DNA from: Ignavibacteriota bacterium
Lineage (GTDB): Bacteria > Bacteroidota > Ignavibacteria > UBA10030 > CAVZMI01
NCBI GenBank assembly: GCA_963835935.1
Contig: CAWIHK010000005.1
Coordinates: forward strand, 459,166-523,165
Reading direction: 5' to 3'
DNA length: 64,000 bases
Shown: positions 1 to 64,000 of the stretch, piece after piece
Layout of the letters: each line of letters starts with the position of its first letter
How positions within the stretch are numbered: the stretch's first letter is position 1
The notes under the pieces: generated by a model
What the model was told of the DNA's origin: nothing
What the model saw: only the letters and a program-made list of their open reading frames with translations
The model's database searches: none
Translations under genes and position numbers: made by a program

Positions 1-1
1 A

Positions 2-2218
2 TATGAAAAGTTCATTCTGAATCCCAGCCAGACAAGACTTTTTTTGGAAATTAGCCATTCAGGAAATTTGGCAGTTATTGACCCTGAAATGCCGGATTCG
101 ACATTGAAACTATTTAATACTCATGATGGAACAATTATTGGAGTATTGGATGGTCCTAATAATACAATGTACGTTTCTGGTTGGTTTGGTCATTTTGATG
201 GAGATACTGTTGGGCTTTCCGGTAGTTATATTCTTGATCGAAATACACTTGCAATAATCGACTCAACCTCAGATTCTGAAATTAACCTCAAGCGGGATCT
301 TGCGCTACACGGTCTTCATAATAATCTAAGATCATTTTTATCGAGTGATAAATCAAGCTTCTATACATTTGTCTACAACGATAAGACTGGCATATATTTC
401 GATGTTGCGAGTACAAAAACAAATCGACATACAGGTAGAAAGCAATGTGGAACATTAGGCGGATTTGTTTATGGGCCATCTATCGAAGATGAAAGGAATG
501 GATATGCCATTATCAGTTATGAAACTTCGGCAGGATTTGCGTACCAGCAATTCGTGATTTGTGATGTCGATTCAGGTATTATAAGGTCGATAATTCCGTT
601 TACGAAAAGAGCAGATGTCTATCTTTCTGCTGACAACAAATATACGTTGATTGAAGAAGCAAATTGGGATCCGAGTGCAGCTTCAAGAAATTATTTACCC
701 GGAGAATACATCACTGGCAATATTTATGTATACGAATCCACGAGTGGAAAATTTATACAACATTTAAAATTGCCTCCACAAGGTGAGGTTTTACTTTTTG
801 ACAATTACCCCAACACGCTTTATTACTATTTACCAAAGCAGCATCGCTCAATCAACATCGATCTCTCTAAATTAGGACCCGATACTTGTACCATAAAACT
901 CCTCTCAAGCACCGGCACACCGCTTACCACCGGCACGCTTCAATATAAAGACAGCACATGGCAAGACGCCACAAACAACAACGACGGTACATTTACAATC
1001 ACTACTACACGTAAAAAACTAAGTCTCCGTATGACTTACGAGTACGGCACACAAACAAAATCGAATATCACGGTTAAGAATGATACAACAATAATCTTTC
1101 AGACAAAAAATGTGTCAGTTAACCTGCAAACCAGCGGCGGCAGTCCGTTAGATACAGGCACGGTGCAATATAATGAAAGCGGTTGGCAGAACTTTGGAAC
1201 AACAACAAACGGAGTTGTAACGAAAGAACTACTTCCTGTCAAGTACAAATTTAAAATGACATACAACAACGCCAGCAATGAGAAAACGCAAAACATCGAC
1301 TCAATCGCAACGGTTGTGTTTCAAACCATTCCTGCAAAAGTGCAGTTATTAACAAGCGCAGGTGTTTCGTTAGATACAGGTATTGTACAGTATAATTCCG
1401 GCGGTTGGAATAATTTTGGGACAACGATGAACGGCATTGTTAGCAAAGAATTGCTTCCGGCAAAATATACGTTTCGAATGACGTACGCTTCTGCCAGCAA
1501 GGACAAAGCGCAGGATTTGGATTCTAATGCTGTCGTTGTATTCCAGACTATAAATGCAACGGTTCAGTTGCAGAATAATATGGGCACTCCACTCGATACA
1601 GGTACTGTGCAATACAACGCAGGCGGTTGGAAACTGTTCGGAACAACGACAAACGGTACAGCAACAAAAGAATTATTGCCAAATAATTATTCATTCAGAA
1701 TGACGTACGCGTTTGCGAACAAGGATAAGCAACAAGACATCGGGATAAACTCAGCCGTGATTTTTCAAACGGTCAATGCAATAGTCCAATTGCAAAATAG
1801 TCAAGGCACACCGCTCGATACAGGTGTGGTGCAGTACAACGCAGGCGGATGGAAACCATTTGGGATAACTATGAACGGAAGTGCATCGAAACAATTATTA
1901 TCAAACCAGTATAACTTCCGGATGACGTATGCTTCGATCAACAATGAAAAAGTTCAGAATCTTGATTCGAGCAATACGATAAGCTTTGCCACTGTTCTTT
2001 GTACAGTCCGAGTTACCAATTCATCCGGACAATTAGTAAACAATGCGATTGTAACGTATAATTCCGGGAAACCATTCGGCACGACGGTCAACGGTATTAC
2101 GACAAAGGAATTATTACCGGCAAATATAACTTTCAAGGTTCAATCCGGCAAAACGAAACAAGATAAGATCCAGGATATATCGACGAATAACGTGGTGGAG
2201 TTTGTAGTGCAGCCATAA
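2..2218 (+). CDS. Secreted repeat protein, 5'-partial. The reading frame is open to the window edge and the first in-frame start is TTG at 44. An N-terminal globular region is followed by six tandem Ig-like repeats of about 74 aa.
   Basis: Frame 2 has no stop between nt 2 and 44. Six ~74-aa units recur with a conserved core (G.PLDTG.VQYN..GW..FGTT.NG...KELLP..Y.F.MTY). The protein ends VVEFVVQP and has no T9SS CTD. Confidence 0.6.
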   Translation, partial: YEKFILNPSQTRLFLEISHSGNLAVIDPEMPDSTLKLFNTHDGTIIGVLDGPNNTMYVSGWFGHFDGDTVGLSGSYILDRNTLAIIDSTSDSEINLKRDLALHGLHNNLRSFLSSDKSSFYTFVYNDKTGIYFDVASTKTNRHTGRKQCGTLGGFVYGPSIEDERNGYAIISYETSAGFAYQQFVICDVDSGIIRSIIPFTKRADVYLSADNKYTLIEEANWDPSAASRNYLPGEYITGNIYVYESTSGKFIQHLKLPPQGEVLLFDNYPNTLYYYLPKQHRSINIDLSKLGPDTCTIKLLSSTGTPLTTGTLQYKDSTWQDATNNNDGTFTITTTRKKLSLRMTYEYGTQTKSNITVKNDTTIIFQTKNVSVNLQTSGGSPLDTGTVQYNESGWQNFGTTTNGVVTKELLPVKYKFKMTYNNASNEKTQNIDSIATVVFQTIPAKVQLLTSAGVSLDTGIVQYNSGGWNNFGTTMNGIVSKELLPAKYTFRMTYASASKDKAQDLDSNAVVVFQTINATVQLQNNMGTPLDTGTVQYNAGGWKLFGTTTNGTATKELLPNNYSFRMTYAFANKDKQQDIGINSAVIFQTVNAIVQLQNSQGTPLDTGVVQYNAGGWKPFGITMNGSASKQLLSNQYNFRMTYASINNEKVQNLDSSNTISFATVLCTVRVTNSSGQLVNNAIVTYNSGKPFGTTVNGITTKELLPANITFKVQSGKTKQDKIQDISTNNVVEFVVQP
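886..2215 (+). repeat. Intragenic tandem repeat array: six units of about 222 bp, also evident at the nucleotide level, encoding the ~74-aa domains.
   Basis: Recurring DNA blocks such as ccgttagatacaggcacggtgcaatataat / tcgttagatacaggtattgtacagtataat / ccactcgatacaggtactgtgcaatacaac / ccgctcgatacaggtgtggtgcagtacaac. Confidence 0.7.
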
Positions 2219-2518
2219 ACAATACAAACGAAATGTCATTGCCCCGTTGGTCATGCGCGTTAAGTTAATTTTATTTTAGTAAAGATTTCAATTTTTTTAG
2301 GCGTTTTAGAACAAAAGTATTTCTATCCTGCACCACCCACTCAAAAGTTTCACTTTTTTCAATATTTGATGATTCTGCAAGAGCAGCAGGGAAATTGATG
2401 TAAAAGGACTTATTTGTTGGCCGTTCTACCTTCTGCATTTTTACCTTATACCCCATAATTCACATCTCCTGTATATGAGAATATAATTGATTATTATCAT
2501 AAATACTTGTATGTTGTA

Positions 2519-2538
2519 ATATAGTATATATACTATAT
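2519..2538. promoter_or_regulatory. Perfect 20-bp palindrome ATATAGTATATATACTATAT immediately upstream of the transposase RBS (AAGGAG, 2545-2550). Candidate operator or promoter element inside the IS.
   Basis: The first half, atatagtata, is the reverse complement of the second half, tatactatat. It lies 20 nt upstream of ATG 2559. Confidence 0.4.
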
Positions 2539-2558
2539 ACATACAAGGAGAAATACTC

Positions 2559-3856
2559 ATGGAATCAATATCACTTCACAACTTATGTCCGGCATTATCC
2601 ACCGAAGAAATTAAAAGAATAGCCCATGAATGTAGATTTTCAAAACGTGTGGAAAAAAAATTTTGCCCGAGAAATATCTCTCATTTCTTTGTCAAGAATC
2701 TATCAAAGGTACTGTGAGCTATAATGATTTAGCTTCTAAACTTTCTTGTGACACGAATTGCGATGCAAGTCGACAAGCATATTATTATAGGACTAAACAA
2801 GAAGCCGTGGAATTTTTTAAACAGATACTGGAGACGGTTATAAAACAAAAATATCACCTATCCGACATTTGTTACTTTCGATCTACTTTCAAACGGGTTC
2901 TCATACAGGATAGTACGATAATCCGGTTACCCTCAAAATTATATGAAATTTTCTCCGGAGTACGCAATGGAACTACGCATGTATGTAATGCCAGAATTCA
3001 AGGCGTATATGAGTTACTTTCCGGAAAATTCATTTCATTTTCGATTGATTCGTACAGTGAAAATGATGCAAAAGTTGCCCAAAAACTTGATGTGCAAGAA
3101 GGCGATTTGGTTTTACGAGACAGAGGATATTTTATTACTTCCTGCATTGAATCTATGAAAGAACAGGAAGCCGATTCAATAAGTCGCTACAAACATAAAA
3201 TACGTTTCTATGATCCGAATACTTTGAAAGAGATTGATTTGTTGAAGCGATTGAAAAAAGAAGGATCATTGGACATTCGGGTAGTATCCGGTAATAATAA
3301 GAACGTTACCCTGCGTATTTTAGCCGCGCCAATCCCCGAAAACATTGCTAATGTCAGAAGGATGAAGACAAAAAAAGAAGCAAAAGGAAAATCATGTTCA
3401 TACGATGTATTGCAATTACTGGGCTGGATCATTTTTCTCACCACCATTACTGATGAATCTCTTACCATTCAACAGGTATCTCGGCTGTACGCATTACGGT
3501 GGAGAATAGAGTGTATATTTAAAACGTGGAAGAGTGAATTTAGCTTCGATAGAATTCACACCGTATCAGATACTCAATTGCGAGTATTGTTGTATGCGCG
3601 TCTTATTATGATAACATTGCTTTATGAATATGTTTACAAACCACTGGAAATATCGATCATGGCAATGTACGGCAAACAACTCAGTCTCATGAAATTCATG
3701 AGGTATATAAACCGCAACCTTTTTTATGTTGTTCAGCAATTATCGGTGTTCCCTATGTGTGAAGCAGCTGTTTTTAAAATCATTCGCTACTGCTCATACG
3801 AAAAAAGAAAAAGAAAAAACTTTATCGATTTGATGAGTTCTTTAGACTTATCTTAA
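2559..3856 (+). CDS. IS4-family DDE transposase, disrupted by a frameshift. An N-terminal 52 codons (ATG 2559, frame 3) end at TGA 2715-2717. The main body reads in frame 2 from 2636 (first annotated start is TTG 2663). The two frames overlap at an A8 homopolymer (2653-2660), so a -1 shift there would make a single protein of about 433 aa.
   Basis: The C-terminal Y-(2)-R-(3)-E-(6)-K signature (LYALRWRIECIFKTWK) is diagnostic of IS4-family transposases. A good RBS precedes ATG 2559. The upstream ORF MESISLHNLCPALSTEEIKRIAHECRFSKRVEKK runs into the A8 run. Confidence 0.7.
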
Positions 3857-4246
3857 CGCGCATGCCCGTAGGGGTCACTTTGTGACGAACAAGTGAAGGA
3901 TGTAGGACGAAATGTTTCATGGTGAGTTTGCTTGCCCCTAGCATAGTCGATGGGTCGAACCATATTTCGTCCATATTATCATAAAGATGCCACCCCGCCG
4001 TCGTTACGGCATTTGAAAAGAGCCGAAAGATTTTTTAAGGCGGGGTTCTGAATTTTTATTATGCTGTTTCTATAAAGATGTCGTCCCCCCGGCAAAGAAA
4101 AATGCGAAGAAGGGGGACTCTCCGCCTGGAAAATGGTTGACGGGGATTATCAAGTTCCGTAAGGACGGAATATTTTGCCAAAGGCACCACTTCGTGGGTA
4201 GATAATGGAATTACAAACAATGAGAGAACTCCGTTAGGAGTGGAAT

Positions 4247-4960
4247 ATGGAGAAAGAGAAAATGAAATCAATTATCATCACGATGTTTCTCCCGCTTATT
4301 CTCATCGCCGGCGAAACGCAAAAGACAAATCAGATTCCATACAACTCTAAAGGAAACGTTATTGCGCTGACGGTGGAGAATTCCGCAGATATAGCAGCAA
4401 AGAATGTAACCGTCAGAATCGAGAATACGCCAAAATGGATTCAGTTTGATTCGACCACAATCGTTCTCAGTGATATTCTCGCCAAAAAAACGAAGGATGC
4501 CGAATTCACATTTTCAATTGAACGAGGCGCACCGGTCGGCAAAGAACAGAAGCTTAATTTCAGAATCACAAGTATCGATAAACCGGTTTTGCAAAAAGGC
4601 GCAAGCAAGGCTCGCGTAAGTTCGAATAATCCGATTATTCAGGAATGGACAAAGGAGATTTCGATAACAGTCGAAGCCCCGAAGGAATTTTATCTTTACG
4701 ATAATTATCCGAATCCGTTTAACCCGAGCACGAAAATCACATTTGAGATACCGAAGCAATCGGAGGTAAGAGTCGTTATTTACGATATTCTCGGAAGAAT
4801 CGTGAAGCAGGTCGCAGATGAAACCAAGGAAGCCGGTTATTTTGAATACACTTGGGACGGAAGAAACGATCATGGAGCGACGGTGTCTTCAGGGTTATAT
4901 TTTTGCCGGGTGAGTGCTGAGGGCTGGCATAGTGTGAAAAAGATGGTGATGGCGAAGTGA
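4247..4960 (+). CDS. Secreted protein with a type IX secretion system C-terminal sorting domain (Por_Secre_tail). Likely a T9SS cargo or surface protein. The start may be the second ATG, at 4262.
   Basis: N-terminal signal peptide (MKSIIITMFLPLILIAG). The C terminus (YDNYPNPFNPSTKITFEIP...VVIYDILGRIV...WDGRNDHGATVSSGLYFCRV...KKMVMAK) matches the T9SS CTD consensus. Confidence 0.8.
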   Translation: MEKEKMKSIIITMFLPLILIAGETQKTNQIPYNSKGNVIALTVENSADIAAKNVTVRIENTPKWIQFDSTTIVLSDILAKKTKDAEFTFSIERGAPVGKEQKLNFRITSIDKPVLQKGASKARVSSNNPIIQEWTKEISITVEAPKEFYLYDNYPNPFNPSTKITFEIPKQSEVRVVIYDILGRIVKQVADETKEAGYFEYTWDGRNDHGATVSSGLYFCRVSAEGWHSVKKMVMAK

Positions 4961-5221
4961 TGTATCTGTTCAAAGTTCTGGGTTCTGAGTTCAAGGTTTA
5001 AAGATTCAAAAAGTCCAAAGATTTGCGCGTTTAACCCATAACTCTGAACTTTAAGGTCATAAACTTCTGACTATACTAATCCTCGATCATCCAAGTATTT
5101 TATTTTTTTCAGATTTTTTGTAACCTACATCAATTTCATACTGACTAATTAGAAGACCTCAAATTTATTTGAGTATGTAATTATTTCACCAAGTGAGAGT
5201 ATTCTTAAGGTACGCGACGGT

Positions 5222-5605
5222 ATGCTCAAGGATTTGATCTCGTTGCTTGACAAATATGAAACTGAACTCCGATCCCTCCGGGTACAGACCTTTTTCCATC
5301 GGCAATCTGAAGAACACTACGAAAACTTTCTTGCCTATCGTGAAGAATTGTGTATTTTAAAAAATAGACTATCAAAAATAGATACCGGAATATCTACGGC
5401 AAAATTTAATCGTCTTCTCTTACAATTAAAAAGCAAAATCGACATAGCGCAGCAAAGCCTTTCCGTTCTTCACAACTCATCGCGTATAATCCAGGATCTT
5501 GCTTCCGTCCTCGACTTTCTTTCTCGTCTGGTAACGTTGAGTAAATCGATTCCTGAAGTTATCGAGAAAAATTCGGACTCGAATTCGAATTACACAATTG
5601 ATTGA
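5222..5605 (+). CDS. Hypothetical small alpha-helical protein.
   Basis: ATG-initiated 127-aa ORF in an otherwise empty intergenic stretch, followed by a weak hairpin plus T-run (5645-5670). No recognisable motifs. Confidence 0.3.
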   Translation: MLKDLISLLDKYETELRSLRVQTFFHRQSEEHYENFLAYREELCILKNRLSKIDTGISTAKFNRLLLQLKSKIDIAQQSLSVLHNSSRIIQDLASVLDFLSRLVTLSKSIPEVIEKNSDSNSNYTID

Positions 5606-5724
5606 ACTCTAAGAAGTAAATCTTTGTTCTAATATTTTAAATGCAGGATTTATGCACAATCCTTTTCTATCAGAGTGCATCGAATTGGTAGAAATAAATA
5701 GCAACAATAAAATGAGGAATTGAT

Positions 5725-6072
5725 ATGAGTAAAAACATAGTCGCGGCAACGGACGAAAATTTTCAGAAGGAAGTTTTAGAATCTCCCATTCCAGTGATGG
5801 TCGATTTTTGGGCTCCCTGGTGTGGTCCGTGCCGTATGGTCAGCCCGGTTGTGGAAGAATTAGCCGATAATTATGCAGGCAAAATAAAAATTGCAAAGCT
5901 CAACACCGATGAAAACCAAACAACGGCTTACCGGTACGGTATTCGCAGTATCCCCACATTAATGTTTTTCCAAGGCGGACAAGTCGTTGACGCTATTATC
6001 GGTGCAGTCCCGAAAAAAACGTTACAGGCAAAGATCGAAGGATATTTAAAAACAAAAACGGTTTTAAATTAA
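5725..6072 (+). CDS. trxA: Thioredoxin.
   Basis: WCGPC active-site motif ([14 protein letters not shown]) with a typical ~110-aa thioredoxin length. RBS GAGGAA upstream. Confidence 0.9.
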
Positions 6073-6142
6073 AAATTTTAGAAAGCAAGGATGTCGATAG
6101 ATCGTCGTTGTAGGATATGGAAATGAAAATAATTTCTTACTT

Positions 6143-8680
6143 TTATTCTTCATCGTGATCAACTTTAAATACTGTTGTTGCACCCTGGAGTTCGGTGGCA
6201 ATATTTACAAGGCTTGAAATGACATTACCGACTTCAGAAGTTTGAGAATGTACAACCTCTGTGATCTTTGAAACTTGCTCGGTGGTAGCCGAATTTTCAT
6301 GGCTGATTGCAGCAAGGTTATCTATTGTATCCAATGTATGTTCAACATTCGTTGTCACTTCTTGAGTATTCGTCAGGTTATTTTGTATCACGGTAGAGAC
6401 TTGATCGACCGCTTCTTTCAAATCATTCATCGCTGGAATAATGGATGAATTAGCTTTTACCATTTCGTCAATTGGCTCCTGAAGAGAAGCTTCGGTTGTA
6501 AAAAGCTGATCCAACGCAGAACCGGACCGAGAAACCAATTCGCTTCCTTCCTGAACACGTTTTATGGTTACTTCCATCGAGTCAACCATACTGTTAATGT
6601 TATTTTGAACTGCCTTGATGATATTTGCGATTTCTCTAGTTGCCGTTTCAGATTTTTCAGCAAGCTTGCGAACTTCGTCGGCTACGACAGCAAAGCCTCT
6701 GCCGTGTTCTCCCGCACGTGAAGCTTCGATAGAAGCGTTGAGGGCAAGAAGATTGGTCAGTGACGCAATATCTTTTATTTTTATAACAATCTCTCCAACT
6801 TGCTGTGAGTACGACGCCATCTGTTTAATAGTCGCAGACGATTCACCCACGGTTGTCTGAATGTTTTCCATATGCTGCAGAGTTTGTTTGATTGTTTCGG
6901 CTCCGTGTTCCGCAACCTCCCTTGATTTCATCACTGCATCGGCAACGTATTGTATTGATTTCGAAGTTGTTCCGATCGCATGAGAAATATTTTCAGCGGC
7001 CGTCGAAACACTCTTTGTTGCGCGCGTTTGATTGTTCGAACCTTTCACAATATCGTCGATGGAATGGGCAATATTATGGACTGTCGTATTTGTATTTTCT
7101 ACGGCAAATGCTTCGTCATTTGCAGTTTTAGCGAGTTCTTGTGCCGCACAGGCAATTTGTTCCGTCGAATCTGTAGTTTGTTTTGCTATCGCCTCTAATT
7201 CCTGGCTCACATTATTCAAAGCTTTAGCGCGCAAAGAAATATTTACGATGAGGCTTCGAAGGCTTGTAGGTTCACTGTTGTATGTGGCAACCGATATTCC
7301 ATCGGCAATTATTCTGTTGATGAAGGGAATAAGCTGATCCTCGAAAATCATTGTTGAAATTGCATGATAACCTTCCTCGACTAAATCTTTAATTATATTT
7401 TGCTGTATTTTAAGTTCTTCCGATTTATTCTCGAATAGAGGAACAATCCATTCCGCACTGCCGTTATACTGGCGCAATTTCTCATTAGCCATTTCGACAC
7501 CTCTTTTTACCGGATCCCAAAACTTACTATCCGCTCTGCCAATGACTGCAATTCTAATTGGGCGCTGAGATTGCTTAAGAGGTTTGGGCCGGTTCGCCAT
7601 CATCGAGTCTGTTTCGATCAATCCTTTTTCCGGACACCAGAAATCTTTGTAATTCTCTTTTGTAACCATAACCATTGATGTCAGGAGACGCGGCGAAGCA
7701 GGAATCCAGCCTGCTACAAGATGATTAAATAGATGTATGACGGGGTCATATCCCTGAGCAAATGCGTCCTGATTTATTGTCGCTGTTATAATTCCTTTTT
7801 CAAGATATTTCATAGTTTCGTCTGAAAGATCGTGAGTAATGATTTTCACGCGTCCTGTCGCCCCAGCCTCAAGCACTCCCAAAGCGGCACCTGCAGGACC
7901 TCCTCCTTCGGCAACATAAATTCCTGCAAGAGCCGGATGTTTTTTAAAAAAATTCAGCGCCATCAACCGAGTTTTTTCAGGTTCATTGAGATTTTCTCCA
8001 AAATCCACAATTCGGACATCGGGAAATTTTTCGTGTAGTAAACTTTCGAAACCTTTACGACGTAATTGCATATTTAGGAAGGCGGCATTCCCCACAATCA
8101 CAGCGACCTCGCCTTTCCCATTTAAAGCTTTTCCCATCGCCTCGCCGCATTTTCTCCCTTCAACGTACGAATCAGCTCCGACATAGAAAAGTCGGTTGCA
8201 CGGTTCGCTTGTCACCGTATTAAAATCAATCGCGCTTTCACGTAAATTCGTTTTGATGGAATTGAATACGTCACCTAATTTATTCACTTCAGTCGATGCA
8301 GTAATTTTCACCGTTTGTGAATTGATCACCAAACGTTTTGTTAAATTACCATTAGCCAAAGCTGCTAAAGCATCTGAAAAATCTTTAATATCTTTTGAAG
8401 CAAGTTTTTCGCTCTCTTCAATTATTTGATTCAATGGTTTTATTATTGTATTTCGTATCAAAAAAAATATTAAAACAATGAGAACTGCAGTGCCGCACAA
8501 TCCCCAGGATAAATATTTTTGAGCTTTGCTTATTGAATCGACAGCTTCAGAAATATCGTTTACTTTGGTGAGCTGAAAATATCCATAGCTGGCAAAAACA
8601 AGAGAAAAAAGAGTTATTATTAAAGAAATATAAAGACTATGCTGCTCTATTTTTTTTAGCCACTTTCCAAACATATTCAC
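6143..8680 (-). CDS. Methyl-accepting chemotaxis protein. It has two TM helices with a very short (~20 aa) extracytoplasmic loop, a HAMP domain, a cytoplasmic bilobed periplasmic-binding-protein type I (sugar/LacI-like) sensor domain of about 330 aa, and a C-terminal MCP signalling domain.
   Basis: The C-terminal block LLALNASIEASRAGEHGRGFAVVADEVRKLAEKS is the highly conserved MCP signalling motif. The internal region (VAVIVGNAAF..., IAVIGRADSKFWDPVKRG...) resembles PBP1/LacI-type ligand-binding folds. The N terminus carries two hydrophobic helices. Confidence 0.75.
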   Translation of the reverse strand: MNMFGKWLKKIEQHSLYISLIITLFSLVFASYGYFQLTKVNDISEAVDSISKAQKYLSWGLCGTAVLIVLIFFLIRNTIIKPLNQIIEESEKLASKDIKDFSDALAALANGNLTKRLVINSQTVKITASTEVNKLGDVFNSIKTNLRESAIDFNTVTSEPCNRLFYVGADSYVEGRKCGEAMGKALNGKGEVAVIVGNAAFLNMQLRRKGFESLLHEKFPDVRIVDFGENLNEPEKTRLMALNFFKKHPALAGIYVAEGGGPAGAALGVLEAGATGRVKIITHDLSDETMKYLEKGIITATINQDAFAQGYDPVIHLFNHLVAGWIPASPRLLTSMVMVTKENYKDFWCPEKGLIETDSMMANRPKPLKQSQRPIRIAVIGRADSKFWDPVKRGVEMANEKLRQYNGSAEWIVPLFENKSEELKIQQNIIKDLVEEGYHAISTMIFEDQLIPFINRIIADGISVATYNSEPTSLRSLIVNISLRAKALNNVSQELEAIAKQTTDSTEQIACAAQELAKTANDEAFAVENTNTTVHNIAHSIDDIVKGSNNQTRATKSVSTAAENISHAIGTTSKSIQYVADAVMKSREVAEHGAETIKQTLQHMENIQTTVGESSATIKQMASYSQQVGEIVIKIKDIASLTNLLALNASIEASRAGEHGRGFAVVADEVRKLAEKSETATREIANIIKAVQNNINSMVDSMEVTIKRVQEGSELVSRSGSALDQLFTTEASLQEPIDEMVKANSSIIPAMNDLKEAVDQVSTVIQNNLTNTQEVTTNVEHTLDTIDNLAAISHENSATTEQVSKITEVVHSQTSEVGNVISSLVNIATELQGATTVFKVDHDEE

Positions 8681-8837
8681 ATCCTACTTATTTCTTGTGC
8701 GGTGAAAATAAACATCCTCAACACACGAAAAACCCTCCAAAAATTATTTTCGACATCCAAGTATAAAAACTTAAGAATCATTTAAAAAGAGACAGCAAAA
8801 TAATTTGCCAGATCTAAATGTGCGGAAAATAATATTT

Positions 8838-8866
8838 TGGGGGAAAGTGGGGATAAGTTCGGGAAC
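8838..8866 (+). promoter_or_regulatory. Distal array of three 10-11-bp-phased TGGG-type direct repeats (TGGGGGAAAG TGGGGATAAG TTCGGGAAC). Candidate MraZ box array.
   Basis: TGGGG at 8838 and 8848, and CGGG at 8860, are spaced one helical turn apart. This matches the known MraZ operator architecture (direct TGGGN repeats). Confidence 0.4.
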
Positions 8867-8975
8867 TATTCTAAAAACCCTCATTTTTCTGAATCACATA
8901 AAATCCTTTAAATACAGGCTTTTTTGTATTTTTCCCTTGACTTTCATGCGTAAAGCATTAAATTTCGAAGCAAGA

Positions 8976-9005
8976 GTGGGTAAAAGTGGGTAAACGGGGG
9001 AATGA
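8976..9005 (+). promoter_or_regulatory. Proximal array of three 10-bp-phased repeats GTGGGTAAAA GTGGGTAAAC GGGGGAATGA, ending about 33 nt upstream of the mraZ start. Candidate MraZ autoregulatory operator within the dcw promoter.
   Basis: Two perfect GTGGGTAAA units plus a third degenerate unit at exact 10-bp spacing immediately upstream of mraZ (9038). Confidence 0.5.
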
Positions 9006-9037
9006 GATTCTAAGAGGGTTTATTTAAAAGGAATGAC

Positions 9038-9487
9038 ATGTCATCTTTTAAAGGTCGGTTCAATTATTCTGTAGACAATAAGGGAAGAATAAATATTCCC
9101 GCAAAACTTCGGAAAAATATTTCACCCGAAGCAAATGATACGTTTGTAATAACGCGAGGATTTGAACAATGTTTGTTCATCTACCCTCTCGATGAATGGA
9201 ATAAATTGGAAAACTCCATTCGTGGTCTGTCACCCTCGAATTCCCAACATAGGTTTTTTGTTCGTACTCTCCTCCAATGGGCTACTGAATCTCAGCTAGA
9301 TGCGCAATTTCGAATTTCGATTCCACAAGAACTTATACAATTTGCTGAAATTGATAGTGAAGTTATCATCATCGGTGTCTTAGAACGAATTGAAGTGTGG
9401 AAGCCGGCTCGCTACGAGGCATACATGAGTAATCAGGCAGCATCTTACGAAACTGTAGCTGAATCCGTTTTTGGATCTAAGGAATAA
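9038..9487 (+). CDS. mraZ: Transcriptional regulator MraZ.
   Basis: Begins MSSFKGRFNYSVDNKGRINIPAKLRK with duplicated MraZ-type halves. It is the first gene of the dcw cluster. Confidence 0.9.
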   Translation: MSSFKGRFNYSVDNKGRINIPAKLRKNISPEANDTFVITRGFEQCLFIYPLDEWNKLENSIRGLSPSNSQHRFFVRTLLQWATESQLDAQFRISIPQELIQFAEIDSEVIIIGVLERIEVWKPARYEAYMSNQAASYETVAESVFGSKE

Positions 9488-9590
9488 TGAATGAACGTTC
9501 TTTTTGCCGGACACAAATTCACTCTTACATTGTTATACAGAGCAATGATATGGGTGAATGTCGGCGGCGATGGATGTTCGGAGATCGGCA

Positions 9591-10529
9591 ATGAATGAGG
9601 ATGAAACTTTTTATCATTCTCCTGTCCTATGTAATGAAGCGGTTGAAGCATTACTAAACGATCCGGATGGAGTTTATATCGATGGAACATTGGGAGGCGG
9701 CGGGCATACGGAGGTATTATTGAGAGCATTGTCTGCCAAAGGACGTGTGATCGCTTTTGATGTCGACGAACAGGCTATCACTCATGCTCAAAGTCTGGTG
9801 GAATCGTTCGGAGACCGGGTGATGGTTGTGCGTGAAAATTTTCGGAATATACATGCAACATTGCACTCTTTGCAATTACAATCTGTTTCCGGTATTCTTC
9901 TCGATCTTGGACTTTCGTCGCATCACATCGATGATAGTGCACGTGGTTTTAGTTTTCAATCACACGCCTCGCTGGATATGAGAATGGACCAGCGGTTAAG
10001 TCGAACTGCCGCAGACGTCATTGCTGAATTCGATGAGAAAGAATTGGCCGATCTTTTTTGGAAGTTTGGAGAAGAAAAATTATCACGGAAAATTGCACGC
10101 GCAATCGTCAAGATTAGAAGCCGGCATGAAATTAAAACGACTGACGGGTTATTCGGTGTGATAAAATCAGTAGTTGGAGATCGATTCGCAGTCAAATCTG
10201 CCGCTCGTGTTTTCCAGGCATTGCGGATTGAAGTGAATGAAGAGTTAAAAGCACTCGAAGAAACACTGAGTCAAATTCCGGAGATCCTCGTAAAAGATGG
10301 CCGCATCGTTATTATTGTTTATCATTCTCTGGAAGATAGAATTGTGAAAAATTTTTTCCGTGCCGAGGCATCAAGCGCTATTAAATCGAACAACAAATTA
10401 ATACCGGATACCCCGCATCAGCCTCGGTTAAAAATTCTGACAAAAACTCCGATCGTGCCGGACGAGAATGAACGTAAAAAAAATTCGAGGGCGCGTAGCG
10501 CAAAAATGAGGGTTGCTGAACGCATATAA
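9591..10529 (+). CDS. rsmH: 16S rRNA (cytosine1402-N4)-methyltransferase RsmH (MraW). The ORF is open from 9558, but ATG 9591 (MNEDETFYHSPVL...) is the likely start.
   Basis: YHxPVL N-terminal motif, GTLGGGGHTE SAM-binding motif, and position after mraZ. Confidence 0.9.
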   Translation: MNEDETFYHSPVLCNEAVEALLNDPDGVYIDGTLGGGGHTEVLLRALSAKGRVIAFDVDEQAITHAQSLVESFGDRVMVVRENFRNIHATLHSLQLQSVSGILLDLGLSSHHIDDSARGFSFQSHASLDMRMDQRLSRTAADVIAEFDEKELADLFWKFGEEKLSRKIARAIVKIRSRHEIKTTDGLFGVIKSVVGDRFAVKSAARVFQALRIEVNEELKALEETLSQIPEILVKDGRIVIIVYHSLEDRIVKNFFRAEASSAIKSNNKLIPDTPHQPRLKILTKTPIVPDENERKKNSRARSAKMRVAERI

Positions 10530-10530
10530 C

Positions 10531-11004
10531 ATGTCAAAACAATATCGTAATAGTGCCGAGTTTCTGGCGGAACACGCGCTCTCCGAAGATCAGGAATCGG
10601 CTGGCCGCATCGATCCAACTGTTGCGCCCAGCGAACGAACAGATCGCAAAGATGAGTTCCGCCCGCGAAGAAAACCGTCGAAACGAAAATTATCTGTTCT
10701 CAACGTTACCGTTACGATTGCCGGATTTAGCGCGGTTGTGGTTCTATACGTCTACAATGCGATAAGGGTTGGGGAACTATCAAGCGATATCGGTGATTTG
10801 CAAAATGAAATGTCGAAACTTCAGCACACGAATGAAGTTCTCCGTGCTGAGGTGAATCAGAAGTCGACGATGGAGAGAATTACAACTCTCGCAGGGTCGG
10901 AACTGCAGATGATATATCCGAAACAACAGCTTCAATGGTTTGTAATGGATAATGCACTCGAGCAAAAAGCTCGTGAGTTACAATCCGGAGAAAAACAGAA
11001 ATGA
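10531..11004 (+). CDS. ftsL: Cell division protein FtsL (single TM plus coiled coil).
   Basis: Small bitopic protein (TM LSVLNVTVTIAGFSAVVVLYVY followed by a leucine-zipper-like segment) between rsmH and ftsI. ATG 10531 lies 1 nt after the rsmH stop. Confidence 0.7.
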   Translation: MSKQYRNSAEFLAEHALSEDQESAGRIDPTVAPSERTDRKDEFRPRRKPSKRKLSVLNVTVTIAGFSAVVVLYVYNAIRVGELSSDIGDLQNEMSKLQHTNEVLRAEVNQKSTMERITTLAGSELQMIYPKQQLQWFVMDNALEQKARELQSGEKQK

Positions 11005-13169
11005 TGCAACAGGAAGAAACGATCACATCCGGCCGACCTGTCAATAGTACCGGCCGCATTCTGATCGTTAAAATTACATTACTGTGCTTCCTTGTTGTAA
11101 TCGTTATTCGTCTTACCAAGATACAAATTATTGATTCATGGAAGTATCAGGAGATCGCCAAACAGCAGTACCAAGAGAAGGTTCCGCTTCCTGCAAATCG
11201 CGGCAGCATCTATGACTGCAATGGTAATATACTTGTTTCCAATACACGATTGGTTTCTTACGCTGCCGATCCAAAAATGATCGGCGACGATGCAGAAGCT
11301 GTGGCTTCTCAATTTGCTTCGATATTCCACAAGCCCGCTGAGTCTTATCTTGCAAAACTGAAAACTGAAAAACGTTTCGTCTGGCTCGAACGAGAATTAA
11401 TGCCTGATTTAGAACGGTCCAAGCTCATCAATAAATTCGAAGGCGTTGTGGAGCTCGATGAGCCTCGACGGTTGTATCACTATGATGATTTTGCCACACA
11501 AACAATCGGATTCACGAGCATCGAGAATACCGGCTTAAGCGGAATCGAATTGCAGTTTAACGAATATCTTCAGGGACGTGACGGTTACGTCATTATGCAG
11601 CGTGACGGCCTCGGCAGGAAGCGTCCTTCTGTCGATTATCCGCGCATCGATCCTGTGGATGGCAATATGATTACGTTGACACTCGATTTTCAATTGCAAT
11701 CAATCGTTCAAGAAGAATTGAAGCGCGGTGTAGAAACAAATAATGCTCTCGGTGGAATCGCTGTGATGCTCGATCCTCATACCGGCGAAGTGCTCGCGAT
11801 GGCATCATATCCTACAATCAACCCGAACAAATTGGAAAATGTCGACATGGCGGCTACAAGAAATCGCCCATTAACTGATATGTTCGAGCCCGGAAGCACC
11901 TTTAAACTCGTTCTCACTTCCGCCGCGGTTGATCAAAAAATTCATACAGCAAGTGATAAAGTATACGCCGAAAAAGGAGTCTACAAAAAAAACGGCCGCA
12001 TCATACGTGATACAGAACCTCATTGTATGATGACCTTGCAAGAAGCGTTGGAAGCATCCAGCAACATAGCAATGGCAAAATTTTCAGACGATGTCGGCAA
12101 AGAAAAATTTTTCCGCTATGCTCGCGATTATGGCTTCGGTATGCAAACCGGCATTGAACTGCCCGGCGAGATCAATGGTAAATTGAAAAAGCTTTCACTC
12201 TGGTCTCCTGCAACATTGAATTCTATGGCGTATGGTTATGAAGTTGGCGTGACTCCGATTCAACTGGTGTCTGCCTATGCCGCTCTAGCAAATGGTGGTG
12301 AGTTGATGAAACCGTTTGTCGTTAAGAAAATCGTAGATAAAACAGGAGCATTGTTGTACGAAGGAAAACCGGAAAAAATCCGGCGCGTAATCTCGGAAGA
12401 AACAGCACGGCAGCTTCTTCCGATGTTCGAAGGAGTCGTCGAACGCGGAACAGGAAAAAATGTAAAACTTCAAAGTGTTCGGATTGCAGGCAAAACTGGA
12501 ACAGCGTCAAAATTAAACGATCAGGGTTATTCGAAAGAAAATTATCTTGCTTCATTCATCGGATTCTTTCCTGTCGAGAATCCGAAAATAGTTTTGCTTG
12601 TTATGATCGACACGCCGCGTGCCGGAAAAATATTTGGCGGACTCGTAAGCGGTCCGGTATTTCGCGCGATAGCAGAAAGAATTATTAATACATGGGAACC
12701 TCAATCGTCTAACCTTCCAGAAAACATTATCGCAAAACAAAATGTGGAATCTTCACAACAGGGAAATGAAATTACGGTTCCGGACGTTAGATATCTCGAT
12801 CGAACATTCGCGCAGGAAATTTTAGCATCATCAGGCATGACCGTTGATTGGAAAGGCGAAGGAAACTTAGTGATCAATCAAACACCGGCGCCAGGAGTCC
12901 GAATCGCAAAGTCGGACCATCTGCAGGTTATTCTTGATTCCAATGAAGAACAATCGACACAACCATCGATCGCCAGAATGCCGGAGCTCCGTGGGTATTC
13001 AATCCGCCGTGCAATAAATGTGCTTGCATCCGATGGGTGCGATATTTACGTGAATGGCTGCGGTGTGGTTGTCCGGCAATCGTTACCATCAGGTGAAAAG
13101 ATGAAACCTGGAAGTCGAATCATTCTGTGGTGTGAACCTCGAATGCCAATTGCAATGGAGGCAAAATAA
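11001..13169 (+). CDS. ftsI: Peptidoglycan D,D-transpeptidase FtsI (PBP3) with two C-terminal PASTA domains.
   Basis: SxxK (GSTFK), SxN (SSN) and KTG(T) motifs. The C-terminal ~140 aa form two PASTA-like units (ITVPDVRYL...VIL; MPELRGYSIRRAINVL...ILWCE). Confidence 0.9.
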   Translation: MMQQEETITSGRPVNSTGRILIVKITLLCFLVVIVIRLTKIQIIDSWKYQEIAKQQYQEKVPLPANRGSIYDCNGNILVSNTRLVSYAADPKMIGDDAEAVASQFASIFHKPAESYLAKLKTEKRFVWLERELMPDLERSKLINKFEGVVELDEPRRLYHYDDFATQTIGFTSIENTGLSGIELQFNEYLQGRDGYVIMQRDGLGRKRPSVDYPRIDPVDGNMITLTLDFQLQSIVQEELKRGVETNNALGGIAVMLDPHTGEVLAMASYPTINPNKLENVDMAATRNRPLTDMFEPGSTFKLVLTSAAVDQKIHTASDKVYAEKGVYKKNGRIIRDTEPHCMMTLQEALEASSNIAMAKFSDDVGKEKFFRYARDYGFGMQTGIELPGEINGKLKKLSLWSPATLNSMAYGYEVGVTPIQLVSAYAALANGGELMKPFVVKKIVDKTGALLYEGKPEKIRRVISEETARQLLPMFEGVVERGTGKNVKLQSVRIAGKTGTASKLNDQGYSKENYLASFIGFFPVENPKIVLLVMIDTPRAGKIFGGLVSGPVFRAIAERIINTWEPQSSNLPENIIAKQNVESSQQGNEITVPDVRYLDRTFAQEILASSGMTVDWKGEGNLVINQTPAPGVRIAKSDHLQVILDSNEEQSTQPSIARMPELRGYSIRRAINVLASDGCDIYVNGCGVVVRQSLPSGEKMKPGSRIILWCEPRMPIAMEAK

Positions 13170-13170
13170 T

Positions 13171-14676
13171 ATGAATCTCAGCCTTCTTTTGGAGGGAGTT
13201 CCAGTTGCAAAAGTATTCCAAACTGTTTTCGGACAGATGGTGCAAACGCACGATGTTCACGTCAGCCATATCGTCTATGATTCTCGGAAGGTCGATGTTG
13301 GCGACTTATTTGTTGCAATCCGCGGATCCGAAGTAGATGGACATCTTTTTATCAAAGATGCCATCGATAAAGGCGCAAAGGTCGTCGTCCTGGAAGATGA
13401 TTCGGCGCTTCCCGATTCGTATTTCATGCATACGGGTGTGGTGAAGATCGTCACGTCGAATGCGCGGAAAACTTTGGCGTTAATGAGTAGAAATTTCTAT
13501 GGAAACCCGCAATCAAAATTGCGGCTGATCGGGGTCACGGGAACGAATGGAAAAACAACGACCACGCATCTGATTAAATCGATCCTGGAAGAAAGTGGAG
13601 AGAAAGTGGGATTGATCGGAACGATCGCTTACGTGATTGGAAACAAGGAAATTCCCGCAACACATACGACACCGGAATCACTGGAGTTGAATCAGTTGCT
13701 GGCAGAAATGCTTTCAGAAGGATGCACATCGGTTGTGATGGAAGTTTCGTCACACTCGCTGGTTCTTGATCGTGTTTACGGATTCGAATTCGACGCGGCG
13801 GTTTTTACAAATTTAACGCAGGACCATCTCGATTTTCATAAGACCATGGATGAATATGCAAAAGCAAAAAAAATATTATTCGATTCATTATCAGATCAAG
13901 CGTTCGCTGTTGTCAATGCCGACGATGAATGGAGCGAAAAAATTATCACATCTACAAAATCTCCGGTGATGCTTTATGCAATCAGTAAACCGGCAAAACT
14001 TCAGGCCGTCGATATCGTTCTCGGATTTGATCAGACGACCTACACAATTAAAACAACAGAAAAATCGGTCAATATCACTTCGCCATTAATTGGACGTTTT
14101 AATATTTACAACACGCTGGCGGCGTATGGTGTTTGCTCCGGTTGCGGAATTTCGGATGCTGTAATTCTTCGCGGCCTGCAAAAGCAAGAAAATGTTCGCG
14201 GCCGTTTTGAACGTATCCGTTCGCAAAAAGGATGGACGGCTGTTGTAGATTATGCTCACACACCCGACGCGCTTGATAAATGCCTCAGGGCAATTCATGA
14301 TATATTCCCTGAAAATCGTTCCGGAAAAATAATAACCGTGTTCGGTGCCGGCGGTGATCGCGACAGAACCAAACGAAAAAAAATGGGCTCGATCACGGCA
14401 GAACTGAGCGATGTTGTTATAGTCACATCCGATAATCCGCGCACCGAAGATCCCGAAAAAATTATCGATGATATTATGGAAGGAATTCCGGCAGCCGCTC
14501 ATTGCATTCGTGAAACTAACCGGCATAAAGCGATTGAGATGGCGTTAACGATGGCTAAGTCCGGCGATGTTGTTATACTTGCCGGTAAGGGTCATGAGAA
14601 TTATCAAGTGATTGGAAAACAAAAACATCATTTCGACGATAGAGAGGAAGTTCAGAATTTTATTAACCGTACGTGA
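13171..14676 (+). CDS. murE: UDP-N-acetylmuramoyl-L-alanyl-D-glutamate--2,6-diaminopimelate ligase MurE.
   Basis: GTNGKTTT P-loop and a DNPR motif (meso-DAP specificity). ATG 13171 follows the ftsI stop. Confidence 0.9.
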   Translation: MNLSLLLEGVPVAKVFQTVFGQMVQTHDVHVSHIVYDSRKVDVGDLFVAIRGSEVDGHLFIKDAIDKGAKVVVLEDDSALPDSYFMHTGVVKIVTSNARKTLALMSRNFYGNPQSKLRLIGVTGTNGKTTTTHLIKSILEESGEKVGLIGTIAYVIGNKEIPATHTTPESLELNQLLAEMLSEGCTSVVMEVSSHSLVLDRVYGFEFDAAVFTNLTQDHLDFHKTMDEYAKAKKILFDSLSDQAFAVVNADDEWSEKIITSTKSPVMLYAISKPAKLQAVDIVLGFDQTTYTIKTTEKSVNITSPLIGRFNIYNTLAAYGVCSGCGISDAVILRGLQKQENVRGRFERIRSQKGWTAVVDYAHTPDALDKCLRAIHDIFPENRSGKIITVFGAGGDRDRTKRKKMGSITAELSDVVIVTSDNPRTEDPEKIIDDIMEGIPAAAHCIRETNRHKAIEMALTMAKSGDVVILAGKGHENYQVIGKQKHHFDDREEVQNFINRT

Positions 14677-16051
14677 CATACTTTCGATTCCCCATCGGGC
14701 ATTTCATAACCGGAGAAGTTCCGGTCTGTTTCGCGGAGTGTCGACCGATTCGCGTGCGATCGAAAACGGAAATCTGTTCATCGCGTTACGGGGTGAAAAA
14801 TTCGACGGACATGCTTTCATTGAAGCCGCGTTGAAAGCAGGCGCCGCAGGTGTGGTTGTCGATGAACAAGGATTCAATGAATATTGCAGTAAGCTCACGG
14901 TTCCGACGCTTGTTGTCCGTGATACGACAAAATATTTCCAACAATTAGCGCGTTTGTACCGGCAGAAGTTTTCTCTTCCAATCGTTGCGGTAGCTGGAAG
15001 CAATGGTAAAACAACAACAAAAGATATGATCGCTGCAGTCCTTAAAAAAAGATATTCGGTATTGAAGACCGAAGGAAATTTTAATAACCACATTGGAGTG
15101 CCGCAAACGCTTTTCCGGCTGAACCGGTCTCATGATATCGCCATCGTTGAAATGGGAACGAATCATTCCGGCGAACTTGAAACGCTGGCGGAAATCGTTA
15201 ACCCGACACATGCAGTTATCACATCGATCGGACGCGAACATCTGGAATTTTTCCACGATCTCGATGGAGTCGCAGCCGAAGAAGGTGCCGTATTTTCAGG
15301 TGGAAACTTAACCAAAAATAGATTCGGATTTGTAAATATTGATGATTACCGCATTCGTGCGCAAGCTTCAAAACTCAGCCGGAAATTAAAGTATGGATTT
15401 AATTCTTCGTGTGCCGATGTGTGCGGTAAAATTATCGAAACTGATTCTCGCGGTTGCGCCGTATTCCAATTTACAACACGACGAATGGTGCAGCCGCTGA
15501 CTGTGCGATTACAGGCTCCGGGAATTCATAACGCCGCAAATGGGTTGACTGCTGCTGCAATTGGTATTTCATTTGGAATCCCGAAGAAACTTGTTGTTCA
15601 AGCTTTAGAAGAATTTTCCGCAAGTTCAAAACGTACTGAAATAATTCAAGCAGGAAAAGCTACGATTCTGAACGATACATACAATTCCAATCCGGACTCA
15701 GTCATTGCGGCGTTGAAGACAATGTACAGCATCGCTACTTCAGGGAAAAAAATAATCGCTCTCGGCGATATGCTCGAGCTCGGTTCGCACGCCGAACATG
15801 AACATGCAAAAATCGGAGTTGAAGTCGCGGATCTCGGATTCGAATTTTTATTCACGTACGGGCCGCTTTCACAATTTACTTATGAAGCTTCGAAACTGGC
15901 GTTCTCGAAACATTTTAAAAACAAAACAGAGTTAATCGATGAACTTTGTTCGATTGTTGAACCGGGAGATGCCGTGTTAATTAAAGGTTCTCGCGGAATG
16001 AAGATGGAAGAAGTAACAACGAAACTCGTTGAATATCTAAAACAACGGTGA
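14612..16051 (+). CDS. murF: UDP-MurNAc-pentapeptide synthetase MurF. The start is uncertain: ATG 14612 overlaps murE by 65 nt, and the true start may lie further downstream near 14650-14700.
   Basis: GVSTDSR, GSNGKTTTK and the C-terminal Mur ligase domain. Confidence 0.85.
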   Translation: MENKNIISTIERKFRILLTVRDILSIPHRAFHNRRSSGLFRGVSTDSRAIENGNLFIALRGEKFDGHAFIEAALKAGAAGVVVDEQGFNEYCSKLTVPTLVVRDTTKYFQQLARLYRQKFSLPIVAVAGSNGKTTTKDMIAAVLKKRYSVLKTEGNFNNHIGVPQTLFRLNRSHDIAIVEMGTNHSGELETLAEIVNPTHAVITSIGREHLEFFHDLDGVAAEEGAVFSGGNLTKNRFGFVNIDDYRIRAQASKLSRKLKYGFNSSCADVCGKIIETDSRGCAVFQFTTRRMVQPLTVRLQAPGIHNAANGLTAAAIGISFGIPKKLVVQALEEFSASSKRTEIIQAGKATILNDTYNSNPDSVIAALKTMYSIATSGKKIIALGDMLELGSHAEHEHAKIGVEVADLGFEFLFTYGPLSQFTYEASKLAFSKHFKNKTELIDELCSIVEPGDAVLIKGSRGMKMEEVTTKLVEYLKQR

Positions 16052-16055
16052 TACG

Positions 16056-17171
16056 ATGCTTTATTATTTTTTTAATTTGATTGAAAAATTATATGCACCG
16101 CCGGGATTCAGTCTTTTCCGGTATATAACATTTCGTGCGGCAGCGGCTGCTATCACAGCTTTGTTAATTTCTTTTATCGCAGGCCCAAAAATAATTGCTC
16201 TTCTTAAAAAACACCAGATCGGGGAAGCGGCAAAAACGGAAGCCCCGAAAAGCCATTTGAGCAAAGCGGGTACTCCGACAATGGGAGGGCTCATTGTTCT
16301 TCTCTCAGTTTTAGTTCCGACTATCCTATGGGCTGATCTAAGAAATATGTACGTTCTACTTATTGTTCTCGTCACCTCCGGGCTTGGCGTGGTAGGATTT
16401 CTGGATGATTATCTTAAAGTGGTCAAGAAAAAAAGAAAAGGCCTTATCGGCATTTATAAAATAATCGGACAGGTAACGATCGGAACGATTGTCGGCGCCG
16501 TGCTATATTTTTCTCCGGAACTGAAATCGGCTGCGGCAAATACGATTACGACAGTTCCATTTTTTAAAAATCTGGAATTCAACTTCGGAATATTTTATAT
16601 CCCGATGGTGATTTTTGTTATCACATACACTTCAAACGCTGTGAATCTTACGGATGGGCTCGATGGCCTTGCGATCGGGACTGTCGGCATCGTCGCTCTC
16701 ACATTGGCGGTCGTCGCTTACATCAGCGGCAATATCGAGTTCAGCAGGTACCTGAATATAATTTATCTGCGTGGTAACGGCGAATTGACAATTTACTGTT
16801 CAGCGTTGGTCGGAGCCGCGCTCGGTTTTTTATGGTACAACGCTTATCCCGCACAAGTTTTTATGGGAGATACAGGTTCGCTTGCGCTTGGCGGTGCGGT
16901 TGGTGCGATATGCATTATGATAAAAAAAGAATTCCTGCTGCCCGTTCTTGGCGGAATCTTTTTAGCGGAGACGATGTCGGTCATCATTCAAAAAATTTAT
17001 TTCAAATACACAAAACGAAAATACGGCGAAGGCCGCCGGGTTTTCCGGATGGCTCCAATCCACCACCATTTTGAAATGTTGGGATGGAGTGAACCGAAAA
17101 TTGTCATGAGATTTTATATCATTGCGATCATGCTCATGATTTTAAGTCTCGCCACATTCAAGGTACGTTAA
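16056..17171 (+). CDS. mraY: Phospho-N-acetylmuramoyl-pentapeptide transferase MraY.
   Basis: Polytopic membrane protein with the conserved DD/NxxD and HHH (APIHHHFE) motifs. Confidence 0.9.
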   Translation: MLYYFFNLIEKLYAPPGFSLFRYITFRAAAAAITALLISFIAGPKIIALLKKHQIGEAAKTEAPKSHLSKAGTPTMGGLIVLLSVLVPTILWADLRNMYVLLIVLVTSGLGVVGFLDDYLKVVKKKRKGLIGIYKIIGQVTIGTIVGAVLYFSPELKSAAANTITTVPFFKNLEFNFGIFYIPMVIFVITYTSNAVNLTDGLDGLAIGTVGIVALTLAVVAYISGNIEFSRYLNIIYLRGNGELTIYCSALVGAALGFLWYNAYPAQVFMGDTGSLALGGAVGAICIMIKKEFLLPVLGGIFLAETMSVIIQKIYFKYTKRKYGEGRRVFRMAPIHHHFEMLGWSEPKIVMRFYIIAIMLMILSLATFKVR

Positions 17172-18539
17172 TGCAAGCTGACGATATCAAAAAATATTCT
17201 TACGCAGTCATCGGTGCAAAGGAAAGCGGTTTAGCCGTGGCGTTGTTGCTGCAATCGCTTGGAGCAGTTGTGTTCGTTAGTGATACAAGTCAGGAAGAAA
17301 ATATTCAGGCTGAGATATTCTGTTCTGTCGCGTCAGGAAATACCGTTTGAAACCGGCAATAATTCTGAAAAAATACTTGAGTACGATATTATAATCGTCA
17401 GTCCTGGTGTTCCACTCAAGGCGGCAGTAATTCAAAAAGCTCGGTCAATGAAAAAGAAAATTTTGGGTGAAATCGAGGTTGCAAGCTGGATATGTAAAGG
17501 GCCCATCGTTGCTATTTCCGGCAGTAACGGAAAAACAACCACGACCACTCTCACCGGACGAATGTTCTACGATGCGCGAGTGCAACATTTCGTAGCTGGA
17601 AATATCGGGAAGGCATTTTCTTCGTGTGTGAGTGAGAGTAATGAAGAGACCACTTCAATTTTGGAGATCAGTAGTTTTCAACTCGACACCATCGACACAT
17701 TCCATCCAAAAATTGCAGTGTTGTTAAACATAACTCCGGATCATCTCGACCGGTACGATCACAAATTTGAAAACTACATTGCTTCGAAAAGCCGCATTTT
17801 CATGAATCAGACGATGGAAGATGTTCTTATTTATTGTGACGATGATCCGGTCACAAAAGAAATCGTGGAAACGAAAGCAATCAACAAAGTCCGACTTTTG
17901 CCATTCAGCATACTGCATGAAGTCGGTGAGGGAGCTTTTGTTTCTGCGAACAATATGATCGTAAGGATAGGAGAAAAGGATTACAACATCATCCCCATAG
18001 AGCAAATCTCCGTCAAAGGGGATCATAACATTTATAACGCGATGGCGGCAACGCTTGTATCCATGGTTTGTAAGATTTCGCAAGCGTCCATACGTGCAAC
18101 ATTGAAAAATTTTAAAGGGGTTGAACATCGCCTGGAATTTGTACGTGACCTTGACGGCATCCGCTATATCAACGATTCAAAAGCGACCAATGTCGACGCT
18201 GTCTGGTATGCGCTTCGCAGTTTCAATGAACCTCTGGTAGTACTTTTAGGCGGGCGCGACAAGGGAAACGATTATCGCCGATTATTCGAACCGGTCCGGG
18301 AGCATGTTCGAGCAATTATCGCTATCGGAGAATCGTCAGAAAAAGTTGCGGATAATTTCAAAGGGTATGTGCCGGTTGAAAAAGCAGATACAATGGAACA
18401 TGCCGTAAATATCGCCCGGACGCAAGCGAAACCGGGTGATGTCGTACTGCTTTCTCCCGCTTGTGCGTCATTCGATTGGTTCAACAATTATGAACACCGC
18501 GGCCGTGTGTTTAAAGACATTGTCCTCAGATTAAAGTGA
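17171..18539 (+). CDS. murD: UDP-N-acetylmuramoylalanine--D-glutamate ligase MurD, apparently split by a +1 frameshift. The N-terminal Rossmann segment (17171-17350, frame 2, 59 aa) terminates at TGA 17348-17350. The rest reads in frame 0 from 17235. The junction is near 17315-17330.
   Basis: Frame 2 reads MQADDIKKYSYAVIGAKESGLAVALLLQSLGAVVFVSDTSQEENIQAEI..., which is the MurD N-terminal dinucleotide-binding fold. Frame 0 continues ...SRQEIPFETGNNSEKILEYDIIIVSPGVPL...GSNGKTTTT... to the end. Frame 0 has a stop at 17232. Confidence 0.8.
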
Positions 18540-18542
18540 GCC

Positions 18543-19745
18543 ATGGAAACACAACGTAGTCATATCGATATTTTACTCTTCATCGCAGTGTTGCTCTTGC
18601 TCGGTGCGAGTCTTGGTATAGTGTATAGTGCCAGCTCCTCGATCGCGTATGAGAAATGGAGATCTAGTACTCATTTATTGAATCTTCACTTGATTAAAGT
18701 CGTCGTTTCAGTGGGAATAATGATTATTGCCGCACGTGTTCCCTATACCGTTTATCCGAAAATCACAAAAATTGTATTGATCATTGCGCTGATTTTCCTC
18801 ATTGCGACTCTGGCGTTTGGAGGCGAAGTGAAAGGTGCAAGCCGCTGGCTTCGATTTGGTGGAATCGGATTTCAGCCGTCGGAATTTGCACGATTTGCGC
18901 TAATCTTCCACCTCTGCGCATTTCTTGCGCAGAAAAAAGATCGGTTGGACGATTTTAAAAACACTTTAGTTCCTACTCTCATCTGGATTGGCGGGACAAC
19001 TTTGCTGGTGTTTCTGCAACCCAATTTTAGCACAGGTGCTATGATTCTTCTAATCAGTTTCATCTTGCTTTATCTCGGTGGAGTACGTTTGCGACACCTG
19101 TGTGCGATAACAATATCGGCGATACCGCTCATCGTTTTGTATGTCATCAGTGCGCCGTATCGATTGCAGAGAGTGATCGGGTTCATCCACTCAACCACGA
19201 AAGGCATTGAGCTAAGTTACCAAGTGAAACAGGCAATCGTTGGATTTGGAAATGGCGGTTTATTCGGTGTCGGGCCGGGAAATAGTTTGCAACGTGATTT
19301 CTTCCTGCCTGAGTCGTACGGCGATTTTGTATACGCGATAGCCGGAGAAGAATACGGTTTCATCGGTGCAATACTGATTTTGCTGATATTTGCTTTTATC
19401 GTTTTGCGAGGATTCCGGATTGCAAAAAAAACTCAGAACGACTTCGGGCGGTTACTCGCACTCGGTATCACAGTTGCTGTCGGACTCTACGGATTGGTCA
19501 ATGCTGCGGTGACAACACACCTGCTTCCGACAACCGGCCTTCCGATGCCATTCGTAAGTTACGGTGGCTCGTCATTACTTTTTACAGCGTTTGCGATCGG
19601 AGTGTTGTTAAATATCTCGACATATACCGACATTCGTTTGCGTGAACCGGAAGAACAACCGCCGGCGATTTCAGAACAATATTCTCAGATTGGAAGAGTC
19701 TATTCTTCGGAAAATACATTTTCAACTGAAGGAGATATCAGATGA
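18543..19745 (+). CDS. ftsW: SEDS-family cell division protein FtsW (peptidoglycan glycosyltransferase).
   Basis: 10-TM SEDS topology with conserved loop motifs, and position between murD and murG. Confidence 0.85.
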   Translation: METQRSHIDILLFIAVLLLLGASLGIVYSASSSIAYEKWRSSTHLLNLHLIKVVVSVGIMIIAARVPYTVYPKITKIVLIIALIFLIATLAFGGEVKGASRWLRFGGIGFQPSEFARFALIFHLCAFLAQKKDRLDDFKNTLVPTLIWIGGTTLLVFLQPNFSTGAMILLISFILLYLGGVRLRHLCAITISAIPLIVLYVISAPYRLQRVIGFIHSTTKGIELSYQVKQAIVGFGNGGLFGVGPGNSLQRDFFLPESYGDFVYAIAGEEYGFIGAILILLIFAFIVLRGFRIAKKTQNDFGRLLALGITVAVGLYGLVNAAVTTHLLPTTGLPMPFVSYGGSSLLFTAFAIGVLLNISTYTDIRLREPEEQPPAISEQYSQIGRVYSSENTFSTEGDIR

Positions 19746-20839
19746 AAGTGATATTTGCAGGTGGAGGAACAGGCGGACACGTATTCCCCGCTCTTGCGAT
19801 CGCGGATGAACTTAAAAAACTCGATGCCGGAGTGGAAATATTATTCGTCGGGACAAAAGATAAAATTGAAGCTCGGCTTGTTCCTCAAAAGGGATATCTG
19901 TTTCGGACAATCTGGATCAGCGGGTTTCGGAGAAGTCTTGCCCCCAGAAATCTTTTATTTCCTTTGAAGGTAGTTGTGTCGTTTCTTCAATCATTCATCA
20001 TCATGAAAGGGGTAAAACCGGATGTTGTTGTCGGAACCGGCGGCTACGTTTGCGGTCCGGTGTTGTATGTTGCTTCGTTGCTTGGAATACCGACAATAAT
20101 TCAGGAACAAAATAGTTATCCTGGTGTAACCACTCGGCTGTTAAGTTCGCGTGCTCAAGAAGTATATTTGATGTTCGAATCGGCTATTCCGCATCTGAAA
20201 CGGAAAGATAATGTAATAATTTCAGGAAACCCTACGCGGGATAATCTTGGAACAGTTTTAAAAGCAGAAGCATTGCAGCGTTTCGGGTTTTCCGATCGGA
20301 AAAAAACATTATTGGTACTCGGCGGCAGTCTGGGCGCCACATCGATCAATAATGCTATTCTAAAAGATATTCAAAAATTTCTCGATGCAGGAATTCAAAT
20401 TTTGTGGCAAACAGGTGAACAAGATTGCGACAGGATTCAACATGCGGTGAAATCATATCCTGATGTTCACGTCTACGCATTTATCGAGTCGATGGAATAT
20501 GCATATGCTGCTGCTGATTTGGCGTTTTGTCGGGCAGGAGCAATTACCATTGCAGAATTAACCAGACTTGGTGTTCCCACGGTTTTTGTCCCATATCCGT
20601 ATGCCGCGGCAAATCATCAGGTGGAGAATGCGAAGGCGATTGTGAAAGCAGGTGCGGCGGAAATGATCTTCGATTATGAAGCCGACCGAAAAGCGGGAGA
20701 GACAATATTAAACTTGATTGCCGACGATACAGCATTACAACGAATGCGGAAAAAAAGTTTCGAGTTGGGTAAACCTGGCGCTGCAAAAGCCATCGCCCGT
20801 TCTGTTTTACAAATAGGATTGAATCATGAGCGAAGATAA
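19742..20839 (+). CDS. murG: UDP-GlcNAc:undecaprenyl-PP-MurNAc-pentapeptide GlcNAc transferase MurG.
   Basis: N-terminal GGTGGHVFPALA motif. Confidence 0.9.
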   Translation: MKVIFAGGGTGGHVFPALAIADELKKLDAGVEILFVGTKDKIEARLVPQKGYLFRTIWISGFRRSLAPRNLLFPLKVVVSFLQSFIIMKGVKPDVVVGTGGYVCGPVLYVASLLGIPTIIQEQNSYPGVTTRLLSSRAQEVYLMFESAIPHLKRKDNVIISGNPTRDNLGTVLKAEALQRFGFSDRKKTLLVLGGSLGATSINNAILKDIQKFLDAGIQILWQTGEQDCDRIQHAVKSYPDVHVYAFIESMEYAYAAADLAFCRAGAITIAELTRLGVPTVFVPYPYAAANHQVENAKAIVKAGAAEMIFDYEADRKAGETILNLIADDTALQRMRKKSFELGKPGAAKAIARSVLQIGLNHERR

Positions 20840-21317
20840 AAATACGTTCAAATACAAACTGGATTTTTACTATCAGCAATCGCTGATCTATCTTCTCACC
20901 TTCATTATTTATACTGGTGCACGAGGTACGATGTCGGAATCTGGTTTGAAAGTCGTTCTTCACGATCCTGTGTTGTATATCATTACAATTTTTGTTTTGA
21001 TTTCACTCTTGATTCTGGTATTGAACTATATTCGTGACAGAAAATTAGTTATTGGTAAGAAGGAATTTATTTTCCATTCTCGATTTCATGAAATCATCAT
21101 CCCATTTTCGGAAATCGAATCAATGCATGTGGGGCTGGAACGGTTGATCCAGACCAGTGGACGATTTCAGGTTATTGTCATCAAACTAAAACAACGCCGC
21201 CGGACTCTTCGTATCCGTGTCGGACGCTATGAACGCGAAAAAGAATTAATATCCGAAATGCAAAGAATTGCCGCAAAATTCCCTTCGTTAAAGATGCGGC
21301 GATTCCGCATGAGATGA
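20826..21317 (+). CDS. Small membrane protein (two TM helices plus a bacterial PH-like domain) inserted between murG and murC.
   Basis: ATG 20826 overlaps the murG stop, and the gene ends 8 nt before murC. Two hydrophobic helices are followed by a basic beta-rich C-terminal domain. Confidence 0.5.
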   Translation: MSEDKNTFKYKLDFYYQQSLIYLLTFIIYTGARGTMSESGLKVVLHDPVLYIITIFVLISLLILVLNYIRDRKLVIGKKEFIFHSRFHEIIIPFSEIESMHVGLERLIQTSGRFQVIVIKLKQRRRTLRIRVGRYEREKELISEMQRIAAKFPSLKMRRFRMR

Positions 21318-21324
21318 GGGGACT

Positions 21325-22707
21325 ATGTTTACCAGCATAAAGAAATTACATTTTATCGGAATCGGTGGCATCGGCATGAGCGGAATCGCCGAGATTTTGA
21401 TCGATCAAGGATTTCAAATAAGTGGATCGGACAAATCTTTGTCCGAAGTAACCATGCGCCTCGAACAGCTCGGCGCGCGCGTCTACGAAGGTCATAACGA
21501 AAAAAACCTGGAAGCTGATGTCGATGTTGTCGTTTATTCTTCCGCCGTGACACCGGATAATCCCGAATTAACCGAAGCGTATCGAAAAAAAATTCCAGTC
21601 GTGCGGCGCGCCGAAATGCTTGCCGAACTTACGCGGCTAAAGTACAGCATCGGAATCGCCGGGACGCATGGAAAAACAACAACAACATCGATGATTAGTT
21701 TAGTCCTGATGGCTGGACATCTTGATCCGACAGTCATCGTGGGTGGAAAACTTAGCGGGTTGGGCGGAACGAACGCACGACTTGGGCGCGGTGAATTCAT
21801 CGTAGTCGAAGCCGATGAATTCGACCGATCCTTCCTTTCCCTTACTCCATCAATTGCAGTACTGACTACTCTCGAGACTGATCATCTAGATTGTTATCGA
21901 GATCTGGATGATATAAAAGGCGCATTTCTGCAGTTCGCGAGTAAAGTTCCCTTCTACGGATTCGTGGTGCTTTGTCTGGATGAACCGGCTTTACAGGACA
22001 TCATGCCGCAATTGAACAAGAAGAAAATAATCACGTATGGAATAAATCCGCAAGCAGATCTTCAAGCGATCGATATCGTCGCGCGCGAAAATAAATCAAC
22101 CTTTACCGTTGTCCGTCAGGGAAAAGAATTAGGAAGCATCACCATTCAATCTCCAGGATTGCATAATGTTCGGAATGCACTTGCAGCAATCTCCGTTGGA
22201 CTAGAACTTGAAATCTCGTTCGAAAAAGTTAAAGAGGGATTGGAAAAATTTTCCGGTGTTTATCGCCGGTGGGAATTGAAAGCCGAAGTCGGAGGTATCA
22301 GTATCTATGATGATTACGCACATCATCCGACGGAGATCAAAGCAACATTACAGGGCGCAAAAGCTGGTTGGAAACGTCGAATCGTTTGCGTATTCCAGCC
22401 GCATTTATATTCTCGCACTCGAGATTTTCAAGATGAATTCGGCCGGTCATTCTTCAATGCCGATATGTTAATCGTCACCGATGTTTACCCGGCGCGTGAG
22501 GACCCGATTCAAGGAGTGACCGGACAATTGATTTCTGACGCTGCAATACGGTTCGGTCATAAAGACGTACATTACATTCGCGATAAAACAAAAGTACCCG
22601 GCTTCTTGAAATTAACAACACATCCGGGTGATATCGTCATAACAATGGGTGCCGGTGATATTTGGAAAAATGGATTGCAGTTTATCGATCTGCTGAAAAA
22701 ACAGTAA
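21325..22707 (+). CDS. murC: UDP-N-acetylmuramate--L-alanine ligase MurC.
   Basis: IGIGGIGMSGIAEIL N terminus and GTHGKTTTT P-loop. Confidence 0.9.
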   Translation: MFTSIKKLHFIGIGGIGMSGIAEILIDQGFQISGSDKSLSEVTMRLEQLGARVYEGHNEKNLEADVDVVVYSSAVTPDNPELTEAYRKKIPVVRRAEMLAELTRLKYSIGIAGTHGKTTTTSMISLVLMAGHLDPTVIVGGKLSGLGGTNARLGRGEFIVVEADEFDRSFLSLTPSIAVLTTLETDHLDCYRDLDDIKGAFLQFASKVPFYGFVVLCLDEPALQDIMPQLNKKKIITYGINPQADLQAIDIVARENKSTFTVVRQGKELGSITIQSPGLHNVRNALAAISVGLELEISFEKVKEGLEKFSGVYRRWELKAEVGGISIYDDYAHHPTEIKATLQGAKAGWKRRIVCVFQPHLYSRTRDFQDEFGRSFFNADMLIVTDVYPAREDPIQGVTGQLISDAAIRFGHKDVHYIRDKTKVPGFLKLTTHPGDIVITMGAGDIWKNGLQFIDLLKKQ

Positions 22708-22790
22708 CTTTAAATGATCTGCGTTGAAGGCATTAGAAGATAACGGAATGCTCGTCTCGCAGAGCGGGCGACTTCCTTAAAACATGAAAC

Positions 22791-23549
22791 ATGGAAGAAA
22801 AAGAAAACATAAAAAAAGAATCTAAAAAGAAAGAACTCATAGGTTTCATACTGCTGGTAATCGCCATCATTGGTGTGAGTAATCTTGCATTTCGCTGGCA
22901 TGATGCGCTGCTTGTCAAAAAAGTAATTGTGGAAGGTAACGAAGTGATCACGACAGATCAAATTGTTGAAATGTCCGGCATCCGATTCGATGTAAATTTA
23001 TCGACGGTAGAATTATGGACATTGCGCGCGAGAATGCTTCAGAATCCTTATGTCAAAGATGCTATCGTAAGCCACGAGTTGCCGGATGGTATTTCGATCG
23101 CGATCAATGAACGAAAACCTGTAGCGCTGCTGCATACCGGAGAATTATTTGGGATTGATAAAGACGGAGTACTATTACCGCATGTCGTGTCGAAATATTT
23201 ATCAAATCTTCCTGTGCTTTCCGGATTTCATGGAATCGAAAATTCAGCTCCAGGTTCTATCGTAAACGACTCGACAGTTCGTGAAGCTTTGCAGATCATT
23301 CGATTCTCTTCCGCACTCGGAACCGTAATCGGACAATTGATTTCTGAGTTGCGGATTACGGATGATGGTGAATTCGTGATGTACACGGTAGATTATGGAA
23401 CTCCGGTTTTTTTAGGCCGCGGATGTTATGCAGAAAAAATTGCGCTGCTAGCTTCCTTCTGGAAGGAAGTAGTCCGACCGGAAGTTGCGCGCCGTTTCGC
23501 GTCGGTTGATGTGCGATTCAAAGATCAGGTGATTGTACGATGGATATAA
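22791..23549 (+). CDS. ftsQ: Cell division protein FtsQ (POTRA domain, bitopic).
   Basis: N-terminal TM followed by POTRA-like and FtsQ beta domains. Position between murC and ftsA. Confidence 0.7.
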   Translation: MEEKENIKKESKKKELIGFILLVIAIIGVSNLAFRWHDALLVKKVIVEGNEVITTDQIVEMSGIRFDVNLSTVELWTLRARMLQNPYVKDAIVSHELPDGISIAINERKPVALLHTGELFGIDKDGVLLPHVVSKYLSNLPVLSGFHGIENSAPGSIVNDSTVREALQIIRFSSALGTVIGQLISELRITDDGEFVMYTVDYGTPVFLGRGCYAEKIALLASFWKEVVRPEVARRFASVDVRFKDQVIVRWI

Positions 23550-23784
23550 CAAAAGTAAAATTGAAATCCTAATTTCTAAATACTAAACAATTATGAATGA
23601 CAGAAATTTAAAATCAAAATGTTTAAGAAAAACCAAAGTTTGTTATCTCGCTGTCGCGCCAAACGTAGTTCAGCAGGCGGGATGTTTTAAGAGAAATTGT
23701 TACAAAGGAAGTTTAATCGGCCATTTTGGATTTCGAGATTAGAAATTATGATTTATTACGTGGAATTTACTTTAAGGAATATAA

Positions 23785-25053
23785 ATGGAAGATATTATTG
23801 TAGGCCTTGATATCGGCACCACAAAAGTGTGTGCTATCGTTGCTTCGGCAGAAACATCAAGCGAGGGTGAAGTTTATTCTTCCAAACTTGGAAAAATTAA
23901 TATCCTTGGAATCGGACGAAGCGCTTCGGATGGATTGACGAGAGGAGTTGTCACGAATATCGACAAGACCGTCCGTTCCATTCAAAATGCTATCGTCGAT
24001 GCCGAATCACAATCGGGCGTGAAAATCACAAAAGCAACCGTAGGAATCGCCGGAGATCATATTCAGAGTTTTCAAAGCCGCGGAGTTGTCGCGATCAATA
24101 ATCCGGAAAAAGAAATTACGCAAGCCGATGTAGATCGATTGATTGAAGACACGAGACGCATTGCGCTGCCGTCCGACAGAAAAATTATTCATGTGATTCC
24201 TCAGGAGTTTATTATCGATGGACAGGACGGCGTGTACGAACCGGTCGGAATGTCCGGTGTGAGGATGGAAGCAAACGTACACATCATCACCGGTTTGATT
24301 ACAGCGGCACAAAATATTTATAAATGTGTTCAGCGTGCAGGACTCGAAGTATCTGATATGGTACTCGAACCGCTGGCATCTAGTTATTCGGTTCTGGATG
24401 AAGAAGAAAAAGAAGTCGGCGTCGCACTGCTCGACATTGGAGGAGGAACAACAGACCTTGCAGTATTTGAAGAAAAAACTATCCGCCATACGGCAGTGAT
24501 CGGGATTGCCGGAAAAAAAGTAACCGACGACATTCGTAAGGGACTCGGTATCTTAATCGATCAGGCAGAAAAACTAAAAATCCAGCATGGATTTGCATAT
24601 CAACCGGCAATCGTAGATAACGAACCGATAGTCGTTCCAGGAATCAGCGGCCGGGCGCCGATTGAGTTGGACAAGCAACTGTTATGTCAGATCATCCAAC
24701 CGAGAATGGAAGAAATTTTAGAAATCGCAGCAATGGAGATCAAACGTTCCGGTTACTCGCGGCATTTATCCGCAGGTATTGTGTTGACCGGCGGTGGTTC
24801 TCTCATCAAGGGCACGGCAGACCTCGCACGCGAAGTGCTCGGCATGCAAACAAAAATCGGAATTCCATCAGGTCCTTATGCTGGTCTCGTTCGAGAAATC
24901 GAAAATCCGATCTATGCAACCGGAGTAGGGTTGGTGCTCCATTCCCTGCGTACTCGCGACCGCTCATCCTTGAATGCATTGAAGAACGGTAAGGGCGGCA
25001 AATCAAGTCCAAGTATTTTTAAACGCATGAAAGGTTGGTTCGACGAATTGTAA
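23785..25053 (+). CDS. ftsA: Cell division protein FtsA.
   Basis: Actin-like ATPase motifs (VGLDIGTTKV, DIGGGTTD) and a C-terminal amphipathic helix. Confidence 0.9.
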   Translation: MEDIIVGLDIGTTKVCAIVASAETSSEGEVYSSKLGKINILGIGRSASDGLTRGVVTNIDKTVRSIQNAIVDAESQSGVKITKATVGIAGDHIQSFQSRGVVAINNPEKEITQADVDRLIEDTRRIALPSDRKIIHVIPQEFIIDGQDGVYEPVGMSGVRMEANVHIITGLITAAQNIYKCVQRAGLEVSDMVLEPLASSYSVLDEEEKEVGVALLDIGGGTTDLAVFEEKTIRHTAVIGIAGKKVTDDIRKGLGILIDQAEKLKIQHGFAYQPAIVDNEPIVVPGISGRAPIELDKQLLCQIIQPRMEEILEIAAMEIKRSGYSRHLSAGIVLTGGGSLIKGTADLAREVLGMQTKIGIPSGPYAGLVREIENPIYATGVGLVLHSLRTRDRSSLNALKNGKGGKSSPSIFKRMKGWFDEL

Positions 25054-25196
25054 AATGATTCCCACAAAATACACGAAAACTACTAAATTTATTTGTGTCA
25101 TTTAGTGTATTTCGCGGATCAAAAACTTTTTGGTTTTCAATTATACAAATTGGAATTTTATTTTAATTAACAATCACATAAAAAGGAGAGAAAAAC

Positions 25197-26363
25197 GTGA
25201 TCGAATTAGCAACCACATTTGACCGCGGAGCGAAAATCCGCGTTGTTGGTGTTGGTGGTGGCGGTGGTAATGCCATCAATGGGATGATCGACAAAGGGTT
25301 GGTCGGCGTCGAGTTCATCGCGATTAATACCGATGCCCAGGCCCTTGAGCGGAACAAGGCGCAGAACAAAATTCAGATCGGGAAAAATCTGACGCGCGGA
25401 CTCGGCGCCGGCGCCGATCCCACAATCGGCCATCGCGCTGTGGAAGAGGATCGCGAAGAAATCGCTCGTATGCTTACAGGCAGCGATATGGTTTTTATTA
25501 CGGCCGGCATGGGCGGTGGCACAGGAACAGGCGGCGCACCGTTAGTGGCAAATATCGCCAAGAGCGTCGGCGCGCTTGTGGTCAGCATTGTAACAAAACC
25601 ATTTAACTGCGAAGGAAAAAAACGGCTTCAGCAAGCCGATGTAGGATTGGAAGATTTGAAGAAACAGGTTGACACATTGATCATCATCCCGAATCAAAAA
25701 TTATTGTCAATCGTCGAACGCACAACTCCGATCAACGAAGCTTTCGCGATAGCCGATCAGGTGTTGTATAATGCAACGCGTGGAATTTCGGAATTGATTA
25801 CTGTCCCCGGTTTGATCAACGTCGATTTCGCCGACGTCCGCACCATCATGCGTGAGATGGGTGATGCGTTGATGGGAACCGGCGTCGCGACCGGTGAACA
25901 CCGCGCAACCGAAGCGGCGAATAACGCTATTTCGAGTCCGCTTCTGGATGGCGTTTCCATCGTCGGTGCACAAGGTGTGCTGGTGAATGTGATGGGTGGA
26001 TTAAACATGTCGCTGGCCGAACTCGATGAAGCCACCATGATTATTCACGACGCCGCCGGTGATGATGCGAATGTTATCCTCGGCGCTGTGATCGATGAAA
26101 ATCTAACCGACGAAATCATGGTGACCGTAATTGCAACTGGATTCAACAAAAAGGCCGCGCTTGCCCGTCCGGTGAGAACCGGCTCAAAAGTGCTCGACCG
26201 CATTCCGAACGGTCTGCAGGATTTACAAAGACTCGATGAGCCGACGTACATCCGGAAAGGAATTCCGCTTTCAAATGCGTACAGCATTACCGAAGTGGTA
26301 AACCAAAAGATCGACAAAGCCGATCCGGAAAAGCCGGCATTTTTGCGCAAGATCATGGATTAA
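25197..26363 (+). CDS. ftsZ: Cell division GTPase FtsZ (GTG start).
   Basis: [11 protein letters not shown] tubulin signature. AAAGGAG RBS 7 nt upstream of GTG 25197. Confidence 0.95.
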
Positions 26364-26487
26364 TGGAGTTTTAAAAATGTAATTATTACAAGAAGGTTAT
26401 ATTTGTTCTAATTAATAAATAATCATTTATGCTTGCAAATGAATGTAAGTTTTATTAAAATTATTTTTTTGACTAAGGAGAATAATA

Positions 26488-27015
26488 ATGGATGATATGG
26501 GATCGAAAACTAAATTATTCGAGATTAGTTCAAAATTGCAGAATGCTTCTATTTGGTTAAAAAAAATTGCAAAAAATGAACAACTCGATGCTAAAGGGAC
26601 AGATATTCTTTACTGGGCTGGTCAATTTCTTTGCGAAGTGGATTGGTCATCTAAAATTGCTGCGAAGCCAAGTGTATCTGGATGTTTGACAGTTCAAGCA
26701 ACCTCAGTTCGTCCAACTTTTTATTCATCTTTGATTCGTATCGCGCCAAAATTACAAGCTGAAGGGATGAAAACAGAAACAGATATTTTAAAATTTGTTC
26801 GTGTAATATATTCTTTTTTGTTATCTGTGAAATCGTCTACAAACGATACAAAAAAACCCTTGCCAAGAGAATGCGATCTCGCGGCTATGTTTCTATCAGA
26901 GATTTCAGATTCAATTCTGATTCAACTTAATAATAATGGACTACCTCGTAATTCGGTATCTCTTAAAAATGAATGGGAATTGAATCGAAATGGATATATT
27001 GAGCATACAGTCTGA
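26488..27015 (+). CDS. Hypothetical protein (175 aa). First gene of the AT-rich three-gene operon.
   Basis: ATG with AAGGAG RBS. No recognisable motif. Its 3' end overlaps the next gene by 26 nt. Confidence 0.5.
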   Translation: MDDMGSKTKLFEISSKLQNASIWLKKIAKNEQLDAKGTDILYWAGQFLCEVDWSSKIAAKPSVSGCLTVQATSVRPTFYSSLIRIAPKLQAEGMKTETDILKFVRVIYSFLLSVKSSTNDTKKPLPRECDLAAMFLSEISDSILIQLNNNGLPRNSVSLKNEWELNRNGYIEHTV

Positions 27016-28420
27016 TGTTGATGGATTAAAAGAGGAAGTTCAGAGGAGAGAGCTGCATCGTTTTGCATTATCAATTCATTGGCTGGCACAAAAAATTCAA
27101 ATAGTAGAAGATTTTACATCGGCTACACCTTGTAAACTTGCTCGTCTCATATCTGAAACCGCCAAACTCGTTGCACAAAATTTACACGCTGCTCCGATTG
27201 AAAATTTGACATTATTGAATGACTTTCTCACGTGGATTGCATCCCACCTTCGTTTTGTCGATCGAGCACGAATAACACAAACTCCGTGGAGTATTATTCC
27301 TATAGCTGAATCCTTTTTGAAGGAACAGATAGGACCGGCAAGCAACTTCATAATTAGACCGACCTGGTCATACAACTATTCAATCATTGGCGAGTTTTGG
27401 GATAATTATTCCAATATGCTTAAAGATTTCTCTTGGTTTCCATTGGAAGAATTAAAGGAAAAGGTTGGATTAAATAATGAGACCATTTATTGCATTTCAT
27501 TTCCACGAGTTGAACGTAATAATAGTCTCATGCATGTTAATTGGGGCCATGAAGTAGGTCATATTCTTGCTGATAGATGGGAAAGAAGTGATTTTGATGA
27601 TATGTGGCAGAGTGTGCAACCTCAAATACAATTAAAAATAGAAACAAATGTCAGAACTGACCCTTCCCCATTTCTACCTTTATTTCAGGAATTTGCTATT
27701 AAAAAATTTGTTTCAAGTTCAATGCAACAGATCAAAGATACCACAATTGGTGGTATAAAAGAACTTGTTTGTGATATTATTGGTGTGCATCTTTTTGGTC
27801 CTGCAGCGATTGCAGCAGCTTTTGAGTTTTCTTCACGTCTTAATTTTGATGTTTCACCTCTGCAATGTCCATATTATCCTCCTTGGCGATATCGATTGAG
27901 AAAAATGATTCAATATTGTAAAAAAGATATCGACTCTAATCTTAACAATTCACTCGATTCATTTACCGATTGGCTGTGCAAAGTTGAAAAACTCACGGAA
28001 AGTCAAGAAGATATTGAGACTCTTAATTCTTCCATTATCACTGAAGAAGCTTATAATTTTATCGCTATAAATTATAATCATATTATAAAGAAGGTAATTT
28101 CATATTTGCCCCAGACGTCACAAATACAATATAATTTTCATGGAAGATTTGAAATAATAGAGAAATTAATACATAGATTAAATCAGAAGATTCCACCTAA
28201 TGAAGTGAGTAATCTAAGTGACAACCCAGCCTCATTTCAGGATATTATATCTGCAGCATGGACTTACAAAATAGCAAATGAATATGGACATACGACTGAC
28301 AAGTCAGAAGAAAAAACTATTGAAGATTTGAATGTCCTTTATAATCTGATTTTAAAAGCTTGCGAGAGCAGCTATGTTCATAGAACATTTGGTCCAGCAT
28401 TGCGTGGTGAGAATAAATGA
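26990..28420 (+). CDS. Hypothetical 476-aa protein with an HExxH motif (WGHEVGHIL). Possible zinc metallopeptidase-like protein.
   Basis: HEVGH at about residue 190, with an acidic/hydrophobic segment (IKELVCDIIGVHLFGPAA) downstream. No P-loop. Translationally coupled to the flanking genes by ATGA overlaps. Confidence 0.5.
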   Translation: MDILSIQSDVDGLKEEVQRRELHRFALSIHWLAQKIQIVEDFTSATPCKLARLISETAKLVAQNLHAAPIENLTLLNDFLTWIASHLRFVDRARITQTPWSIIPIAESFLKEQIGPASNFIIRPTWSYNYSIIGEFWDNYSNMLKDFSWFPLEELKEKVGLNNETIYCISFPRVERNNSLMHVNWGHEVGHILADRWERSDFDDMWQSVQPQIQLKIETNVRTDPSPFLPLFQEFAIKKFVSSSMQQIKDTTIGGIKELVCDIIGVHLFGPAAIAAAFEFSSRLNFDVSPLQCPYYPPWRYRLRKMIQYCKKDIDSNLNNSLDSFTDWLCKVEKLTESQEDIETLNSSIITEEAYNFIAINYNHIIKKVISYLPQTSQIQYNFHGRFEIIEKLIHRLNQKIPPNEVSNLSDNPASFQDIISAAWTYKIANEYGHTTDKSEEKTIEDLNVLYNLILKACESSYVHRTFGPALRGENK

Positions 28421-29013
28421 GTACTATAACCATAAGATTGATTGAAGAATGTCTTAAAAGAGAGAGCGACCCTTTAATTGTTTCGCCTATACTTTGCCAA
28501 AAACAAATTGGTGAAGCTTCTATTGATGTCCGTTTAGGAAATCAATTCATTGTGTTTAAGGCTCACAGATTTGGAATAGCAGAACCATTCGGAAAAAAGA
28601 TTAGTGATCCGCGAAAAATCCAGGAGCGATATATTTTGAATTATGGAGAGAATTTCGTTTTACATCCGGGTGTCTTAATACTTGGAAGCACTTTTGAGTA
28701 TGTCTCAATTCCTGGTGATCTTGAATGTCAAGTTGAAGGTAGATCATCATGGGCGCGTTTAGGTTTGCAAGTTGTAACAGCGAGTTCTGTTGAACCTGGA
28801 TTCAAAGGTGTTATAACATTGGAGTTATCAAATGTTGGCATCATTCCATTGGCTCTGATGCCTGGAACTCGAATTGCTCAATTGGTCTTTCACGAAGCTA
28901 AACCATCAATCGAGCATCCATATGCTGGTGTTAAAAAATATCGTTATCCTATTGGTCCACAATTCAGTGGATTATTCGATGATCCTGATTGGAATATTTT
29001 TTCTGATCAATAG
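28417..29013 (+). CDS. dcd: dCTP deaminase / dUTPase-superfamily protein (Dcd homolog, 198 aa).
   Basis: Aligns along its full length to canonical Dcd: IDVRLGNQF..F, GRSSWARLGL (Dcd GRSSLARLGL), VEPGFKGVITLELSNVGIIPLALMPGTRIAQLVF, and a C-terminal KKYRYP. Confidence 0.8.
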   Translation: MSTITIRLIEECLKRESDPLIVSPILCQKQIGEASIDVRLGNQFIVFKAHRFGIAEPFGKKISDPRKIQERYILNYGENFVLHPGVLILGSTFEYVSIPGDLECQVEGRSSWARLGLQVVTASSVEPGFKGVITLELSNVGIIPLALMPGTRIAQLVFHEAKPSIEHPYAGVKKYRYPIGPQFSGLFDDPDWNIFSDQ

Positions 29014-29463
29014 AAAATAATTACTCGGCATTCCATAAGGATTAATAAAGTGCCAATCCCTTTTAAAAATGCGTGATTCGCAATTTTACTTCGAATATTT
29101 CAAATCGATATTAATGTTTTTTCAGGATTGTTAAGAAAGCATTACCGGAATAGATTTACTTATTATAATATTACAAATAGCATCGTTTTGTGTTCAATTA
29201 AATATTATTGATTAGCTGGAATAAAATTAAAAACATTCTTGACATTCAAATGATATCTTAATAAGATTGTTTATTATTACTATTTCATTTGATCCCGTTA
29301 TAATTTGATTCAAGCACCATTGTTTTATAGCTACAACAGCATCATCTTTCTATTCAGAAAGGAGTGTTACTAATATATAGACTGGAATTCTAATTGTGTC
29401 AACAAGGATAACAAGTGAATAATAAAATAACTATTTATGAACAAATTATTATAGGAGACAGAT

Positions 29464-29820
29464 ATGAGACGCATTTTTCTTTTGTGCTTGTTGGGTCTAA
29501 TGGTTATTTATTGCGGCTGCCAGATGTCCATGTATACTTTAACAAATAATGAAAGAAAGTATCCTACTACAAGGGCAGAAAATGTCAGAGTGACAACGAA
29601 TGAGAAAATTGAGGGTGAATATACTGAACTCGGTTATGTTTTTGCCGGAGGTGGTTCTGTTCAGGGCAGTATTGCCAACTTGAAAGAGAAAGCTGCGGAT
29701 ATGGGAGGAACAGCTGTGATTAGACTTCAAACAACTGTAATACGCACTTTTATCGTTATTATATTCATTCCAATTCCGGTTGATAATTTTTACAGTCAGG
29801 GTATTGTTGTTAAATCATAA
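29464..29820 (+). CDS. Small lipoprotein (lipobox ...YCGC), DUF1471/BhsA-like.
   Basis: Signal peptide plus Cys. Pattern Y.ELG.V.........A...LKEKAADMGGTAV, paralogous to the next gene. Confidence 0.45.
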   Translation: MRRIFLLCLLGLMVIYCGCQMSMYTLTNNERKYPTTRAENVRVTTNEKIEGEYTELGYVFAGGGSVQGSIANLKEKAADMGGTAVIRLQTTVIRTFIVIIFIPIPVDNFYSQGIVVKS

Positions 29821-29853
29821 TTACGTTTGAGACATCTTTGAAGGAGTCAAATA

Positions 29854-30189
29854 ATGAAAACTATATCAACACAATTATATTTCTTAATAGTAATTATTAT
29901 TGTCATTTTATTGTCAGGCTGTACTGCAAGCATGCATTATATCAATGACGGAGCGAAAATATATCCCGCAATTAATCCCGAGAGTGTCCTGATAGTTTCT
30001 GAAAGAACAATAGAAAATAAAGATTTTGTAGAGATCGGATACGTGGCGATTAATATTACGAATGCGAATAACGGCGATCAGTTGAAGAATGCGATGAAAG
30101 AAGAAGCGGCCTCGATTGGCGCCGATGCAGTCATCGATTTCAGGATTTTTGGATTGACCGCAGGTGGAATCGCTGTGAAGTATAAATAG
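29854..30189 (+). CDS. Small lipoprotein (lipobox LLSGC), paralog of the preceding gene, DUF1471/BhsA-like.
   Basis: Signal peptide plus lipobox. FVEIGYV......A...LKNAMKEEAASIGADAVIDF. Confidence 0.5.
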   Translation: MKTISTQLYFLIVIIIVILLSGCTASMHYINDGAKIYPAINPESVLIVSERTIENKDFVEIGYVAINITNANNGDQLKNAMKEEAASIGADAVIDFRIFGLTAGGIAVKYK

Positions 30190-30261
30190 CGCAAGTTTTC
30201 AACTAGAGACGACCTAAATAATATTTTGGCCATGAGGCCTAATTTTACTATTAAAGAAAAT

Positions 30262-30300
30262 AAAGCATCGTTGCGTAACCGACGGTGCTTTATTTTATCT
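30262..30300 (+). terminator. Rho-independent terminator after the lipoprotein pair.
   Basis: A 9-bp stem (AAAGCATCG / CGGTGCTTT, one G·U pair) with a 12-nt loop, followed by ATTTTATCT. Confidence 0.5.
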
Positions 30301-30316
30301 TCAATTGTTTTAACTT

Positions 30317-30907
30317 ATGCCAAGTGTGTTCGAGATCAGTCGAGACACTATTTATATCGAGGAATATATGGAAACTTGTGTAACACTTAAAGACATTCTT
30401 TTCAACGAGGCAGAAAAAGTCTACTCAATTACGGAAAAGCTTTTTCGGTGTGTGGATGATGCTGAGTTATCGTGGAAACCGCCGACTGGCAAGAACTGGA
30501 TGACAATAGGACAATTGATGATGCACTGTGCCTGCTTCGGGTGTGGCAAAGCATTCGTGGGGTTCGTCAAAGACGATTGGGGTTTTGCAGAAGGAAGCTT
30601 AGAAGAAACATCCGAATACGATCTTCATGTCCCTCCTGCCGAAGTTCTTACTTCTGTCGAGAGTGTATCTCAGGCGCTGGAACTACTTTCGGTCGACAGA
30701 AACCTTACGATGAATTGCATTGCGGAAGTGGAAGAAAATAAATTGTTATCGGTAAGACTTATTGCGCCGTGGGGTGGATCCGAATTATCTTTATTTCAAC
30801 ACCTCACACTCATGATCGCGCATCTTAACCAGCATAAAGGCCAGCTCTTTTACTACCTGAAATTGATGGGAAAAGATCTTAACACAACTGATCTCTGGGG
30901 TTCGTGA
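30317..30907 (+). CDS. DinB/YfiT-like (DinB_2) metal-dependent protein.
   Basis: Helical-bundle-like composition with His-containing segments (HCACFGCG..., HLTLMIAHLNQHKGQ) typical of the DinB superfamily. Assignment is tentative. Confidence 0.4.
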   Translation: MPSVFEISRDTIYIEEYMETCVTLKDILFNEAEKVYSITEKLFRCVDDAELSWKPPTGKNWMTIGQLMMHCACFGCGKAFVGFVKDDWGFAEGSLEETSEYDLHVPPAEVLTSVESVSQALELLSVDRNLTMNCIAEVEENKLLSVRLIAPWGGSELSLFQHLTLMIAHLNQHKGQLFYYLKLMGKDLNTTDLWGS

Positions 30908-30908
30908 T

Positions 30909-31829
30909 ATGAAAATAGCAATCATCGGCACAGGCGGAGTCGGGGGATATTTTGGCGGGAAGATCGCGAGCGCCGGAAACGACGTCACGTTCCTGGCACG
31001 CGGCGAACACCTGAAAGCTCTTCAATCAAACGGAATGACAGTAAAAAGTATCAACGGGAATTTTCAGATTCAACCTATCAGAGCGACAGATAAAATAAAA
31101 CATATCGGGAAATCGGATCTTATAATTCTCGGCGTAAAAGCATGGCAGGTGAAAGAAATAGCTTTAGAGTTACCAGAGATCATTCACGAGAAATCTGTCG
31201 TACTGCCTTTGCAAAACGGCGTTCTGGCTGTCGATGAATTAGAAGAAAAACTGGATCGGAAAAACATTATCGGCGGTTTATGCAGAATTATGAGCAAAAT
31301 CGAATCACCGGGCGTGATAAATCATTTCGGAATGGAACCAACAATTATTTTTGGAGAACTGGATAACAGACAAACCGATAGAATGAATGACATAAAAAAC
31401 TTGTTCGATCAATCCGGAATAAAATCAAGAATTGCAAATGATATTCATGCGGAACTCTGGAAAAAATTTATTCCAATTTGCGCGGGAGGATTGTTAGCCG
31501 TAACACGATCTACATACGGCGAGATTCGTGAACACGAACCGACGCGGAACTTGCTCATCGATTTGTTGAATGAGATTTATGTATTGTCTCAAAGAATTGG
31601 CATAAAAATAGAAAAAGATTTTGTTTCGAAAACGGTCGCGTTCATCGATACTTTCCCGCATGACTCGACAGCTTCGATGACCCGCAATATCTGGGAAGGA
31701 AAACCTTCAGAAATCGAATACCAAAACGGAACAGTTGTTAAGCTTGGCGAACGATACGGAATTGAAACGCCGATTAATAAATTTATTTATACTTGTATTT
31801 CACTGTTGGAAAGAAGGGCGAGGAAATGA
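30909..31829 (+). CDS. panE: 2-dehydropantoate 2-reductase (ketopantoate reductase).
   Basis: N-terminal MKIAIIGTGGVGGYFGGKIA Rossmann motif and ApbA/PanE-like length and C-terminal domain. Confidence 0.8.
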   Translation: MKIAIIGTGGVGGYFGGKIASAGNDVTFLARGEHLKALQSNGMTVKSINGNFQIQPIRATDKIKHIGKSDLIILGVKAWQVKEIALELPEIIHEKSVVLPLQNGVLAVDELEEKLDRKNIIGGLCRIMSKIESPGVINHFGMEPTIIFGELDNRQTDRMNDIKNLFDQSGIKSRIANDIHAELWKKFIPICAGGLLAVTRSTYGEIREHEPTRNLLIDLLNEIYVLSQRIGIKIEKDFVSKTVAFIDTFPHDSTASMTRNIWEGKPSEIEYQNGTVVKLGERYGIETPINKFIYTCISLLERRARK

Positions 31830-32003
31830 TGATACTTCATTCTTTACTTCTGACTCAAGACAAAGCTGGATTGCTTCCTGCATTCGCTTCATAAGTTGGT
31901 AAAGAGATTTTGCCTGTGTATGACAGCCCGGTAGTTAGGGCACCGATCCAACCAAGAAGCCTTCTGAGTCTCGTTCTATTATAATATCAAATTCTTTCTT
32001 CAT
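31800..32003 (-). pseudogene. hicB: hicB-like (UPF0150) type II antitoxin remnant with an in-frame TAA at codon 23 (plus coordinates 31935-31937). No hicA partner: only 113 nt separate it from the GH3 stop.
   Basis: Minus-strand translation MKKEFDIIIERDSEGFLVGSVP*LPGCHTQAKSLYQLMKRMQEAIQLCLESEVKNEVSSFPRPSFQQ matches the HicB N-terminal consensus (...IE.DEDG.Y.ASVPDLPGCHTQG.TLEE...N..EAI.L.LE). Confidence 0.6.
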
Positions 32004-32116
32004 GAAATCTCCAAGTTAATTGAAAGAAACCTACTTAATTCGTCTGAACAAGTCAATACATATGAAGAACGTGAGATCAAAGATTTTAGTGAAAATTTTA
32101 GTGTGTACTTTATGTT

Positions 32117-34432
32117 CTATTTAACCTTCAACGTATCCTTCAAGAATTCCACCGAGTTTTCCCCAACCATGATTTCAAAATCCCCCGGTTGAACAACTCG
32201 TTTCATATCAAGATTGTAAGCTTCAAGTTTATCCGGCGTGATCTTGAATTTAACAGTCTTTGTTTCTCCCGGCTGGAGTGTAACTCTTGCAAAATCTTTC
32301 AACTCTTTAACCGGACGCGTCGGCAAACTGACAACATCATGGATGTACAATTGAACAATTTCATCACCTGATCTTTTTCCAGTATTCGTGATATCGACCG
32401 ACACCTCGGCGGTTCCGTCCGGTGGAATTACAGCCGGATTTATTTTAAAATTTCTATAATCAAATGTTGTATAGCTGAGTCCAAAACCAAAAGGGAAAAG
32501 CGGTGAGGAATCATCGAGCACGTAATCCCGGAAATTGGAAGGCTTCTTGTCATAATAGCACGGCAACTGTCCCACAGACCGCGGAAATGTAACTGTCAGC
32601 TTACCGCTAGGATTCACTCTTCCAAAAACTACATCGGCCACAGCGCGGCCTGTTCCCTGGCCAAGATACCAGCATTCTATAATTGCCGGCGCTTTTTCTT
32701 CTAACATATTTATAGTTATAGGTCGTCCGTTGATCAATAAAACAACAATCGGTTTTCCTGTTTTGAGTATGGCTTCAGCTAATTCGTTCTGCATGCCGAC
32801 AAGATCGAGATTGTCGCGATCGCCTAAATGTATTACATTCCAAGCTTCACGATTTATCAATTCATTCTCACCAAGCACCAAGATTACCGCGTCGCTCTTC
32901 TTAGCAAGCTTCACCGCCTGAGCGATCAATTTTTTATCATTCATTGGATCGTTTAAAATTGGGTTTTCCTCTATCTTCCAATCACAACGCTTGTTCAATG
33001 TCAGTCTACACCCTTCGGCAAACTGTACTTTGAATTTTCCTTCTGCAAATTCCTGAGTTCCCTGCAGGACACTGATTCCTTCCATCGGAATCGCCGAGTA
33101 ACCGCCCAAATGGATATCCGCAGCGTCGGGCCCGATTACTGCCAGTGTTTTTATTTTTGAGGAATCGAACGGAAGTGTATTCTTTTCATTCTTCAGAAGA
33201 ACCATCGCCTCATGAGCGGCTTTCAACGCCAGCGCTTTGTGTTCTGCGCAATTCGCCACTCTTTCATAAAGATCGGGATCGACGTAGGGATTATCAAACA
33301 AACCGCATGTGAATTTTACGCGTAAAATATTTTTCGCGGCTCTGGTAACGTCTTCTTCGGAAACTATTCCCTTCTTCACTTGATCGACTAAAGATGCGAA
33401 GCACGCTCCGGTTCCGAGTTCATAATCGATTCCCGCCTTGATTGATAGCGCTCCAGATTCAGCGGAATCGGCGGCGGCATGATGATTTTTATATGTGACT
33501 TCCATTCCACCACCATCACTCATCACATATCCATTAAATCCCCACTCACTTCGTAAGATATCAGTCAGCAGTTTATGATTGACATGATTCGGAACACCGT
33601 CCCACTCATTGTACGATACCATAACCGACTGTGCATGCGCACGTTTGACAGCCATCTCGAACGGATAAAGATGAGTTTCCCGAAACACCCGCTCAGAATA
33701 ATTTATCGGTGCAATGTTCTTTCCGTTTTCCGGCTGTCCGTGTCCCGCAAAATGTTTAAGTGTGACGGCAAGATGGTCACGGCCGATCACGGCGTTTCTT
33801 CCTTGTAAGCCGAAGATTGCAGACATTGCAATTCGTGATGTGAGATATGGATCTTCACTGTAACACTCTTCAGTTCGTCCCCAACGGGGATCGCGTGCGA
33901 GGTCGAGCACCGGAGACAAAACCTGATATGTATTTTTTGCTCGACCTTCGCATGCAGCAGCGGTGAATACTTGTTCAACTAGTGTCGTATCCCAAGTACA
34001 TCCGAGAGCAATGGCCTGCGGAAAACTTGTAGCGCCGTTTTCCATCAATCCATGCAATGATTCGCTGAACGTAAGCACAGGAATTCCTAATCTGGATTTT
34101 TCGATCAGATATTTCTGGAGTCCGTTTATGCATTGAATGCGATAACGCATTGACTTGCCGATCCAGAGAGCTCGCGATGAAAATGTTCCCACGCCTTTAT
34201 TTAAAGCGGCAGTATCTTGAATACCAATAAAATTTCCATTCTGATCGAATGCCAGAGTATCCAACGATTTGTACGGTTTTAATTGCGCAACCTTCTCTTC
34301 CAATGTCATGCGGCCGATGAGATCGTCGAGCCGTTCTTCGATCGGCAATGACGCATTTTTATATTTTGGCTGGCCAAAGGAATTGGCTGTCAGTAAAAGA
34401 AGCGCAAGTAAAACCCAAGAATATTTCATCAA
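32117..34432 (-). CDS. bglX: Glycoside hydrolase family 3 beta-glucosidase (BglX-like) with a signal peptide.
   Basis: GH3 N-terminal catalytic domain motifs (SDGGGMEV region, KHFAGHG) with a C-terminal FnIII-like domain, 771 aa. Confidence 0.85.
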   Translation of the reverse strand: MMKYSWVLLALLLLTANSFGQPKYKNASLPIEERLDDLIGRMTLEEKVAQLKPYKSLDTLAFDQNGNFIGIQDTAALNKGVGTFSSRALWIGKSMRYRIQCINGLQKYLIEKSRLGIPVLTFSESLHGLMENGATSFPQAIALGCTWDTTLVEQVFTAAACEGRAKNTYQVLSPVLDLARDPRWGRTEECYSEDPYLTSRIAMSAIFGLQGRNAVIGRDHLAVTLKHFAGHGQPENGKNIAPINYSERVFRETHLYPFEMAVKRAHAQSVMVSYNEWDGVPNHVNHKLLTDILRSEWGFNGYVMSDGGGMEVTYKNHHAAADSAESGALSIKAGIDYELGTGACFASLVDQVKKGIVSEEDVTRAAKNILRVKFTCGLFDNPYVDPDLYERVANCAEHKALALKAAHEAMVLLKNEKNTLPFDSSKIKTLAVIGPDAADIHLGGYSAIPMEGISVLQGTQEFAEGKFKVQFAEGCRLTLNKRCDWKIEENPILNDPMNDKKLIAQAVKLAKKSDAVILVLGENELINREAWNVIHLGDRDNLDLVGMQNELAEAILKTGKPIVVLLINGRPITINMLEEKAPAIIECWYLGQGTGRAVADVVFGRVNPSGKLTVTFPRSVGQLPCYYDKKPSNFRDYVLDDSSPLFPFGFGLSYTTFDYRNFKINPAVIPPDGTAEVSVDITNTGKRSGDEIVQLYIHDVVSLPTRPVKELKDFARVTLQPGETKTVKFKITPDKLEAYNLDMKRVVQPGDFEIMVGENSVEFLKDTLKVK

Positions 34433-34658
34433 ATCTGTCCGTTCAAAATGTTTTAATTAGTTCTCGCTGAGAAAGTCATCATACGGTCATCTCGACTGGC
34501 AAATGATATGGCTCTTCATATATGCTCGATGACCGATCTGTTAAAATAGCTCGGTTACCGAGCGACCAGAGGGAGTCGAGGCAACCGATAAAAAACCAAA
34601 GGAATGATTTCACTTCTTGAAAGCACTTTTTTAATTGTGAAATTATTTTTCTCTATTT

Positions 34659-35291
34659 TTAAAATCGTATCCCCACTATAAGGTCGAGTGATTCATTCCT
34701 AACGTTCACACCATCACTATCATAGGCTTTGTTCAGACTTGTATTGTATCTAACTTCCGCAAGAAGATGCAACGGACACCACGATCCGATTTCCGCTCCC
34801 ACGCCGACTGTAAGGCCGTAATCGGACGATTTGAATTTATCGACTACATCAGACATCGCGTCCCCTGATTTTGAGAGAAGCACGTCGACTCTTGGGCCGG
34901 CCATAATATACGGTTCGATCAAAGGATTTGAAAAACGAATTTTTACCAGAATTGGTATCGATAAATAATCGACTCGCGGACTGATAGTTTCAGTTCCGAT
35001 TATGGCGGGATCTTCGGGACCTGTTTCAGGAATCAATATTTTTGTTCCTTTTTGGGCGTATTGAAGCTCTGCGACAATACTGAAATATGGAATGTCGAGC
35101 ACTTCGACAAAACCACTCAGTGTAAGCCCCCAACGGCTTTCTGTTGAAAGATCAGAAAGGGTTGTATAGTTCCACGTTTGGTTCGCGGAAACCGTCCCGA
35201 CTTTTATTCCGTACCCGCGAATTAGCTGTGCGTTGATCGTCGTAAAACACCAAAACGATGCGATGATAATGAGAATTAATTTTTTCTTCAT
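34659..35291 (-). CDS. Outer-membrane beta-barrel protein (OmpA-like or porin-family beta-barrel domain).
   Basis: Signal peptide, alternating amphipathic beta-strands, and a C-terminal aromatic residue (…IVGIRF). Confidence 0.55.
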   Translation of the reverse strand: MKKKLILIIIASFWCFTTINAQLIRGYGIKVGTVSANQTWNYTTLSDLSTESRWGLTLSGFVEVLDIPYFSIVAELQYAQKGTKILIPETGPEDPAIIGTETISPRVDYLSIPILVKIRFSNPLIEPYIMAGPRVDVLLSKSGDAMSDVVDKFKSSDYGLTVGVGAEIGSWCPLHLLAEVRYNTSLNKAYDSDGVNVRNESLDLIVGIRF

Positions 35292-35322
35292 GATTCCCTC
35301 TCCTTGTTTTAAGATAAGATAG

Positions 35323-37263
35323 TTATTTTAAGATTACGTTTAGTATTTTTACTTCGTTTGCTTTCAGTGTTAAATTTTTCAGAACCGGCTTGTTTGAATG
35401 GAAATCGAAAATTTTTATCTGTACGTTTTTGAAAGTCATCTTTACTTTTTGCGTTGAAGGTTCATGATTGATAAGAAATAGAATATTTCGATCATGTTTC
35501 CCTGTCATATACCCGACTTCAACAAACGGATTGTCGATTGAAACCTCCGGTTGAATATTCGAATGCAACAGAGCCAGCGAATAAAATTTATAAGCCGGAA
35601 TTTTTTGGAATGCATCATCGGTGCGCGCCATCACCATTTCAACCGGGAACATACAGCTTATTGCATGACCTTTGCCATAATTATTTACGCAAAGCACGGG
35701 TTGTTTATTTTTATCTTTTGCTGCAACTTCAGCGCTTGTGGGTTCAACTTTATAATATGTGTATGTTGATGGAGCCGGCTCCATTCCCTGGAATATTAAT
35801 TTCTCTTTGTGTTTCTCCGATCGATTTTTTTTATTGAGAAATACTTCGAAGACGTTTGGCATTCTTCTGTAATCGAGAAGTTTGAATCCGAAAAGTTTCT
35901 GTAAATAGCCCGGCGCCATACAGTGAATGTATTTATTAAAGGACATAAACACGGTTCCGCCCTGTTCTACGAAGGAAGTAATTCTATCCATCTCTTCGAT
36001 AGTCAGCAAACCGTTTGGAACGAATAATAATTTGTATCGGGACAAATCCTCATCATGCCTGACGAAATTCACAGGAATATTTGCGGCGCGTGCCATCATG
36101 TAGGCGTTCGGATAAATATTGAAGTTCATTGACAACCGATCGTAATAAGCTTTATCGACATAGATGGCAGCTTCCGGTTTTGAGAATGAATATTCTTCAA
36201 GATCGATTGCATTGATTACATTGAGAAAATCTTGAAATTCTTTAGCAGCCGGTTTTAAAGATTTGTCGGATCGAATCAAACCGAATTCTAATTCCTGCTG
36301 TGCGTAATTATTATAAAGTTGCCTGACCTTCGGATCGAAATCGCAGAATGCCCACGGAAGCATGCTATGCGCACCGGCGACGAAGCAAGAATATGATAGA
36401 ATTCTCTGGTAAATTGCCTGGTTCTCTTCCGATATTTGCATCGTACTGTTGCCGAACTCGAAGCACGCAAGCGGTTTATCGTTACGCTGACTAAATTTTA
36501 TAATGTAAGTACCGAAGTACGTATCGCGAAACGAATTGATATTTTCGAGTTTAAACAAATCGTAATTGTACTTGCTGTAGAAATGCGTGCTCACAAAATC
36601 GGATATATCCATAAGCTCTACGATGTCTGCGCCGACTTGCTGAACGATCGCGGCATGATCGGCGCCAAAGGTTATCGGTTGTTCGAAACCAAGTTCCCGG
36701 AATTTTGAAACCAATTTTTTCGCGTATGCAGAAAGAATGTTTCTGTCCGGAACCCCGGCATTATTTTTGGGCGGAAATCCTGCATGCCACCAGGGTTCGT
36801 TGCCGACATCCCACGCGAATATCCGGCCGTCGGTTGAATATCGTTCTGCAAGAATTTCCATGTATTTTGTTATGAACGAAAATGATTTATCGCTTGTGTA
36901 GTAATTTTCCGGTTTCGTCCATTCCGGGCGCAAAGCGTTTGGGTCTTCCTGGAATGAAGCAAGGTGAAAGAAAGTGAGAATTACTTTTAATTTGTTGGCA
37001 TCGCAAAGCGAAATTATTTTTTCCAGGTTCGCAGTGATTATTTTGTTTTCATTTCCATCATTATCGATCAGATCGAATGGCAGGCCGAATCTCACGGCTT
37101 TAAGTTGCATAGAAGCTATGAGTTTGAAATCGTTTTCAATTTCGTTAAAGTCTGGTTCTGTATAGAATTTTATAGAGTGTCCTGTAGAGGCAGGCAAATA
37201 ATTTATTCCCATCAAGAATTGTTTTTTATTGTCGATGATCCGGTAACCGTCTTTAAAATACAT
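35323..37263 (-). CDS. Glycoside hydrolase, GH42-like (clan GH-A TIM barrel plus a beta-galactosidase trimerisation-type middle domain).
   Basis: DVGNEPWW catalytic-region motif (NEP acid/base of clan GH-A). The middle domain YKLLFVPNGLLTIEEMDRITSFVEQGGTVFMSF resembles Glyco_hydro_42M. Confidence 0.5.
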   Translation of the reverse strand: MYFKDGYRIIDNKKQFLMGINYLPASTGHSIKFYTEPDFNEIENDFKLIASMQLKAVRFGLPFDLIDNDGNENKIITANLEKIISLCDANKLKVILTFFHLASFQEDPNALRPEWTKPENYYTSDKSFSFITKYMEILAERYSTDGRIFAWDVGNEPWWHAGFPPKNNAGVPDRNILSAYAKKLVSKFRELGFEQPITFGADHAAIVQQVGADIVELMDISDFVSTHFYSKYNYDLFKLENINSFRDTYFGTYIIKFSQRNDKPLACFEFGNSTMQISEENQAIYQRILSYSCFVAGAHSMLPWAFCDFDPKVRQLYNNYAQQELEFGLIRSDKSLKPAAKEFQDFLNVINAIDLEEYSFSKPEAAIYVDKAYYDRLSMNFNIYPNAYMMARAANIPVNFVRHDEDLSRYKLLFVPNGLLTIEEMDRITSFVEQGGTVFMSFNKYIHCMAPGYLQKLFGFKLLDYRRMPNVFEVFLNKKNRSEKHKEKLIFQGMEPAPSTYTYYKVEPTSAEVAAKDKNKQPVLCVNNYGKGHAISCMFPVEMVMARTDDAFQKIPAYKFYSLALLHSNIQPEVSIDNPFVEVGYMTGKHDRNILFLINHEPSTQKVKMTFKNVQIKIFDFHSNKPVLKNLTLKANEVKILNVILK

Positions 37264-37975
37264 GTTCTATAATTCTTCCTGTTTTGTTGATATTAATATT
37301 TTCGAATAATGCTTTAAAAATACCTCATATTGAGGTAGAATGCAAGGGTTTACTACCAGTAAGAGAGAATGATGAAGAAATAATTATTTTGATTGCCGAT
37401 AAATGTGTTGTAGGTCGAAGTTGTACTTCGATTTTATTCGAATCGATGATTGAAAATAGAAAAATAAGAAATATCACCCTTTACGAGATCGTCTACGAAA
37501 AAGCTCCTTGAATTATCTTCGGCTATCCTGCTTCACATCATTCAATATTTCCATTAATTCGTCCGAGAAAAAAACAATATCTGCAAGTCAATTTTGGTTA
37601 ATATTACTTAATTTCATCAATAATTACAAATGATGATATTATTTTCCTTGCCTTGTAATTTTTATTTTGGTAAATTATGGTCTGTAAGGAAGTCAGTAGT
37701 GGTCAGGAAAAGATTTAATACGAAATTTTGTAGTGCGGTCGTTGAAATGACGTTCTATTTTTATCATAGAGTTTTTAATTGTCGTTCGCTGTTCCTTTCA
37801 CCTTTCCGCATATACATTTTTCCTTTAAGAACGCTTTTTAGAAAAATTCTTTTGTGGTTCTGTCTCATGAAGTTTATGTACCTTGATTCCGATAATATTT
37901 GGAAGATCAGGGTAATTTGAATTGCCAGATTACACTTATAAATGAAAATATAATTTAATAAAGGAGTTTTCTGTA

Positions 37976-38758
37976 ATGCAAATCTTTGTCATTCTTAAAA
38001 TGGTGCCTGATGTTGTGGAAGAACTTGTCATCGGCAAGGATGGTAAATCTCTCGATGAGGAATCCATCCGGTTTAAACTCAGCGAACCTGATGAACATGC
38101 GCTCGAAGAAGCCGTGCTCCTAAAAGAAAAATGCGGCGGTTCGATTACCGCTTTAGCGCTCGACGCGCCGGATGTCAACGATGCACTGTACCTTGCGCTG
38201 GCGAAAGGCGCCAACCAGGCATTCCGGGTCTCCGGCGAGTGTAAAGGCTGGCAAACATCCGTTGTTGCGAATCTTTTCACATCATTCTTGTCTTCACGTT
38301 TCGGCACTCTTACAAATGAAACAATAGTGCTGACAGGATCGCAGGCAATTGACGATGTTGAGGGAGAACTTGGCGCTTGTCTATCTGAGCTGCTGAAGAT
38401 TCCTTATATAAGCGTTGTAACAGGATTGAGTGTAGACGGAGGAGCGAAGTCGGCCACAGTACTTAAGGAATTTTCAGGAGGACTTCGCGGTGAGTTCACA
38501 TTGCCGCTTCCTGCGGTTATTGGAATTCAATCGGCATCGAAGCCCCCCCGCTATGTTCCGGTTGCAAAAGTTAATGCAGCAAAAAAAACTGCTAAAATCG
38601 AATCTGTTTCAATTCCTGCTGCAAATGCACAATCTACTTTGTCGATTCGAAAGATGTTTACTCCGGTAGCTACAGGAAAAGCTGAGATGCTTGAGGGATC
38701 ACCGAAAGATATCTCGGCTCGCTTAATTGAAATAATTACGCAACGTGGAATTTTATAG
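37976..38758 (+). CDS. etfB: Electron transfer flavoprotein beta subunit (EtfB-1).
   Basis: N-terminal MQIFVILKMVPDV... with a typical EtfB fold and length. Precedes etfA. Confidence 0.8.
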   Translation: MQIFVILKMVPDVVEELVIGKDGKSLDEESIRFKLSEPDEHALEEAVLLKEKCGGSITALALDAPDVNDALYLALAKGANQAFRVSGECKGWQTSVVANLFTSFLSSRFGTLTNETIVLTGSQAIDDVEGELGACLSELLKIPYISVVTGLSVDGGAKSATVLKEFSGGLRGEFTLPLPAVIGIQSASKPPRYVPVAKVNAAKKTAKIESVSIPAANAQSTLSIRKMFTPVATGKAEMLEGSPKDISARLIEIITQRGIL

Positions 38759-38771
38759 GGAAGATAAGATC

Positions 38772-39743
38772 ATGGCAAAAGAAATTATTGTTGTTTCAGA
38801 AATTCTTCAGGGAAAAATTTCCGATATCACTTATGAAATGCTTGGTGTCGGACGAAAACTTGCTGACGGCATCCAGAAACCCCTGCTTGCATGTGTTGTT
38901 GGAACCGATGGTTCGGCTCTTGCAAAAAACCTTGGAACAGCCGATAAGGTTTTGCTTGCTGAAGATCAAGCGTTTGCCGCTCCTACATCAGAAGCGATTG
39001 CATCTTTCATTGTCGAAATTATCAAGCAAAGAGAACCCGCACTTGTGCTTATTGGCGGGACAAATATTGGCACTGGCGTCGGTACCATTCTTTCATTACG
39101 CACAAATTTACCTCATATAAATTTTTCAAAAGATATTCAGTTAGAAAATGGAAAAATTGTCGTCACCAGTCAATTATTTGGCGGTAAAATTCTTGCCGAG
39201 GTAGAAGTACCAGCCGGTGGAGCTATTTTAAGCGTTGTGCCCGGCGCGTTCCCAATAGAAGCTGGAAAAAGCACGCGTTCGCCGGAAGTTGAGAAGTTGA
39301 CAATCCCAGCCGGTGAATCGAAAATAAACTTTAAACAGTTCATAGAACCTGAGACGGGTGATGTTGATATCACCAAACAAGATGTACTGATATTTGTCGG
39401 ACGGGGAATTGAAAATGAATCGAATCTGGAACCTGCAGAGGAGTTGGCAAAAGTTCTGGGAGGAGCTGTATGTGGATCACGTCCGGTGATCGATCAAGGA
39501 TGGTTGCCCTTGAGCCGACAAGTCGGAAAATCAGGAATGATGGTGAAGCCGAAATTATATCTAGCGTTGGGCATTAGTGGGGCGCCGGAACATATTGAAG
39601 GGATGAAAAATTCGGAACTTATCGTCGCTATTAATAGTGATCCTAAAGCTCCAATTTTCAACATAGCTCATTACGGTGCAGTTGCCGATATCCAGGAACT
39701 CATACCTGAATTAAAGGATGCAATCGAAAAGAAAAAGGGATAA
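38772..39743 (+). CDS. etfA: Electron transfer flavoprotein alpha subunit (EtfA-1).
   Basis: C-terminal FAD-binding region (LYLALGISGAPEHIEGMKNSELIVAINSDPKAPIF). Confidence 0.85.
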   Translation: MAKEIIVVSEILQGKISDITYEMLGVGRKLADGIQKPLLACVVGTDGSALAKNLGTADKVLLAEDQAFAAPTSEAIASFIVEIIKQREPALVLIGGTNIGTGVGTILSLRTNLPHINFSKDIQLENGKIVVTSQLFGGKILAEVEVPAGGAILSVVPGAFPIEAGKSTRSPEVEKLTIPAGESKINFKQFIEPETGDVDITKQDVLIFVGRGIENESNLEPAEELAKVLGGAVCGSRPVIDQGWLPLSRQVGKSGMMVKPKLYLALGISGAPEHIEGMKNSELIVAINSDPKAPIFNIAHYGAVADIQELIPELKDAIEKKKG

Positions 39744-39746
39744 TCG

Positions 39747-41792
39747 ATGGAAAACGCTGTCATTACACCTATACGACCTACTTATTGGAATATCCCTCAC
39801 TGGGCAGAAATTGGCCAGTACTTGTTTGGTTTTCTGGCCATTGCTATTTTTATTTATGGCTTGTGGATACATCTCCAACGCTGGCGTTCAGGTAAATCGG
39901 AAAAAATCGAATTGACTTTGGGTCAACGTATCCAGGCATTTTGCAAGTATGCCCTTCTTCAAGCTCGACTTTCCACAGAGCCGCGTGCACTCATTATGCA
40001 CTTGGGTATTTTTTGGGGGATGGTGTTCCTGGCAATAGGTACGGCGCTTGCAACCGTTGATTGGGATGTTACACATCTGTTCTTCGGTTTTCAATTTCTC
40101 GTGGGTCACTCCTATATATTATTTGAATTAGTGTTGGATATTGCCGGTGTTGTATTGATTGTCGGTCTAATTATTGCAATTTATCGGCGTTACATTTTAC
40201 ACCTTGAAAAACTTAAAACCATTTCACCTCCAACTTTCCCATTAGATTCTTTCTACCTGCTAGCCATACTTCTTGTAGTGGCAGTCACCGGATTTCTTAT
40301 CGAAGGATTAAGGCTCGCGATAACCGACATTCGTTGGGAAGAATCAAGAAGCTGGGCATTTGCAGGAAATGGATTGTCAAAATTATTCAGACTGATGTCG
40401 GATGATGCCATTAGGAGTTCTCATCTCTTTTTATGGATTGTACATGCACTTTTTGCGTTTGTATTCATCGCTAGTATTCCTTTCTCCAAAGCATTCCATA
40501 TGGTAGCTTCAGGCGTAAGTATCTTTCTGCGCAGGATTTCAAATCCAGGTATACTTCATCCGGAAGGAACGAGCGTTGAAAAGATCTCCGATTTTACATG
40601 GCGTCAACTTTTACAATTTGACGGTTGCACATGGTGCGGGCGATGCCAGGAAGTATGTCCAGCAAATATCAGTGGATACTCTCTTTCCCCGAAAAATGTA
40701 ATCCTCAAACTCAATGGGCAACCGGTAGAGAGGCAAAAAAAAGAAAGTAACGACAAAGATTCACAGACAAATACATCGGCGCTTCACGGCTCGGCGATTA
40801 CTGCCGAAGAACTTTGGGCTTGCACAACATGCATAGCTTGCGAAGTTGCATGTCCTGTTTTCATCGAACAACCGAGAGCTATCATAGAGCTTCGTCGCCA
40901 TCTTGTTAACCAAGGGGAAATTGACAAGAACCAGCAAGAAACGCTTGCTCGTATGCAGCGATACGGTAATTCTTTTGGTCAATCCGACCGCATGCGCGCA
41001 AAATGGACAGAGGGATTGGAATTCAAGATCAAAGATGCCCGTAAAGAACCAGTAGAATATCTCTGGTGGGTTGGCGATTACGCTTCATACGATGCACGCC
41101 TGCAAGATATCACACGGATGACAGCAAAGTTATTTAACCTCGCGGGGCTTGATTTCGGAATTGCTTACGAAGGTGAACGAAATTCAGGTAACGATATTCG
41201 TCGCATCGGTGAGGAAGGATTATTTGAGCTTCTTAAGGATAAAAATCTACAGACTCTCAACAAAGCAAAATTCCAGACCATCGTAACAACCGATCCGCAT
41301 GCATATAACGCACTAAAAAATGAATATAGCCTAAACGGTAACGGCAACACGTTGAAAGTAAAGCATTATACAGAAGTACTAGATGACATGATTAAACGTG
41401 GCCAACTGAAACTCACAAAGAAATCATCATTACACGTAACCTATCACGATCCCTGCTACCTCGGCCGGTATAATGGTATCTATAATGAGCCGCGAAATAT
41501 ACTGCGAGCAATAGGAGTTAATCTGATAGAAATGAAGCGGAATGGTGATAGAAGTTTCTGCTGCGGAGCCGGCGGTGGAAGGATTTGGATGGAAGAGGAT
41601 GCAAGCATTAAGGAACGTCCCTCGGAAAATCGTATTCGTGAAGCAGTAGCTGAGACACACGCAGAGATATTTGTTGTCGCATGTCCAAAGGATATGGTGA
41701 TGTTCCAGGATGCTGTAAAGACAACTGGTAATGAAGCTAAAATCGTTGTTCGTGACATTTCCGAACTTGTATGGGAAGCATTAGAGCATTGA
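39747..41792 (+). CDS. Membrane-bound heme-b/Fe-S oxidoreductase. An N-terminal NarI/HdrE/DsrM-like multi-TM domain is fused to an HdrD/DsrK-like module (two 4Fe-4S, two CCG). Putative Etf:quinone oxidoreductase (EMO-type).
   Basis: About 5 TM helices with His residues. CTWCGRCQEVCP and CTTCIACEVACP ferredoxin motifs. CCG domains (HDPCYLGRYN...CCGAGGGRIWMEE). Immediately downstream of etfBA. Confidence 0.7.
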   Translation: MENAVITPIRPTYWNIPHWAEIGQYLFGFLAIAIFIYGLWIHLQRWRSGKSEKIELTLGQRIQAFCKYALLQARLSTEPRALIMHLGIFWGMVFLAIGTALATVDWDVTHLFFGFQFLVGHSYILFELVLDIAGVVLIVGLIIAIYRRYILHLEKLKTISPPTFPLDSFYLLAILLVVAVTGFLIEGLRLAITDIRWEESRSWAFAGNGLSKLFRLMSDDAIRSSHLFLWIVHALFAFVFIASIPFSKAFHMVASGVSIFLRRISNPGILHPEGTSVEKISDFTWRQLLQFDGCTWCGRCQEVCPANISGYSLSPKNVILKLNGQPVERQKKESNDKDSQTNTSALHGSAITAEELWACTTCIACEVACPVFIEQPRAIIELRRHLVNQGEIDKNQQETLARMQRYGNSFGQSDRMRAKWTEGLEFKIKDARKEPVEYLWWVGDYASYDARLQDITRMTAKLFNLAGLDFGIAYEGERNSGNDIRRIGEEGLFELLKDKNLQTLNKAKFQTIVTTDPHAYNALKNEYSLNGNGNTLKVKHYTEVLDDMIKRGQLKLTKKSSLHVTYHDPCYLGRYNGIYNEPRNILRAIGVNLIEMKRNGDRSFCCGAGGGRIWMEEDASIKERPSENRIREAVAETHAEIFVVACPKDMVMFQDAVKTTGNEAKIVVRDISELVWEALEH

Positions 41793-43018
41793 TAGAAAGA
41801 ATGAATGCAATGAAAACAAATGAAGTGACCGTAGAATCGGTAGACAACTTGACGTTAGAAAACCTCTTCAGTACACCTGAAGGACAGAAGGTTCTCTCAT
41901 GCATCCAATGCGGAATGTGTGCTGGTACATGTCCTTATGGTGAATATATGTTGTATCCGCCGCGTCGCATTATAGAGATGCTGCGTGCAGGATTGATCGA
42001 GGAAGTGTTCGAATCGAACAGTCTTCTCAATTGTGTTGCTTGCTACGCGTGTATGGCAAAATGTCCCCGCGATATTCATCTGACAGAAGTTTTATTGCCT
42101 TTTATTAAAGAAGAGATGTTTGCACGATTGACTGAAGTACCGGCGGAATTACAAACGGCTCTGCAGAACATGTTGCGCTACGGGAATCCGGATGGATTCT
42201 CACCGCGAAAGCGTGCAGATTGGGTGAAAACAATCGATCTTCCTGTTCGAATTTTACCAGATAATCCGAAGCCGGTGGATGTTTTATGGTTCGTAGAGTG
42301 TACTCCTTCTTACTATCCTCGCGGGCAGGAAGCAAGCCGTGCAGTTGCAAAACTTTTTCACGTGATCAACACTGATTTCGGAATTCTCGGCAACGAAGAA
42401 CGTTGTGCAGGCGAATGCGCACGACTTGTCGGCGAAGCAGGTCTTTTCGATACGCTTCGTGAACGTAATATGGGCGTTTTCAAAAAATTCCAATTTAACC
42501 AAATTGTCACGAGTGATGCACATGCATACGATGCCTTCAAATATATCTATCCTATGCATGGATTCAATTATCCATTGGAGCATACCACAACATATTTCGT
42601 TAAACATCTTGCAGAATTGAAACCTCATCTAACAAAGAAAGTAAATTACACCATCACATTTCACGACAATTGCTGCCTCAGCCGCCATAACGATCTTTAT
42701 AAAGAACCGCGTGCATTGCTTTCGGCAATTCCCGGCGTAAAACTTGTAGAGATGACACACAATCATGTGAATTCACAATGCTGTGGTGGAGGTGGCGGGG
42801 GAATGTGGTTGGATACATACTATAAGAGTAAAGGAATGGATCGTCTTTCCGATCGACGGATAAAAGAAGCAATCGCTACTGGAGCTGATGTTCTGGCTGT
42901 TTCATGTCCTTATGAAGTCTCACGATTTGAAGACGCTCTTAAATTGATCGGATATGAAAACAAAATGATCGTAAAAGATATAATGGAATTATTGGCGGAA
43001 TCTTTAGGAGAAATTTAA
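41771..43018 (+). CDS. Soluble HdrD/GlpC-like Fe-S oxidoreductase (two 4Fe-4S, two CCG domains).
   Basis: CIQCGMCAGTCP and CVACYACMAKCP motifs, and CCGGGGGGMW. Confidence 0.75.
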   Translation: MGSIRALIERMNAMKTNEVTVESVDNLTLENLFSTPEGQKVLSCIQCGMCAGTCPYGEYMLYPPRRIIEMLRAGLIEEVFESNSLLNCVACYACMAKCPRDIHLTEVLLPFIKEEMFARLTEVPAELQTALQNMLRYGNPDGFSPRKRADWVKTIDLPVRILPDNPKPVDVLWFVECTPSYYPRGQEASRAVAKLFHVINTDFGILGNEERCAGECARLVGEAGLFDTLRERNMGVFKKFQFNQIVTSDAHAYDAFKYIYPMHGFNYPLEHTTTYFVKHLAELKPHLTKKVNYTITFHDNCCLSRHNDLYKEPRALLSAIPGVKLVEMTHNHVNSQCCGGGGGGMWLDTYYKSKGMDRLSDRRIKEAIATGADVLAVSCPYEVSRFEDALKLIGYENKMIVKDIMELLAESLGEI

Positions 43019-43019
43019 T

Positions 43020-45029
43020 ATGGCAAAAGAAAACGGAGAAATACGAATTGGATGTTACATATGTCATTGCGGTGTAAACATCGCTTCTATAGTTGATGTC
43101 AAGGCTGTCAGAGATTATATGACATCGATTCCCAATGTCGTGTTGTCCCGGGATTATAAATATATGTGTTCAGATCCAGGACAGGAACTCATCCAGCAAG
43201 ATATTAAAGAACATAAGCTCAATCGTATCATTATAGCATCATGCTCACCATTGCTTCATGAACATACATTCCGCGTAGCTGTGGAAAAGGGAGGACTCAA
43301 TCCTTTTTATTTTCAGATGGTAAATATTCGTGAGCACGATTCATGGGTTCATACAGATAAAGCGGCTGCAACAGAAAAAGCAAAGGCACTTATGTATGCT
43401 GCCGTTCAACGTGTAAGATTGCATAAACCTCTTTCACCAAAATCTGTTCCTGTCGATCCTCATGTATTGATTGTCGGAGGCGGAATCGCTGGTATTCATG
43501 CCGCATTATCACTAGCAAATGCCGGCAAGAAAGTTACGCTTGTTGAACGAGAGCCTACTATCGGCGGACACATGGCAAAATTCGATAAGACTTTTCCAAC
43601 ACTAGATTGCGCAGCTTGTATCTTGACTCCTAAGATGTCTGCTGTTCGTTCTCATCCAAATATCACTTTGTGGACATATTCAGAAGTTGTTAAAGTAGAT
43701 GGTTTTGTTGGCAATTATAAAGTTACTGTAAAACACAAACCAAGATATGTTATTGAAGATTTGTGCATCGGCTGTCTTGAATGTATCGAGGCATGCATAT
43801 ACAAAGAGGGGAAATATCCGGATGAGTTTAATGAAAAACTAAGCAAACGAAAACCGGTTTACATTCCATTTCCTCAGGCGACGCCACAGGTTGTGCTCAT
43901 TGATCCGGATACATGCATCGATTTCAAGACAGGTAAATGTAAAAAAACGTGCATTGAAGTATGCGGCGACCGGAATGCGATCGACCTCAAACAAAAAGAA
44001 AAGATAGAAGAAATTCAGGTTGGCACTATTATACTTGCAACCGGATTTCAGGTTTTCGACGCACATAAAATTCCGTATTACGGTTACGGTACCTATCCTA
44101 ACGTTTATACAGCTTTGGAAGTTGAACGCCTGATAAACGCCAGCGGCCCGACTAGCGGAGAAATTGTACTGCGTGACGGCCGAAAGCCGAAGACTATCGG
44201 CATTATTCATTGCGTTGGTTCACGAGATGAGAACACAAATCGCTGGTGCTCGCGCGTCTGCTGTATGTATTCACTCAAACTGGCACACCTAATTCATGAA
44301 CGAACAGAAGCGGAAATATATAATTTTTATATCGACATGCGCGCGCCCGGTAAATTAATGGAAGAGTTTTACAATCGCGTCGCGCAAGAAGGTGTTCATC
44401 TAATTCGCGGCAAGGTTGCCGATATTTATCCGGACACTACCGACGGTGAAAGTAAACGTCTCATCCTTCAGGCAGAAGATACACTTCTCGGCCGCATATT
44501 GAAAATTCCCGTTGATATGGTTGTGCTTGCAGTGGGACTTGAACCGCATGCCGATGCGCAGGATGTGCGGCGATTATTTAATATTTCGTGTTCGACGGAG
44601 GGTTTCTTCCTTGAACGCCATCCGAAACTTGCGCCTGTGAATACATTCACCGATGGTATTTTCATCGCAGGCTGCTGTCAGGGACCGAAAGATATCCCGG
44701 ATACTGTTGCACAAGCCGGCGCTGCTGCATGTGAAGCATTGGCTCTCATAGACAAGGGTGAAATCGAACTTGAACCAAATACTGCCTTCGTGGTGCAGGA
44801 GGAATGCTCTGGCTGCCGTACATGCCTCACGATCTGCCCATACAATGCTATCTCGCGTGATGAAGCGAAACAGAAAGCTTTTATTAATGAAGCACTCTGT
44901 AAAGGTTGCGGTACTTGTGTAGCAGCATGTCCGTCGGGTGCCATTAAGCAGAATTTATTTGAAGACGAGATGATTTTCAGTGAAATCGATGGCTTGCTGG
45001 AAGTAGAACAAGAAGCGTGTTGCTTATAA
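43020..45029 (+). CDS. hdrA: Heterodisulfide reductase subunit A-like FAD/Fe-S flavoprotein (HdrA).
   Basis: FAD GxGxxG (VIVGGGIAGIHAAL), several CxxCxxCxxxCP ferredoxin motifs, and a conserved HdrA C-terminal domain. Confidence 0.85.
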   Translation: MAKENGEIRIGCYICHCGVNIASIVDVKAVRDYMTSIPNVVLSRDYKYMCSDPGQELIQQDIKEHKLNRIIIASCSPLLHEHTFRVAVEKGGLNPFYFQMVNIREHDSWVHTDKAAATEKAKALMYAAVQRVRLHKPLSPKSVPVDPHVLIVGGGIAGIHAALSLANAGKKVTLVEREPTIGGHMAKFDKTFPTLDCAACILTPKMSAVRSHPNITLWTYSEVVKVDGFVGNYKVTVKHKPRYVIEDLCIGCLECIEACIYKEGKYPDEFNEKLSKRKPVYIPFPQATPQVVLIDPDTCIDFKTGKCKKTCIEVCGDRNAIDLKQKEKIEEIQVGTIILATGFQVFDAHKIPYYGYGTYPNVYTALEVERLINASGPTSGEIVLRDGRKPKTIGIIHCVGSRDENTNRWCSRVCCMYSLKLAHLIHERTEAEIYNFYIDMRAPGKLMEEFYNRVAQEGVHLIRGKVADIYPDTTDGESKRLILQAEDTLLGRILKIPVDMVVLAVGLEPHADAQDVRRLFNISCSTEGFFLERHPKLAPVNTFTDGIFIAGCCQGPKDIPDTVAQAGAAACEALALIDKGEIELEPNTAFVVQEECSGCRTCLTICPYNAISRDEAKQKAFINEALCKGCGTCVAACPSGAIKQNLFEDEMIFSEIDGLLEVEQEACCL

Positions 45030-45085
45030 TGAAGTAAGAAAGGAAAATCAAGTACAGGTTTCTAATGTCGAATTTGGGCTAACGT

Positions 45086-45120
45086 ACTTTTCTGCCTCTA
45101 TGAAAAGTGTCTTTTAGCTT
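45086..45120. terminator. Candidate bidirectional terminator between the convergent hdrA and EMO-2 genes.
   Basis: A 7-bp stem (ACTTTTC / GAAAAGT) with a 9-nt loop, followed by GTCTTTTAGCTT. Confidence 0.35.
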
Positions 45121-45151
45121 AAGTGAAGATGACAAGAGTTCTTATGAACCG

Positions 45152-47158
45152 TTAACGAAGTCCTGATACAACAATCTCGGCAATATCTTTGACGCGAACT
45201 TTTTCCGACTTTTCATCTTTCAATCCATCCTCGAACATTGTTAAGCAGTAAGGACAGGTAACGCACAGCGTATCAGGATTTTGGGCAAGAGCTTCTTTAA
45301 CCCGAGTGAGGTTAATCCTAGTTCCCAAGCTTTCTTCCATCCACATCCTGCCACCACCGGCACCACAGCAAAATGAGTTATTCTTGTTTCGTTTTATTTC
45401 ACCGGGAGCTTCGCCTGTAGCAAATTTTATTGCATTGCGCGGCGCATTATAAATGTCATTATGCCGACCCAAGTAGCATGAATCATGAAAAACAATCTTT
45501 CCAAGGTTGGTCACTTTTTGATCAATTTTTAATTTTCCTTCTTTAAGAAGAATATTAATCAACTCGCTGTGGTGGATGACTTCGAGATCTAAGCCGTACT
45601 GTTTGTAATCGTTTTTCAAGGAACTGAAACAGTGGGGACATTGAGTGATGACTTTCTTGACTCCTTTTTCCTCAAAAAGTTTTACATTCTCTTTAGCCAT
45701 TTTTTCAAAAATAAATTCATTACCGAGTCTTCTAACACTGTCCCCGCAGCACTTCTCGTCTTTGCCTAAAATTCCCCATGAGATTCCGGCTGCGTCAAGA
45801 ATAGCGGCCATGGCTAACGTCACTTGTTTGTTGCGCGAATCAAACGCACCAGCACATCCCACATAAAAAAGATATTCTGTATCGCCAGCAATAAACTGCT
45901 TGACATCATGTCCGGATGTCCATTTCGAGCGTTCTGTAGGAGCGATTCCCCATGGATTGCTTCGCTGTTCCATGTTTTCAAAAAGGTTAAGAAGCTCATC
46001 AGGAAATTTGGACTCCATCTCCACGAGATGCCGTCTCATCTTGACAATTTTAGGCATTTGTTCGATGAAAACCGGACAAACTTCCATGCAGGCGCCGCAG
46101 GTCGTACAAGACCAGATCGCGTTCTCCGGATTGCTACCTTCGCCATCATTACCTATTAGAGGGAGTTTGGTAGTACCGCCCTTTTTTAGAATCGGACCGT
46201 TTTCCAAGAAATTGATCTTGATATCGTGAATAATTTGGCGGGGATTGAGAGGTTTTTCCGTGTTCGTTGCCGGACAAACATCTTGGCATCTTCCACATTC
46301 CGTGCAGGAATAAGAATCAAAGAGGTCTTTCCATGTGAAGAGATCCACCTTTCCCACACCAAAAATATTTCCTTTTTTAAATTCTTCCCTTGGTTGCGTG
46401 TTCGGCTTTTCAAGGCTTTTAAAATAGCAATTAGGGATTGCGGTCATGATGTGCATATGTTTGCTAACCGGTAGAACATTTATAAAAACTAAAAGCACAA
46501 GAGCGTGGAGCCACCAGAAAACACTCTTCAATAATTCCAACTCTGATGAAGGAATACCTGCTAAGGATCCTGCAAAAAAAGAAGAGACAGGTCTGCAGTT
46601 GCCGGCAGATTCTTTACTTAAAGCAATTTCAGCCGCATGCATTCCGAAGAAGGCAATCATTAACGTACCTATAAAGGACAGAATCAGAAAAGCTTCGAAG
46701 CCTTTAGCTTTCACATAGGGAGTGCTCAGATATTCGGGAGGGAAAAAAATCCGCCGCGTAAAAGCAATAAGAATGCTGAAGAAAGTTAATAGAGATACGA
46801 TTTCAAAGAGAAATGACAATGGTTGATATACTTCCATAGGGAGCTTGGTGAGGCTGATTGATGGAAAAAGGCCGCTTAAAAGGAACTCGCTATTGGCGAT
46901 GAGCAGAATGATAAACGACCAGAAAATGATAAAATGGTTGAGACCGAAAAAGCGGCTTACCACTCTTTTTTGGCCAAAGGCATAGAGAAGCATAGCCCAG
47001 ATTCTTTTAAAGAAATAGTTAAAACGGTCTTCGGACTTCCCTAGAGCGATCAAGCTGAAGCGTCTATAGCAACTCCATGCGAATATAACTATAGAAGCTT
47101 CAAACAATAAACTGAAAATGGTTGTATTAGATGACATGTACTTCTCTATTAATTTCAA
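45152..47158 (-). CDS. Second membrane-bound heme-b/Fe-S/CCG oxidoreductase (paralog of 39747-41792, EMO-type). The start is probably internal, near 47137.
   Basis: N-terminal TM domain. CTECGRCQDVCP and CTTCGACMEVCP motifs. CCGDS... and CCGAGGGRMWMEE. Confidence 0.7.
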   Translation of the reverse strand: MKLIEKYMSSNTTIFSLLFEASIVIFAWSCYRRFSLIALGKSEDRFNYFFKRIWAMLLYAFGQKRVVSRFFGLNHFIIFWSFIILLIANSEFLLSGLFPSISLTKLPMEVYQPLSFLFEIVSLLTFFSILIAFTRRIFFPPEYLSTPYVKAKGFEAFLILSFIGTLMIAFFGMHAAEIALSKESAGNCRPVSSFFAGSLAGIPSSELELLKSVFWWLHALVLLVFINVLPVSKHMHIMTAIPNCYFKSLEKPNTQPREEFKKGNIFGVGKVDLFTWKDLFDSYSCTECGRCQDVCPATNTEKPLNPRQIIHDIKINFLENGPILKKGGTTKLPLIGNDGEGSNPENAIWSCTTCGACMEVCPVFIEQMPKIVKMRRHLVEMESKFPDELLNLFENMEQRSNPWGIAPTERSKWTSGHDVKQFIAGDTEYLFYVGCAGAFDSRNKQVTLAMAAILDAAGISWGILGKDEKCCGDSVRRLGNEFIFEKMAKENVKLFEEKGVKKVITQCPHCFSSLKNDYKQYGLDLEVIHHSELINILLKEGKLKIDQKVTNLGKIVFHDSCYLGRHNDIYNAPRNAIKFATGEAPGEIKRNKNNSFCCGAGGGRMWMEESLGTRINLTRVKEALAQNPDTLCVTCPYCLTMFEDGLKDEKSEKVRVKDIAEIVVSGLR

Positions 47159-48494
47159 AGTTATTTACTAATGATTTCTTTTTAAGTTCCCGGATGTGGT
47201 TGGTAAGAGCAGGAATTACTTCAAAAAGGTTTCCTACGATTCCGTAGTGGGCAACATGAAAAATTGGGGCGTCCTTATCGCGGTTAATTGCAATAATCAT
47301 ATCGGAGTCCTGCATCCCGACTAGATGTTGAATGGCTCCAGAGATTCCACAGGCGATGTAGACCTTTGGCCGGACAGTTTTTCCGGTCTGACCAACTTGG
47401 CGTTCTACAGGCATCCAGCCGGCATCTACTGCACTGCGTGAAGCTCCGACGACTCCTCCCAATTCATCCGCCAATTCCTGAAGAATTGTAAAGTTTTCCT
47501 TTGCCATCATACCTCGACCGCCTGAGACTATGAAATCAGCGCCAGCAATATCGACGAACTCTTTGTGCTTAGCATCAGAGAGAATCTCGAGAACTTGGAC
47601 TAAAACATTCTTTTCTTGAATAGGGCAGGTTTCTTTTATAATTTCTCCCTGTATACTGGGTTTATGTTTGGGCATCCGCATAACGTGAGGTCGCACTGTA
47701 GCCATTTGAGGTCGAAACTTTTCGCAGAGGATACTGGCCATTATATTACCACCAAAAGCCGGACGTGTTTGAAGGAGGTGCCCTTTATCTGTAATGGAGA
47801 GGCCGGTACAATCGGCTGTTAGACCGGTTTTAAGCTTGGTTGCAACAGCTCCCGCCAAATCTCTTCCAAGTCCAGTAGCGCCCATAAGTAGGATTTCAGG
47901 TTTGTATTTCTCCACAAGGTAGCAAATCCCATTGAGATATGATACTGTACGGTAATGTTTAAAAATTGGCGCATCAAGGAGGTAAATCTTCTGTACGCCA
48001 TAAGCGAACGCTTCCTGACAAACGTGTTCGACTTTATGACCTATAACGACTGCGGCAAGCTCGACATTTAAATTTTTAGCAAGGTCAGCGCCTACTCCAA
48101 GTAACTCCCATGACACCTTTGCCGGATCCCCTTCTGTTTGTTCAATGAAAACCCACACTCCCTTATAAGGAGCAATTCTTTTAGTTACAATTGCTTGCTC
48201 GTCATCAACTTCTTCGACATGTGCGGCAGGTTTGGCTTTCTTTTTGAATTCTTCGAGGATTTTTAATTCTTCAGGGGTGAAAAACATTTCTAAGGCATCC
48301 GAGGGACATACTTTAACGCACTTGACGCATCCGATACACTTGGGGAGATCGATAATAGGCTCGCCCAATTCATTCATCTCAATAGCATCAGTTGGACACA
48401 CGCTCTGGCAACGTGCACCGCAGGCGATACATTTGACCTCAATTAATCTAGCTTTACCTCGAGGCTTTTTTATCGGTTTCGGTTTATCTATCAT
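47127..48494 (-). CDS. etfA: EtfA-2 with an N-terminal 2x[4Fe-4S] ferredoxin domain (CarE/FixB-like, as in bifurcating-type Etf).
   Basis: CIACGARCQSVCP and CIGCVKCVKVCP motifs followed by the full EtfA (…VYIACGISGAIQHLVGMQDSDMIIAINRDKDAPIF). Confidence 0.8.
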   Translation of the reverse strand: MIDKPKPIKKPRGKARLIEVKCIACGARCQSVCPTDAIEMNELGEPIIDLPKCIGCVKCVKVCPSDALEMFFTPEELKILEEFKKKAKPAAHVEEVDDEQAIVTKRIAPYKGVWVFIEQTEGDPAKVSWELLGVGADLAKNLNVELAAVVIGHKVEHVCQEAFAYGVQKIYLLDAPIFKHYRTVSYLNGICYLVEKYKPEILLMGATGLGRDLAGAVATKLKTGLTADCTGLSITDKGHLLQTRPAFGGNIMASILCEKFRPQMATVRPHVMRMPKHKPSIQGEIIKETCPIQEKNVLVQVLEILSDAKHKEFVDIAGADFIVSGGRGMMAKENFTILQELADELGGVVGASRSAVDAGWMPVERQVGQTGKTVRPKVYIACGISGAIQHLVGMQDSDMIIAINRDKDAPIFHVAHYGIVGNLFEVIPALTNHIRELKKKSLVNNFEINREVHVI

Positions 48495-48513
48495 AGATTC
48501 TTAATATTAAAAG

Positions 48514-49326
48514 CTAAAAAGCAAGAATTTCATTTTGAATAAGCTTTTGAACTAGAAGCTCAACAGTTCCTTTAGGATCTTTGATTCCATCTCCAATAAT
48601 TTCTCCTTTTTCGCGTTCAGGGGAAAATATTTTTGTAACCACGGTAGGTGATCCCTTTAAACCGACAGCAGATGAATCTATATTCAACACTTTATTGTCC
48701 CAAAGCTTAACTTCTGCTTCTTCAGAGAGAAGTCTTCTCGGAACCGTAGGATAACGAGGGCGATTGATTTCTCTGACTACTGTGAGCAAAGCCGGGAGAG
48801 GAGCTTCCACGATCTCATGCCTTCCTTCAAGCTTTCTTCTAACCCGGATCATCTTGGCTTTAGTATCGAGATGTTCAATCCTGTCTACAAGAGTAAGTTG
48901 GATATAGTTAAGGCGAGTGGCGATTCCAGGTCCAACCTGTGCTGTGTCGCCGTCTATTGTCTGTTTGCCGCAGATGACAAGTCCCACTTCTTCTTCTCGA
49001 GATAGCCTTTGGATGGCTGCTGAAAGAACATAACTTGTGGCTAGTGTATCTGCTCCCGCAAAAACACGGTCCGAAAGGAGAATCGCCTCATCTACTCCTA
49101 GAGCAAGCGCCTTTCTTAAAGTTATTTCTGTATTAGGCGGGCCCATCGAGATAACCGCAACTTTGAATCCAAATTTATCTTTCAATCTTAAACTTTCTTC
49201 AACAGCATGGATATCATAGGGATTGATGATAAAGGGAATTCCCTCGCGGACTAAAGTATTGGTCACGGGATCAATTTTCACTTGCGTTGTATCTGGGACT
49301 TGCTTAATACAAGCTACGACTAACAT
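48514..49326 (-). CDS. etfB: Electron transfer flavoprotein beta subunit (EtfB-2).
   Basis: MLVVACIKQVPDTTQV... EtfB N terminus, 270 aa. Confidence 0.8.
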   Translation of the reverse strand: MLVVACIKQVPDTTQVKIDPVTNTLVREGIPFIINPYDIHAVEESLRLKDKFGFKVAVISMGPPNTEITLRKALALGVDEAILLSDRVFAGADTLATSYVLSAAIQRLSREEEVGLVICGKQTIDGDTAQVGPGIATRLNYIQLTLVDRIEHLDTKAKMIRVRRKLEGRHEIVEAPLPALLTVVREINRPRYPTVPRRLLSEEAEVKLWDNKVLNIDSSAVGLKGSPTVVTKIFSPEREKGEIIGDGIKDPKGTVELLVQKLIQNEILAF

Positions 49327-49678
49327 CGCTTTTTCTTTCTTTTCCTATATAATATCACTCTTTTTTATTACAAAACGAAAGCTCTATTCCATTTTGGATT
49401 AAAAAAATTAAGTGTATTTTAACAAAATGTTGAATGAAAAGCAAATTATTTAATTCATTTAATTTACGTACGAAAATTATAAGATGAAAATACAAGATTG
49501 CTATTCGACAGAATTTTTGTTAATTTTACTAATAATTTATATTTCAGTGGCATGAATTATATCGAGAAGTGTGCGTATACTGAGGCAAAACCTCGGATGA
49601 GTTCAACGCTGGACTAAATACGGTCTGCGGATAATTCAATAAGCAGCCGTTATTTAATAATGAATTGGAGAAAATGAG

Positions 49679-50191
49679 ATGTCAACAACGGTAGAACAAC
49701 ATAAAACTAACGGCTGGGAACCGCGCATAGTTGCTTTCTTTTGCAATTGGTGCACCTACACTGCGGCAGACCTGGCCGGTGTATCAAGAATCCGATATGC
49801 GCCGAATGCGCGTATCATACGTGTGATGTGCTCGGGGCGCGTCGATCCGCAATTTATTCTTGATGCTTTTTCCAAAGGAGCCGACGGTGTTCTTATTGGC
49901 GGCTGTCATCCCGGCGACTGTCATTATATGGAAGGCAACTACAAAGCGCTACGTCGCATGCAATTGCTCAAACGGATGATGAAAGATATGGGAATCGAAG
50001 AAAACAGATTTCGTCTCGAATGGATCTCTGCATCCGAAGGCGAACGAGTAAAAACCGTTATTAACGAAATGACAGAACAGATACGCACACTCGGCCCCCT
50101 TGGACTGCCGAAGAAGTTTGAAGAGTGGGATGAGGAACTGGAATCTCTTGAACACGAAATCAACGGAAAGGGGGATACAGTCCATGCCTGA
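49679..50191 (+). CDS. mvhD: MvhD/FlpD-like [2Fe-2S] electron-transfer subunit.
   Basis: FFCNWCTYTAADLAGVSRIRYAPNARIIRVMCSGRV...GGCHPGDCHY is the MvhD signature. Confidence 0.85.
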   Translation: MSTTVEQHKTNGWEPRIVAFFCNWCTYTAADLAGVSRIRYAPNARIIRVMCSGRVDPQFILDAFSKGADGVLIGGCHPGDCHYMEGNYKALRRMQLLKRMMKDMGIEENRFRLEWISASEGERVKTVINEMTEQIRTLGPLGLPKKFEEWDEELESLEHEINGKGDTVHA

Positions 50192-51152
50192 TAAACCTAA
50201 AGTTGCTTTCTATTGGTGTGCCTCGTGTGGGGGCTGTGAAGAATCAGTTGTCGATCTTGCAGAAAATATTCTTGATGTGGTTGCTGCGGTTGACATTGTC
50301 ATGTGGCCTGTTGCGATGGACTTCAAGAAAAAAGATGTCGAAGATATGGCAGATGGTTCTATCCTTGTTTCTTTGGTGAACGGAGCGATTCGAACTTCCG
50401 AACAGGAAGAGATGGCAAAACTCATGCGGAAAAAGAGTAAACTTATTATTGCCTACGGCTCGTGTGCGCATACGGGAGGCATTCCCGGACTTGCCAATCA
50501 ATTCGAGCGAGAGGAAGTGCTCAGATATGTGTACGAAGAATCTCCGTCGACGATAAATCCGCAAAAGACACGACCGGAACTTAAAGTTATCACGAACGGA
50601 AGTGCGGTCACCCTTCCAAATTTTTTCAATGTCGTTCGCGCACTCAATCAAGTAATCGATGTCGATTACTATTTGCCTGGATGTCCGCCGACACCGAAGT
50701 TATTAAAGCAAGCCATTGACGTACTTCTTTCCGGAAAATTACCTGAAAAAGGAACCGTACTCGCTCCAGATATCGCATTGTGTGACGAATGCCCGAAGAA
50801 AGATTCGAAACCGAGTGATTTGAAATTCACAGAATTCAAACGCCCGCACTGGACTGACATTGATCCAAAAACATGCCTGCTGGCCCAGGGCATAATCTGC
50901 ATGGGACCGGCAACCCGTGGAGGATGTGAGGGTGTTTGTATTTCAGGGAATATGCCATGCACAGGCTGTTTCGGACCTACATCTCGAATAATAGATCAAG
51001 GTGCAAAAATTCTTTCTGCTCTCGCTTCACAAGTCGAGGCAAAAGATGAAAAAGGAATCGATGAAACGTTGGCAACTATCCCCGACCCTGTTGGAACATT
51101 CTATCGATACGGTTTACCGGTATCACTCTTAAGAATAAAAAATTTTAAATAG
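50184..51152 (+). CDS. mvhG: [NiFe] hydrogenase small subunit, group 3c (MvhG-like). The ORF is open from 50100, but ATG 50184 overlaps the mvhD stop (ATGCCTGA).
   Basis: KVAFYWCASCGGCEES proximal-cluster motif and a C-terminal Cys cluster. Confidence 0.85.
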   Translation: MPDKPKVAFYWCASCGGCEESVVDLAENILDVVAAVDIVMWPVAMDFKKKDVEDMADGSILVSLVNGAIRTSEQEEMAKLMRKKSKLIIAYGSCAHTGGIPGLANQFEREEVLRYVYEESPSTINPQKTRPELKVITNGSAVTLPNFFNVVRALNQVIDVDYYLPGCPPTPKLLKQAIDVLLSGKLPEKGTVLAPDIALCDECPKKDSKPSDLKFTEFKRPHWTDIDPKTCLLAQGIICMGPATRGGCEGVCISGNMPCTGCFGPTSRIIDQGAKILSALASQVEAKDEKGIDETLATIPDPVGTFYRYGLPVSLLRIKNFK

Positions 51153-51177
51153 TACGATTTGAAATCAAGGAATAAAT

Positions 51178-52656
51178 ATGAAAGCAACATTCACTACGAC
51201 ACGACGTGTAACAATAGAACCTATAACTCGCCTGGAAGGTCATGGAAAGATCGATATCTTTCTCGATGACAAAGGTGAGGTGACAAAAGCATACTATCAA
51301 ATTCCTGAGTTGCGCGGTTTCGAGATTTTCTCAAAAGGACGGCCCGCCGAAGATATGCCACAAATTACAAGCCGCATCTGCGGTGTCTGCCCGACAGCGC
51401 ACCACATGGCAGGCACAAAAGCGCTCGACGATTTGTATCAAGTCGATCCTCCAATTCCAGCAAAAAAAATTCGTGAACTCATCTATAGTACCTTCATGCT
51501 GGAAGATCATGCCTTGCATGTCTACATTCTTGGTGGACCCGATTTTATCGTCGGCCCGGATGCACCGAAAGAACAACGTAACGTAGTTGGTGTGATAGGA
51601 AAAGTAGGCATCGAAGTCGGAAAGCGAGTCATTACTACACGAAAACGGCTGCGTGAGTTTATTGCGTATGCCGGGGGAAAAGTTATTCATCCGGTATTCG
51701 GACTCCCCGGCGGCGTAGCAAAAGGAATCACGTCGGATCAATTGCCGAAACTCAAAGAGCTTGCAAACGACGGACTCGATTTTGCACTCTTCACCCTAGA
51801 GGTGTTCAAGAACATCGTGTTGAAAAACGATGAGTATGTCAAACTTATCACATCCGACACCTACACACATAAAACGTACTACATGGGTTTGGTGGATGAA
51901 AAGAATCAGCCGAATTTCTACGATGGAATGATTCGCGTTGTCGATCCGAACGGAAAAGAGTTTGTAAAATTCCGGCCGCAAGAATATTTGAATCATATCG
52001 CCGAACATGTTGAACCGTGGAGTTATGTGAAATTCCCTTATTTGAAAAATGTCGGATGGAAAGGATTTGAAGAAGGGATTGAAAGCGGGATCTATTCAGT
52101 GGCGCCGTTAGCTCGGTTGAATGTCGCCGACGGCATGTCGACGCTTCAGGCTCAAAAAGCATTCGAAGAATATTACAGCACGTTCGGCGGTAAACCTGTT
52201 CATCATACGCTGGCAAATCATTGGGCTCGTGTTATTGAAATGATCAACGCAGCAGAGCGCATGGTCGAACTTGCAAACGATCCTGACATCACAAGTACGA
52301 ACATCCGTTTGATACCGACTGCAACACCTCATGTCGGGGTCGGTGTAGTTGAAGCTCCGCGCGGTACGTTATTCCACCATTACGAAACAGATGAACGCGG
52401 TATCATGACAAAAGCAAACCTGATCGTTGCGACCCAAAATAACTCCGGCCGCATCTCGATGAGTGTTGAAAAAGCTGCAAAAGGTTTGATTAAAGGCGGA
52501 GTGGTAAATGACGGGTTGTTGAATATGATCGAGATGGCATTTCGCGCTTACGATCCGTGCAACGCCTGCGCGACGCATTCACTTCCGGGTAATATGCCGT
52601 TGCAAATCCGGCTTCGAAATCAGAAAGGAGAAGTGGTCGGCGAGATTAAATCATAA
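51178..52656 (+). CDS. mvhA: [NiFe] hydrogenase large subunit (MvhA-like) with a cleavable C-terminal extension.
   Basis: N-terminal RICGVCPTAHH (L1 RxCGxCxxxH) and C-terminal DPCNACATH (L2 DPCxxCxxH) followed by a 25-aa tail. Confidence 0.9.
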   Translation: MKATFTTTRRVTIEPITRLEGHGKIDIFLDDKGEVTKAYYQIPELRGFEIFSKGRPAEDMPQITSRICGVCPTAHHMAGTKALDDLYQVDPPIPAKKIRELIYSTFMLEDHALHVYILGGPDFIVGPDAPKEQRNVVGVIGKVGIEVGKRVITTRKRLREFIAYAGGKVIHPVFGLPGGVAKGITSDQLPKLKELANDGLDFALFTLEVFKNIVLKNDEYVKLITSDTYTHKTYYMGLVDEKNQPNFYDGMIRVVDPNGKEFVKFRPQEYLNHIAEHVEPWSYVKFPYLKNVGWKGFEEGIESGIYSVAPLARLNVADGMSTLQAQKAFEEYYSTFGGKPVHHTLANHWARVIEMINAAERMVELANDPDITSTNIRLIPTATPHVGVGVVEAPRGTLFHHYETDERGIMTKANLIVATQNNSGRISMSVEKAAKGLIKGGVVNDGLLNMIEMAFRAYDPCNACATHSLPGNMPLQIRLRNQKGEVVGEIKS

Positions 52657-52668
52657 GGAGTTACTCCG

Positions 52669-53898
52669 ATGAAAAAAATCGCATTCCTGGTTTTCCTGTT
52701 CATAATCGGTGATCTAACTTTTATTCAAGCACAGGATCATCGACACCTCGACACGGCAATATTTATTAACAAGCAAAATGAATTTTTTGATTCTGTAAAA
52801 ACAAGTCTCGAAAAATTTTATAAGAAAGATACTCTTGCTAAAAAAGAGATAAGCGTTGATTTCACAAAGTGGAATCCGCCGATATCGGTCGATAATTTTA
52901 CAACATACTGGCATAATAAACTTATCTCACAGGCAGTTACAGGTACGTGTTGGTGTTTCTCCACTATCTCGTTTTTCGAATCAGAAATTTATCGTCTGAC
53001 AAAACGCGAAATAAAACTCTCGGAACTTTACACGGTGTACTGGGAGTATGTTGAAAAGGCTCGCGGATACGTCCGCACGCGCGGCGAACAAGAATTCGGA
53101 GAAGGTTCCGAATCGGATGCTGTGATCCGCATCTGGAAAAATCATGGAATTGTTCCTGCCGGTGCTTACCCTGGATTACTCGGCGGCCAGCCGTTTCACG
53201 ATCACCGGAAAATGTTTGCCGAATTGGATGCATATCTCAAATCATTGAAGACGACTAATGTATGGGATGAAGATGCAACGGAACATGCTGTTAAATCGAT
53301 ACTCAATCATTACATCGGCGCTCCTCCCGAAAAGATTACAGTAGATGATCAAGAAATGACTCCGAAGGAATATTTTGCAAAAATTGTAAAATTGAATCTC
53401 GATGATTATGTGGAGCTTGTTTCACTTTCCGATCGCCCATATTATGAATGGACGGAGTATGATGTTCCGGATAACTGGTGGCATAGCAAAGCATATTTCA
53501 ACGTTCCGCTTAGTGAATTTATAAACGCAATAAAAAAAGCGATTCGCAATGGCTATACGATGGCGATTGGCGGCGACGTGACTGAACCGGGCATTTATGG
53601 GCATGCCGGCATAGCAGTGGTACCCAGTTACGATATTCCTTCAGAGTACATCGATGAGAGCGCTCGTATTTTCCGATTTAAGAATGGAACAACAGGTGAC
53701 GATCATGGAATTCATCTCGTCGGGTACTTACAAAAGAACGGAACGGATTGGTATCTTATAAAGGATTCCGGTTCCGGTTCAAGAAATAATGCTCATCCGG
53801 GATATTATTTTTTTCATGAGGATTATATAAAATTAAAGATGTTGGGAGTGATGCTACCAAAGAGCGCCATGCCCGAGATCGCAAACAAAATGAAATGA
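52669..53898 (+). CDS. Papain-like cysteine peptidase (C1 family, aminopeptidase C/bleomycin-hydrolase-like) with an N-terminal signal peptide.
   Basis: Signal peptide MKKIAFLVFLFIIGDLTFIQA. Catalytic Cys context QAVTGTCWCFS and His context DHGIHLVGY. Confidence 0.6.
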   Translation: MKKIAFLVFLFIIGDLTFIQAQDHRHLDTAIFINKQNEFFDSVKTSLEKFYKKDTLAKKEISVDFTKWNPPISVDNFTTYWHNKLISQAVTGTCWCFSTISFFESEIYRLTKREIKLSELYTVYWEYVEKARGYVRTRGEQEFGEGSESDAVIRIWKNHGIVPAGAYPGLLGGQPFHDHRKMFAELDAYLKSLKTTNVWDEDATEHAVKSILNHYIGAPPEKITVDDQEMTPKEYFAKIVKLNLDDYVELVSLSDRPYYEWTEYDVPDNWWHSKAYFNVPLSEFINAIKKAIRNGYTMAIGGDVTEPGIYGHAGIAVVPSYDIPSEYIDESARIFRFKNGTTGDDHGIHLVGYLQKNGTDWYLIKDSGSGSRNNAHPGYYFFHEDYIKLKMLGVMLPKSAMPEIANKMK

Positions 53899-54419
53899 CA
53901 GTTGATCCATCAAACATAAACCAAAATTCCGGTTCAGGGCGCACAGAAGACGCGCCCTGTTCCATTTTAGTACTGGCTCTCGGCAACGACATCATGGGTG
54001 ACGATGCCGTTGGCTTGCATGCCGCAAAAGCGCTTCGCAAGAAGTTTTCGAACCGAATTACAATAATCGAAGCAATGATTGCAGGTTATTCGTTGCTCGA
54101 TATTCTCGACGGATATTCTCATGTTCTTCTAATCGATGCCGTTACAACTGGAAAAAGCCTACCGGGCGCCATCCGTGAATTTTCGAAAGAAGAGTTCGAA
54201 ACATTATATGCTGCTTCGCCGCATTATGTAGGAATCCCGGAGGTACTCACTTTAGCAAAACGGTTAGGATTACAAATGCCGGTTGAATTCCGGATTTTAG
54301 CGATGGAAATTTCCGACACACATGAATTACGAGAATGCTTAAGCCCGAAAATAAACGAAGCGCTTCCGAAATTTATTCAATATGCTGAAGATATTATCCG
54401 AGGGTGGTTGACTCAGTAA
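53895..54419 (+). CDS. Hydrogenase maturation endopeptidase (HyaD/HybD/HycI family).
   Basis: LVLALGNDIMGDDAVG...LLIDAV motifs. ATGA overlap with the upstream gene. Confidence 0.8.
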   Translation: MTVDPSNINQNSGSGRTEDAPCSILVLALGNDIMGDDAVGLHAAKALRKKFSNRITIIEAMIAGYSLLDILDGYSHVLLIDAVTTGKSLPGAIREFSKEEFETLYAASPHYVGIPEVLTLAKRLGLQMPVEFRILAMEISDTHELRECLSPKINEALPKFIQYAEDIIRGWLTQ

Positions 54420-54429
54420 ACAAGAAGTT

Positions 54430-54828
54430 TTATTTTGCATCCAATTTCGAAATTAGAACACCTATCGTTATCATAAAGAATCCTATCAATCCATAGATCA
54501 AATGTAAGTAGTGAAATGATCGAATGATAATTACCTCGCCGACAATCCATCCGAGTGATATGCAACCTTGATAAATTATAAAGAGATAATATTTTTCCCA
54601 ACGAATTATTGTGATTACGGAGATAATAAAACTGGATAATCCGTTCATGACCAACAAAATTATTGCCGGAATCAAAAAATCCGGGAAAGGCGAATATTGA
54701 AGAAGTGATAACGGTATCTTCATAAAATTCCCGCTAGGATCGTAGAGCAATGCCAAACCACCAAAGAAGGCTGATATGCCGTTGAAGATCAACAAAACGA
54801 TTGCGCTTGTGTGAAAGATATTTTTCAT
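54430..54828 (-). CDS. Hypothetical integral membrane protein (4 TM).
   Basis: Highly hydrophobic 132-aa ORF whose stop overlaps the upstream GNAT gene's start. Confidence 0.4.
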   Translation of the reverse strand: MKNIFHTSAIVLLIFNGISAFFGGLALLYDPSGNFMKIPLSLLQYSPFPDFLIPAIILLVMNGLSSFIISVITIIRWEKYYLFIIYQGCISLGWIVGEVIIIRSFHYLHLIYGLIGFFMITIGVLISKLDAK

Positions 54829-55313
54829 TGTATACTTTTTTCCAAATAGCAGACTTCGAACGGTAAATGATTAAATCGCTTTGTTCCTGTTTCTATGAAT
54901 CCATATTGTAGATACCATTTTTTTAAGATCGAGTGGCCGTTGATGATTGCAATACATACTTTCTTGCCGCCCCGGTTTTTAACATTATCAAAAACGAAAT
55001 CCATTATCGATGTTCCAAACTTTTTATGGCGAAATTCAGGAAGGACTGCTAATTTTTCCATGTAATACTTTTCTTCATCAGCTTTTTCGATTGCAACAAA
55101 TCCGATTTTCTGATTATCGGAGGAGACACCATAAAGTTCAATTCCTTTTTTCTGCATGCTCACAAGAGTGCTAAGCTCGATAAACGCCGCGTTTGTCGGC
55201 GCATTTTGTATCGTGAGGTTAAATTTATCCGCGACTGTTTGGAATGACCTGCGGATGATGTCGACCCATTCACCCATTTCATCTATACTTCGGATTTGGA
55301 TGATATTTAACAT
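54825..55313 (-). CDS. GNAT family N-acetyltransferase.
   Basis: Acetyl-CoA-binding motif region (LAVLPEFRHKKFGTSIM). Confidence 0.7.
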   Translation of the reverse strand: MLNIIQIRSIDEMGEWVDIIRRSFQTVADKFNLTIQNAPTNAAFIELSTLVSMQKKGIELYGVSSDNQKIGFVAIEKADEEKYYMEKLAVLPEFRHKKFGTSIMDFVFDNVKNRGGKKVCIAIINGHSILKKWYLQYGFIETGTKRFNHLPFEVCYLEKSIQ

Positions 55314-55443
55314 AAAAAAATATTCCTTTCCATTCCAATTCTCTCAAAATATTTTAATTCAGATTTGTCATTAGAGAATTTTCTAATGGCCGTCATTAGA
55401 ATAACTCATTAATTCATAAAGCATTAACCATCACCATGGTGGT

Positions 55444-55560
55444 TTCGATACATCCAAATCTGATTTTCAGATTTGGATTACTCAACCACCGGCTTATCAG
55501 CACGGTCGGTGAGTAGTCCTTCAAATCGCCATAAAAAAGGGACGTATCGAACCGACCATA
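55444..55560. other. Structured intergenic element. Two near-identical ~19-nt terminal inverted repeats (GGTGGTTTCGATACATCC / GGGACGTATCGAACCGACC) flank two tandem hairpins: a perfect 10-bp stem TCCAAATCTG-ATTTT-CAGATTTGGA and a 10-bp stem GGATTACTCA...TGAGTAGTCC. Possible ncRNA or MITE-like element.
   Basis: Base-pairing as listed, lying between two minus-strand genes. Confidence 0.35.
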
Positions 55561-55653
55561 TGAGAAAGCTTCAGAATCTTAAAATATTTTTTTCCTAATA
55601 ACAAATTTGGGTTTAATTCAAGCATGCGGTTCTTGTAGTTAGTTGATTGTCGT

Positions 55654-57732
55654 TCATACTGTTTTTCTCTTCAATGGGATCGTTGGAAAGTGATTATTAT
55701 ATTTTCTAATCGCAAGACTCACCCCGAGTAAAAACCAAAACATAGTAATGGTGATCTGACTGCCGAAATTCCATTCTCCTAATCCATTTACAAGAAAAGT
55801 AATTGTTCCTCCAACGGCACCAAGTACGGCATCTGATAAAATAGTACCTGTTGCTACCGATTGGAATATCTGTATTTGCGTTCGGAGAATCTTACCTAAT
55901 AAAAATAAAACCGCACATGTACCTACAAGACCGAATATTACCAGGAATTGGATATAATTATTGTGAAGATGGCCGAAGTTTTCTTTCTCGTATGGCCGCC
56001 TGAATTGCGCATACGTGTTGGCAACATCTATATCACCAATGCCGAATATCGGGTGTGTCCGGAAAATTCTCAAACCTGTTTCCCACATCTGGAGGCGCTG
56101 ATAGTTTGTCGGATAATCAAGATCGAGCAGGCTTAGCAATCGATTGCGTTGACGCTCCACCGTCAGTACGGTGTTGCCGGAAAGCATTACGTCTCTCGGT
56201 ATATAATCGAGCGGAATTCTCATTTGAATAATAAAAGAGTTATCTCTATCAAGCGACACAACGGTAATTCCCTTCATACTTGCAAAAACTATCCTTACAG
56301 AATCCGATGAAAAATCGAGAATACCGCCGAGGTCATTTCGCTTTTCGATGAATGTCACTGTAGATGAATCGATTCTATATCGTTCAAGCCATTCCGTTGT
56401 ACAAATGAATAAATTATTGTCGACGGTGAATGCCGTTGCGACTGTAGAATTGATATGCCGCCGAAATATTTCTCGATTAGGAATACCATGTTGAAGTGTG
56501 TAAACACACACAGTATCATAAAAAGAGGAGAGAGACATATATTTTTTATCGATATTCAATATTTGAAAATTGACAAGATTGTTGTAACGAAGAGTATCTT
56601 TCATGTTCAAAGGATTTCGGAAAATCGTGATCCCGCTGTCTTTATCTAGTGCATAGAGCATATTGTTTGCACTCATGGATGATCGAAGCCTACCCGGAGA
56701 CCAAAAAATATTATTCAAGTTGAATCCAGCGGCATTATTTCTCTGAAGCAAAACCATTCGTGAATCGATCAACGACGCAACGAACATACTATCCCGCCAT
56801 GGTATACATGAAATTACAGGCGCAGGAAGATGGACAGATGAGCTATTCCCGTTTTTATCAACCAGGACGAGACTGTTTTCATAATCACTGATGATGACGG
56901 TGCTATCAATTGATGATACTTGATAAGCTGTTCCCCGGGTTGAGATCAATTGTGTTTGTGTTAACTTTCCGGATGATAAGTTGTAAACGTGAACGTTACT
57001 TTTTCCTTTTGTGAGAAGAAGAAAGCCTGTCGTAATAATTATAAGAATGGCAAATGAAGACCATTTTTTCCTGAGCAGCGTCAGGCTAATTACTCCGGCC
57101 AACGCACCGAGCCACGCCGCGCGAGAATAGGTTGCCGACAACGCAATGACCGAGATAAACAGCCCGACAAAAATATGGCTTCGCTTAGAAAGACGAACCT
57201 TTTCGTCGATTGCAAACGCAAAAAGCATAACCACAAGTATCGCCAGCACACTTCCGGTCGCCATAACATGGCCAAATGGAGATGGACCGTTGACATGAAG
57301 CAGATACAGGTTTTGAGTATAATGATACCAGGCAACACAGAGATATGCCATAGCAGTCAACACCCCGGCGAACAGAAATATTTTAAGGAAGAGGATAAGT
57401 TTCGGAATATTTTCTACTGCATAGAAAAACGTATAAGCAACAGGAATTAATAGAGCGCGTTTCACCGGGAATATAAATGCAGTTGCCGGGTGGGCAGAAA
57501 AAACAGAAGAAAGAATTTCAGCGGCGAGAAAAAATAGGAATGCCAATTCCATTCCTGTTTTTTCAATTCGGCCTTTACCATAAGCGAAACGAATAGTAAT
57601 AAGGATTAAAGCACCGAAATAACCAATCTGATTTATGAATATTGAATTTGTCAGTGAAACAACAAATAGACAAATTAAAAAGAAAATCATTTTATCTATG
57701 ATTTGCAGAGCAGACGATGACAAGTATGCCAC
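55654..57732 (-). CDS. O-antigen ligase/polymerase-like (Wzy_C) polytopic membrane protein with a large central extracytoplasmic domain.
   Basis: Multiple TM helices and the Wzy_C-type motif around SRAAWLGALAGV. Confidence 0.55.
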   Translation of the reverse strand: MAYLSSSALQIIDKMIFFLICLFVVSLTNSIFINQIGYFGALILITIRFAYGKGRIEKTGMELAFLFFLAAEILSSVFSAHPATAFIFPVKRALLIPVAYTFFYAVENIPKLILFLKIFLFAGVLTAMAYLCVAWYHYTQNLYLLHVNGPSPFGHVMATGSVLAILVVMLFAFAIDEKVRLSKRSHIFVGLFISVIALSATYSRAAWLGALAGVISLTLLRKKWSSFAILIIITTGFLLLTKGKSNVHVYNLSSGKLTQTQLISTRGTAYQVSSIDSTVIISDYENSLVLVDKNGNSSSVHLPAPVISCIPWRDSMFVASLIDSRMVLLQRNNAAGFNLNNIFWSPGRLRSSMSANNMLYALDKDSGITIFRNPLNMKDTLRYNNLVNFQILNIDKKYMSLSSFYDTVCVYTLQHGIPNREIFRRHINSTVATAFTVDNNLFICTTEWLERYRIDSSTVTFIEKRNDLGGILDFSSDSVRIVFASMKGITVVSLDRDNSFIIQMRIPLDYIPRDVMLSGNTVLTVERQRNRLLSLLDLDYPTNYQRLQMWETGLRIFRTHPIFGIGDIDVANTYAQFRRPYEKENFGHLHNNYIQFLVIFGLVGTCAVLFLLGKILRTQIQIFQSVATGTILSDAVLGAVGGTITFLVNGLGEWNFGSQITITMFWFLLGVSLAIRKYNNHFPTIPLKRKTV

Positions 57733-57821
57733 GTTCCCGTTTTTAAAATTATTACTGCATGGAAAATCTTATACAAGATAAGTATTCAGTTGGATAATTA
57801 CTACTTATTTTGCAGAGGCTG

Positions 57822-58529
57822 TTACTCTTTTTTCGCCATGATCGCTGCGTAACAAACATTTTTATGAAGTATATCAATCTTTTTAAAACCGACTTCGGCT
57901 AATGTTGATATGATGAATGTTGAAGATTCCGGCGTGTCCTCCTTCTCAATAAAGTCGAATACTGTTTTTTGAAATTCAACCCCGCCGGTTTCAATCAGAT
58001 ATTTTTTATATCGATCTTGCTGAACTTGTTCGATCTCATCGATTTCGTGCCGGATGAGATCCCAATACCAATATGTGCCGTTTGGTTTTAAAGAGTTGTA
58101 AATTTTTTGGAAAACATTTTTCCATTCCTGCCGGACACGAAGATGATGCAATACCGCCCCTGAAACTATAATGTCGTAATAATTCTGTTCCAGAATTGCC
58201 GAGCGCACATCTTCCTGAATAATCCGGTCGACGACTCCATCCGCCGCACGAACCCGCTGTGATGCGCGTTCTATCATCTTACGACTTAAGTCGAGAAGCG
58301 TGCAATGCAAACCCGGTATCTTTTGCAGGATTCTTATTGTGAAGTTTCCACCGCCGCAGCCAATATCGAGAAGTGTTTGCCCTTCAGTATGAAGCGCTTT
58401 TACTGATTCTGCTATCATGTCGAGCACAATCGGTGCATCGACGGTTGCTATTTGGCCATTTTTTTCATCAGTGAAACGGTCTACGTCGTCATCGAACCGT
58501 TTTCGAATTTCATCAACTGAACTTTTCAT
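57822..58529 (-). CDS. Class I SAM-dependent methyltransferase. The ORF is open to 58676, but the likely start is MKSSVDEIRK... at 58529.
   Basis: Motif I LLDIGCGGGNFT. Confidence 0.7.
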   Translation of the reverse strand: MKSSVDEIRKRFDDDVDRFTDEKNGQIATVDAPIVLDMIAESVKALHTEGQTLLDIGCGGGNFTIRILQKIPGLHCTLLDLSRKMIERASQRVRAADGVVDRIIQEDVRSAILEQNYYDIIVSGAVLHHLRVRQEWKNVFQKIYNSLKPNGTYWYWDLIRHEIDEIEQVQQDRYKKYLIETGGVEFQKTVFDFIEKEDTPESSTFIISTLAEVGFKKIDILHKNVCYAAIMAKKE

Positions 58530-58539
58530 TTCTTTCCCT

Positions 58540-59091
58540 TCATCGATGAATAACAAGTGAAAACCAAACACTATCTTGGTCACCGGCATTCTCGAACTGA
58601 ATGAATCCATTTTTTTTAAGAACACAAATCGAGCCGACGTTGTCGATGGTTGTTTGTGCGTCAATGCGCACGACACCGTTTTGTTCTCGCACCCACCGGA
58701 TTAATCCACCCACCATCTCCGTGGCAAATCCCTTCTGTTGAAATTCCGGTAAAACAGAATACCCAATTTCAATCTTGCCTTCATTATCGGGCGCACCCTT
58801 AAATTTCACACTTCCGCATAGTATACGTTCATCACAATCTATTTTTATAGCGTACCACAAAAGCCACTGACCTAATTCCGGATTTTCTATAAGAAGTTTT
58901 CGAAAGAATGGGAGAGCGTCCTTCAGGGTTTCCGGCGGCCATGATAAAGGAATATTCGCCCGGAGTAATCGTCCGAATTTTTCACGGTCCTCAATTTCCG
59001 CAGTTATAATATCTTCTGAGCCGCTGATAAGCTCAAGCCGTTGAGTTTGAATTGCAATCGTTGATAGAATGGACAAGTTTCGTGAAGACAT
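58540..59091 (-). CDS. GNAT acetyltransferase (RimJ/RimL-like). The start is probably internal to the annotated ORF.
   Basis: QTQRLELI N terminus typical of the RimL-like family, and the GNAT core EFQQKGFATEMV. Confidence 0.65.
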   Translation of the reverse strand: MSSRNLSILSTIAIQTQRLELISGSEDIITAEIEDREKFGRLLRANIPLSWPPETLKDALPFFRKLLIENPELGQWLLWYAIKIDCDERILCGSVKFKGAPDNEGKIEIGYSVLPEFQQKGFATEMVGGLIRWVREQNGVVRIDAQTTIDNVGSICVLKKNGFIQFENAGDQDSVWFSLVIHR

Positions 59092-59831
59092 TCTTTGTTC
59101 ATCTCATTAAATTCACAATTGATGTATTCTTCTTTCTGTAATTTAATTTTTTTAATTTCCGAGAGAAACTCGCAAGCTTCCTGAAGCGCAAGATACGTAT
59201 CGCGCTTGCAGCAGCGCGGCCCTCCGTGCATGGCAATCGAGTGTAAACTTTTCGAAGTCATGAGGTTGCTTAACTTCCATTCCTCTATCGAGAGAGGTGT
59301 GGCATTTGTGATGACACTGATAAATATTCCCGTGCCGACACCTGCGCCACAATTTCCGTAAAATCCGCAGAACCCGCCTAAAATATTTTCCGCTCTTTTC
59401 TTAGCGATGGCTATTTTAGTAGGTTTGCTTTCGGCATCTTTCATGAAATTATAATAGGAACTCAACAATACGGCAGGGACTAGGAAATGATGTTCAGGCC
59501 CATGCATTTTTATTTTTGAATTCTTCATTATTGCAGTTGCCATTTCAATCGGATTGACTCCGTCGGCATGAATGCAGTACTGCTCGATATACTCGTTCGC
59601 CGGCAAACTATGACAACCATCGCAAACGAAATGTCCTTTTGAACACTGAGCGTTTGAAGAAAAATAGCCTCCGCAAATGGAACATTCCATTGATTCAATA
59701 ACTTCCGTATATAATAATTGCGAACCGCAAAGGATGCATCCGCTTTTATACTCTGCCATTTGTACCTTTCGAAAATTACTCTTCGTCTCACTGGAAATAT
59801 CAAGATAAGTTTTAATTTCTTTATCTTCCAA
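59004..59831 (-). CDS. Cysteine-rich hypothetical protein (multiple CxxC pairs).
   Basis: CILCG...CSICG...CDGCH... and GFCGFYGNCGAG motifs. Confidence 0.4.
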   Translation of the reverse strand: MEDKEIKTYLDISSETKSNFRKVQMAEYKSGCILCGSQLLYTEVIESMECSICGGYFSSNAQCSKGHFVCDGCHSLPANEYIEQYCIHADGVNPIEMATAIMKNSKIKMHGPEHHFLVPAVLLSSYYNFMKDAESKPTKIAIAKKRAENILGGFCGFYGNCGAGVGTGIFISVITNATPLSIEEWKLSNLMTSKSLHSIAMHGGPRCCKRDTYLALQEACEFLSEIKKIKLQKEEYINCEFNEMNKECLHETCPFYQRLQFKLNGLSLSAAQKIL

Positions 59832-59865
59832 TATTTATTAAAAATGGAGGAAGAAGAACTTTGGT

Positions 59866-60384
59866 CTACGCAGGTTTTACTTTACCGTTATTCCCGGAAA
59901 TTTTTTTCCCGTACAATTTTCCCATGCAATCCGGACAAATACCGTGCGTCATATTCGGGGCTCCCATTTCGGATAGGTATCTTTCAATCGGCAGCCAGCG
60001 GTTGTCGGTCGTTCTGAATCTTTTACAATTCGAACAGAGTGGAAGCAATCCTTCCATCTCGACAATGCGTTTCATCTCTTTCTGTTGGAATCTGATAATT
60101 GATATAAATCCAAAAATGAGCATTGCCGCGCCGATAGCATCGGCAAGATTTCCATTGATTGTGAATATTTGATCGAGTTGTTCCGGTCTAAGACCGGCGA
60201 TGTGAGACAATCGAATATTGGGATGTTCACCCAGCATGTCCGATATTCGTCCAATGCCAATTAAAATTATCGCCGGTATAAGCGGGCGCAAGGAAAAAAA
60301 TCGATTACGTTCACGCCATAATAATATCAACGAACCGAGAAGAAAAAGAAAAGCCGCGAGATCGAGAGAGAAAATAATATTCAT
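59866..60384 (-). CDS. Membrane protein with a C-terminal zinc-ribbon-like tail (CSNCKRF...CPDC).
   Basis: 3-4 TM helices and four C-terminal Cys. Confidence 0.4.
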   Translation of the reverse strand: MNIIFSLDLAAFLFLLGSLILLWRERNRFFSLRPLIPAIILIGIGRISDMLGEHPNIRLSHIAGLRPEQLDQIFTINGNLADAIGAAMLIFGFISIIRFQQKEMKRIVEMEGLLPLCSNCKRFRTTDNRWLPIERYLSEMGAPNMTHGICPDCMGKLYGKKISGNNGKVKPA

Positions 60385-60699
60385 AAATGATACCTCATCA
60401 TATACTACTTATGATTCGAGCTTCGGGAACACTGACGCAGACATATAGAATGTAACCGATTCCAAATATTGGACGAACCGAATAGATAATAAGTTTAATG
60501 AATGAGAATTAAAAGAGCGGTACTAAGAACATGCTAAGCAGAATATAGTGACCGGCGACGAAATATAGAATCGCTATTTCAGAGGCATTCACAGTATTTT
60601 ATCGGGAAAGATTGAACGTCATACCGGCAGCGAAAATCAACATGAAGACAAAAAAGATACTTTAAATATGACTTAACTTATGCAAAAAATATATTTAAT

Positions 60700-61503
60700 T
60701 TATTTCTTCCAACCAACTCCTTTGAAGAAGGTATAACAAAATGTACCGTCGGATTGAGTCGTACGATAAAGATCTTTGATTCCCTGTCTCCATGTATTTT
60801 CATCGATGAGATTGTTCTCCAACGCAGAATGTTCAACTCCTTCAATCATTGCTGTAAAAGTATTCTTTATGAACCCTTCAACAAACGCAGGCCTGCTTGC
60901 ATCAACATAAACCATGCGAGGCGAGATAACACAATTTGAATATCCACTTTCGACCAGAAGCGGAAATAATCGTCTTCCAATCAACGCATCGCCGCCTTGG
61001 CGGGCTTGTAGTTCAACCTGACATCCGATTGCCCGGTTGGCTGCTTCACTCGGCGGATAAAAATAGGCCGAACCGTGATCGCCTTCGATAAGAGTGATGC
61101 TACCTCCTCTTTTCAAGACACGCGCTAACGCACGCAATGCATTGGCTGGATATGGGAGATGTTCTAGTACAAAACAAATAAAAATGTGATCGAATGATTC
61201 GTCGTCGAATGGTAAGTGGAAAATATCGGCTGTTTGGAATTGCACGTTCCGCAAGCCGAGTTCGAGCACACGTAATTTTGCCTGCGCAACGGATTCTGGT
61301 GATATGTCAATCGATATGAAATTGACTTCGGAATTCTTGGGAGCGATTATGCATGTTTGTGCGCCGACTCCGCACCCGGCTTCGAGCACAGTCGATCCTG
61401 GCGGAAAAATTGTATCGTGATGGAGCAATTCGTCGAGGCATTGGGCTTGATCGTCAAGTCTGCTCGCTTCGCGTTCAGAATAACCGTGAACATAATCTTT
61501 CAT
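60700..61503 (-). CDS. Class I SAM-dependent methyltransferase (Methyltransf_11-like). The likely start is MKDYVHGYSEREASRL.
   Basis: VLEAGCGVGAQT motif I, and the YSEREASRL N-terminal pattern of the UbiE/ArsM-like clade. Confidence 0.7.
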   Translation of the reverse strand: MKDYVHGYSEREASRLDDQAQCLDELLHHDTIFPPGSTVLEAGCGVGAQTCIIAPKNSEVNFISIDISPESVAQAKLRVLELGLRNVQFQTADIFHLPFDDESFDHIFICFVLEHLPYPANALRALARVLKRGGSITLIEGDHGSAYFYPPSEAANRAIGCQVELQARQGGDALIGRRLFPLLVESGYSNCVISPRMVYVDASRPAFVEGFIKNTFTAMIEGVEHSALENNLIDENTWRQGIKDLYRTTQSDGTFCYTFFKGVGWKK

Positions 61504-61573
61504 AGATAAAAAGATAATGTGTGCGCCGGATAAGTGCAAGAAAAAACGCCAATCCGGGTTCAGTCCAAAACAA

Positions 61574-64000
61574 TTATTTTTCAGCGAACCGCGACAACAG
61601 TGATAATAACGTATCGGCACGATACGGTTTTTGAATGAACCCCACCAATCCGAGGTCGTGAAACTCCTCCGTTGCTTCTTCCTCCGTGTATCCCGATGAA
61701 AGAATAATCCTGACGTCGGGATTGATTGACTTCAATTGCAAGAATGTATCCTTACCGCTCATACCCGGCATAGATAGATCGAGAATTATGAAATCGATTC
61801 GTGTCGAGTATTTCTTGAACAACTCTATTCCAGTTGTTCCATCAGGCGTTGTGATAGCAGAATTTCCGGCCGATTCCAGAATGTCTTTGACGATTTCCCG
61901 GACTGGTTCTTCATCATCGATCACCAGAACAGTTTTTTGGGTGAAACTAAGAGGCACATTCATACCCGGTTCCGATCTTTGCTCGATCGATTTGCCATGA
62001 TAGGGCAGAATGATTCTAAAAGTTGATCCTTTTCCTATTTCACTTTCGACTTGCAAACCGCCTTTATGCCCGCGAACAATTCCGAGCACTGCTGCGAGTC
62101 CAAGTCCGCGACCGGTAAATTTTGTGGTGAAGAACGGATCGAATATTTTTGATTTTGTCTCAATTGACATTCCGGAACCATCATCACTCACTTCCAACAA
62201 TGCATATGTGCCAGTCTCTATAGCATTATCCGGCGGGAACCAACCTGCCGTATCGTTCTCGTCAAGTGTAGTGATGCTGGTGGATACAGCTACAGTTCCC
62301 GGCCGTTTGCCGATTGCTTCCGATGCATTGATAATCAAATTCATTGTAATTTGTTGAATCTGTGCCGCATCGGCATGAATATTTACCGGTTCAGCATACA
62401 ACCGTGATTCCAGCCTGACATTTTTCGGGATAGATAATTCGAACAGGTGTAAGTTTTCATGAATGAGTTTGTTGATATCTAACGGTTTGATGTCGAACTT
62501 GCCTCTGCCTGAATAAGCCAGGAGCTGTTGCGTTAGGTTTGCAGCACGCTCGGCCGCTGTCATTGCTTTATCGATATTGCTGCGCGCCGGATTCTCTTCA
62601 GGAAGCTTACTTGCTGCGAGCGAAGTTTGCCCGAGAATTGCATTCAGCAGATTATTGAAATCGTGCGCTATGCCGCCTGCCAGAATTCCAATGCTCTCCA
62701 TTTTTTGTGCTTGCCATAAAGCTGTCTCGACAGCTTTTCGATCTGTGAGATCACGGAAAACGCCTAAGTTATTTTTGAAGATTCCATTGGCATCGAATTG
62801 AGGAGTTACCGTTACAACAAGATTGCGTTTTTCGCCATTTGGATGTTCAATATCAAGATCGATTGATTTTTTCGCATGGTGCACATCAGTGAAGTAATGG
62901 ATTAATTCTATTTGGTCAGATGAAATAAATTCGGATATTTTTCTCCCGTTTAATTCAACTCCGAATATTTCTTCCATTGCAGGATTCGTAAATAAAAATG
63001 ATCCATCAGCATCGACAATCGCGATTCCCTCACCCATACTTGTGATTAATGTGCGGAAGCGTTCTTCGCTTTCACGCAAAGCTTTTTCTGTCGCTACTCG
63101 CTCGGTAATATCACGAGAAATTCCGAGTATCGAAGTAATCTGTTGTAAAGAGTCTGGCAAAGGCACAAGCCATGTTCCCAGCCAAAAAACCTTATCCTTA
63201 AATCGTGAAGGCTTTTCGACATATAAAGGCTTGCCACTTTTAAAAACAGAAGTTATTGATTCTATTTGTCCCCGTCCAATTTCCGATGGGAAAATATCAA
63301 CCATTCGTCGACCAACTAACTCCAACGATGTAAGATCAAATTGACTTGCAGCAAAGTTGTTGGTGTATTCAATAATTCCTTTTTTGTTAATAACAAATAT
63401 CATATCATGTGAAGCTTCAGCAAGCAATCTGTATCGTGATTCACTTTCTCGCAAGGCATCTTCGGCTATCTTTCGTGTAGTAATATTTGTGGTTATTCCC
63501 ACCATGCCGGTAATTTCACCATCTTTATCACGGAGCGGTATTTTTGAGACAAGAATCCAGCTTTTCTTGCCGGCGGTATCGAAACCAATTTCTTCTTGGT
63601 TCAGTATCTCCAGGCCTTTCTCTACTACACGCCGATCATCGATGAAAAATTTTTCTGCCAATTCTTTTGGATAGATGTCAAAGTCAGTTTTCCCAAGAAT
63701 ATCCATTTCCGGATTCAAACCTAAAAGGCCGAGATGGATTGAAACCGCTTGCATGTGTGCCTTGTTAACCAGAGTCTTTCGATATTCCTTATCTTTTATA
63801 AAAACACCGCTTGGTAAATTATCGATCAACGTTCTGAGGAGGATGCGCTCTCGTTCTCTGGCTTTTTCCGCTAGCTCCATCTCTGTGATGTCGCTGACAA
63901 AGTTGAGAGTTGCAGCTTCCCCTTCCCAGTCTATCAACACTGTGTTCAAATCCAAACTTCGAACCACACCATCTTTCCGTATGACGCGGAAAGTATAATT
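61574..64000 (-). CDS. Hybrid sensor histidine kinase with multiple PAS/PAC domains and a C-terminal receiver domain. The 5' end lies beyond the window.
   Basis: HisKA H-box (IAHDFNNLLNAILG), HATPase G-boxes (GRGLGLAAV), REC (VLVIDDEEPVREI...ILDLSMPGMSG). The ORF is open to the window end. Confidence 0.8.
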   Translation of the reverse strand, partial: NYTFRVIRKDGVVRSLDLNTVLIDWEGEAATLNFVSDITEMELAEKARERERILLRTLIDNLPSGVFIKDKEYRKTLVNKAHMQAVSIHLGLLGLNPEMDILGKTDFDIYPKELAEKFFIDDRRVVEKGLEILNQEEIGFDTAGKKSWILVSKIPLRDKDGEITGMVGITTNITTRKIAEDALRESESRYRLLAEASHDMIFVINKKGIIEYTNNFAASQFDLTSLELVGRRMVDIFPSEIGRGQIESITSVFKSGKPLYVEKPSRFKDKVFWLGTWLVPLPDSLQQITSILGISRDITERVATEKALRESEERFRTLITSMGEGIAIVDADGSFLFTNPAMEEIFGVELNGRKISEFISSDQIELIHYFTDVHHAKKSIDLDIEHPNGEKRNLVVTVTPQFDANGIFKNNLGVFRDLTDRKAVETALWQAQKMESIGILAGGIAHDFNNLLNAILGQTSLAASKLPEENPARSNIDKAMTAAERAANLTQQLLAYSGRGKFDIKPLDINKLIHENLHLFELSIPKNVRLESRLYAEPVNIHADAAQIQQITMNLIINASEAIGKRPGTVAVSTSITTLDENDTAGWFPPDNAIETGTYALLEVSDDGSGMSIETKSKIFDPFFTTKFTGRGLGLAAVLGIVRGHKGGLQVESEIGKGSTFRIILPYHGKSIEQRSEPGMNVPLSFTQKTVLVIDDEEPVREIVKDILESAGNSAITTPDGTTGIELFKKYSTRIDFIILDLSMPGMSGKDTFLQLKSINPDVRIILSSGYTEEEATEEFHDLGLVGFIQKPYRADTLLSLLSRFAEK

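Follow-up and report, generated by a model that had tools for sequence, protein, structure and literature searches.

A three-gene cassette joining a dUTPase-fold dCTP deaminase to a predicted zincin-type metalloenzyme is a candidate immune or toxin-like module

Directly downstream of ftsZ, the Ignavibacteriota DNA analysed here (a stretch of 64,000 nucleotides, hereafter the window) carries an AT-rich islet with three genes, A, B and C, the last of which resembles dCTP deaminases. The locus raises the question of whether a housekeeping dcd was horizontally replaced here and happens to sit beside two ORFans, or whether the three genes form a module that depletes nucleotides in defence or abortive infection, as a preliminary description of the sequence proposed. 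The three reading frames, all on the forward strand, lie exactly where they were first placed: A (26488–27015) encodes 175 aa, B (26990–28420) 476 aa and C (28417–29013) 198 aa, with a 26-nt overlap between A and B and an ATGA overlap at the B/C junction (aaATGAgt). The compositional difference first judged by eye also holds up quantitatively. Region 26400–30250 has a GC content of 0.343 vs 0.418 for the window and ranks third lowest among 602 sliding windows of the same size, the lower two of which overlap the region itself, and GC3 in A, B and C (0.233, 0.256 and 0.241) falls about 4 SD under that of the 39 other genes of the window (0.412 ± 0.042). The flanking genes are confirmed as ftsA/ftsZ, a DinB-family gene and panE.

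The 124-bp AT-rich spacer between ftsZ and A contains a promoter-like site (TTGCAA-17-TAAAAT, 26433–26461, forward strand) that is a match in a consensus scan only, such sites being no commoner in this AT-rich DNA than in shuffles of it, and the A start codon is preceded at 7 nt by an AAGGAG ribosome-binding site. On the 3′ side of C, a very AT-rich non-coding spacer of 450 bp (29014–29463, no strand assigned) gave no Rfam match and no terminator-like site in the consensus scan. It is followed by two small forward-strand lipoprotein genes (29464–30189; 118 and 111 aa, each with a Cys-containing signal-peptide end; GC 0.375), whose products are paralogous (29% identity over 80 aa, E 2e-9) and do lie within the islet as described, but their suggested kinship to DUF1471 is not supported, the only matches being sub-threshold ones to DUF4156 and YbjQ_1. 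Because lipoprotein homologues are missing at every other A-B-C locus, we place this pair outside the module and rejected it as a component. The islet ends in a strong hairpin with a U-rich tail (30254–30296, forward strand; inverted repeat I8; predicted folding energy −21.8 kcal/mol, z −4.2). The hairpin is real and makes a plausible intrinsic terminator, but it lies 3′ of the lipoprotein genes, not of C, and was not flagged by the consensus scan. We found no tRNA in the window and no flanking direct (att) repeats or integrase around the cassette, and an RNA antitoxin resembling AvcI or a riboswitch in the islet was rejected as a candidate after an Rfam search returned no match.

Gene C had been read as a dCTP deaminase of the dUTPase fold, and profile searches agree: it scores 141.8 bits against TIGR02274 (cut-off 92.8) and 110.3 bits against PF22769 (cut-off 27; 1e-31). 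It carries the motifs IDVRLGN, GRSSWARLGL and PGFKGVITLELSN and shows about 40% identity to E. coli Dcd (PDB 1xs1), where the alignment sets GRSSWARLG/TLEL over GRSSLARLG/VLEF and retains the catalytic Ser/Arg/Glu (E. coli S111, R115 and E138) together with the C-terminal lid motif. Judged by its sequence, C is thus a bona fide dUTPase-fold dCTP deaminase, and its catalytic residues are under strict conservation, being kept in all 27 aligned members of its clade, including a branch with 28% identity. C shares fold family, catalytic residues and length with the housekeeping enzyme, but differs from it in belonging to a separate clade (over 120 clusters reach ≥56% identity, vs about 40% for E. 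coli Dcd), in a clade-specific conserved C-terminal tail (…KYRxPxGPxFSxxxxDxDW…), in being coupled or fused to B in every member examined, and in its patchy distribution and foreign composition. It has the DCD domain only, without a kinase, found no PADLOC match at E ≤ 0.1, and is the best conserved of the three proteins.

Gene B was described as metallopeptidase-like on the strength of its HExxH motif (WGHEVGHIL). The motif stands and is predicted to lie on a helix; all 121 full-length relatives have it, and H187, E188 and H191 are invariant in 42 of 42 sequences, so that here too the catalytic residues implied by the sequence are strictly conserved. No family library places B: this cytosolic member of an unannotated superfamily has no match in Pfam (including M48 and M78), NCBIfam, PADLOC or PHROGs, a sequence profile search of the PDB returned noise only, and Foldseek gave no significant match. 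Structure prediction, which had been proposed for both A and B, yields for B a confident model (pLDDT 92) of a helical protein, novel for the most part, that contains a gluzincin-like core, in which strands 118–134 and 165–172 would accompany the H187-E188-x-x-H191 motif on helix 179–223, and invariant E258 and D262 on the next helix (230–269) would occupy the position of a gluzincin third zinc ligand. B further contains an Arg-rich conserved motif, YPPWRYRLR (296–304). In contrast to the M48 gluzincins Ste24p/ZMPSTE24 and HtpX, B is soluble and lacks a transmembrane chamber, and unrelated helical domains make up over half of the protein. We regard B as a predicted zincin-type metalloenzyme whose chemistry may be proteolytic. 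Gene A encodes a soluble, all-helical protein, modelled as a small bundle with a disordered C-terminal tail; it bears the invariant motifs QATSVRPTFYS (70–80) and QLNNNGLP (146–153), contains no HTH, and has no match in Pfam, NCBIfam, PADLOC or PHROGs.

The comparison of gene neighbourhoods that the preliminary description called for shows that A, B and C form one conserved, co-evolving, translationally coupled and mobile unit with flanks that differ between loci. The triad occurs at about 28 distinct loci in at least 10 phyla, all in uncultured carriers; a survey of 185,579 species representatives turned up only 23 loci, scattered over at least 10 phyla. The order A-B-C is kept wherever enough sequence is available, B adjoins C in every member of the C clade examined, and of 11 gene-called loci, 7 show the ATGA overlap of B and C and 5 the A/B overlap. 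Sequence identity to the window proteins covaries between B and C (r = 0.91, n = 24) and between B and A (r = 0.86, n = 18). The proteins can also be fused: B-Dcd fusions are found at L023 and in six cluster representatives of 713–737 aa (at least seven lineages or clusters), and P0292 shows an A′-B fusion. For the small upstream ORF of the distant clade, homology to A is not demonstrable (below 6 bits in hmmsearch, 10% probability in hhalign), so we set it aside as an A homologue and count it only as an analogue by position. The nearest FtsZ relatives (73–75% identical) do not carry the cassette behind ftsZ. We identified no mobile vehicle, since the triad was not found on the plasmids of PLSDB or among the phage sequences of INPHARED and IMG/VR. 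The arrangement, which the preliminary description did not recognise, is indeed absent from Pfam, NCBIfam, PADLOC v2, PHROGs and PDB sequences, and we found no description of it in the literature searched.

The cassette recurs next to known defence systems, Druantia-like ones among them, while the remaining loci lie among housekeeping genes. Defence genes lie within about five genes at 8 of about 28 loci, a fraction of about 0.29 that comes from a small sample, a span of ±5 rather than ±10 genes and incomplete annotation; in the discovery of defence islands, a threshold of 0.33 has been set for the share of homologues that have known defence genes in their vicinity (Tal et al.). Specifically, BREX PglX and BrxL lie directly upstream at L018, L011 has a DruE-like helicase and a type IIG R-M system flanking the cassette, DruA is near it at L023, and MmeI-type R-M, Mrr and RHS genes are near it at L031. 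At L005, L032, L019 and L022, in unrelated lineages, it adjoins Bil-like Multi_ubiq/Prok-E2_E/JAB/ThiF operons with CapH/CapP. These genuine CapH/CapP pairs seem to be parts of the neighbouring Bil-like systems, lying with them or divergent from them, and occur at 3–4 loci only, and for these reasons we do not take them as default regulators of A-B-C.

Because the triad recurs in many unrelated uncultured bacteria, often beside anti-phage systems, it probably represents an immune or toxin-like module that has not been described before, and its sequence suggests that it would act through destruction of dCTP. We give about an even chance to the reading of A-B-C as a conflict module of three proteins that is self-contained and spread by horizontal transfer, whether anti-phage, abortive-infection or toxin-antitoxin-like. 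The original proposal of nucleotide depletion in defence gains from the mobility and conservation of the unit and its repeated placement beside defence systems, but its tie to published dCTP-deaminase defence chemistry is one of analogy, not homology, and a PADLOC check of the cassette returned no match. In the mechanism we envisage, C would be the effector: B and A, complexed with the Dcd trimer, would hold it silent, and an infection cue would lead the metalloprotease activity of B to lift the block, for which A and the clade-specific tail at the C terminus of C are the two candidates. Once unleashed, C would convert dCTP to dUTP, which host Dut would turn into dUMP, so that the invading replicon would be starved of dCTP and the pool flooded with dUTP. 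The defence role, the control of C by B and A, and the trigger are all inferred.

Deamination of dCTP is a proven anti-phage strategy (Tal et al.), and the published defensive enzyme, listed as 'dCTPdeaminase' in PADLOC/DefenseFinder, is, like A-B-C, accessory, horizontally spread and sometimes found in defence islands; in both, if our prediction is right, dCTP deamination would block phage replication. The preliminary description was right that this enzyme is kinase-fused, but it is a single 576-aa protein whose N-terminal kinase domain precedes a zinc-dependent cytidine-deaminase-fold domain (Tal et al.), a catalytic fold unrelated to that of the 198-aa, kinase-free, dUTPase-fold C, which moreover comes with two obligatory partner proteins and lacks a PADLOC match. 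If C is defensive, the resemblance would be convergent. AvcID resembles the proposed arrangement in its toxin-antitoxin-like logic, with a deoxycytidine deaminase silenced by a cognate antitoxin and freed on infection, but in AvcD, a dCMP/dCTP deaminase toxin, a P-loop domain accompanies the CDA fold, and the antitoxin AvcI is an sRNA, whereas A-B-C has no detected RNA family and inhibition would fall to proteins, of which one is an enzyme. The proposed logic is likewise analogous to that of protease-gated modules (CapP/CapH, ImmA/ImmR, Lit and the protease-activated bacterial gasdermins), in which a protease adjacent to the effector would turn an infection cue into activation by cleavage; it differs from the M78 protease-repressor pairs of CapP, ImmA and IrrE in that B is not M78 and A lacks an HTH. 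One paper lists 'a dUTPase' among predicted, unvalidated defence domains.

The same neighbourhoods bear on a selfish reading, in which A-B-C would be a toxin-antitoxin or addiction cassette without a role dedicated to fighting phages, C being toxic through collapse of the dCTP pool, A and/or B neutralising it, and loss of the cassette leading to post-segregational killing. At least five copies (the window and L114–L117) are embedded alone in plain housekeeping DNA, and these lone insertions fit a selfish toxin-antitoxin-like module equally well, as do the tight translational coupling and the sporadic, compositionally foreign spread across phyla. With three components, however, among them an enzyme of 476 aa whose active site is strictly conserved, the cassette has more than a classical toxin-antitoxin system needs, the defence neighbours at eight loci speak against this reading, and the plasmids of PLSDB, where addiction modules thrive, yielded no copy; we consider this account unlikely. 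Toxin-antitoxin and abortive-infection roles are not mutually exclusive.

The roles within a defence module could also be reversed, with the Dcd-like protein serving as sensor or decoy for a phage-specific nucleotide or a phage protein that targets Dcd or Dut, and B, as a protease, acting as effector through cleavage of an essential protein of host or phage. Abi proteases of the Lit type, which carry HExxH, are established, and Lit cleaves EF-Tu. This precedent, the absolute conservation of HExxH, the status of B as the largest and most widespread component (1508 sequence clusters) and a remote B relative without Dcd (L028) all favour such an exchange. Against it, C is conserved more strongly than A or B, and retention of every catalytic residue throughout its clade, the branch at 28% identity included, argues for an enzyme and not a mere sensor, which makes reversed roles rather improbable.

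We give a low probability to the idea that C is a horizontally replaced housekeeping dcd accompanied by two dedicated partners, accessory or regulatory, that help to keep pyrimidine deoxynucleotides in balance. C does pass the equivalog threshold for dCTP deaminase with its catalytic residues and lid motif intact, there is no second Dcd in the 64-kb window, and core metabolic genes surround several loci. The triad is nevertheless very rare and patchy, has no conserved genomic position, has foreign codon composition and is missing after ftsZ in the nearest FtsZ relatives; C forms its own clade with B beside it, and canonical Dcd needs no such partners. The simpler version, a replaced dcd next to two ORFans, is disfavoured by the conservation of the patchy, compositionally foreign triad as a mobile unit. 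Least probable, and in our view very doubtful, is a nucleotide- or DNA-modification pathway in which C supplies dUTP and B acts as a non-peptidase metallohydrolase on a nucleotide to yield a modified base, uracil-DNA or a cofactor: the YPPWRYRLR motif and many conserved polar residues of B could bind phosphates, and in phages, homologues of Dcd are reported to act in pathways for dU-DNA and hypermodification, but no conserved glycosylase, transferase, thymidylate-synthase-like or polymerase partner lies nearby, the phage collections IMG/VR and INPHARED lack the triad, and the modelled zincin core and substrate-binding edge strand are typical of peptidases.

Nucleotide depletion is an immune strategy that extends from bacteria to humans, where SAMHD1 employs it. 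Returning to the reading of A-B-C as a conflict module, we propose, more tentatively, that it is an undescribed and widespread three-component immune system in which a zincin of a new family licenses Dcd, which would make it a second, independent instance of immunity by dCTP deamination and one that may be functionally linked to Bil-type ubiquitin-like defence operons. The three proteins are small and soluble, so the uncultured state of every natural host is no bar to synthesising the system and testing it directly. Annotation pipelines now label C simply 'dCTP deaminase', and our finding flags such labels. If A-B-C is defensive, Dcd, an ordinary enzyme of pyrimidine biosynthesis, would have become an immune effector separately from the known CDA-fold deaminases, a large unannotated family of metalloenzymes would gain a function, and nucleotide-depletion immunity would gain protease-gated control.

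The low-GC islet behind ftsZ (26400–30250) holds a three-gene cassette on the plus strand, comprising gene A (26488–27015, 175 aa), gene B (26990–28420, 476 aa, with the motif WGHEVGHIL) and gene C (28417–29013, 198 aa), just as the preliminary description had placed them, down to the 26-nt overlap of A with B and the ATGA common to B and C. The 124-bp spacer between ftsZ and gene A contains a promoter-like site as well as the AAGGAG ribosome-binding site of A. The islet, flanked by ftsA/ftsZ, a DinB-family gene and panE, also contains a 450-bp non-coding spacer, two tandem small lipoprotein genes (29464–30189) and, as had been read from the sequence, a strong terminator hairpin (30254–30296). 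The lipoproteins are indeed paralogous (29% identity), but their earlier DUF1471 label found no support in family searches; similarity to the DUF4156, YbjQ_1 and selenium-binding families was sub-threshold only, and the pair is not linked to the A-B-C cassette at other loci. The compositional anomaly first judged by eye is real when quantified, with a GC content of 0.343 against 0.418 window-wide (rank 3 of 602 by low GC, effectively the lowest-GC stretch of that size in the window) and a GC3 of 0.23–0.26 for A, B and C, compared with 0.412 ± 0.042 in the remaining 39 genes. The GC3 of ftsZ (25197–26363) is the highest in the window at 0.566, and because it directly precedes the lowest-GC3 genes the composition step at 26364–26488 is unusually sharp. 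Elsewhere in the window, GC is 0.31 across 37001–38000; here a gene-free spacer of about 700 bp (37264–37975), with only short, low-complexity ORFs, is bounded by a 646-aa ORF on the minus strand (35323–37263) and a 260-aa ORF on the plus strand (37976–38758).

Protein C is, on sequence grounds, a predicted dCTP deaminase of the dUTPase-like fold, as had been called from its motifs. Specifically, it scores 141.8 bits against TIGR02274 (cut-off 92.8) and 1e-31 against PF22769, shares about 40% identity with E. coli Dcd, and keeps the catalytic residues in the alignment, Ser and Arg in GRSSxARLG and Glu in (T/V)LE. These catalytic residues are kept throughout the C clade, its most divergent branch included, and the clade also has a conserved C-terminal extension (…GPxFSxxxxDxDW…) absent from E. 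coli Dcd. The best 120 clade members are all at least 56% identical to C, many of them on contigs shared with B matches, and in the single long-contig member that we checked from outside the B list A and B again lie upstream, so the clade appears to be module-specific.

Searches of Pfam, NCBIfam, PADLOC, PHROGs and PDB sequences gave no match for protein B. Its family is sizeable: a word-indexed search returned 147 homologues and an exhaustive search 1508 cluster representatives at E ≤ 1e-3 (771 at ≤ 1e-10, 301 at ≤ 1e-30). Its AlphaFold model (pLDDT 92, pTM 0.91, from a 42-sequence alignment) places a three-stranded sheet (118–125, 131–134, 165–172) with H187-E188-x-x-H191 on a long helix and the invariant E258 and D262 on the next, a predicted gluzincin layout with helical domains on both sides of the core; no transmembrane segment is predicted. 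The HExxH motif is kept in all 121 full-length relatives examined, together with further invariant polar residues, among them an Arg-rich motif, YPPWRYRLR. Given the lack of any family match, the modelled gluzincin layout and this complete conservation, we interpret B as a predicted active metalloenzyme of a new family, most probably a peptidase, which is gluzincin-like yet fails all sequence-based peptidase family tests. The remotest relative (L028:2509-4478, 24% identity, HELFH motif) has an A-sized ORF upstream and no Dcd downstream, which may reflect other partners for the B family or decay of this copy. The model of protein A (pLDDT 75) is a bundle of five helices in which a loop (58–65) and the tail (154–175) are disordered; the protein carries two invariant motifs, and a structural neighbour search gave no informative match.

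The order and strand of A, B and C are identical at every locus with enough sequence, in carriers that include Marinimicrobia, Syntrophorhabdales, Planctomycetota, Verrucomicrobiota and Myxococcales, and most gene-called loci again show the ATGA junction. In a divergent clade from Aminicenantes, Nitrospirae, Spirochaetes, Acidobacteria and Gammaproteobacteria, where B is about 28% identical to the window protein, B-C is retained and an ORF of 155–195 aa (A′) occupies the position of A, with no demonstrable homology on comparison with A. From locus to locus, the three proteins diverge from the window copies in step (correlation of their identities, r = 0.86–0.91), and natural fusions join neighbouring members: B-Dcd polypeptides occur at L023:9908-12061 and, with lengths of 713–737 aa, in six clusters that are independent at 50% identity (P0286, P0313, P0325, P0331, P0359, P0360), and a 598-aa protein (P0292) joins A′ to B. 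Such fused proteins point to a physical complex. The cassette is rare: a survey of 185,579 species-representative genomes gave only 23 loci, which belong to at least 10 phyla, and no carrier is cultured. Its flanking genes vary between loci, except in the close relatives L004 and L033, and none of the islet genes follows ftsZ in the four nearest FtsZ relatives (73–75% identical). We found no cassette in plasmid, phage or IMG/VR collections, and no att repeats, tRNA or integrase at the window locus. The alternative raised at the outset, a housekeeping dcd with two ORFans beside it, is disfavoured by this distribution, by the foreign base composition and by the obligatory coupling of three genes that form one conserved, co-varying unit; the cassette is real, conserved and mobile, and most probably an accessory rather than a housekeeping element.

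Gene neighbourhoods, to which the preliminary description had looked for a link to defence, bear this out in part: of some 28 distinct loci, 8 have known defence genes no more than about five genes away from the cassette. Type I BREX stands directly upstream at L018 (PglX E = 0, BrxL 9e-281), a DruE-like helicase and type IIG R-M flank the cassette at L011, DruA (2.9e-177) accompanies the B-C fusion at L023, and MmeI-type R-M, Mrr and RHS lie nearby at L031. The L018 BREX, in a Syntrophorhabdus MAG, looks complete (136-9039; PglX 1445 aa, BrxL 676 aa) and stops some 430 bp before gene A. L031, a JGI contig with an RHS-repeat toxin gene upstream of the cassette and MmeI-type R-M and Mrr downstream (1-5414; 13615-18471), combines toxin and defence genes in a single island. 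Bil-like operons (Multi_ubiq, Prok-E2_E, JAB, ThiF/E1) with CapH/CapP-type HTH and M78 regulators adjoin the cassette in four unrelated lineages, in varied orientations and in both cassette clades (L005:10102-13774, L032:12450-16126, L019:6317-9296, L022:12089-15777), which may stem from shared residence in defence islands or from a functional link. Across the loci, proximity to defence genes exceeds by a good margin what an ordinary metabolic gene would show but, in a small sample, stays below usual discovery thresholds, and in the window, L114–L117 and some other loci the cassette is a lone insertion amid housekeeping genes.

Since dCTP deamination is already a validated anti-phage strategy, as had been noted, the most economical model that we infer has C as the effector. 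A Dcd without regulation would poison its host, and A and B would form a control layer over it. Because Dcd is a trimer and natural fusions link B to one or the other partner, an A-B-C heteromer would be expected in which C is kept inactive, until an infection cue elicits the metalloprotease activity of B, which would free C by cleaving A or the clade-specific C tail. Rivals to this model are a toxin–antitoxin-like selfish module, reversed roles with B as the effector protease, a nucleotide-modification pathway and, disfavoured on the grounds given above, a housekeeping Dcd with accessory proteins. The published defensive dCTP deaminase is, as had been stated, kinase-fused, with a zinc-dependent CDA-fold domain, and AvcD is a CDA-fold enzyme too. 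As C has a fold unrelated to theirs and gives no PADLOC hit, the cassette may work like these systems without being a member of them. Our literature searches turned up no account of the triad; one recent paper includes “a dUTPase” in its list of predicted but unvalidated defence domains. The earlier proposal of a candidate defence module is supported in part: the cassette is undescribed, and a defence role for it is plausible and in our judgement evenly poised. As such, it would represent a conflict-type system of nucleotide depletion built from non-homologous parts, including a new enzyme family.

Follow-up and report, generated by a model that had tools for sequence, protein, structure and literature searches.

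Does the dense group of redox genes carried by an Ignavibacteriota bacterium, in which an Mvh-type [NiFe] hydrogenase and an HdrA flavoprotein lie beside two Etf pairs and two membrane Etf:quinone-oxidoreductase-like proteins (EMO1 and EMO2), encode one electron-bifurcating network or several independent systems? A first reading, made from the letters of the window (the whole 64,000-nucleotide stretch of DNA analysed) and called here the sequence-only reading, combined a duplicated Etf/EMO pair and the Mvh-HdrA genes into one possible integrated, locus-specific bifurcating network. Its gene and domain calls were right, since ORF, Pfam and NCBIfam checks recovered 13 out of 13 genes at the positions given and with the predicted domains (Table 1). 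The gene arrangement is not an assembly chimera either, because an independent Logan assembly, L001, matches window positions 41107-49885 with 100% identity, crossing both junctions of the minus-strand cassette. Nevertheless, the locus is two separate things: a conserved Mvh-HdrA-Etf1-EMO1 unit and a stand-alone etfB2-(Fd)etfA2-EMO2 cassette.

Table 1. Features of the redox locus, with positions in the window.
Feature	Position	Strand	Description
etfB1	37976-38758	+	First operon; small Etf subunit, predicted non-bifurcating type
etfA1	38745-39743	+	First operon; large FAD-binding Etf subunit; start uncertain, alternative ATG at 38772
EMO1	39747-41792	+	First operon; membrane Etf:quinone-oxidoreductase-like, NarI-like five-helix domain
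Soluble HdrD-like protein	ORF 41771-43018, likely true start 41810	+	First operon
hdrA	43020-45029	+	First operon; full-length methanogen-type HdrA flavoprotein
Inserted 4.6 kb segment	45034-49655		Between hdrA and mvhD; holds the Etf2/EMO2 cassette
EMO2	45152-47137	-	Canonical EMO/EtfD-type membrane Etf:menaquinone oxidoreductase
Fd-etfA2	47127-48494	-	Large subunit of group-2 (bifurcating-type) Etf with N-terminal two-[4Fe-4S] ferredoxin domain
etfB2	48514-49326	-	Small subunit of group-2 (bifurcating-type) Etf
mvhD	49679-50191	+	Second operon; [2Fe-2S] adaptor subunit, FlpD
mvhG	50184-51152	+	Second operon; [NiFe]-hydrogenase small subunit
mvhA	51178-52656	+	Second operon; [NiFe]-hydrogenase large subunit, group 3, Mvh/Vhu-like
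Papain-family (C1) peptidase	52669-53898	+	N-terminal signal or anchor helix; inside mvh operon
[NiFe]-hydrogenase maturation endopeptidase	53895-54419	+	Pfam HycI

On the minus strand, EMO2-(Fd)etfA2-etfB2 form a separate Geobacter-type cassette inserted exactly between hdrA and mvhD. The edges of the insertion were located by blastn against the closest relative, locus L003, in which hdrA directly adjoins mvhD: window positions 40959-45033 correspond to L003 7904-12006 and positions 49656-51146 to L003 11998-13492. No repeats flanking the 4.6 kb insertion were found. Window positions 45110-49345 share 81% nucleotide identity with positions 7794-12029 of another locus, L084, where the context is different, and the cassette stands alone both there and in a Geobacter locus (L083). 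EMO2, which is 63-68% identical to Geobacteraceae proteins and scores 383 bits against the mycobacterial EtfD (PDB 9ojn_A), has five helices, a Fer4 domain and two CCG stretches; the 10 Cys of its two complete CCG motifs show no variation across 120 sequences, nor do residues H68, H211, H227 and H229. Fd-EtfA2 combines an N-terminal Fer4 domain with eight Cys, ETF and ETF_alpha domains and an RPAFGG motif. The CarE-like ferredoxin domain attributed to one EtfA is confirmed by its top PDB match, CarE itself (6fah_A, 374 bits), ahead of Thermotoga maritima EtfABCX (7koe_B, 319 bits) and human ETF (171 bits). EtfB2 contains the DGDTAQVGP, VREGI and GSPTVV motifs, and its top PDB matches are all bifurcating Etfs (7koe_A, 233 bits; CarD and 5ol2_B, 212 bits each), against 90 bits for human ETF. 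With all searched motifs present, Etf2 is predicted to be of the bifurcating type and, because of this, the cassette is most likely an independent system, in which case the ferredoxin and quinone pools would be all it has in common with the Mvh-HdrA-Etf1-EMO1 unit. By analogy with EtfABCX/FixABCX, it might couple NADH oxidation to the reduction of ferredoxin and menaquinone, EMO2 replacing EtfCX, a tentative assignment to which we give somewhat less than even odds. The divergent etfB2 and mvhD genes are separated by a 352 bp AT-rich spacer, a candidate shared control region.

Such shared control would fit the single integrated network of the sequence-only reading, as does the fact that all its components adjoin in this genome in an arrangement that is real. 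We consider this network very unlikely, however, since the supposed duplication of an Etf/EMO module around an Mvh-HdrA core is instead a 4.6 kb insertion bringing together two EMOs with merely 31% identity and two Etfs of different types (see below for Etf1). Furthermore, the second module occurs in 0 of 80 related loci, in keeping with the direct hdrA-mvhD junction of L003 and with the isolated cassettes of L084 and Geobacter.

By contrast, the plus-strand genes form a co-directional cluster (etfB1-etfA1-EMO1-hdrD-like-hdrA plus mvhDGA) present around relatives of the HdrD-like protein in 239 GTDB species representatives. The core layout is not rare, and of the caveat that it might be both widespread and already characterised only the first half holds: we found no description or characterisation of a hydrogenase-HdrA-Etf-EMO cluster in the literature. 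Among the 80 loci inspected, each from a different GTDB species and together drawn from Bacteroidota, Ignavibacteriota, Acidobacteriota, Verrucomicrobiota, Gemmatimonadota, and other phyla, the hdrD-like gene, etfB1, etfA1, EMO1, and hdrA lie on one strand in 62, mvhD adjoins these five core genes in at least 48, and all eight genes are found in 28, with missing genes mostly corresponding to contig or flank ends. Dozens of species across many phyla keep this core gene order, a degree of conservation far beyond chance. Three orders were seen and, in the commonest, etfBA-EMO is placed between hdrD and hdrA, which favours co-function over chance adjacency. The HdrD-like protein is the best conserved of the cluster (62-89% identity); EtfB and EtfA show 43-60% identity in all loci except L003 (81-88%), and EMO1 31-72%, with more distant EMO1 homologs (52-54% identity) found in clusters of similar make-up. 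In every subunit, the cofactor ligands stay unchanged from phylum to phylum. Gene content, ligand conservation, and synteny are all directly observed for this unit.

The hydrogenase is Mvh/Vhu-like and has an MvhD subunit, in agreement with the initial assignment. The NCBIfam top matches are VhuA for MvhA (404 bits vs 168 bits for the next; Pfam NiFeSe_Hases) and VhuG for MvhG (212 bits vs 82 bits for the next class; Pfam Oxidored_q6), whereas MvhD is recognised by Pfam FlpD (194.5 bits) and NCBIfam VhuD (131 bits). The PDB matches of MvhA include 7t2r_D (390 bits), MvhA 5odc_F (360 bits), and HoxH 5xf9_D (322 bits); by such scores, Mvh-type large subunits (350-365 bits) cannot be told apart from the large subunit of NiFe-HydABCSL (390 bits). 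The MvhA Ni-Fe ligands C68/C71 and C461/C464 are invariant, together with H467, as are the Cys ligands of MvhG and residues C22, C25, C51, C76, and C81 of MvhD, the predicted adaptor subunit docking the hydrogenase on HdrA. The maturation protease matches TIGR00072 above cut-off (99 bits), and a HycI-like gene is found 3' of mvhA in many related loci. The C1 peptidase, with a signal peptide and left unnamed in the sequence-only reading, contains Peptidase_C1_2 and Peptidase_C1 domains, a hydrophobic N-terminus, and GTCWCF and HGIHLVGY motifs; it is also located 3' of mvhA in L003 (73% identity) and probably has no part in the redox function. In the window, mvhDGA is now 4.6 kb away from hdrA and so needs its own promoter; a sigma-70 scan, which does not cover Bacteroidota promoters, detected none.

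HdrA aligns over residues 7-660 with a methanogen HdrA (8rvu_a, 725 bits), matches NCBIfam HdrA2 with 838 bits, and has all its Fe-S cysteine motifs invariant in 54 sequences; it is presumed to be the site of electron bifurcation. As proposed, it is paired with HdrD-like CCG proteins without separate HdrB and HdrC. The lack of hdrB/C is nonetheless no anomaly, since the HdrD-like protein itself is, judging from its sequence, a fusion of an HdrC-like dicluster domain with an HdrB/NCB-like one. Read from position 41810, this protein has 402 aa, the same length as its homologs, with Fer4 and one CCG stretch in Pfam and no TM segment. Its conserved cysteines comprise eight of cubane motifs, C177, C212, and C216, and C301, C337, C338, and C379; the first CCG motif is degenerate yet keeps three conserved Cys, so the cluster content of the protein is uncertain. 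Because its N-terminus resembles the HdrA-binding HdrC (5odc_C, 58 bits) and its C-terminus the Etf-accepting EtfD/EMO domain (9ojn, 141 bits), it is likely an adaptor between HdrA and Etf.

EtfB1 (Pfam ETF, 71.6 bits) has as top PDB match the AMP-binding W3A1 ETF beta subunit (1o94_C, 94 bits), bifurcating Etfs reaching at most 60 bits, and a motif search found none of the DGDTAQVGP, VRxG[VI], and GxPTxV motifs in it; the first is missing in all 72 aligned EtfB1-type sequences, including that of the window. EtfA1 (Pfam ETF and ETF_alpha) conserves the FAD-domain motif SRPVIDQGW...GISGAPEH but has SQLFGG where group-2 Etfs have RPxFGG, missing likewise in 72 out of 72 aligned EtfA1-type sequences. 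Devoid of every group-2 bifurcation motif searched, Etf1 is classified as non-bifurcating. EMO1, with five hydrophobic helices, a Fer4 dicluster, and a CCG domain, scores 219 bits against 9ojn_A, and its AF2 model (pLDDT 78.7) has 9ojn as top Foldseek match (E 7.5e-29), followed by LutA (9a6l_A), HdrB, and NarI; the model thus predicts the three-domain EtfD/EMO fold. Eight cubane Cys do not vary across 65 sequences; nor do H85, H233, and H251, the only three invariant His of the membrane domain, a count that bears on the predicted heme number. The first CCG motif lacks Cys and the second consists of C570, C605, C606, and C646, so that EMO1 has two cubane [4Fe-4S] motifs but only one CCG (non-cubane) motif.

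The CCG/NCB domains form the catalytic site in HdrB, and the NCBIfam top matches of the CCG proteins, all below cut-offs, are TfrB, TmcB, and DsrK-type thiol/disulfide enzymes. Mvh-HdrA-HdrD-like could accordingly be a true disulfide reductase, similar to MvhADG-HdrABC, acting on a bacterial thiol/disulfide carrier (a DsrC-like protein, a lipoate-binding protein, or a low-molecular-weight thiol), with Etf1-EMO1 reoxidising the carrier or serving beta-oxidation independently. An additional HdrC/B/D-like ORF occurs in 20 of the 80 loci, and in two distant relatives (L085 and L086) the cluster itself includes hdrC and hdrB as separate genes; loci with such extra genes resemble type II sHdr (C1B1 + B3 + EtfAB + EMO; PMC11094781). 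We find this function distinctly improbable, as no extra ORF was seen in the other 60 loci, the 64 kb window has no hdrB/hdrC-type ORF, and no DsrC, TusA, LbpA, or other thiol-carrier family is conserved near the cluster in related loci. Moreover, the commonest gene order intercalates etfBA-EMO, and the degenerate first CCG of the HdrD-like protein and EMO1 matches that of BamD and sHdrB3, described as electron relays and not disulfide reductases.

We instead favour, with a probability of roughly 55%, that etfB1-etfA1-EMO1-hdrD-like-hdrA, mvhDGA, and the maturation protease encode a membrane-linked flavin-based electron-bifurcating hydrogenase system, for which we infer complex formation, electron route, acceptors, and direction of flow as follows. 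MvhA/G would oxidise H2 and pass electrons via MvhD to the bifurcating FAD of HdrA, from which the low-potential electron would reach ferredoxin through the HdrA ferredoxin domains. The high-potential electron would travel through the HdrC-like clusters of the HdrD-like protein to its remaining non-cubane cluster site and on to the FAD of the non-bifurcating Etf1. Reduced Etf1 would then swing or diffuse to the equivalent site on EMO1, whose two cubane clusters and heme b would deliver electrons to the menaquinone pool, giving a net reaction, reversible in principle, of 2 H2 + 2 Fd(ox) + MK -> 2 Fd(red) + MKH2 + 2 H+. The same route has recently been described for class II benzoyl-CoA reductase: the HdrA-type BamE transfers the high-potential electron through the HdrD-like BamD, whose distal cluster is usually disrupted, to a non-bifurcating ETF, which docks at the non-cubane clusters, and EMO is proposed to reoxidise ETF and reduce menaquinone (bioRxiv 10.64898/2026.04.10.717634). 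In EMO, the non-cubane clusters are likewise the ETF docking site (bioRxiv 10.64898/2026.08.18.745454), and type II sHdr clusters hold sHdrB3-etfAB-emo, with the same menaquinone route proposed (PMC11094781). Together, synteny and the BamE-BamD-ETF-EMO precedent strongly back the link among H2, Etf flavins, and the quinone pool first suggested for the whole locus, but for the Etf1/EMO1 module only.

Run in reverse (confurcation), the same unit would use reduced Etf1 or menaquinol, supplied by catabolic dehydrogenases or complex I, and reduced ferredoxin at HdrA to produce H2 during fermentative or syntrophic growth. With standard potentials of -74 mV for menaquinone, about -450 mV for ferredoxin, and -414 mV for H2, its evolution would be favourable only below ~1 Pa H2. 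No substrate dehydrogenase, for acyl-CoA or other substrates, is conserved beside the cluster in related loci, and sequence does not fix the direction. We regard reverse operation as unlikely, even though Mvh-Hdr-type bifurcation is in principle reversible, a characterised EMO operates both ways (PMC8805022), and the 3c/Hdr hydrogenase was assigned to the reoxidation of reduced carriers in an Ignavibacteriae MAG reconstruction (PMC7509429). The hosts would also be compatible with it: judging by record titles, they include fermentative members of Ignavibacteriota, Bacteroidota, and Verrucomicrobiota that come from groundwater and anoxic peat. If the forward, bifurcating reading of the conserved unit is true, the hydrogenase would send one of the electrons from H2 uphill to ferredoxin, and the second would run downhill, by way of Etf1 and EMO1, to the quinone pool.

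Thirteen closely spaced genes, organised as three transcription units (table below), make up the redox locus at 37976-54419 of the window. The chromosome around it is ordinary, with glycoside hydrolase genes and the dcw cell-division cluster (mraW to ftsZ) on the upstream side and, downstream, a GNAT gene and an O-antigen-ligase-like gene. Within the first plus-strand unit, neighbouring genes are separated by gaps or overlaps of about 20 nt at most; the minus-strand unit converges on it, and an AT-rich spacer of 352 bp lies between the divergent etfB2 and mvhD. Homologs of the HdrD-like protein are 402 aa long, which makes a start internal to its ORF more likely. An independent Logan assembly is 100% identical to the window over 41107-49885, a segment that covers both junctions of the minus-strand unit. 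All the domains named in the sequence-only reading were recovered with Pfam and NCBIfam, and the membrane features that it had ascribed to both EMO proteins appeared, by simple hydropathy, as five N-terminal helices in each; the same analysis detected no helices in the HdrD-like protein.

Genes of the redox locus, with window coordinates
Gene	Position	Strand	Unit
etfB1	37976-38758	+	first plus-strand unit
etfA1	38745-39743	+	first plus-strand unit
EMO1	39747-41792	+	first plus-strand unit
HdrD-like gene	ORF from 41771, likely start 41810	+	first plus-strand unit
hdrA	43020-45029	+	first plus-strand unit
EMO2	47137-45152	-	minus-strand unit
Fd-etfA2	48494-47127	-	minus-strand unit
etfB2	49326-48514	-	minus-strand unit
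mvhD	49679-50191	+	second plus-strand unit
mvhG	50184-51152	+	second plus-strand unit
mvhA	51178-52656	+	second plus-strand unit
C1-family peptidase	52669-53898	+	second plus-strand unit
hydrogenase maturation protease	53895-54419	+	second plus-strand unit

An intact papain-family (C1) peptidase gene is lodged inside the hydrogenase operon, between mvhA and the maturation protease gene, which it overlaps by 4 nt; its product has an N-terminal signal or anchor helix and the motifs GTCWCF and HGIHLVGY. A counterpart with 73% identity also follows mvhA in the closest related locus (L003, 15572-16882), and none was detected in the other 79 of the 80 best related loci. Two ORFs after ftsZ (175 and 476 aa; 26488-28420, plus strand) had no Pfam match; another ORF, which encodes 96 aa and shortly precedes etfB1 (37630-37920, plus strand), outside the region aligned with L003, matched neither Pfam nor NCBIfam.

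Judged by synteny, the composite look of the window is that of an insertion into a conserved cluster. L003, the locus of a Bacteroidota MAG, has 79-89% nucleotide identity with the window, whose positions 40959-45033 correspond to L003 7904-12006 and 49656-51146 to L003 11998-13492; since hdrA abuts mvhD in L003, the window has an extra 4.6 kb (45034-49655), which parts these two genes. The EMO2-(Fd)etfA2-etfB2 module carried by this segment occurs in none of the 80 related loci; its three genes stand alone, in another context, in a locus (L084) with 81% nucleotide identity to window 45110-49345, and an etfB-(Fd)etfA-EMO triplet is also found as a stand-alone unit in Geobacter sp. AOG1. The direct succession of hdrA and mvhD recurs in many phyla and is therefore the ancestral arrangement; the lineage of the window acquired the cassette. 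The borders of the insertion carry no transposon, integrase or mobility genes, and direct or inverted repeats flanking it were limited to chance-level matches of 7-12 nt. Scans for sigma-70 promoters and terminators at both cassette junctions, with a model that does not represent Bacteroidota promoters, gave nothing above shuffled controls. The sequence-only reading had seen here an Etf/EMO module duplicated around an Mvh-HdrA core; given the distribution of the second module, the mere 31% identity between EMO1 and EMO2 and the gene adjacency in L003, this module is an insertion and not a duplicate. The same evidence contradicts an integrated network comprising both Etf modules, as had been suggested, which we regard as very improbable.

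The point of real interest is the conserved cluster beneath the insertion. When a single genome from each GTDB species was scanned, 239 species proved to encode a relative of the HdrD-like protein; the ORFs of the best 80 loci were annotated against the 13 window proteins and then counted. The genes for the HdrD-like protein, EtfB1, EtfA1, EMO1 and HdrA lie together on one strand in 62 of the 80, mvhD joins these five core genes in one co-directional cluster with hdrA in 48, and all eight genes are present in 28, the shortfalls being due mostly to contig ends or to the 10 kb flank limit. The order of the window, etfBA-EMO-hdrD-hdrA-mvhDGA, is shared by Bacteroidota, Ignavibacteriota and Opitutaceae; the commonest one, hdrD-etfBA-EMO-hdrA-mvhDGA, is that of Acidobacteriota, Gemmatimonadota and Zixibacteria, and some Verrucomicrobiota, together with a MAG labelled Methylacidiphilum, have mvhDGA-hdrD-etfBA-EMO-hdrA. 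More distant homologs of EMO1 (52-54% identical) are also encoded in such clusters, which are interrupted by sensor kinase genes and by hdrC and hdrB as individual genes. In an all-against-all clustering of the ORFs outside the cluster in 78 loci, neither a thiol carrier nor a dehydrogenase for acyl-CoA or any other substrate proved to be conserved, the only recurrent neighbours being two-component regulators (30 loci) and HdrB/C-like genes; an extra HdrC/B/D-like ORF is present in 20 of the 80 loci.

The recurring regulators, found in about 30 of 78 loci, are a Cache-HAMP histidine kinase, a REC-HisKA-HATPase hybrid and a stand-alone REC protein, located beside or inside the cluster (for example, at 5266-8885 in the Anaerolineae locus L044, and at 11022-14587 and 14618-18239 in the distant relatives L085 and L086, respectively); the window has no two-component regulator near the cluster. 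In L086, from Armatimonadota, these regulator genes separate mvhG from mvhA, and hdrC and hdrB are found in the same interval. Loci from Gemmatimonadota, within their short flanks, likewise have no mvhA directly after mvhG, and may have a similar interposition. One locus from a contig labelled as a Thermoplasmatota archaeon (L027, JBBSVS010000104.1) encodes an HdrD-like protein (65% identical), EtfB, EtfA and EMO, preceded by a rubrerythrin-like ORF; this label reflects either inter-domain transfer or a binning error. All of the 80 best loci come from MAGs, mostly from peat, soil and groundwater, with no cultured isolate among them, which may explain why the cluster has escaped study.

The hydrogenase large subunit MvhA has the N- and C-terminal CxxC ligands and the C-terminal His cleavage site of group 3c large subunits, namely the Ni-Fe ligand motifs RICGVC (C68, C71) and DPCNAC..H (C461, C464) with the processing site at His467, all invariant in 28 sequences, and a maturation protease gene is found downstream. 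The [2Fe-2S] subunit MvhD contains a FlpD domain (194 bits). The top NCBIfam matches are VhuA for MvhA (404 bits), VhuG for MvhG (212) and VhuD for MvhD (131), far above other hydrogenase classes, yet under the equivalog cut-offs. Against PDB sequences, MvhA scored 390 bits with NiFe-HydABCSL (7t2r_D), an enzyme to which its own paper gives no group assignment, 350-365 bits with Mvh-type enzymes and 322 bits with HoxH; these scores fail to separate the Mvh from the HydABCSL type, so that the sequence by itself is not enough to assign a subgroup. What marks group 3c is an MvhD subunit and linkage with HdrA. The alignment of HdrA with its methanogen counterpart 8rvu_a (725 bits) spans residues 7-660, from end to end, and the protein is full-length, with its FAD domain and its inserted and C-terminal ferredoxin domains, the cluster Cys motifs being invariant in 54 sequences. 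In L003, a second, distantly related [NiFe] hydrogenase with its own maturation protease is encoded immediately upstream of etfB1 (1542-4854). It shares 30-35% identity with MvhG and MvhA in its small and large subunits, and the window has glycoside hydrolase genes at that place.

In place of separate HdrC and HdrB proteins with two complete CCG motifs (10 Cys), the locus encodes only a fused HdrD-like protein, and a search of the entire 64 kb window detected no homolog of HdrB. The N-terminal part of the fusion is HdrC-like (58 bits against 5odc_C) and its C-terminal part resembles the NCB domain of EMO (141 bits against 9ojn), but its first CCG motif, the site of a non-cubane cluster, is reduced to C177, C212 and C216, and the second has 4-5 Cys. 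The protein is unusually conserved, with 67-86% identity among the 120 best database matches from many phyla, and such very high conservation fits a subunit with two protein partners.

EMO1 and EMO2, the genes of which each adjoin etfAB, share an N-terminal five-helix NarI-like domain (with a weak Pfam NarI match, 20 bits against a cut-off of 22.9) that contains an invariant pair of His residues 18 positions apart on helix V and another invariant His on helix II. These are H233/H251 and H85 in EMO1, and H211/H229 and H68 in EMO2, where residue 227 is also an invariant His; the 18-residue spacing of H233/H251 is that of the helix V histidines of NarI. EMO2 scored 383 bits against the Mycobacterium smegmatis EtfD structure 9ojn and conserves eight cubane and ten CCG Cys, both CCG motifs being complete. 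Its nearest named relatives are from Geobacteraceae (63-68% identity). EMO1 scored 219 bits, with both cubane motifs intact, no Cys at all in the first CCG motif and four, one being lost, in the second. Its AlphaFold2 model (pLDDT 78.7) matches EtfD over 736 columns (E 7.5e-29), followed by LutA, HdrB and NarI. Since EMO2 has the full NCB motifs whereas EMO1 keeps only the cubane part, by these ligands EMO2 is a canonical member of the EMO/EtfD family and EMO1 a divergent relative. The membrane domain of EMO1 (39678-40959) could not be aligned with L003 6654-7904, although the neighbouring regions have 79-89% nucleotide identity; the whole protein is 49% identical to its L003 counterpart, and its membrane domain is closest (52%) to those of the Verrucomicrobiota loci L078 and L039, which suggests that this segment was replaced in one lineage.

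The two Etfs are of different types. EtfB2 contains the group 2 motifs DGDTAQVGP, VREGI and GSPTVV, and EtfA2 the motif RPAFGG (motifs taken from the Thermotoga maritima EtfABCX paper, PMC10734219, or from Etf classification work); the best PDB relatives of Etf2 are all bifurcating Etfs (7koe, CarDE, 5ol2, 4kpu and LctBC), and it has a CarE-like N-terminal ferredoxin domain. By its second-FAD-site signatures, Etf2 is thus a group 2, bifurcating-type Etf. None of these motifs is present in Etf1, and the two surveyed in orthologs (DGDTAQVGP and RPxFGG) are absent from all 72 aligned Etf1-type sequences; the top PDB match of EtfB1 is the AMP-binding W3A1 ETF. The absence of these signatures places Etf1 outside the bifurcating group 2.

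From the genes, cluster ligands and synteny observed, we infer a complex with the following route, acceptors and direction. H2 would be oxidised by MvhAG and its electrons handed by MvhD to the FAD of HdrA, where they would bifurcate. The low-potential electron would pass through the HdrA ferredoxin domains to ferredoxin, and the high-potential one through the HdrD-like protein, acting as an adaptor, to the FAD of Etf1 and then, via the cubanes and heme b of EMO1, to menaquinone. To this reading of the conserved unit as a device for H2-driven bifurcation with a ferredoxin and a menaquinone route, drawn by analogy, we give a probability of about 0.55. The presence of genes for EtfAB and a membrane EMO in this operon suggests that the high-potential acceptor is a quinone and not a heterodisulfide. 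The cluster could instead encode a true disulfide reductase acting on some thiol carrier, an idea favoured by the HdrC/B-like genes that one locus in four has in addition, but the degenerate CCG motifs, the lack of any carrier gene conserved among the loci and the position of etfBA-EMO, between hdrD and hdrA, make it improbable. As for the direction of the proposed bifurcation, the standard potentials are -414 mV for H2, -74 mV for menaquinone and about -450 mV for ferredoxin, so that the forward reaction should be favourable above roughly 1 Pa H2, and confurcating H2 evolution only below; we favour H2 uptake, and the same complex may, less probably, work in reverse, making H2.

Among characterized systems, the MvhADG-HdrABC complex of hydrogenotrophic methanogens (PDB 5ODC, 8RVU) has in common with the cluster MvhA, MvhG, MvhD and a full-length HdrA with all its cluster ligands, an HdrC-like dicluster domain beside HdrA, and a presumed bifurcation site at the FAD of HdrA, from which ferredoxin would receive the low-potential electron. 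By contrast, the HdrC- and HdrB-like parts are fused in the window, with the first CCG motif degenerate, and EtfAB and a membrane EMO belong to the same operon; without separate HdrB and HdrC, the cluster is not a member of this system. To our knowledge, no CoM/CoB metabolism is expected in the bacteria that have the cluster, and they make no CoM-S-S-CoB.

By analogy, the proposed mechanism would copy the recently described BamE-BamD-ETF-EMO route of the class II benzoyl-CoA reductase, in which the HdrA-type BamE bifurcates and passes its high-potential electron to BamD, an HdrBC fusion with a usually disrupted distal non-cubane cluster, and on to an ETF of the non-bifurcating kind, which was observed in a docked position at the non-cubane clusters; a membrane EMO was proposed to reoxidise this ETF and reduce menaquinone (bioRxiv 10.64898/2026.04.10.717634). 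The route would be the same as that of Geobacter metallireducens BamDEF, ETF and EMO, the HdrD-like protein being likened to BamD by description, with the components here all within one operon, where the ETF and EMO genes accompany hdrA. Unlike in the BamDEF branch, the input would come from a [NiFe] hydrogenase via MvhD instead of the NADH/ferredoxin-confurcating BamGHI, and the low-potential output would presumably be free ferredoxin instead of the tungsten enzyme BamBC. Neither a tungsten AOR-type BamB, nor BamC, nor NuoEF-like BamGHI is encoded in 37976-54419 and its flanks, and since BamBC and BamGHI are missing the resemblance is one of working mode and not of membership.

Type II sHdr (shdrC1B1AHB3-etfAB-emo) also includes an HdrC+HdrB fusion, sHdrB3, with only one non-cubane cluster, and its electron flow has been proposed to lead to menaquinone (PMC11094781). 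The cluster has a B3-like protein (again a likeness by description), EtfAB and EMO in common with it, but an attached hydrogenase and a long, methanogen-type HdrA rather than the short sHdrA, and no sHdrC1, sHdrB1 or sHdrH in the window; lacking sHdrC1B1H and the short sHdrA, it does not belong to that system. No sulfur-transferase or lipoate-binding-protein family is conserved beside the related loci. Membership was likewise rejected for L027 and L044, where the region upstream of the HdrD-like gene contains sensor kinase genes and an ORF resembling rubrerythrin, but none of the sHdr genes.

Both EMO1 and EMO2 resemble Syntrophus aciditrophicus SaEMO and M. smegmatis EtfD (PDB 9OJN) in their five-helix domain, two cubane motifs, NCB domain and adjacent etfAB, and EMO2 in addition has kept both CCG motifs and has its relatives in Geobacteraceae, where Gmet_2070 is regarded as an EMO. 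Cryo-EM of EMO has shown that ETF docks via EtfB and that its FAD domain swings to the non-cubane clusters (bioRxiv 10.64898/2026.08.18.745454). Since SaEMO works with a non-bifurcating ETF and the partner of EMO2 is of the bifurcating type, the Etf2-EMO2 pairing is not a textbook case. In its motifs and best PDB matches Etf2 is akin to EtfABCX/FixABCX (T. maritima, PDB 7KOE) and CarCDE (PDB 6FAH), its ferredoxin domain being CarE-like and its pairing with a quinone reductase EtfABCX-like, except that this reductase is EMO2 and not the ETF-QO-like EtfCX/FixCX. The cassette has no adjacent acyl-CoA dehydrogenase (CarC, Bcd) or lactate dehydrogenase. By analogy, Etf2-EMO2 might tentatively be seen as an independent enzyme that transfers electrons from NADH to ferredoxin and menaquinone, with EMO2 in the place of EtfCX; the pairing of a bifurcating-type Etf with an EMO, which Geobacter also has, points to an enzyme akin to EtfABCX that uses another quinone reductase.

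Known families account for every part of the locus, by membership or by resemblance (Mvh, HdrA, EMO/EtfD, group 2 and non-bifurcating Etfs). Bacterial clusters of group 3c hydrogenase and Hdr genes have repeatedly been described as having 'functions yet unknown', for example in the Caldithrix genome paper (PMC5317091), and have elsewhere been annotated simply as MvhADG/HdrABC (PMC7509429). In the full-text literature, a corpus that leaves out most subscription journals, we found no description of the Mvh-HdrA-HdrD-Etf-EMO cluster or of its Etf/EMO linkage. That the conserved cluster encodes an uncharacterised membrane-coupled bifurcating complex, from H2 to ferredoxin and menaquinone, is plausible at somewhat less than even odds. 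If true, this would give the group 3c hydrogenase/Hdr clusters of non-methanogenic bacteria the function that they have lacked, one widespread in Acidobacteriota, Verrucomicrobiota, Gemmatimonadota, Ignavibacteriota and Bacteroidota of soil, peat and groundwater, with the co-operonic Etf and EMO genes offering a concrete, testable answer in which the quinone pool receives the high-potential electron. The path from HdrA through an HdrD-like protein and ETF to EMO, described for benzoyl-CoA reductase, would also become a general module, and H2 would be a source of, or a sink for, respiratory electrons and low-potential ferredoxin in abundant, mostly uncultured phyla of soils and sediments.
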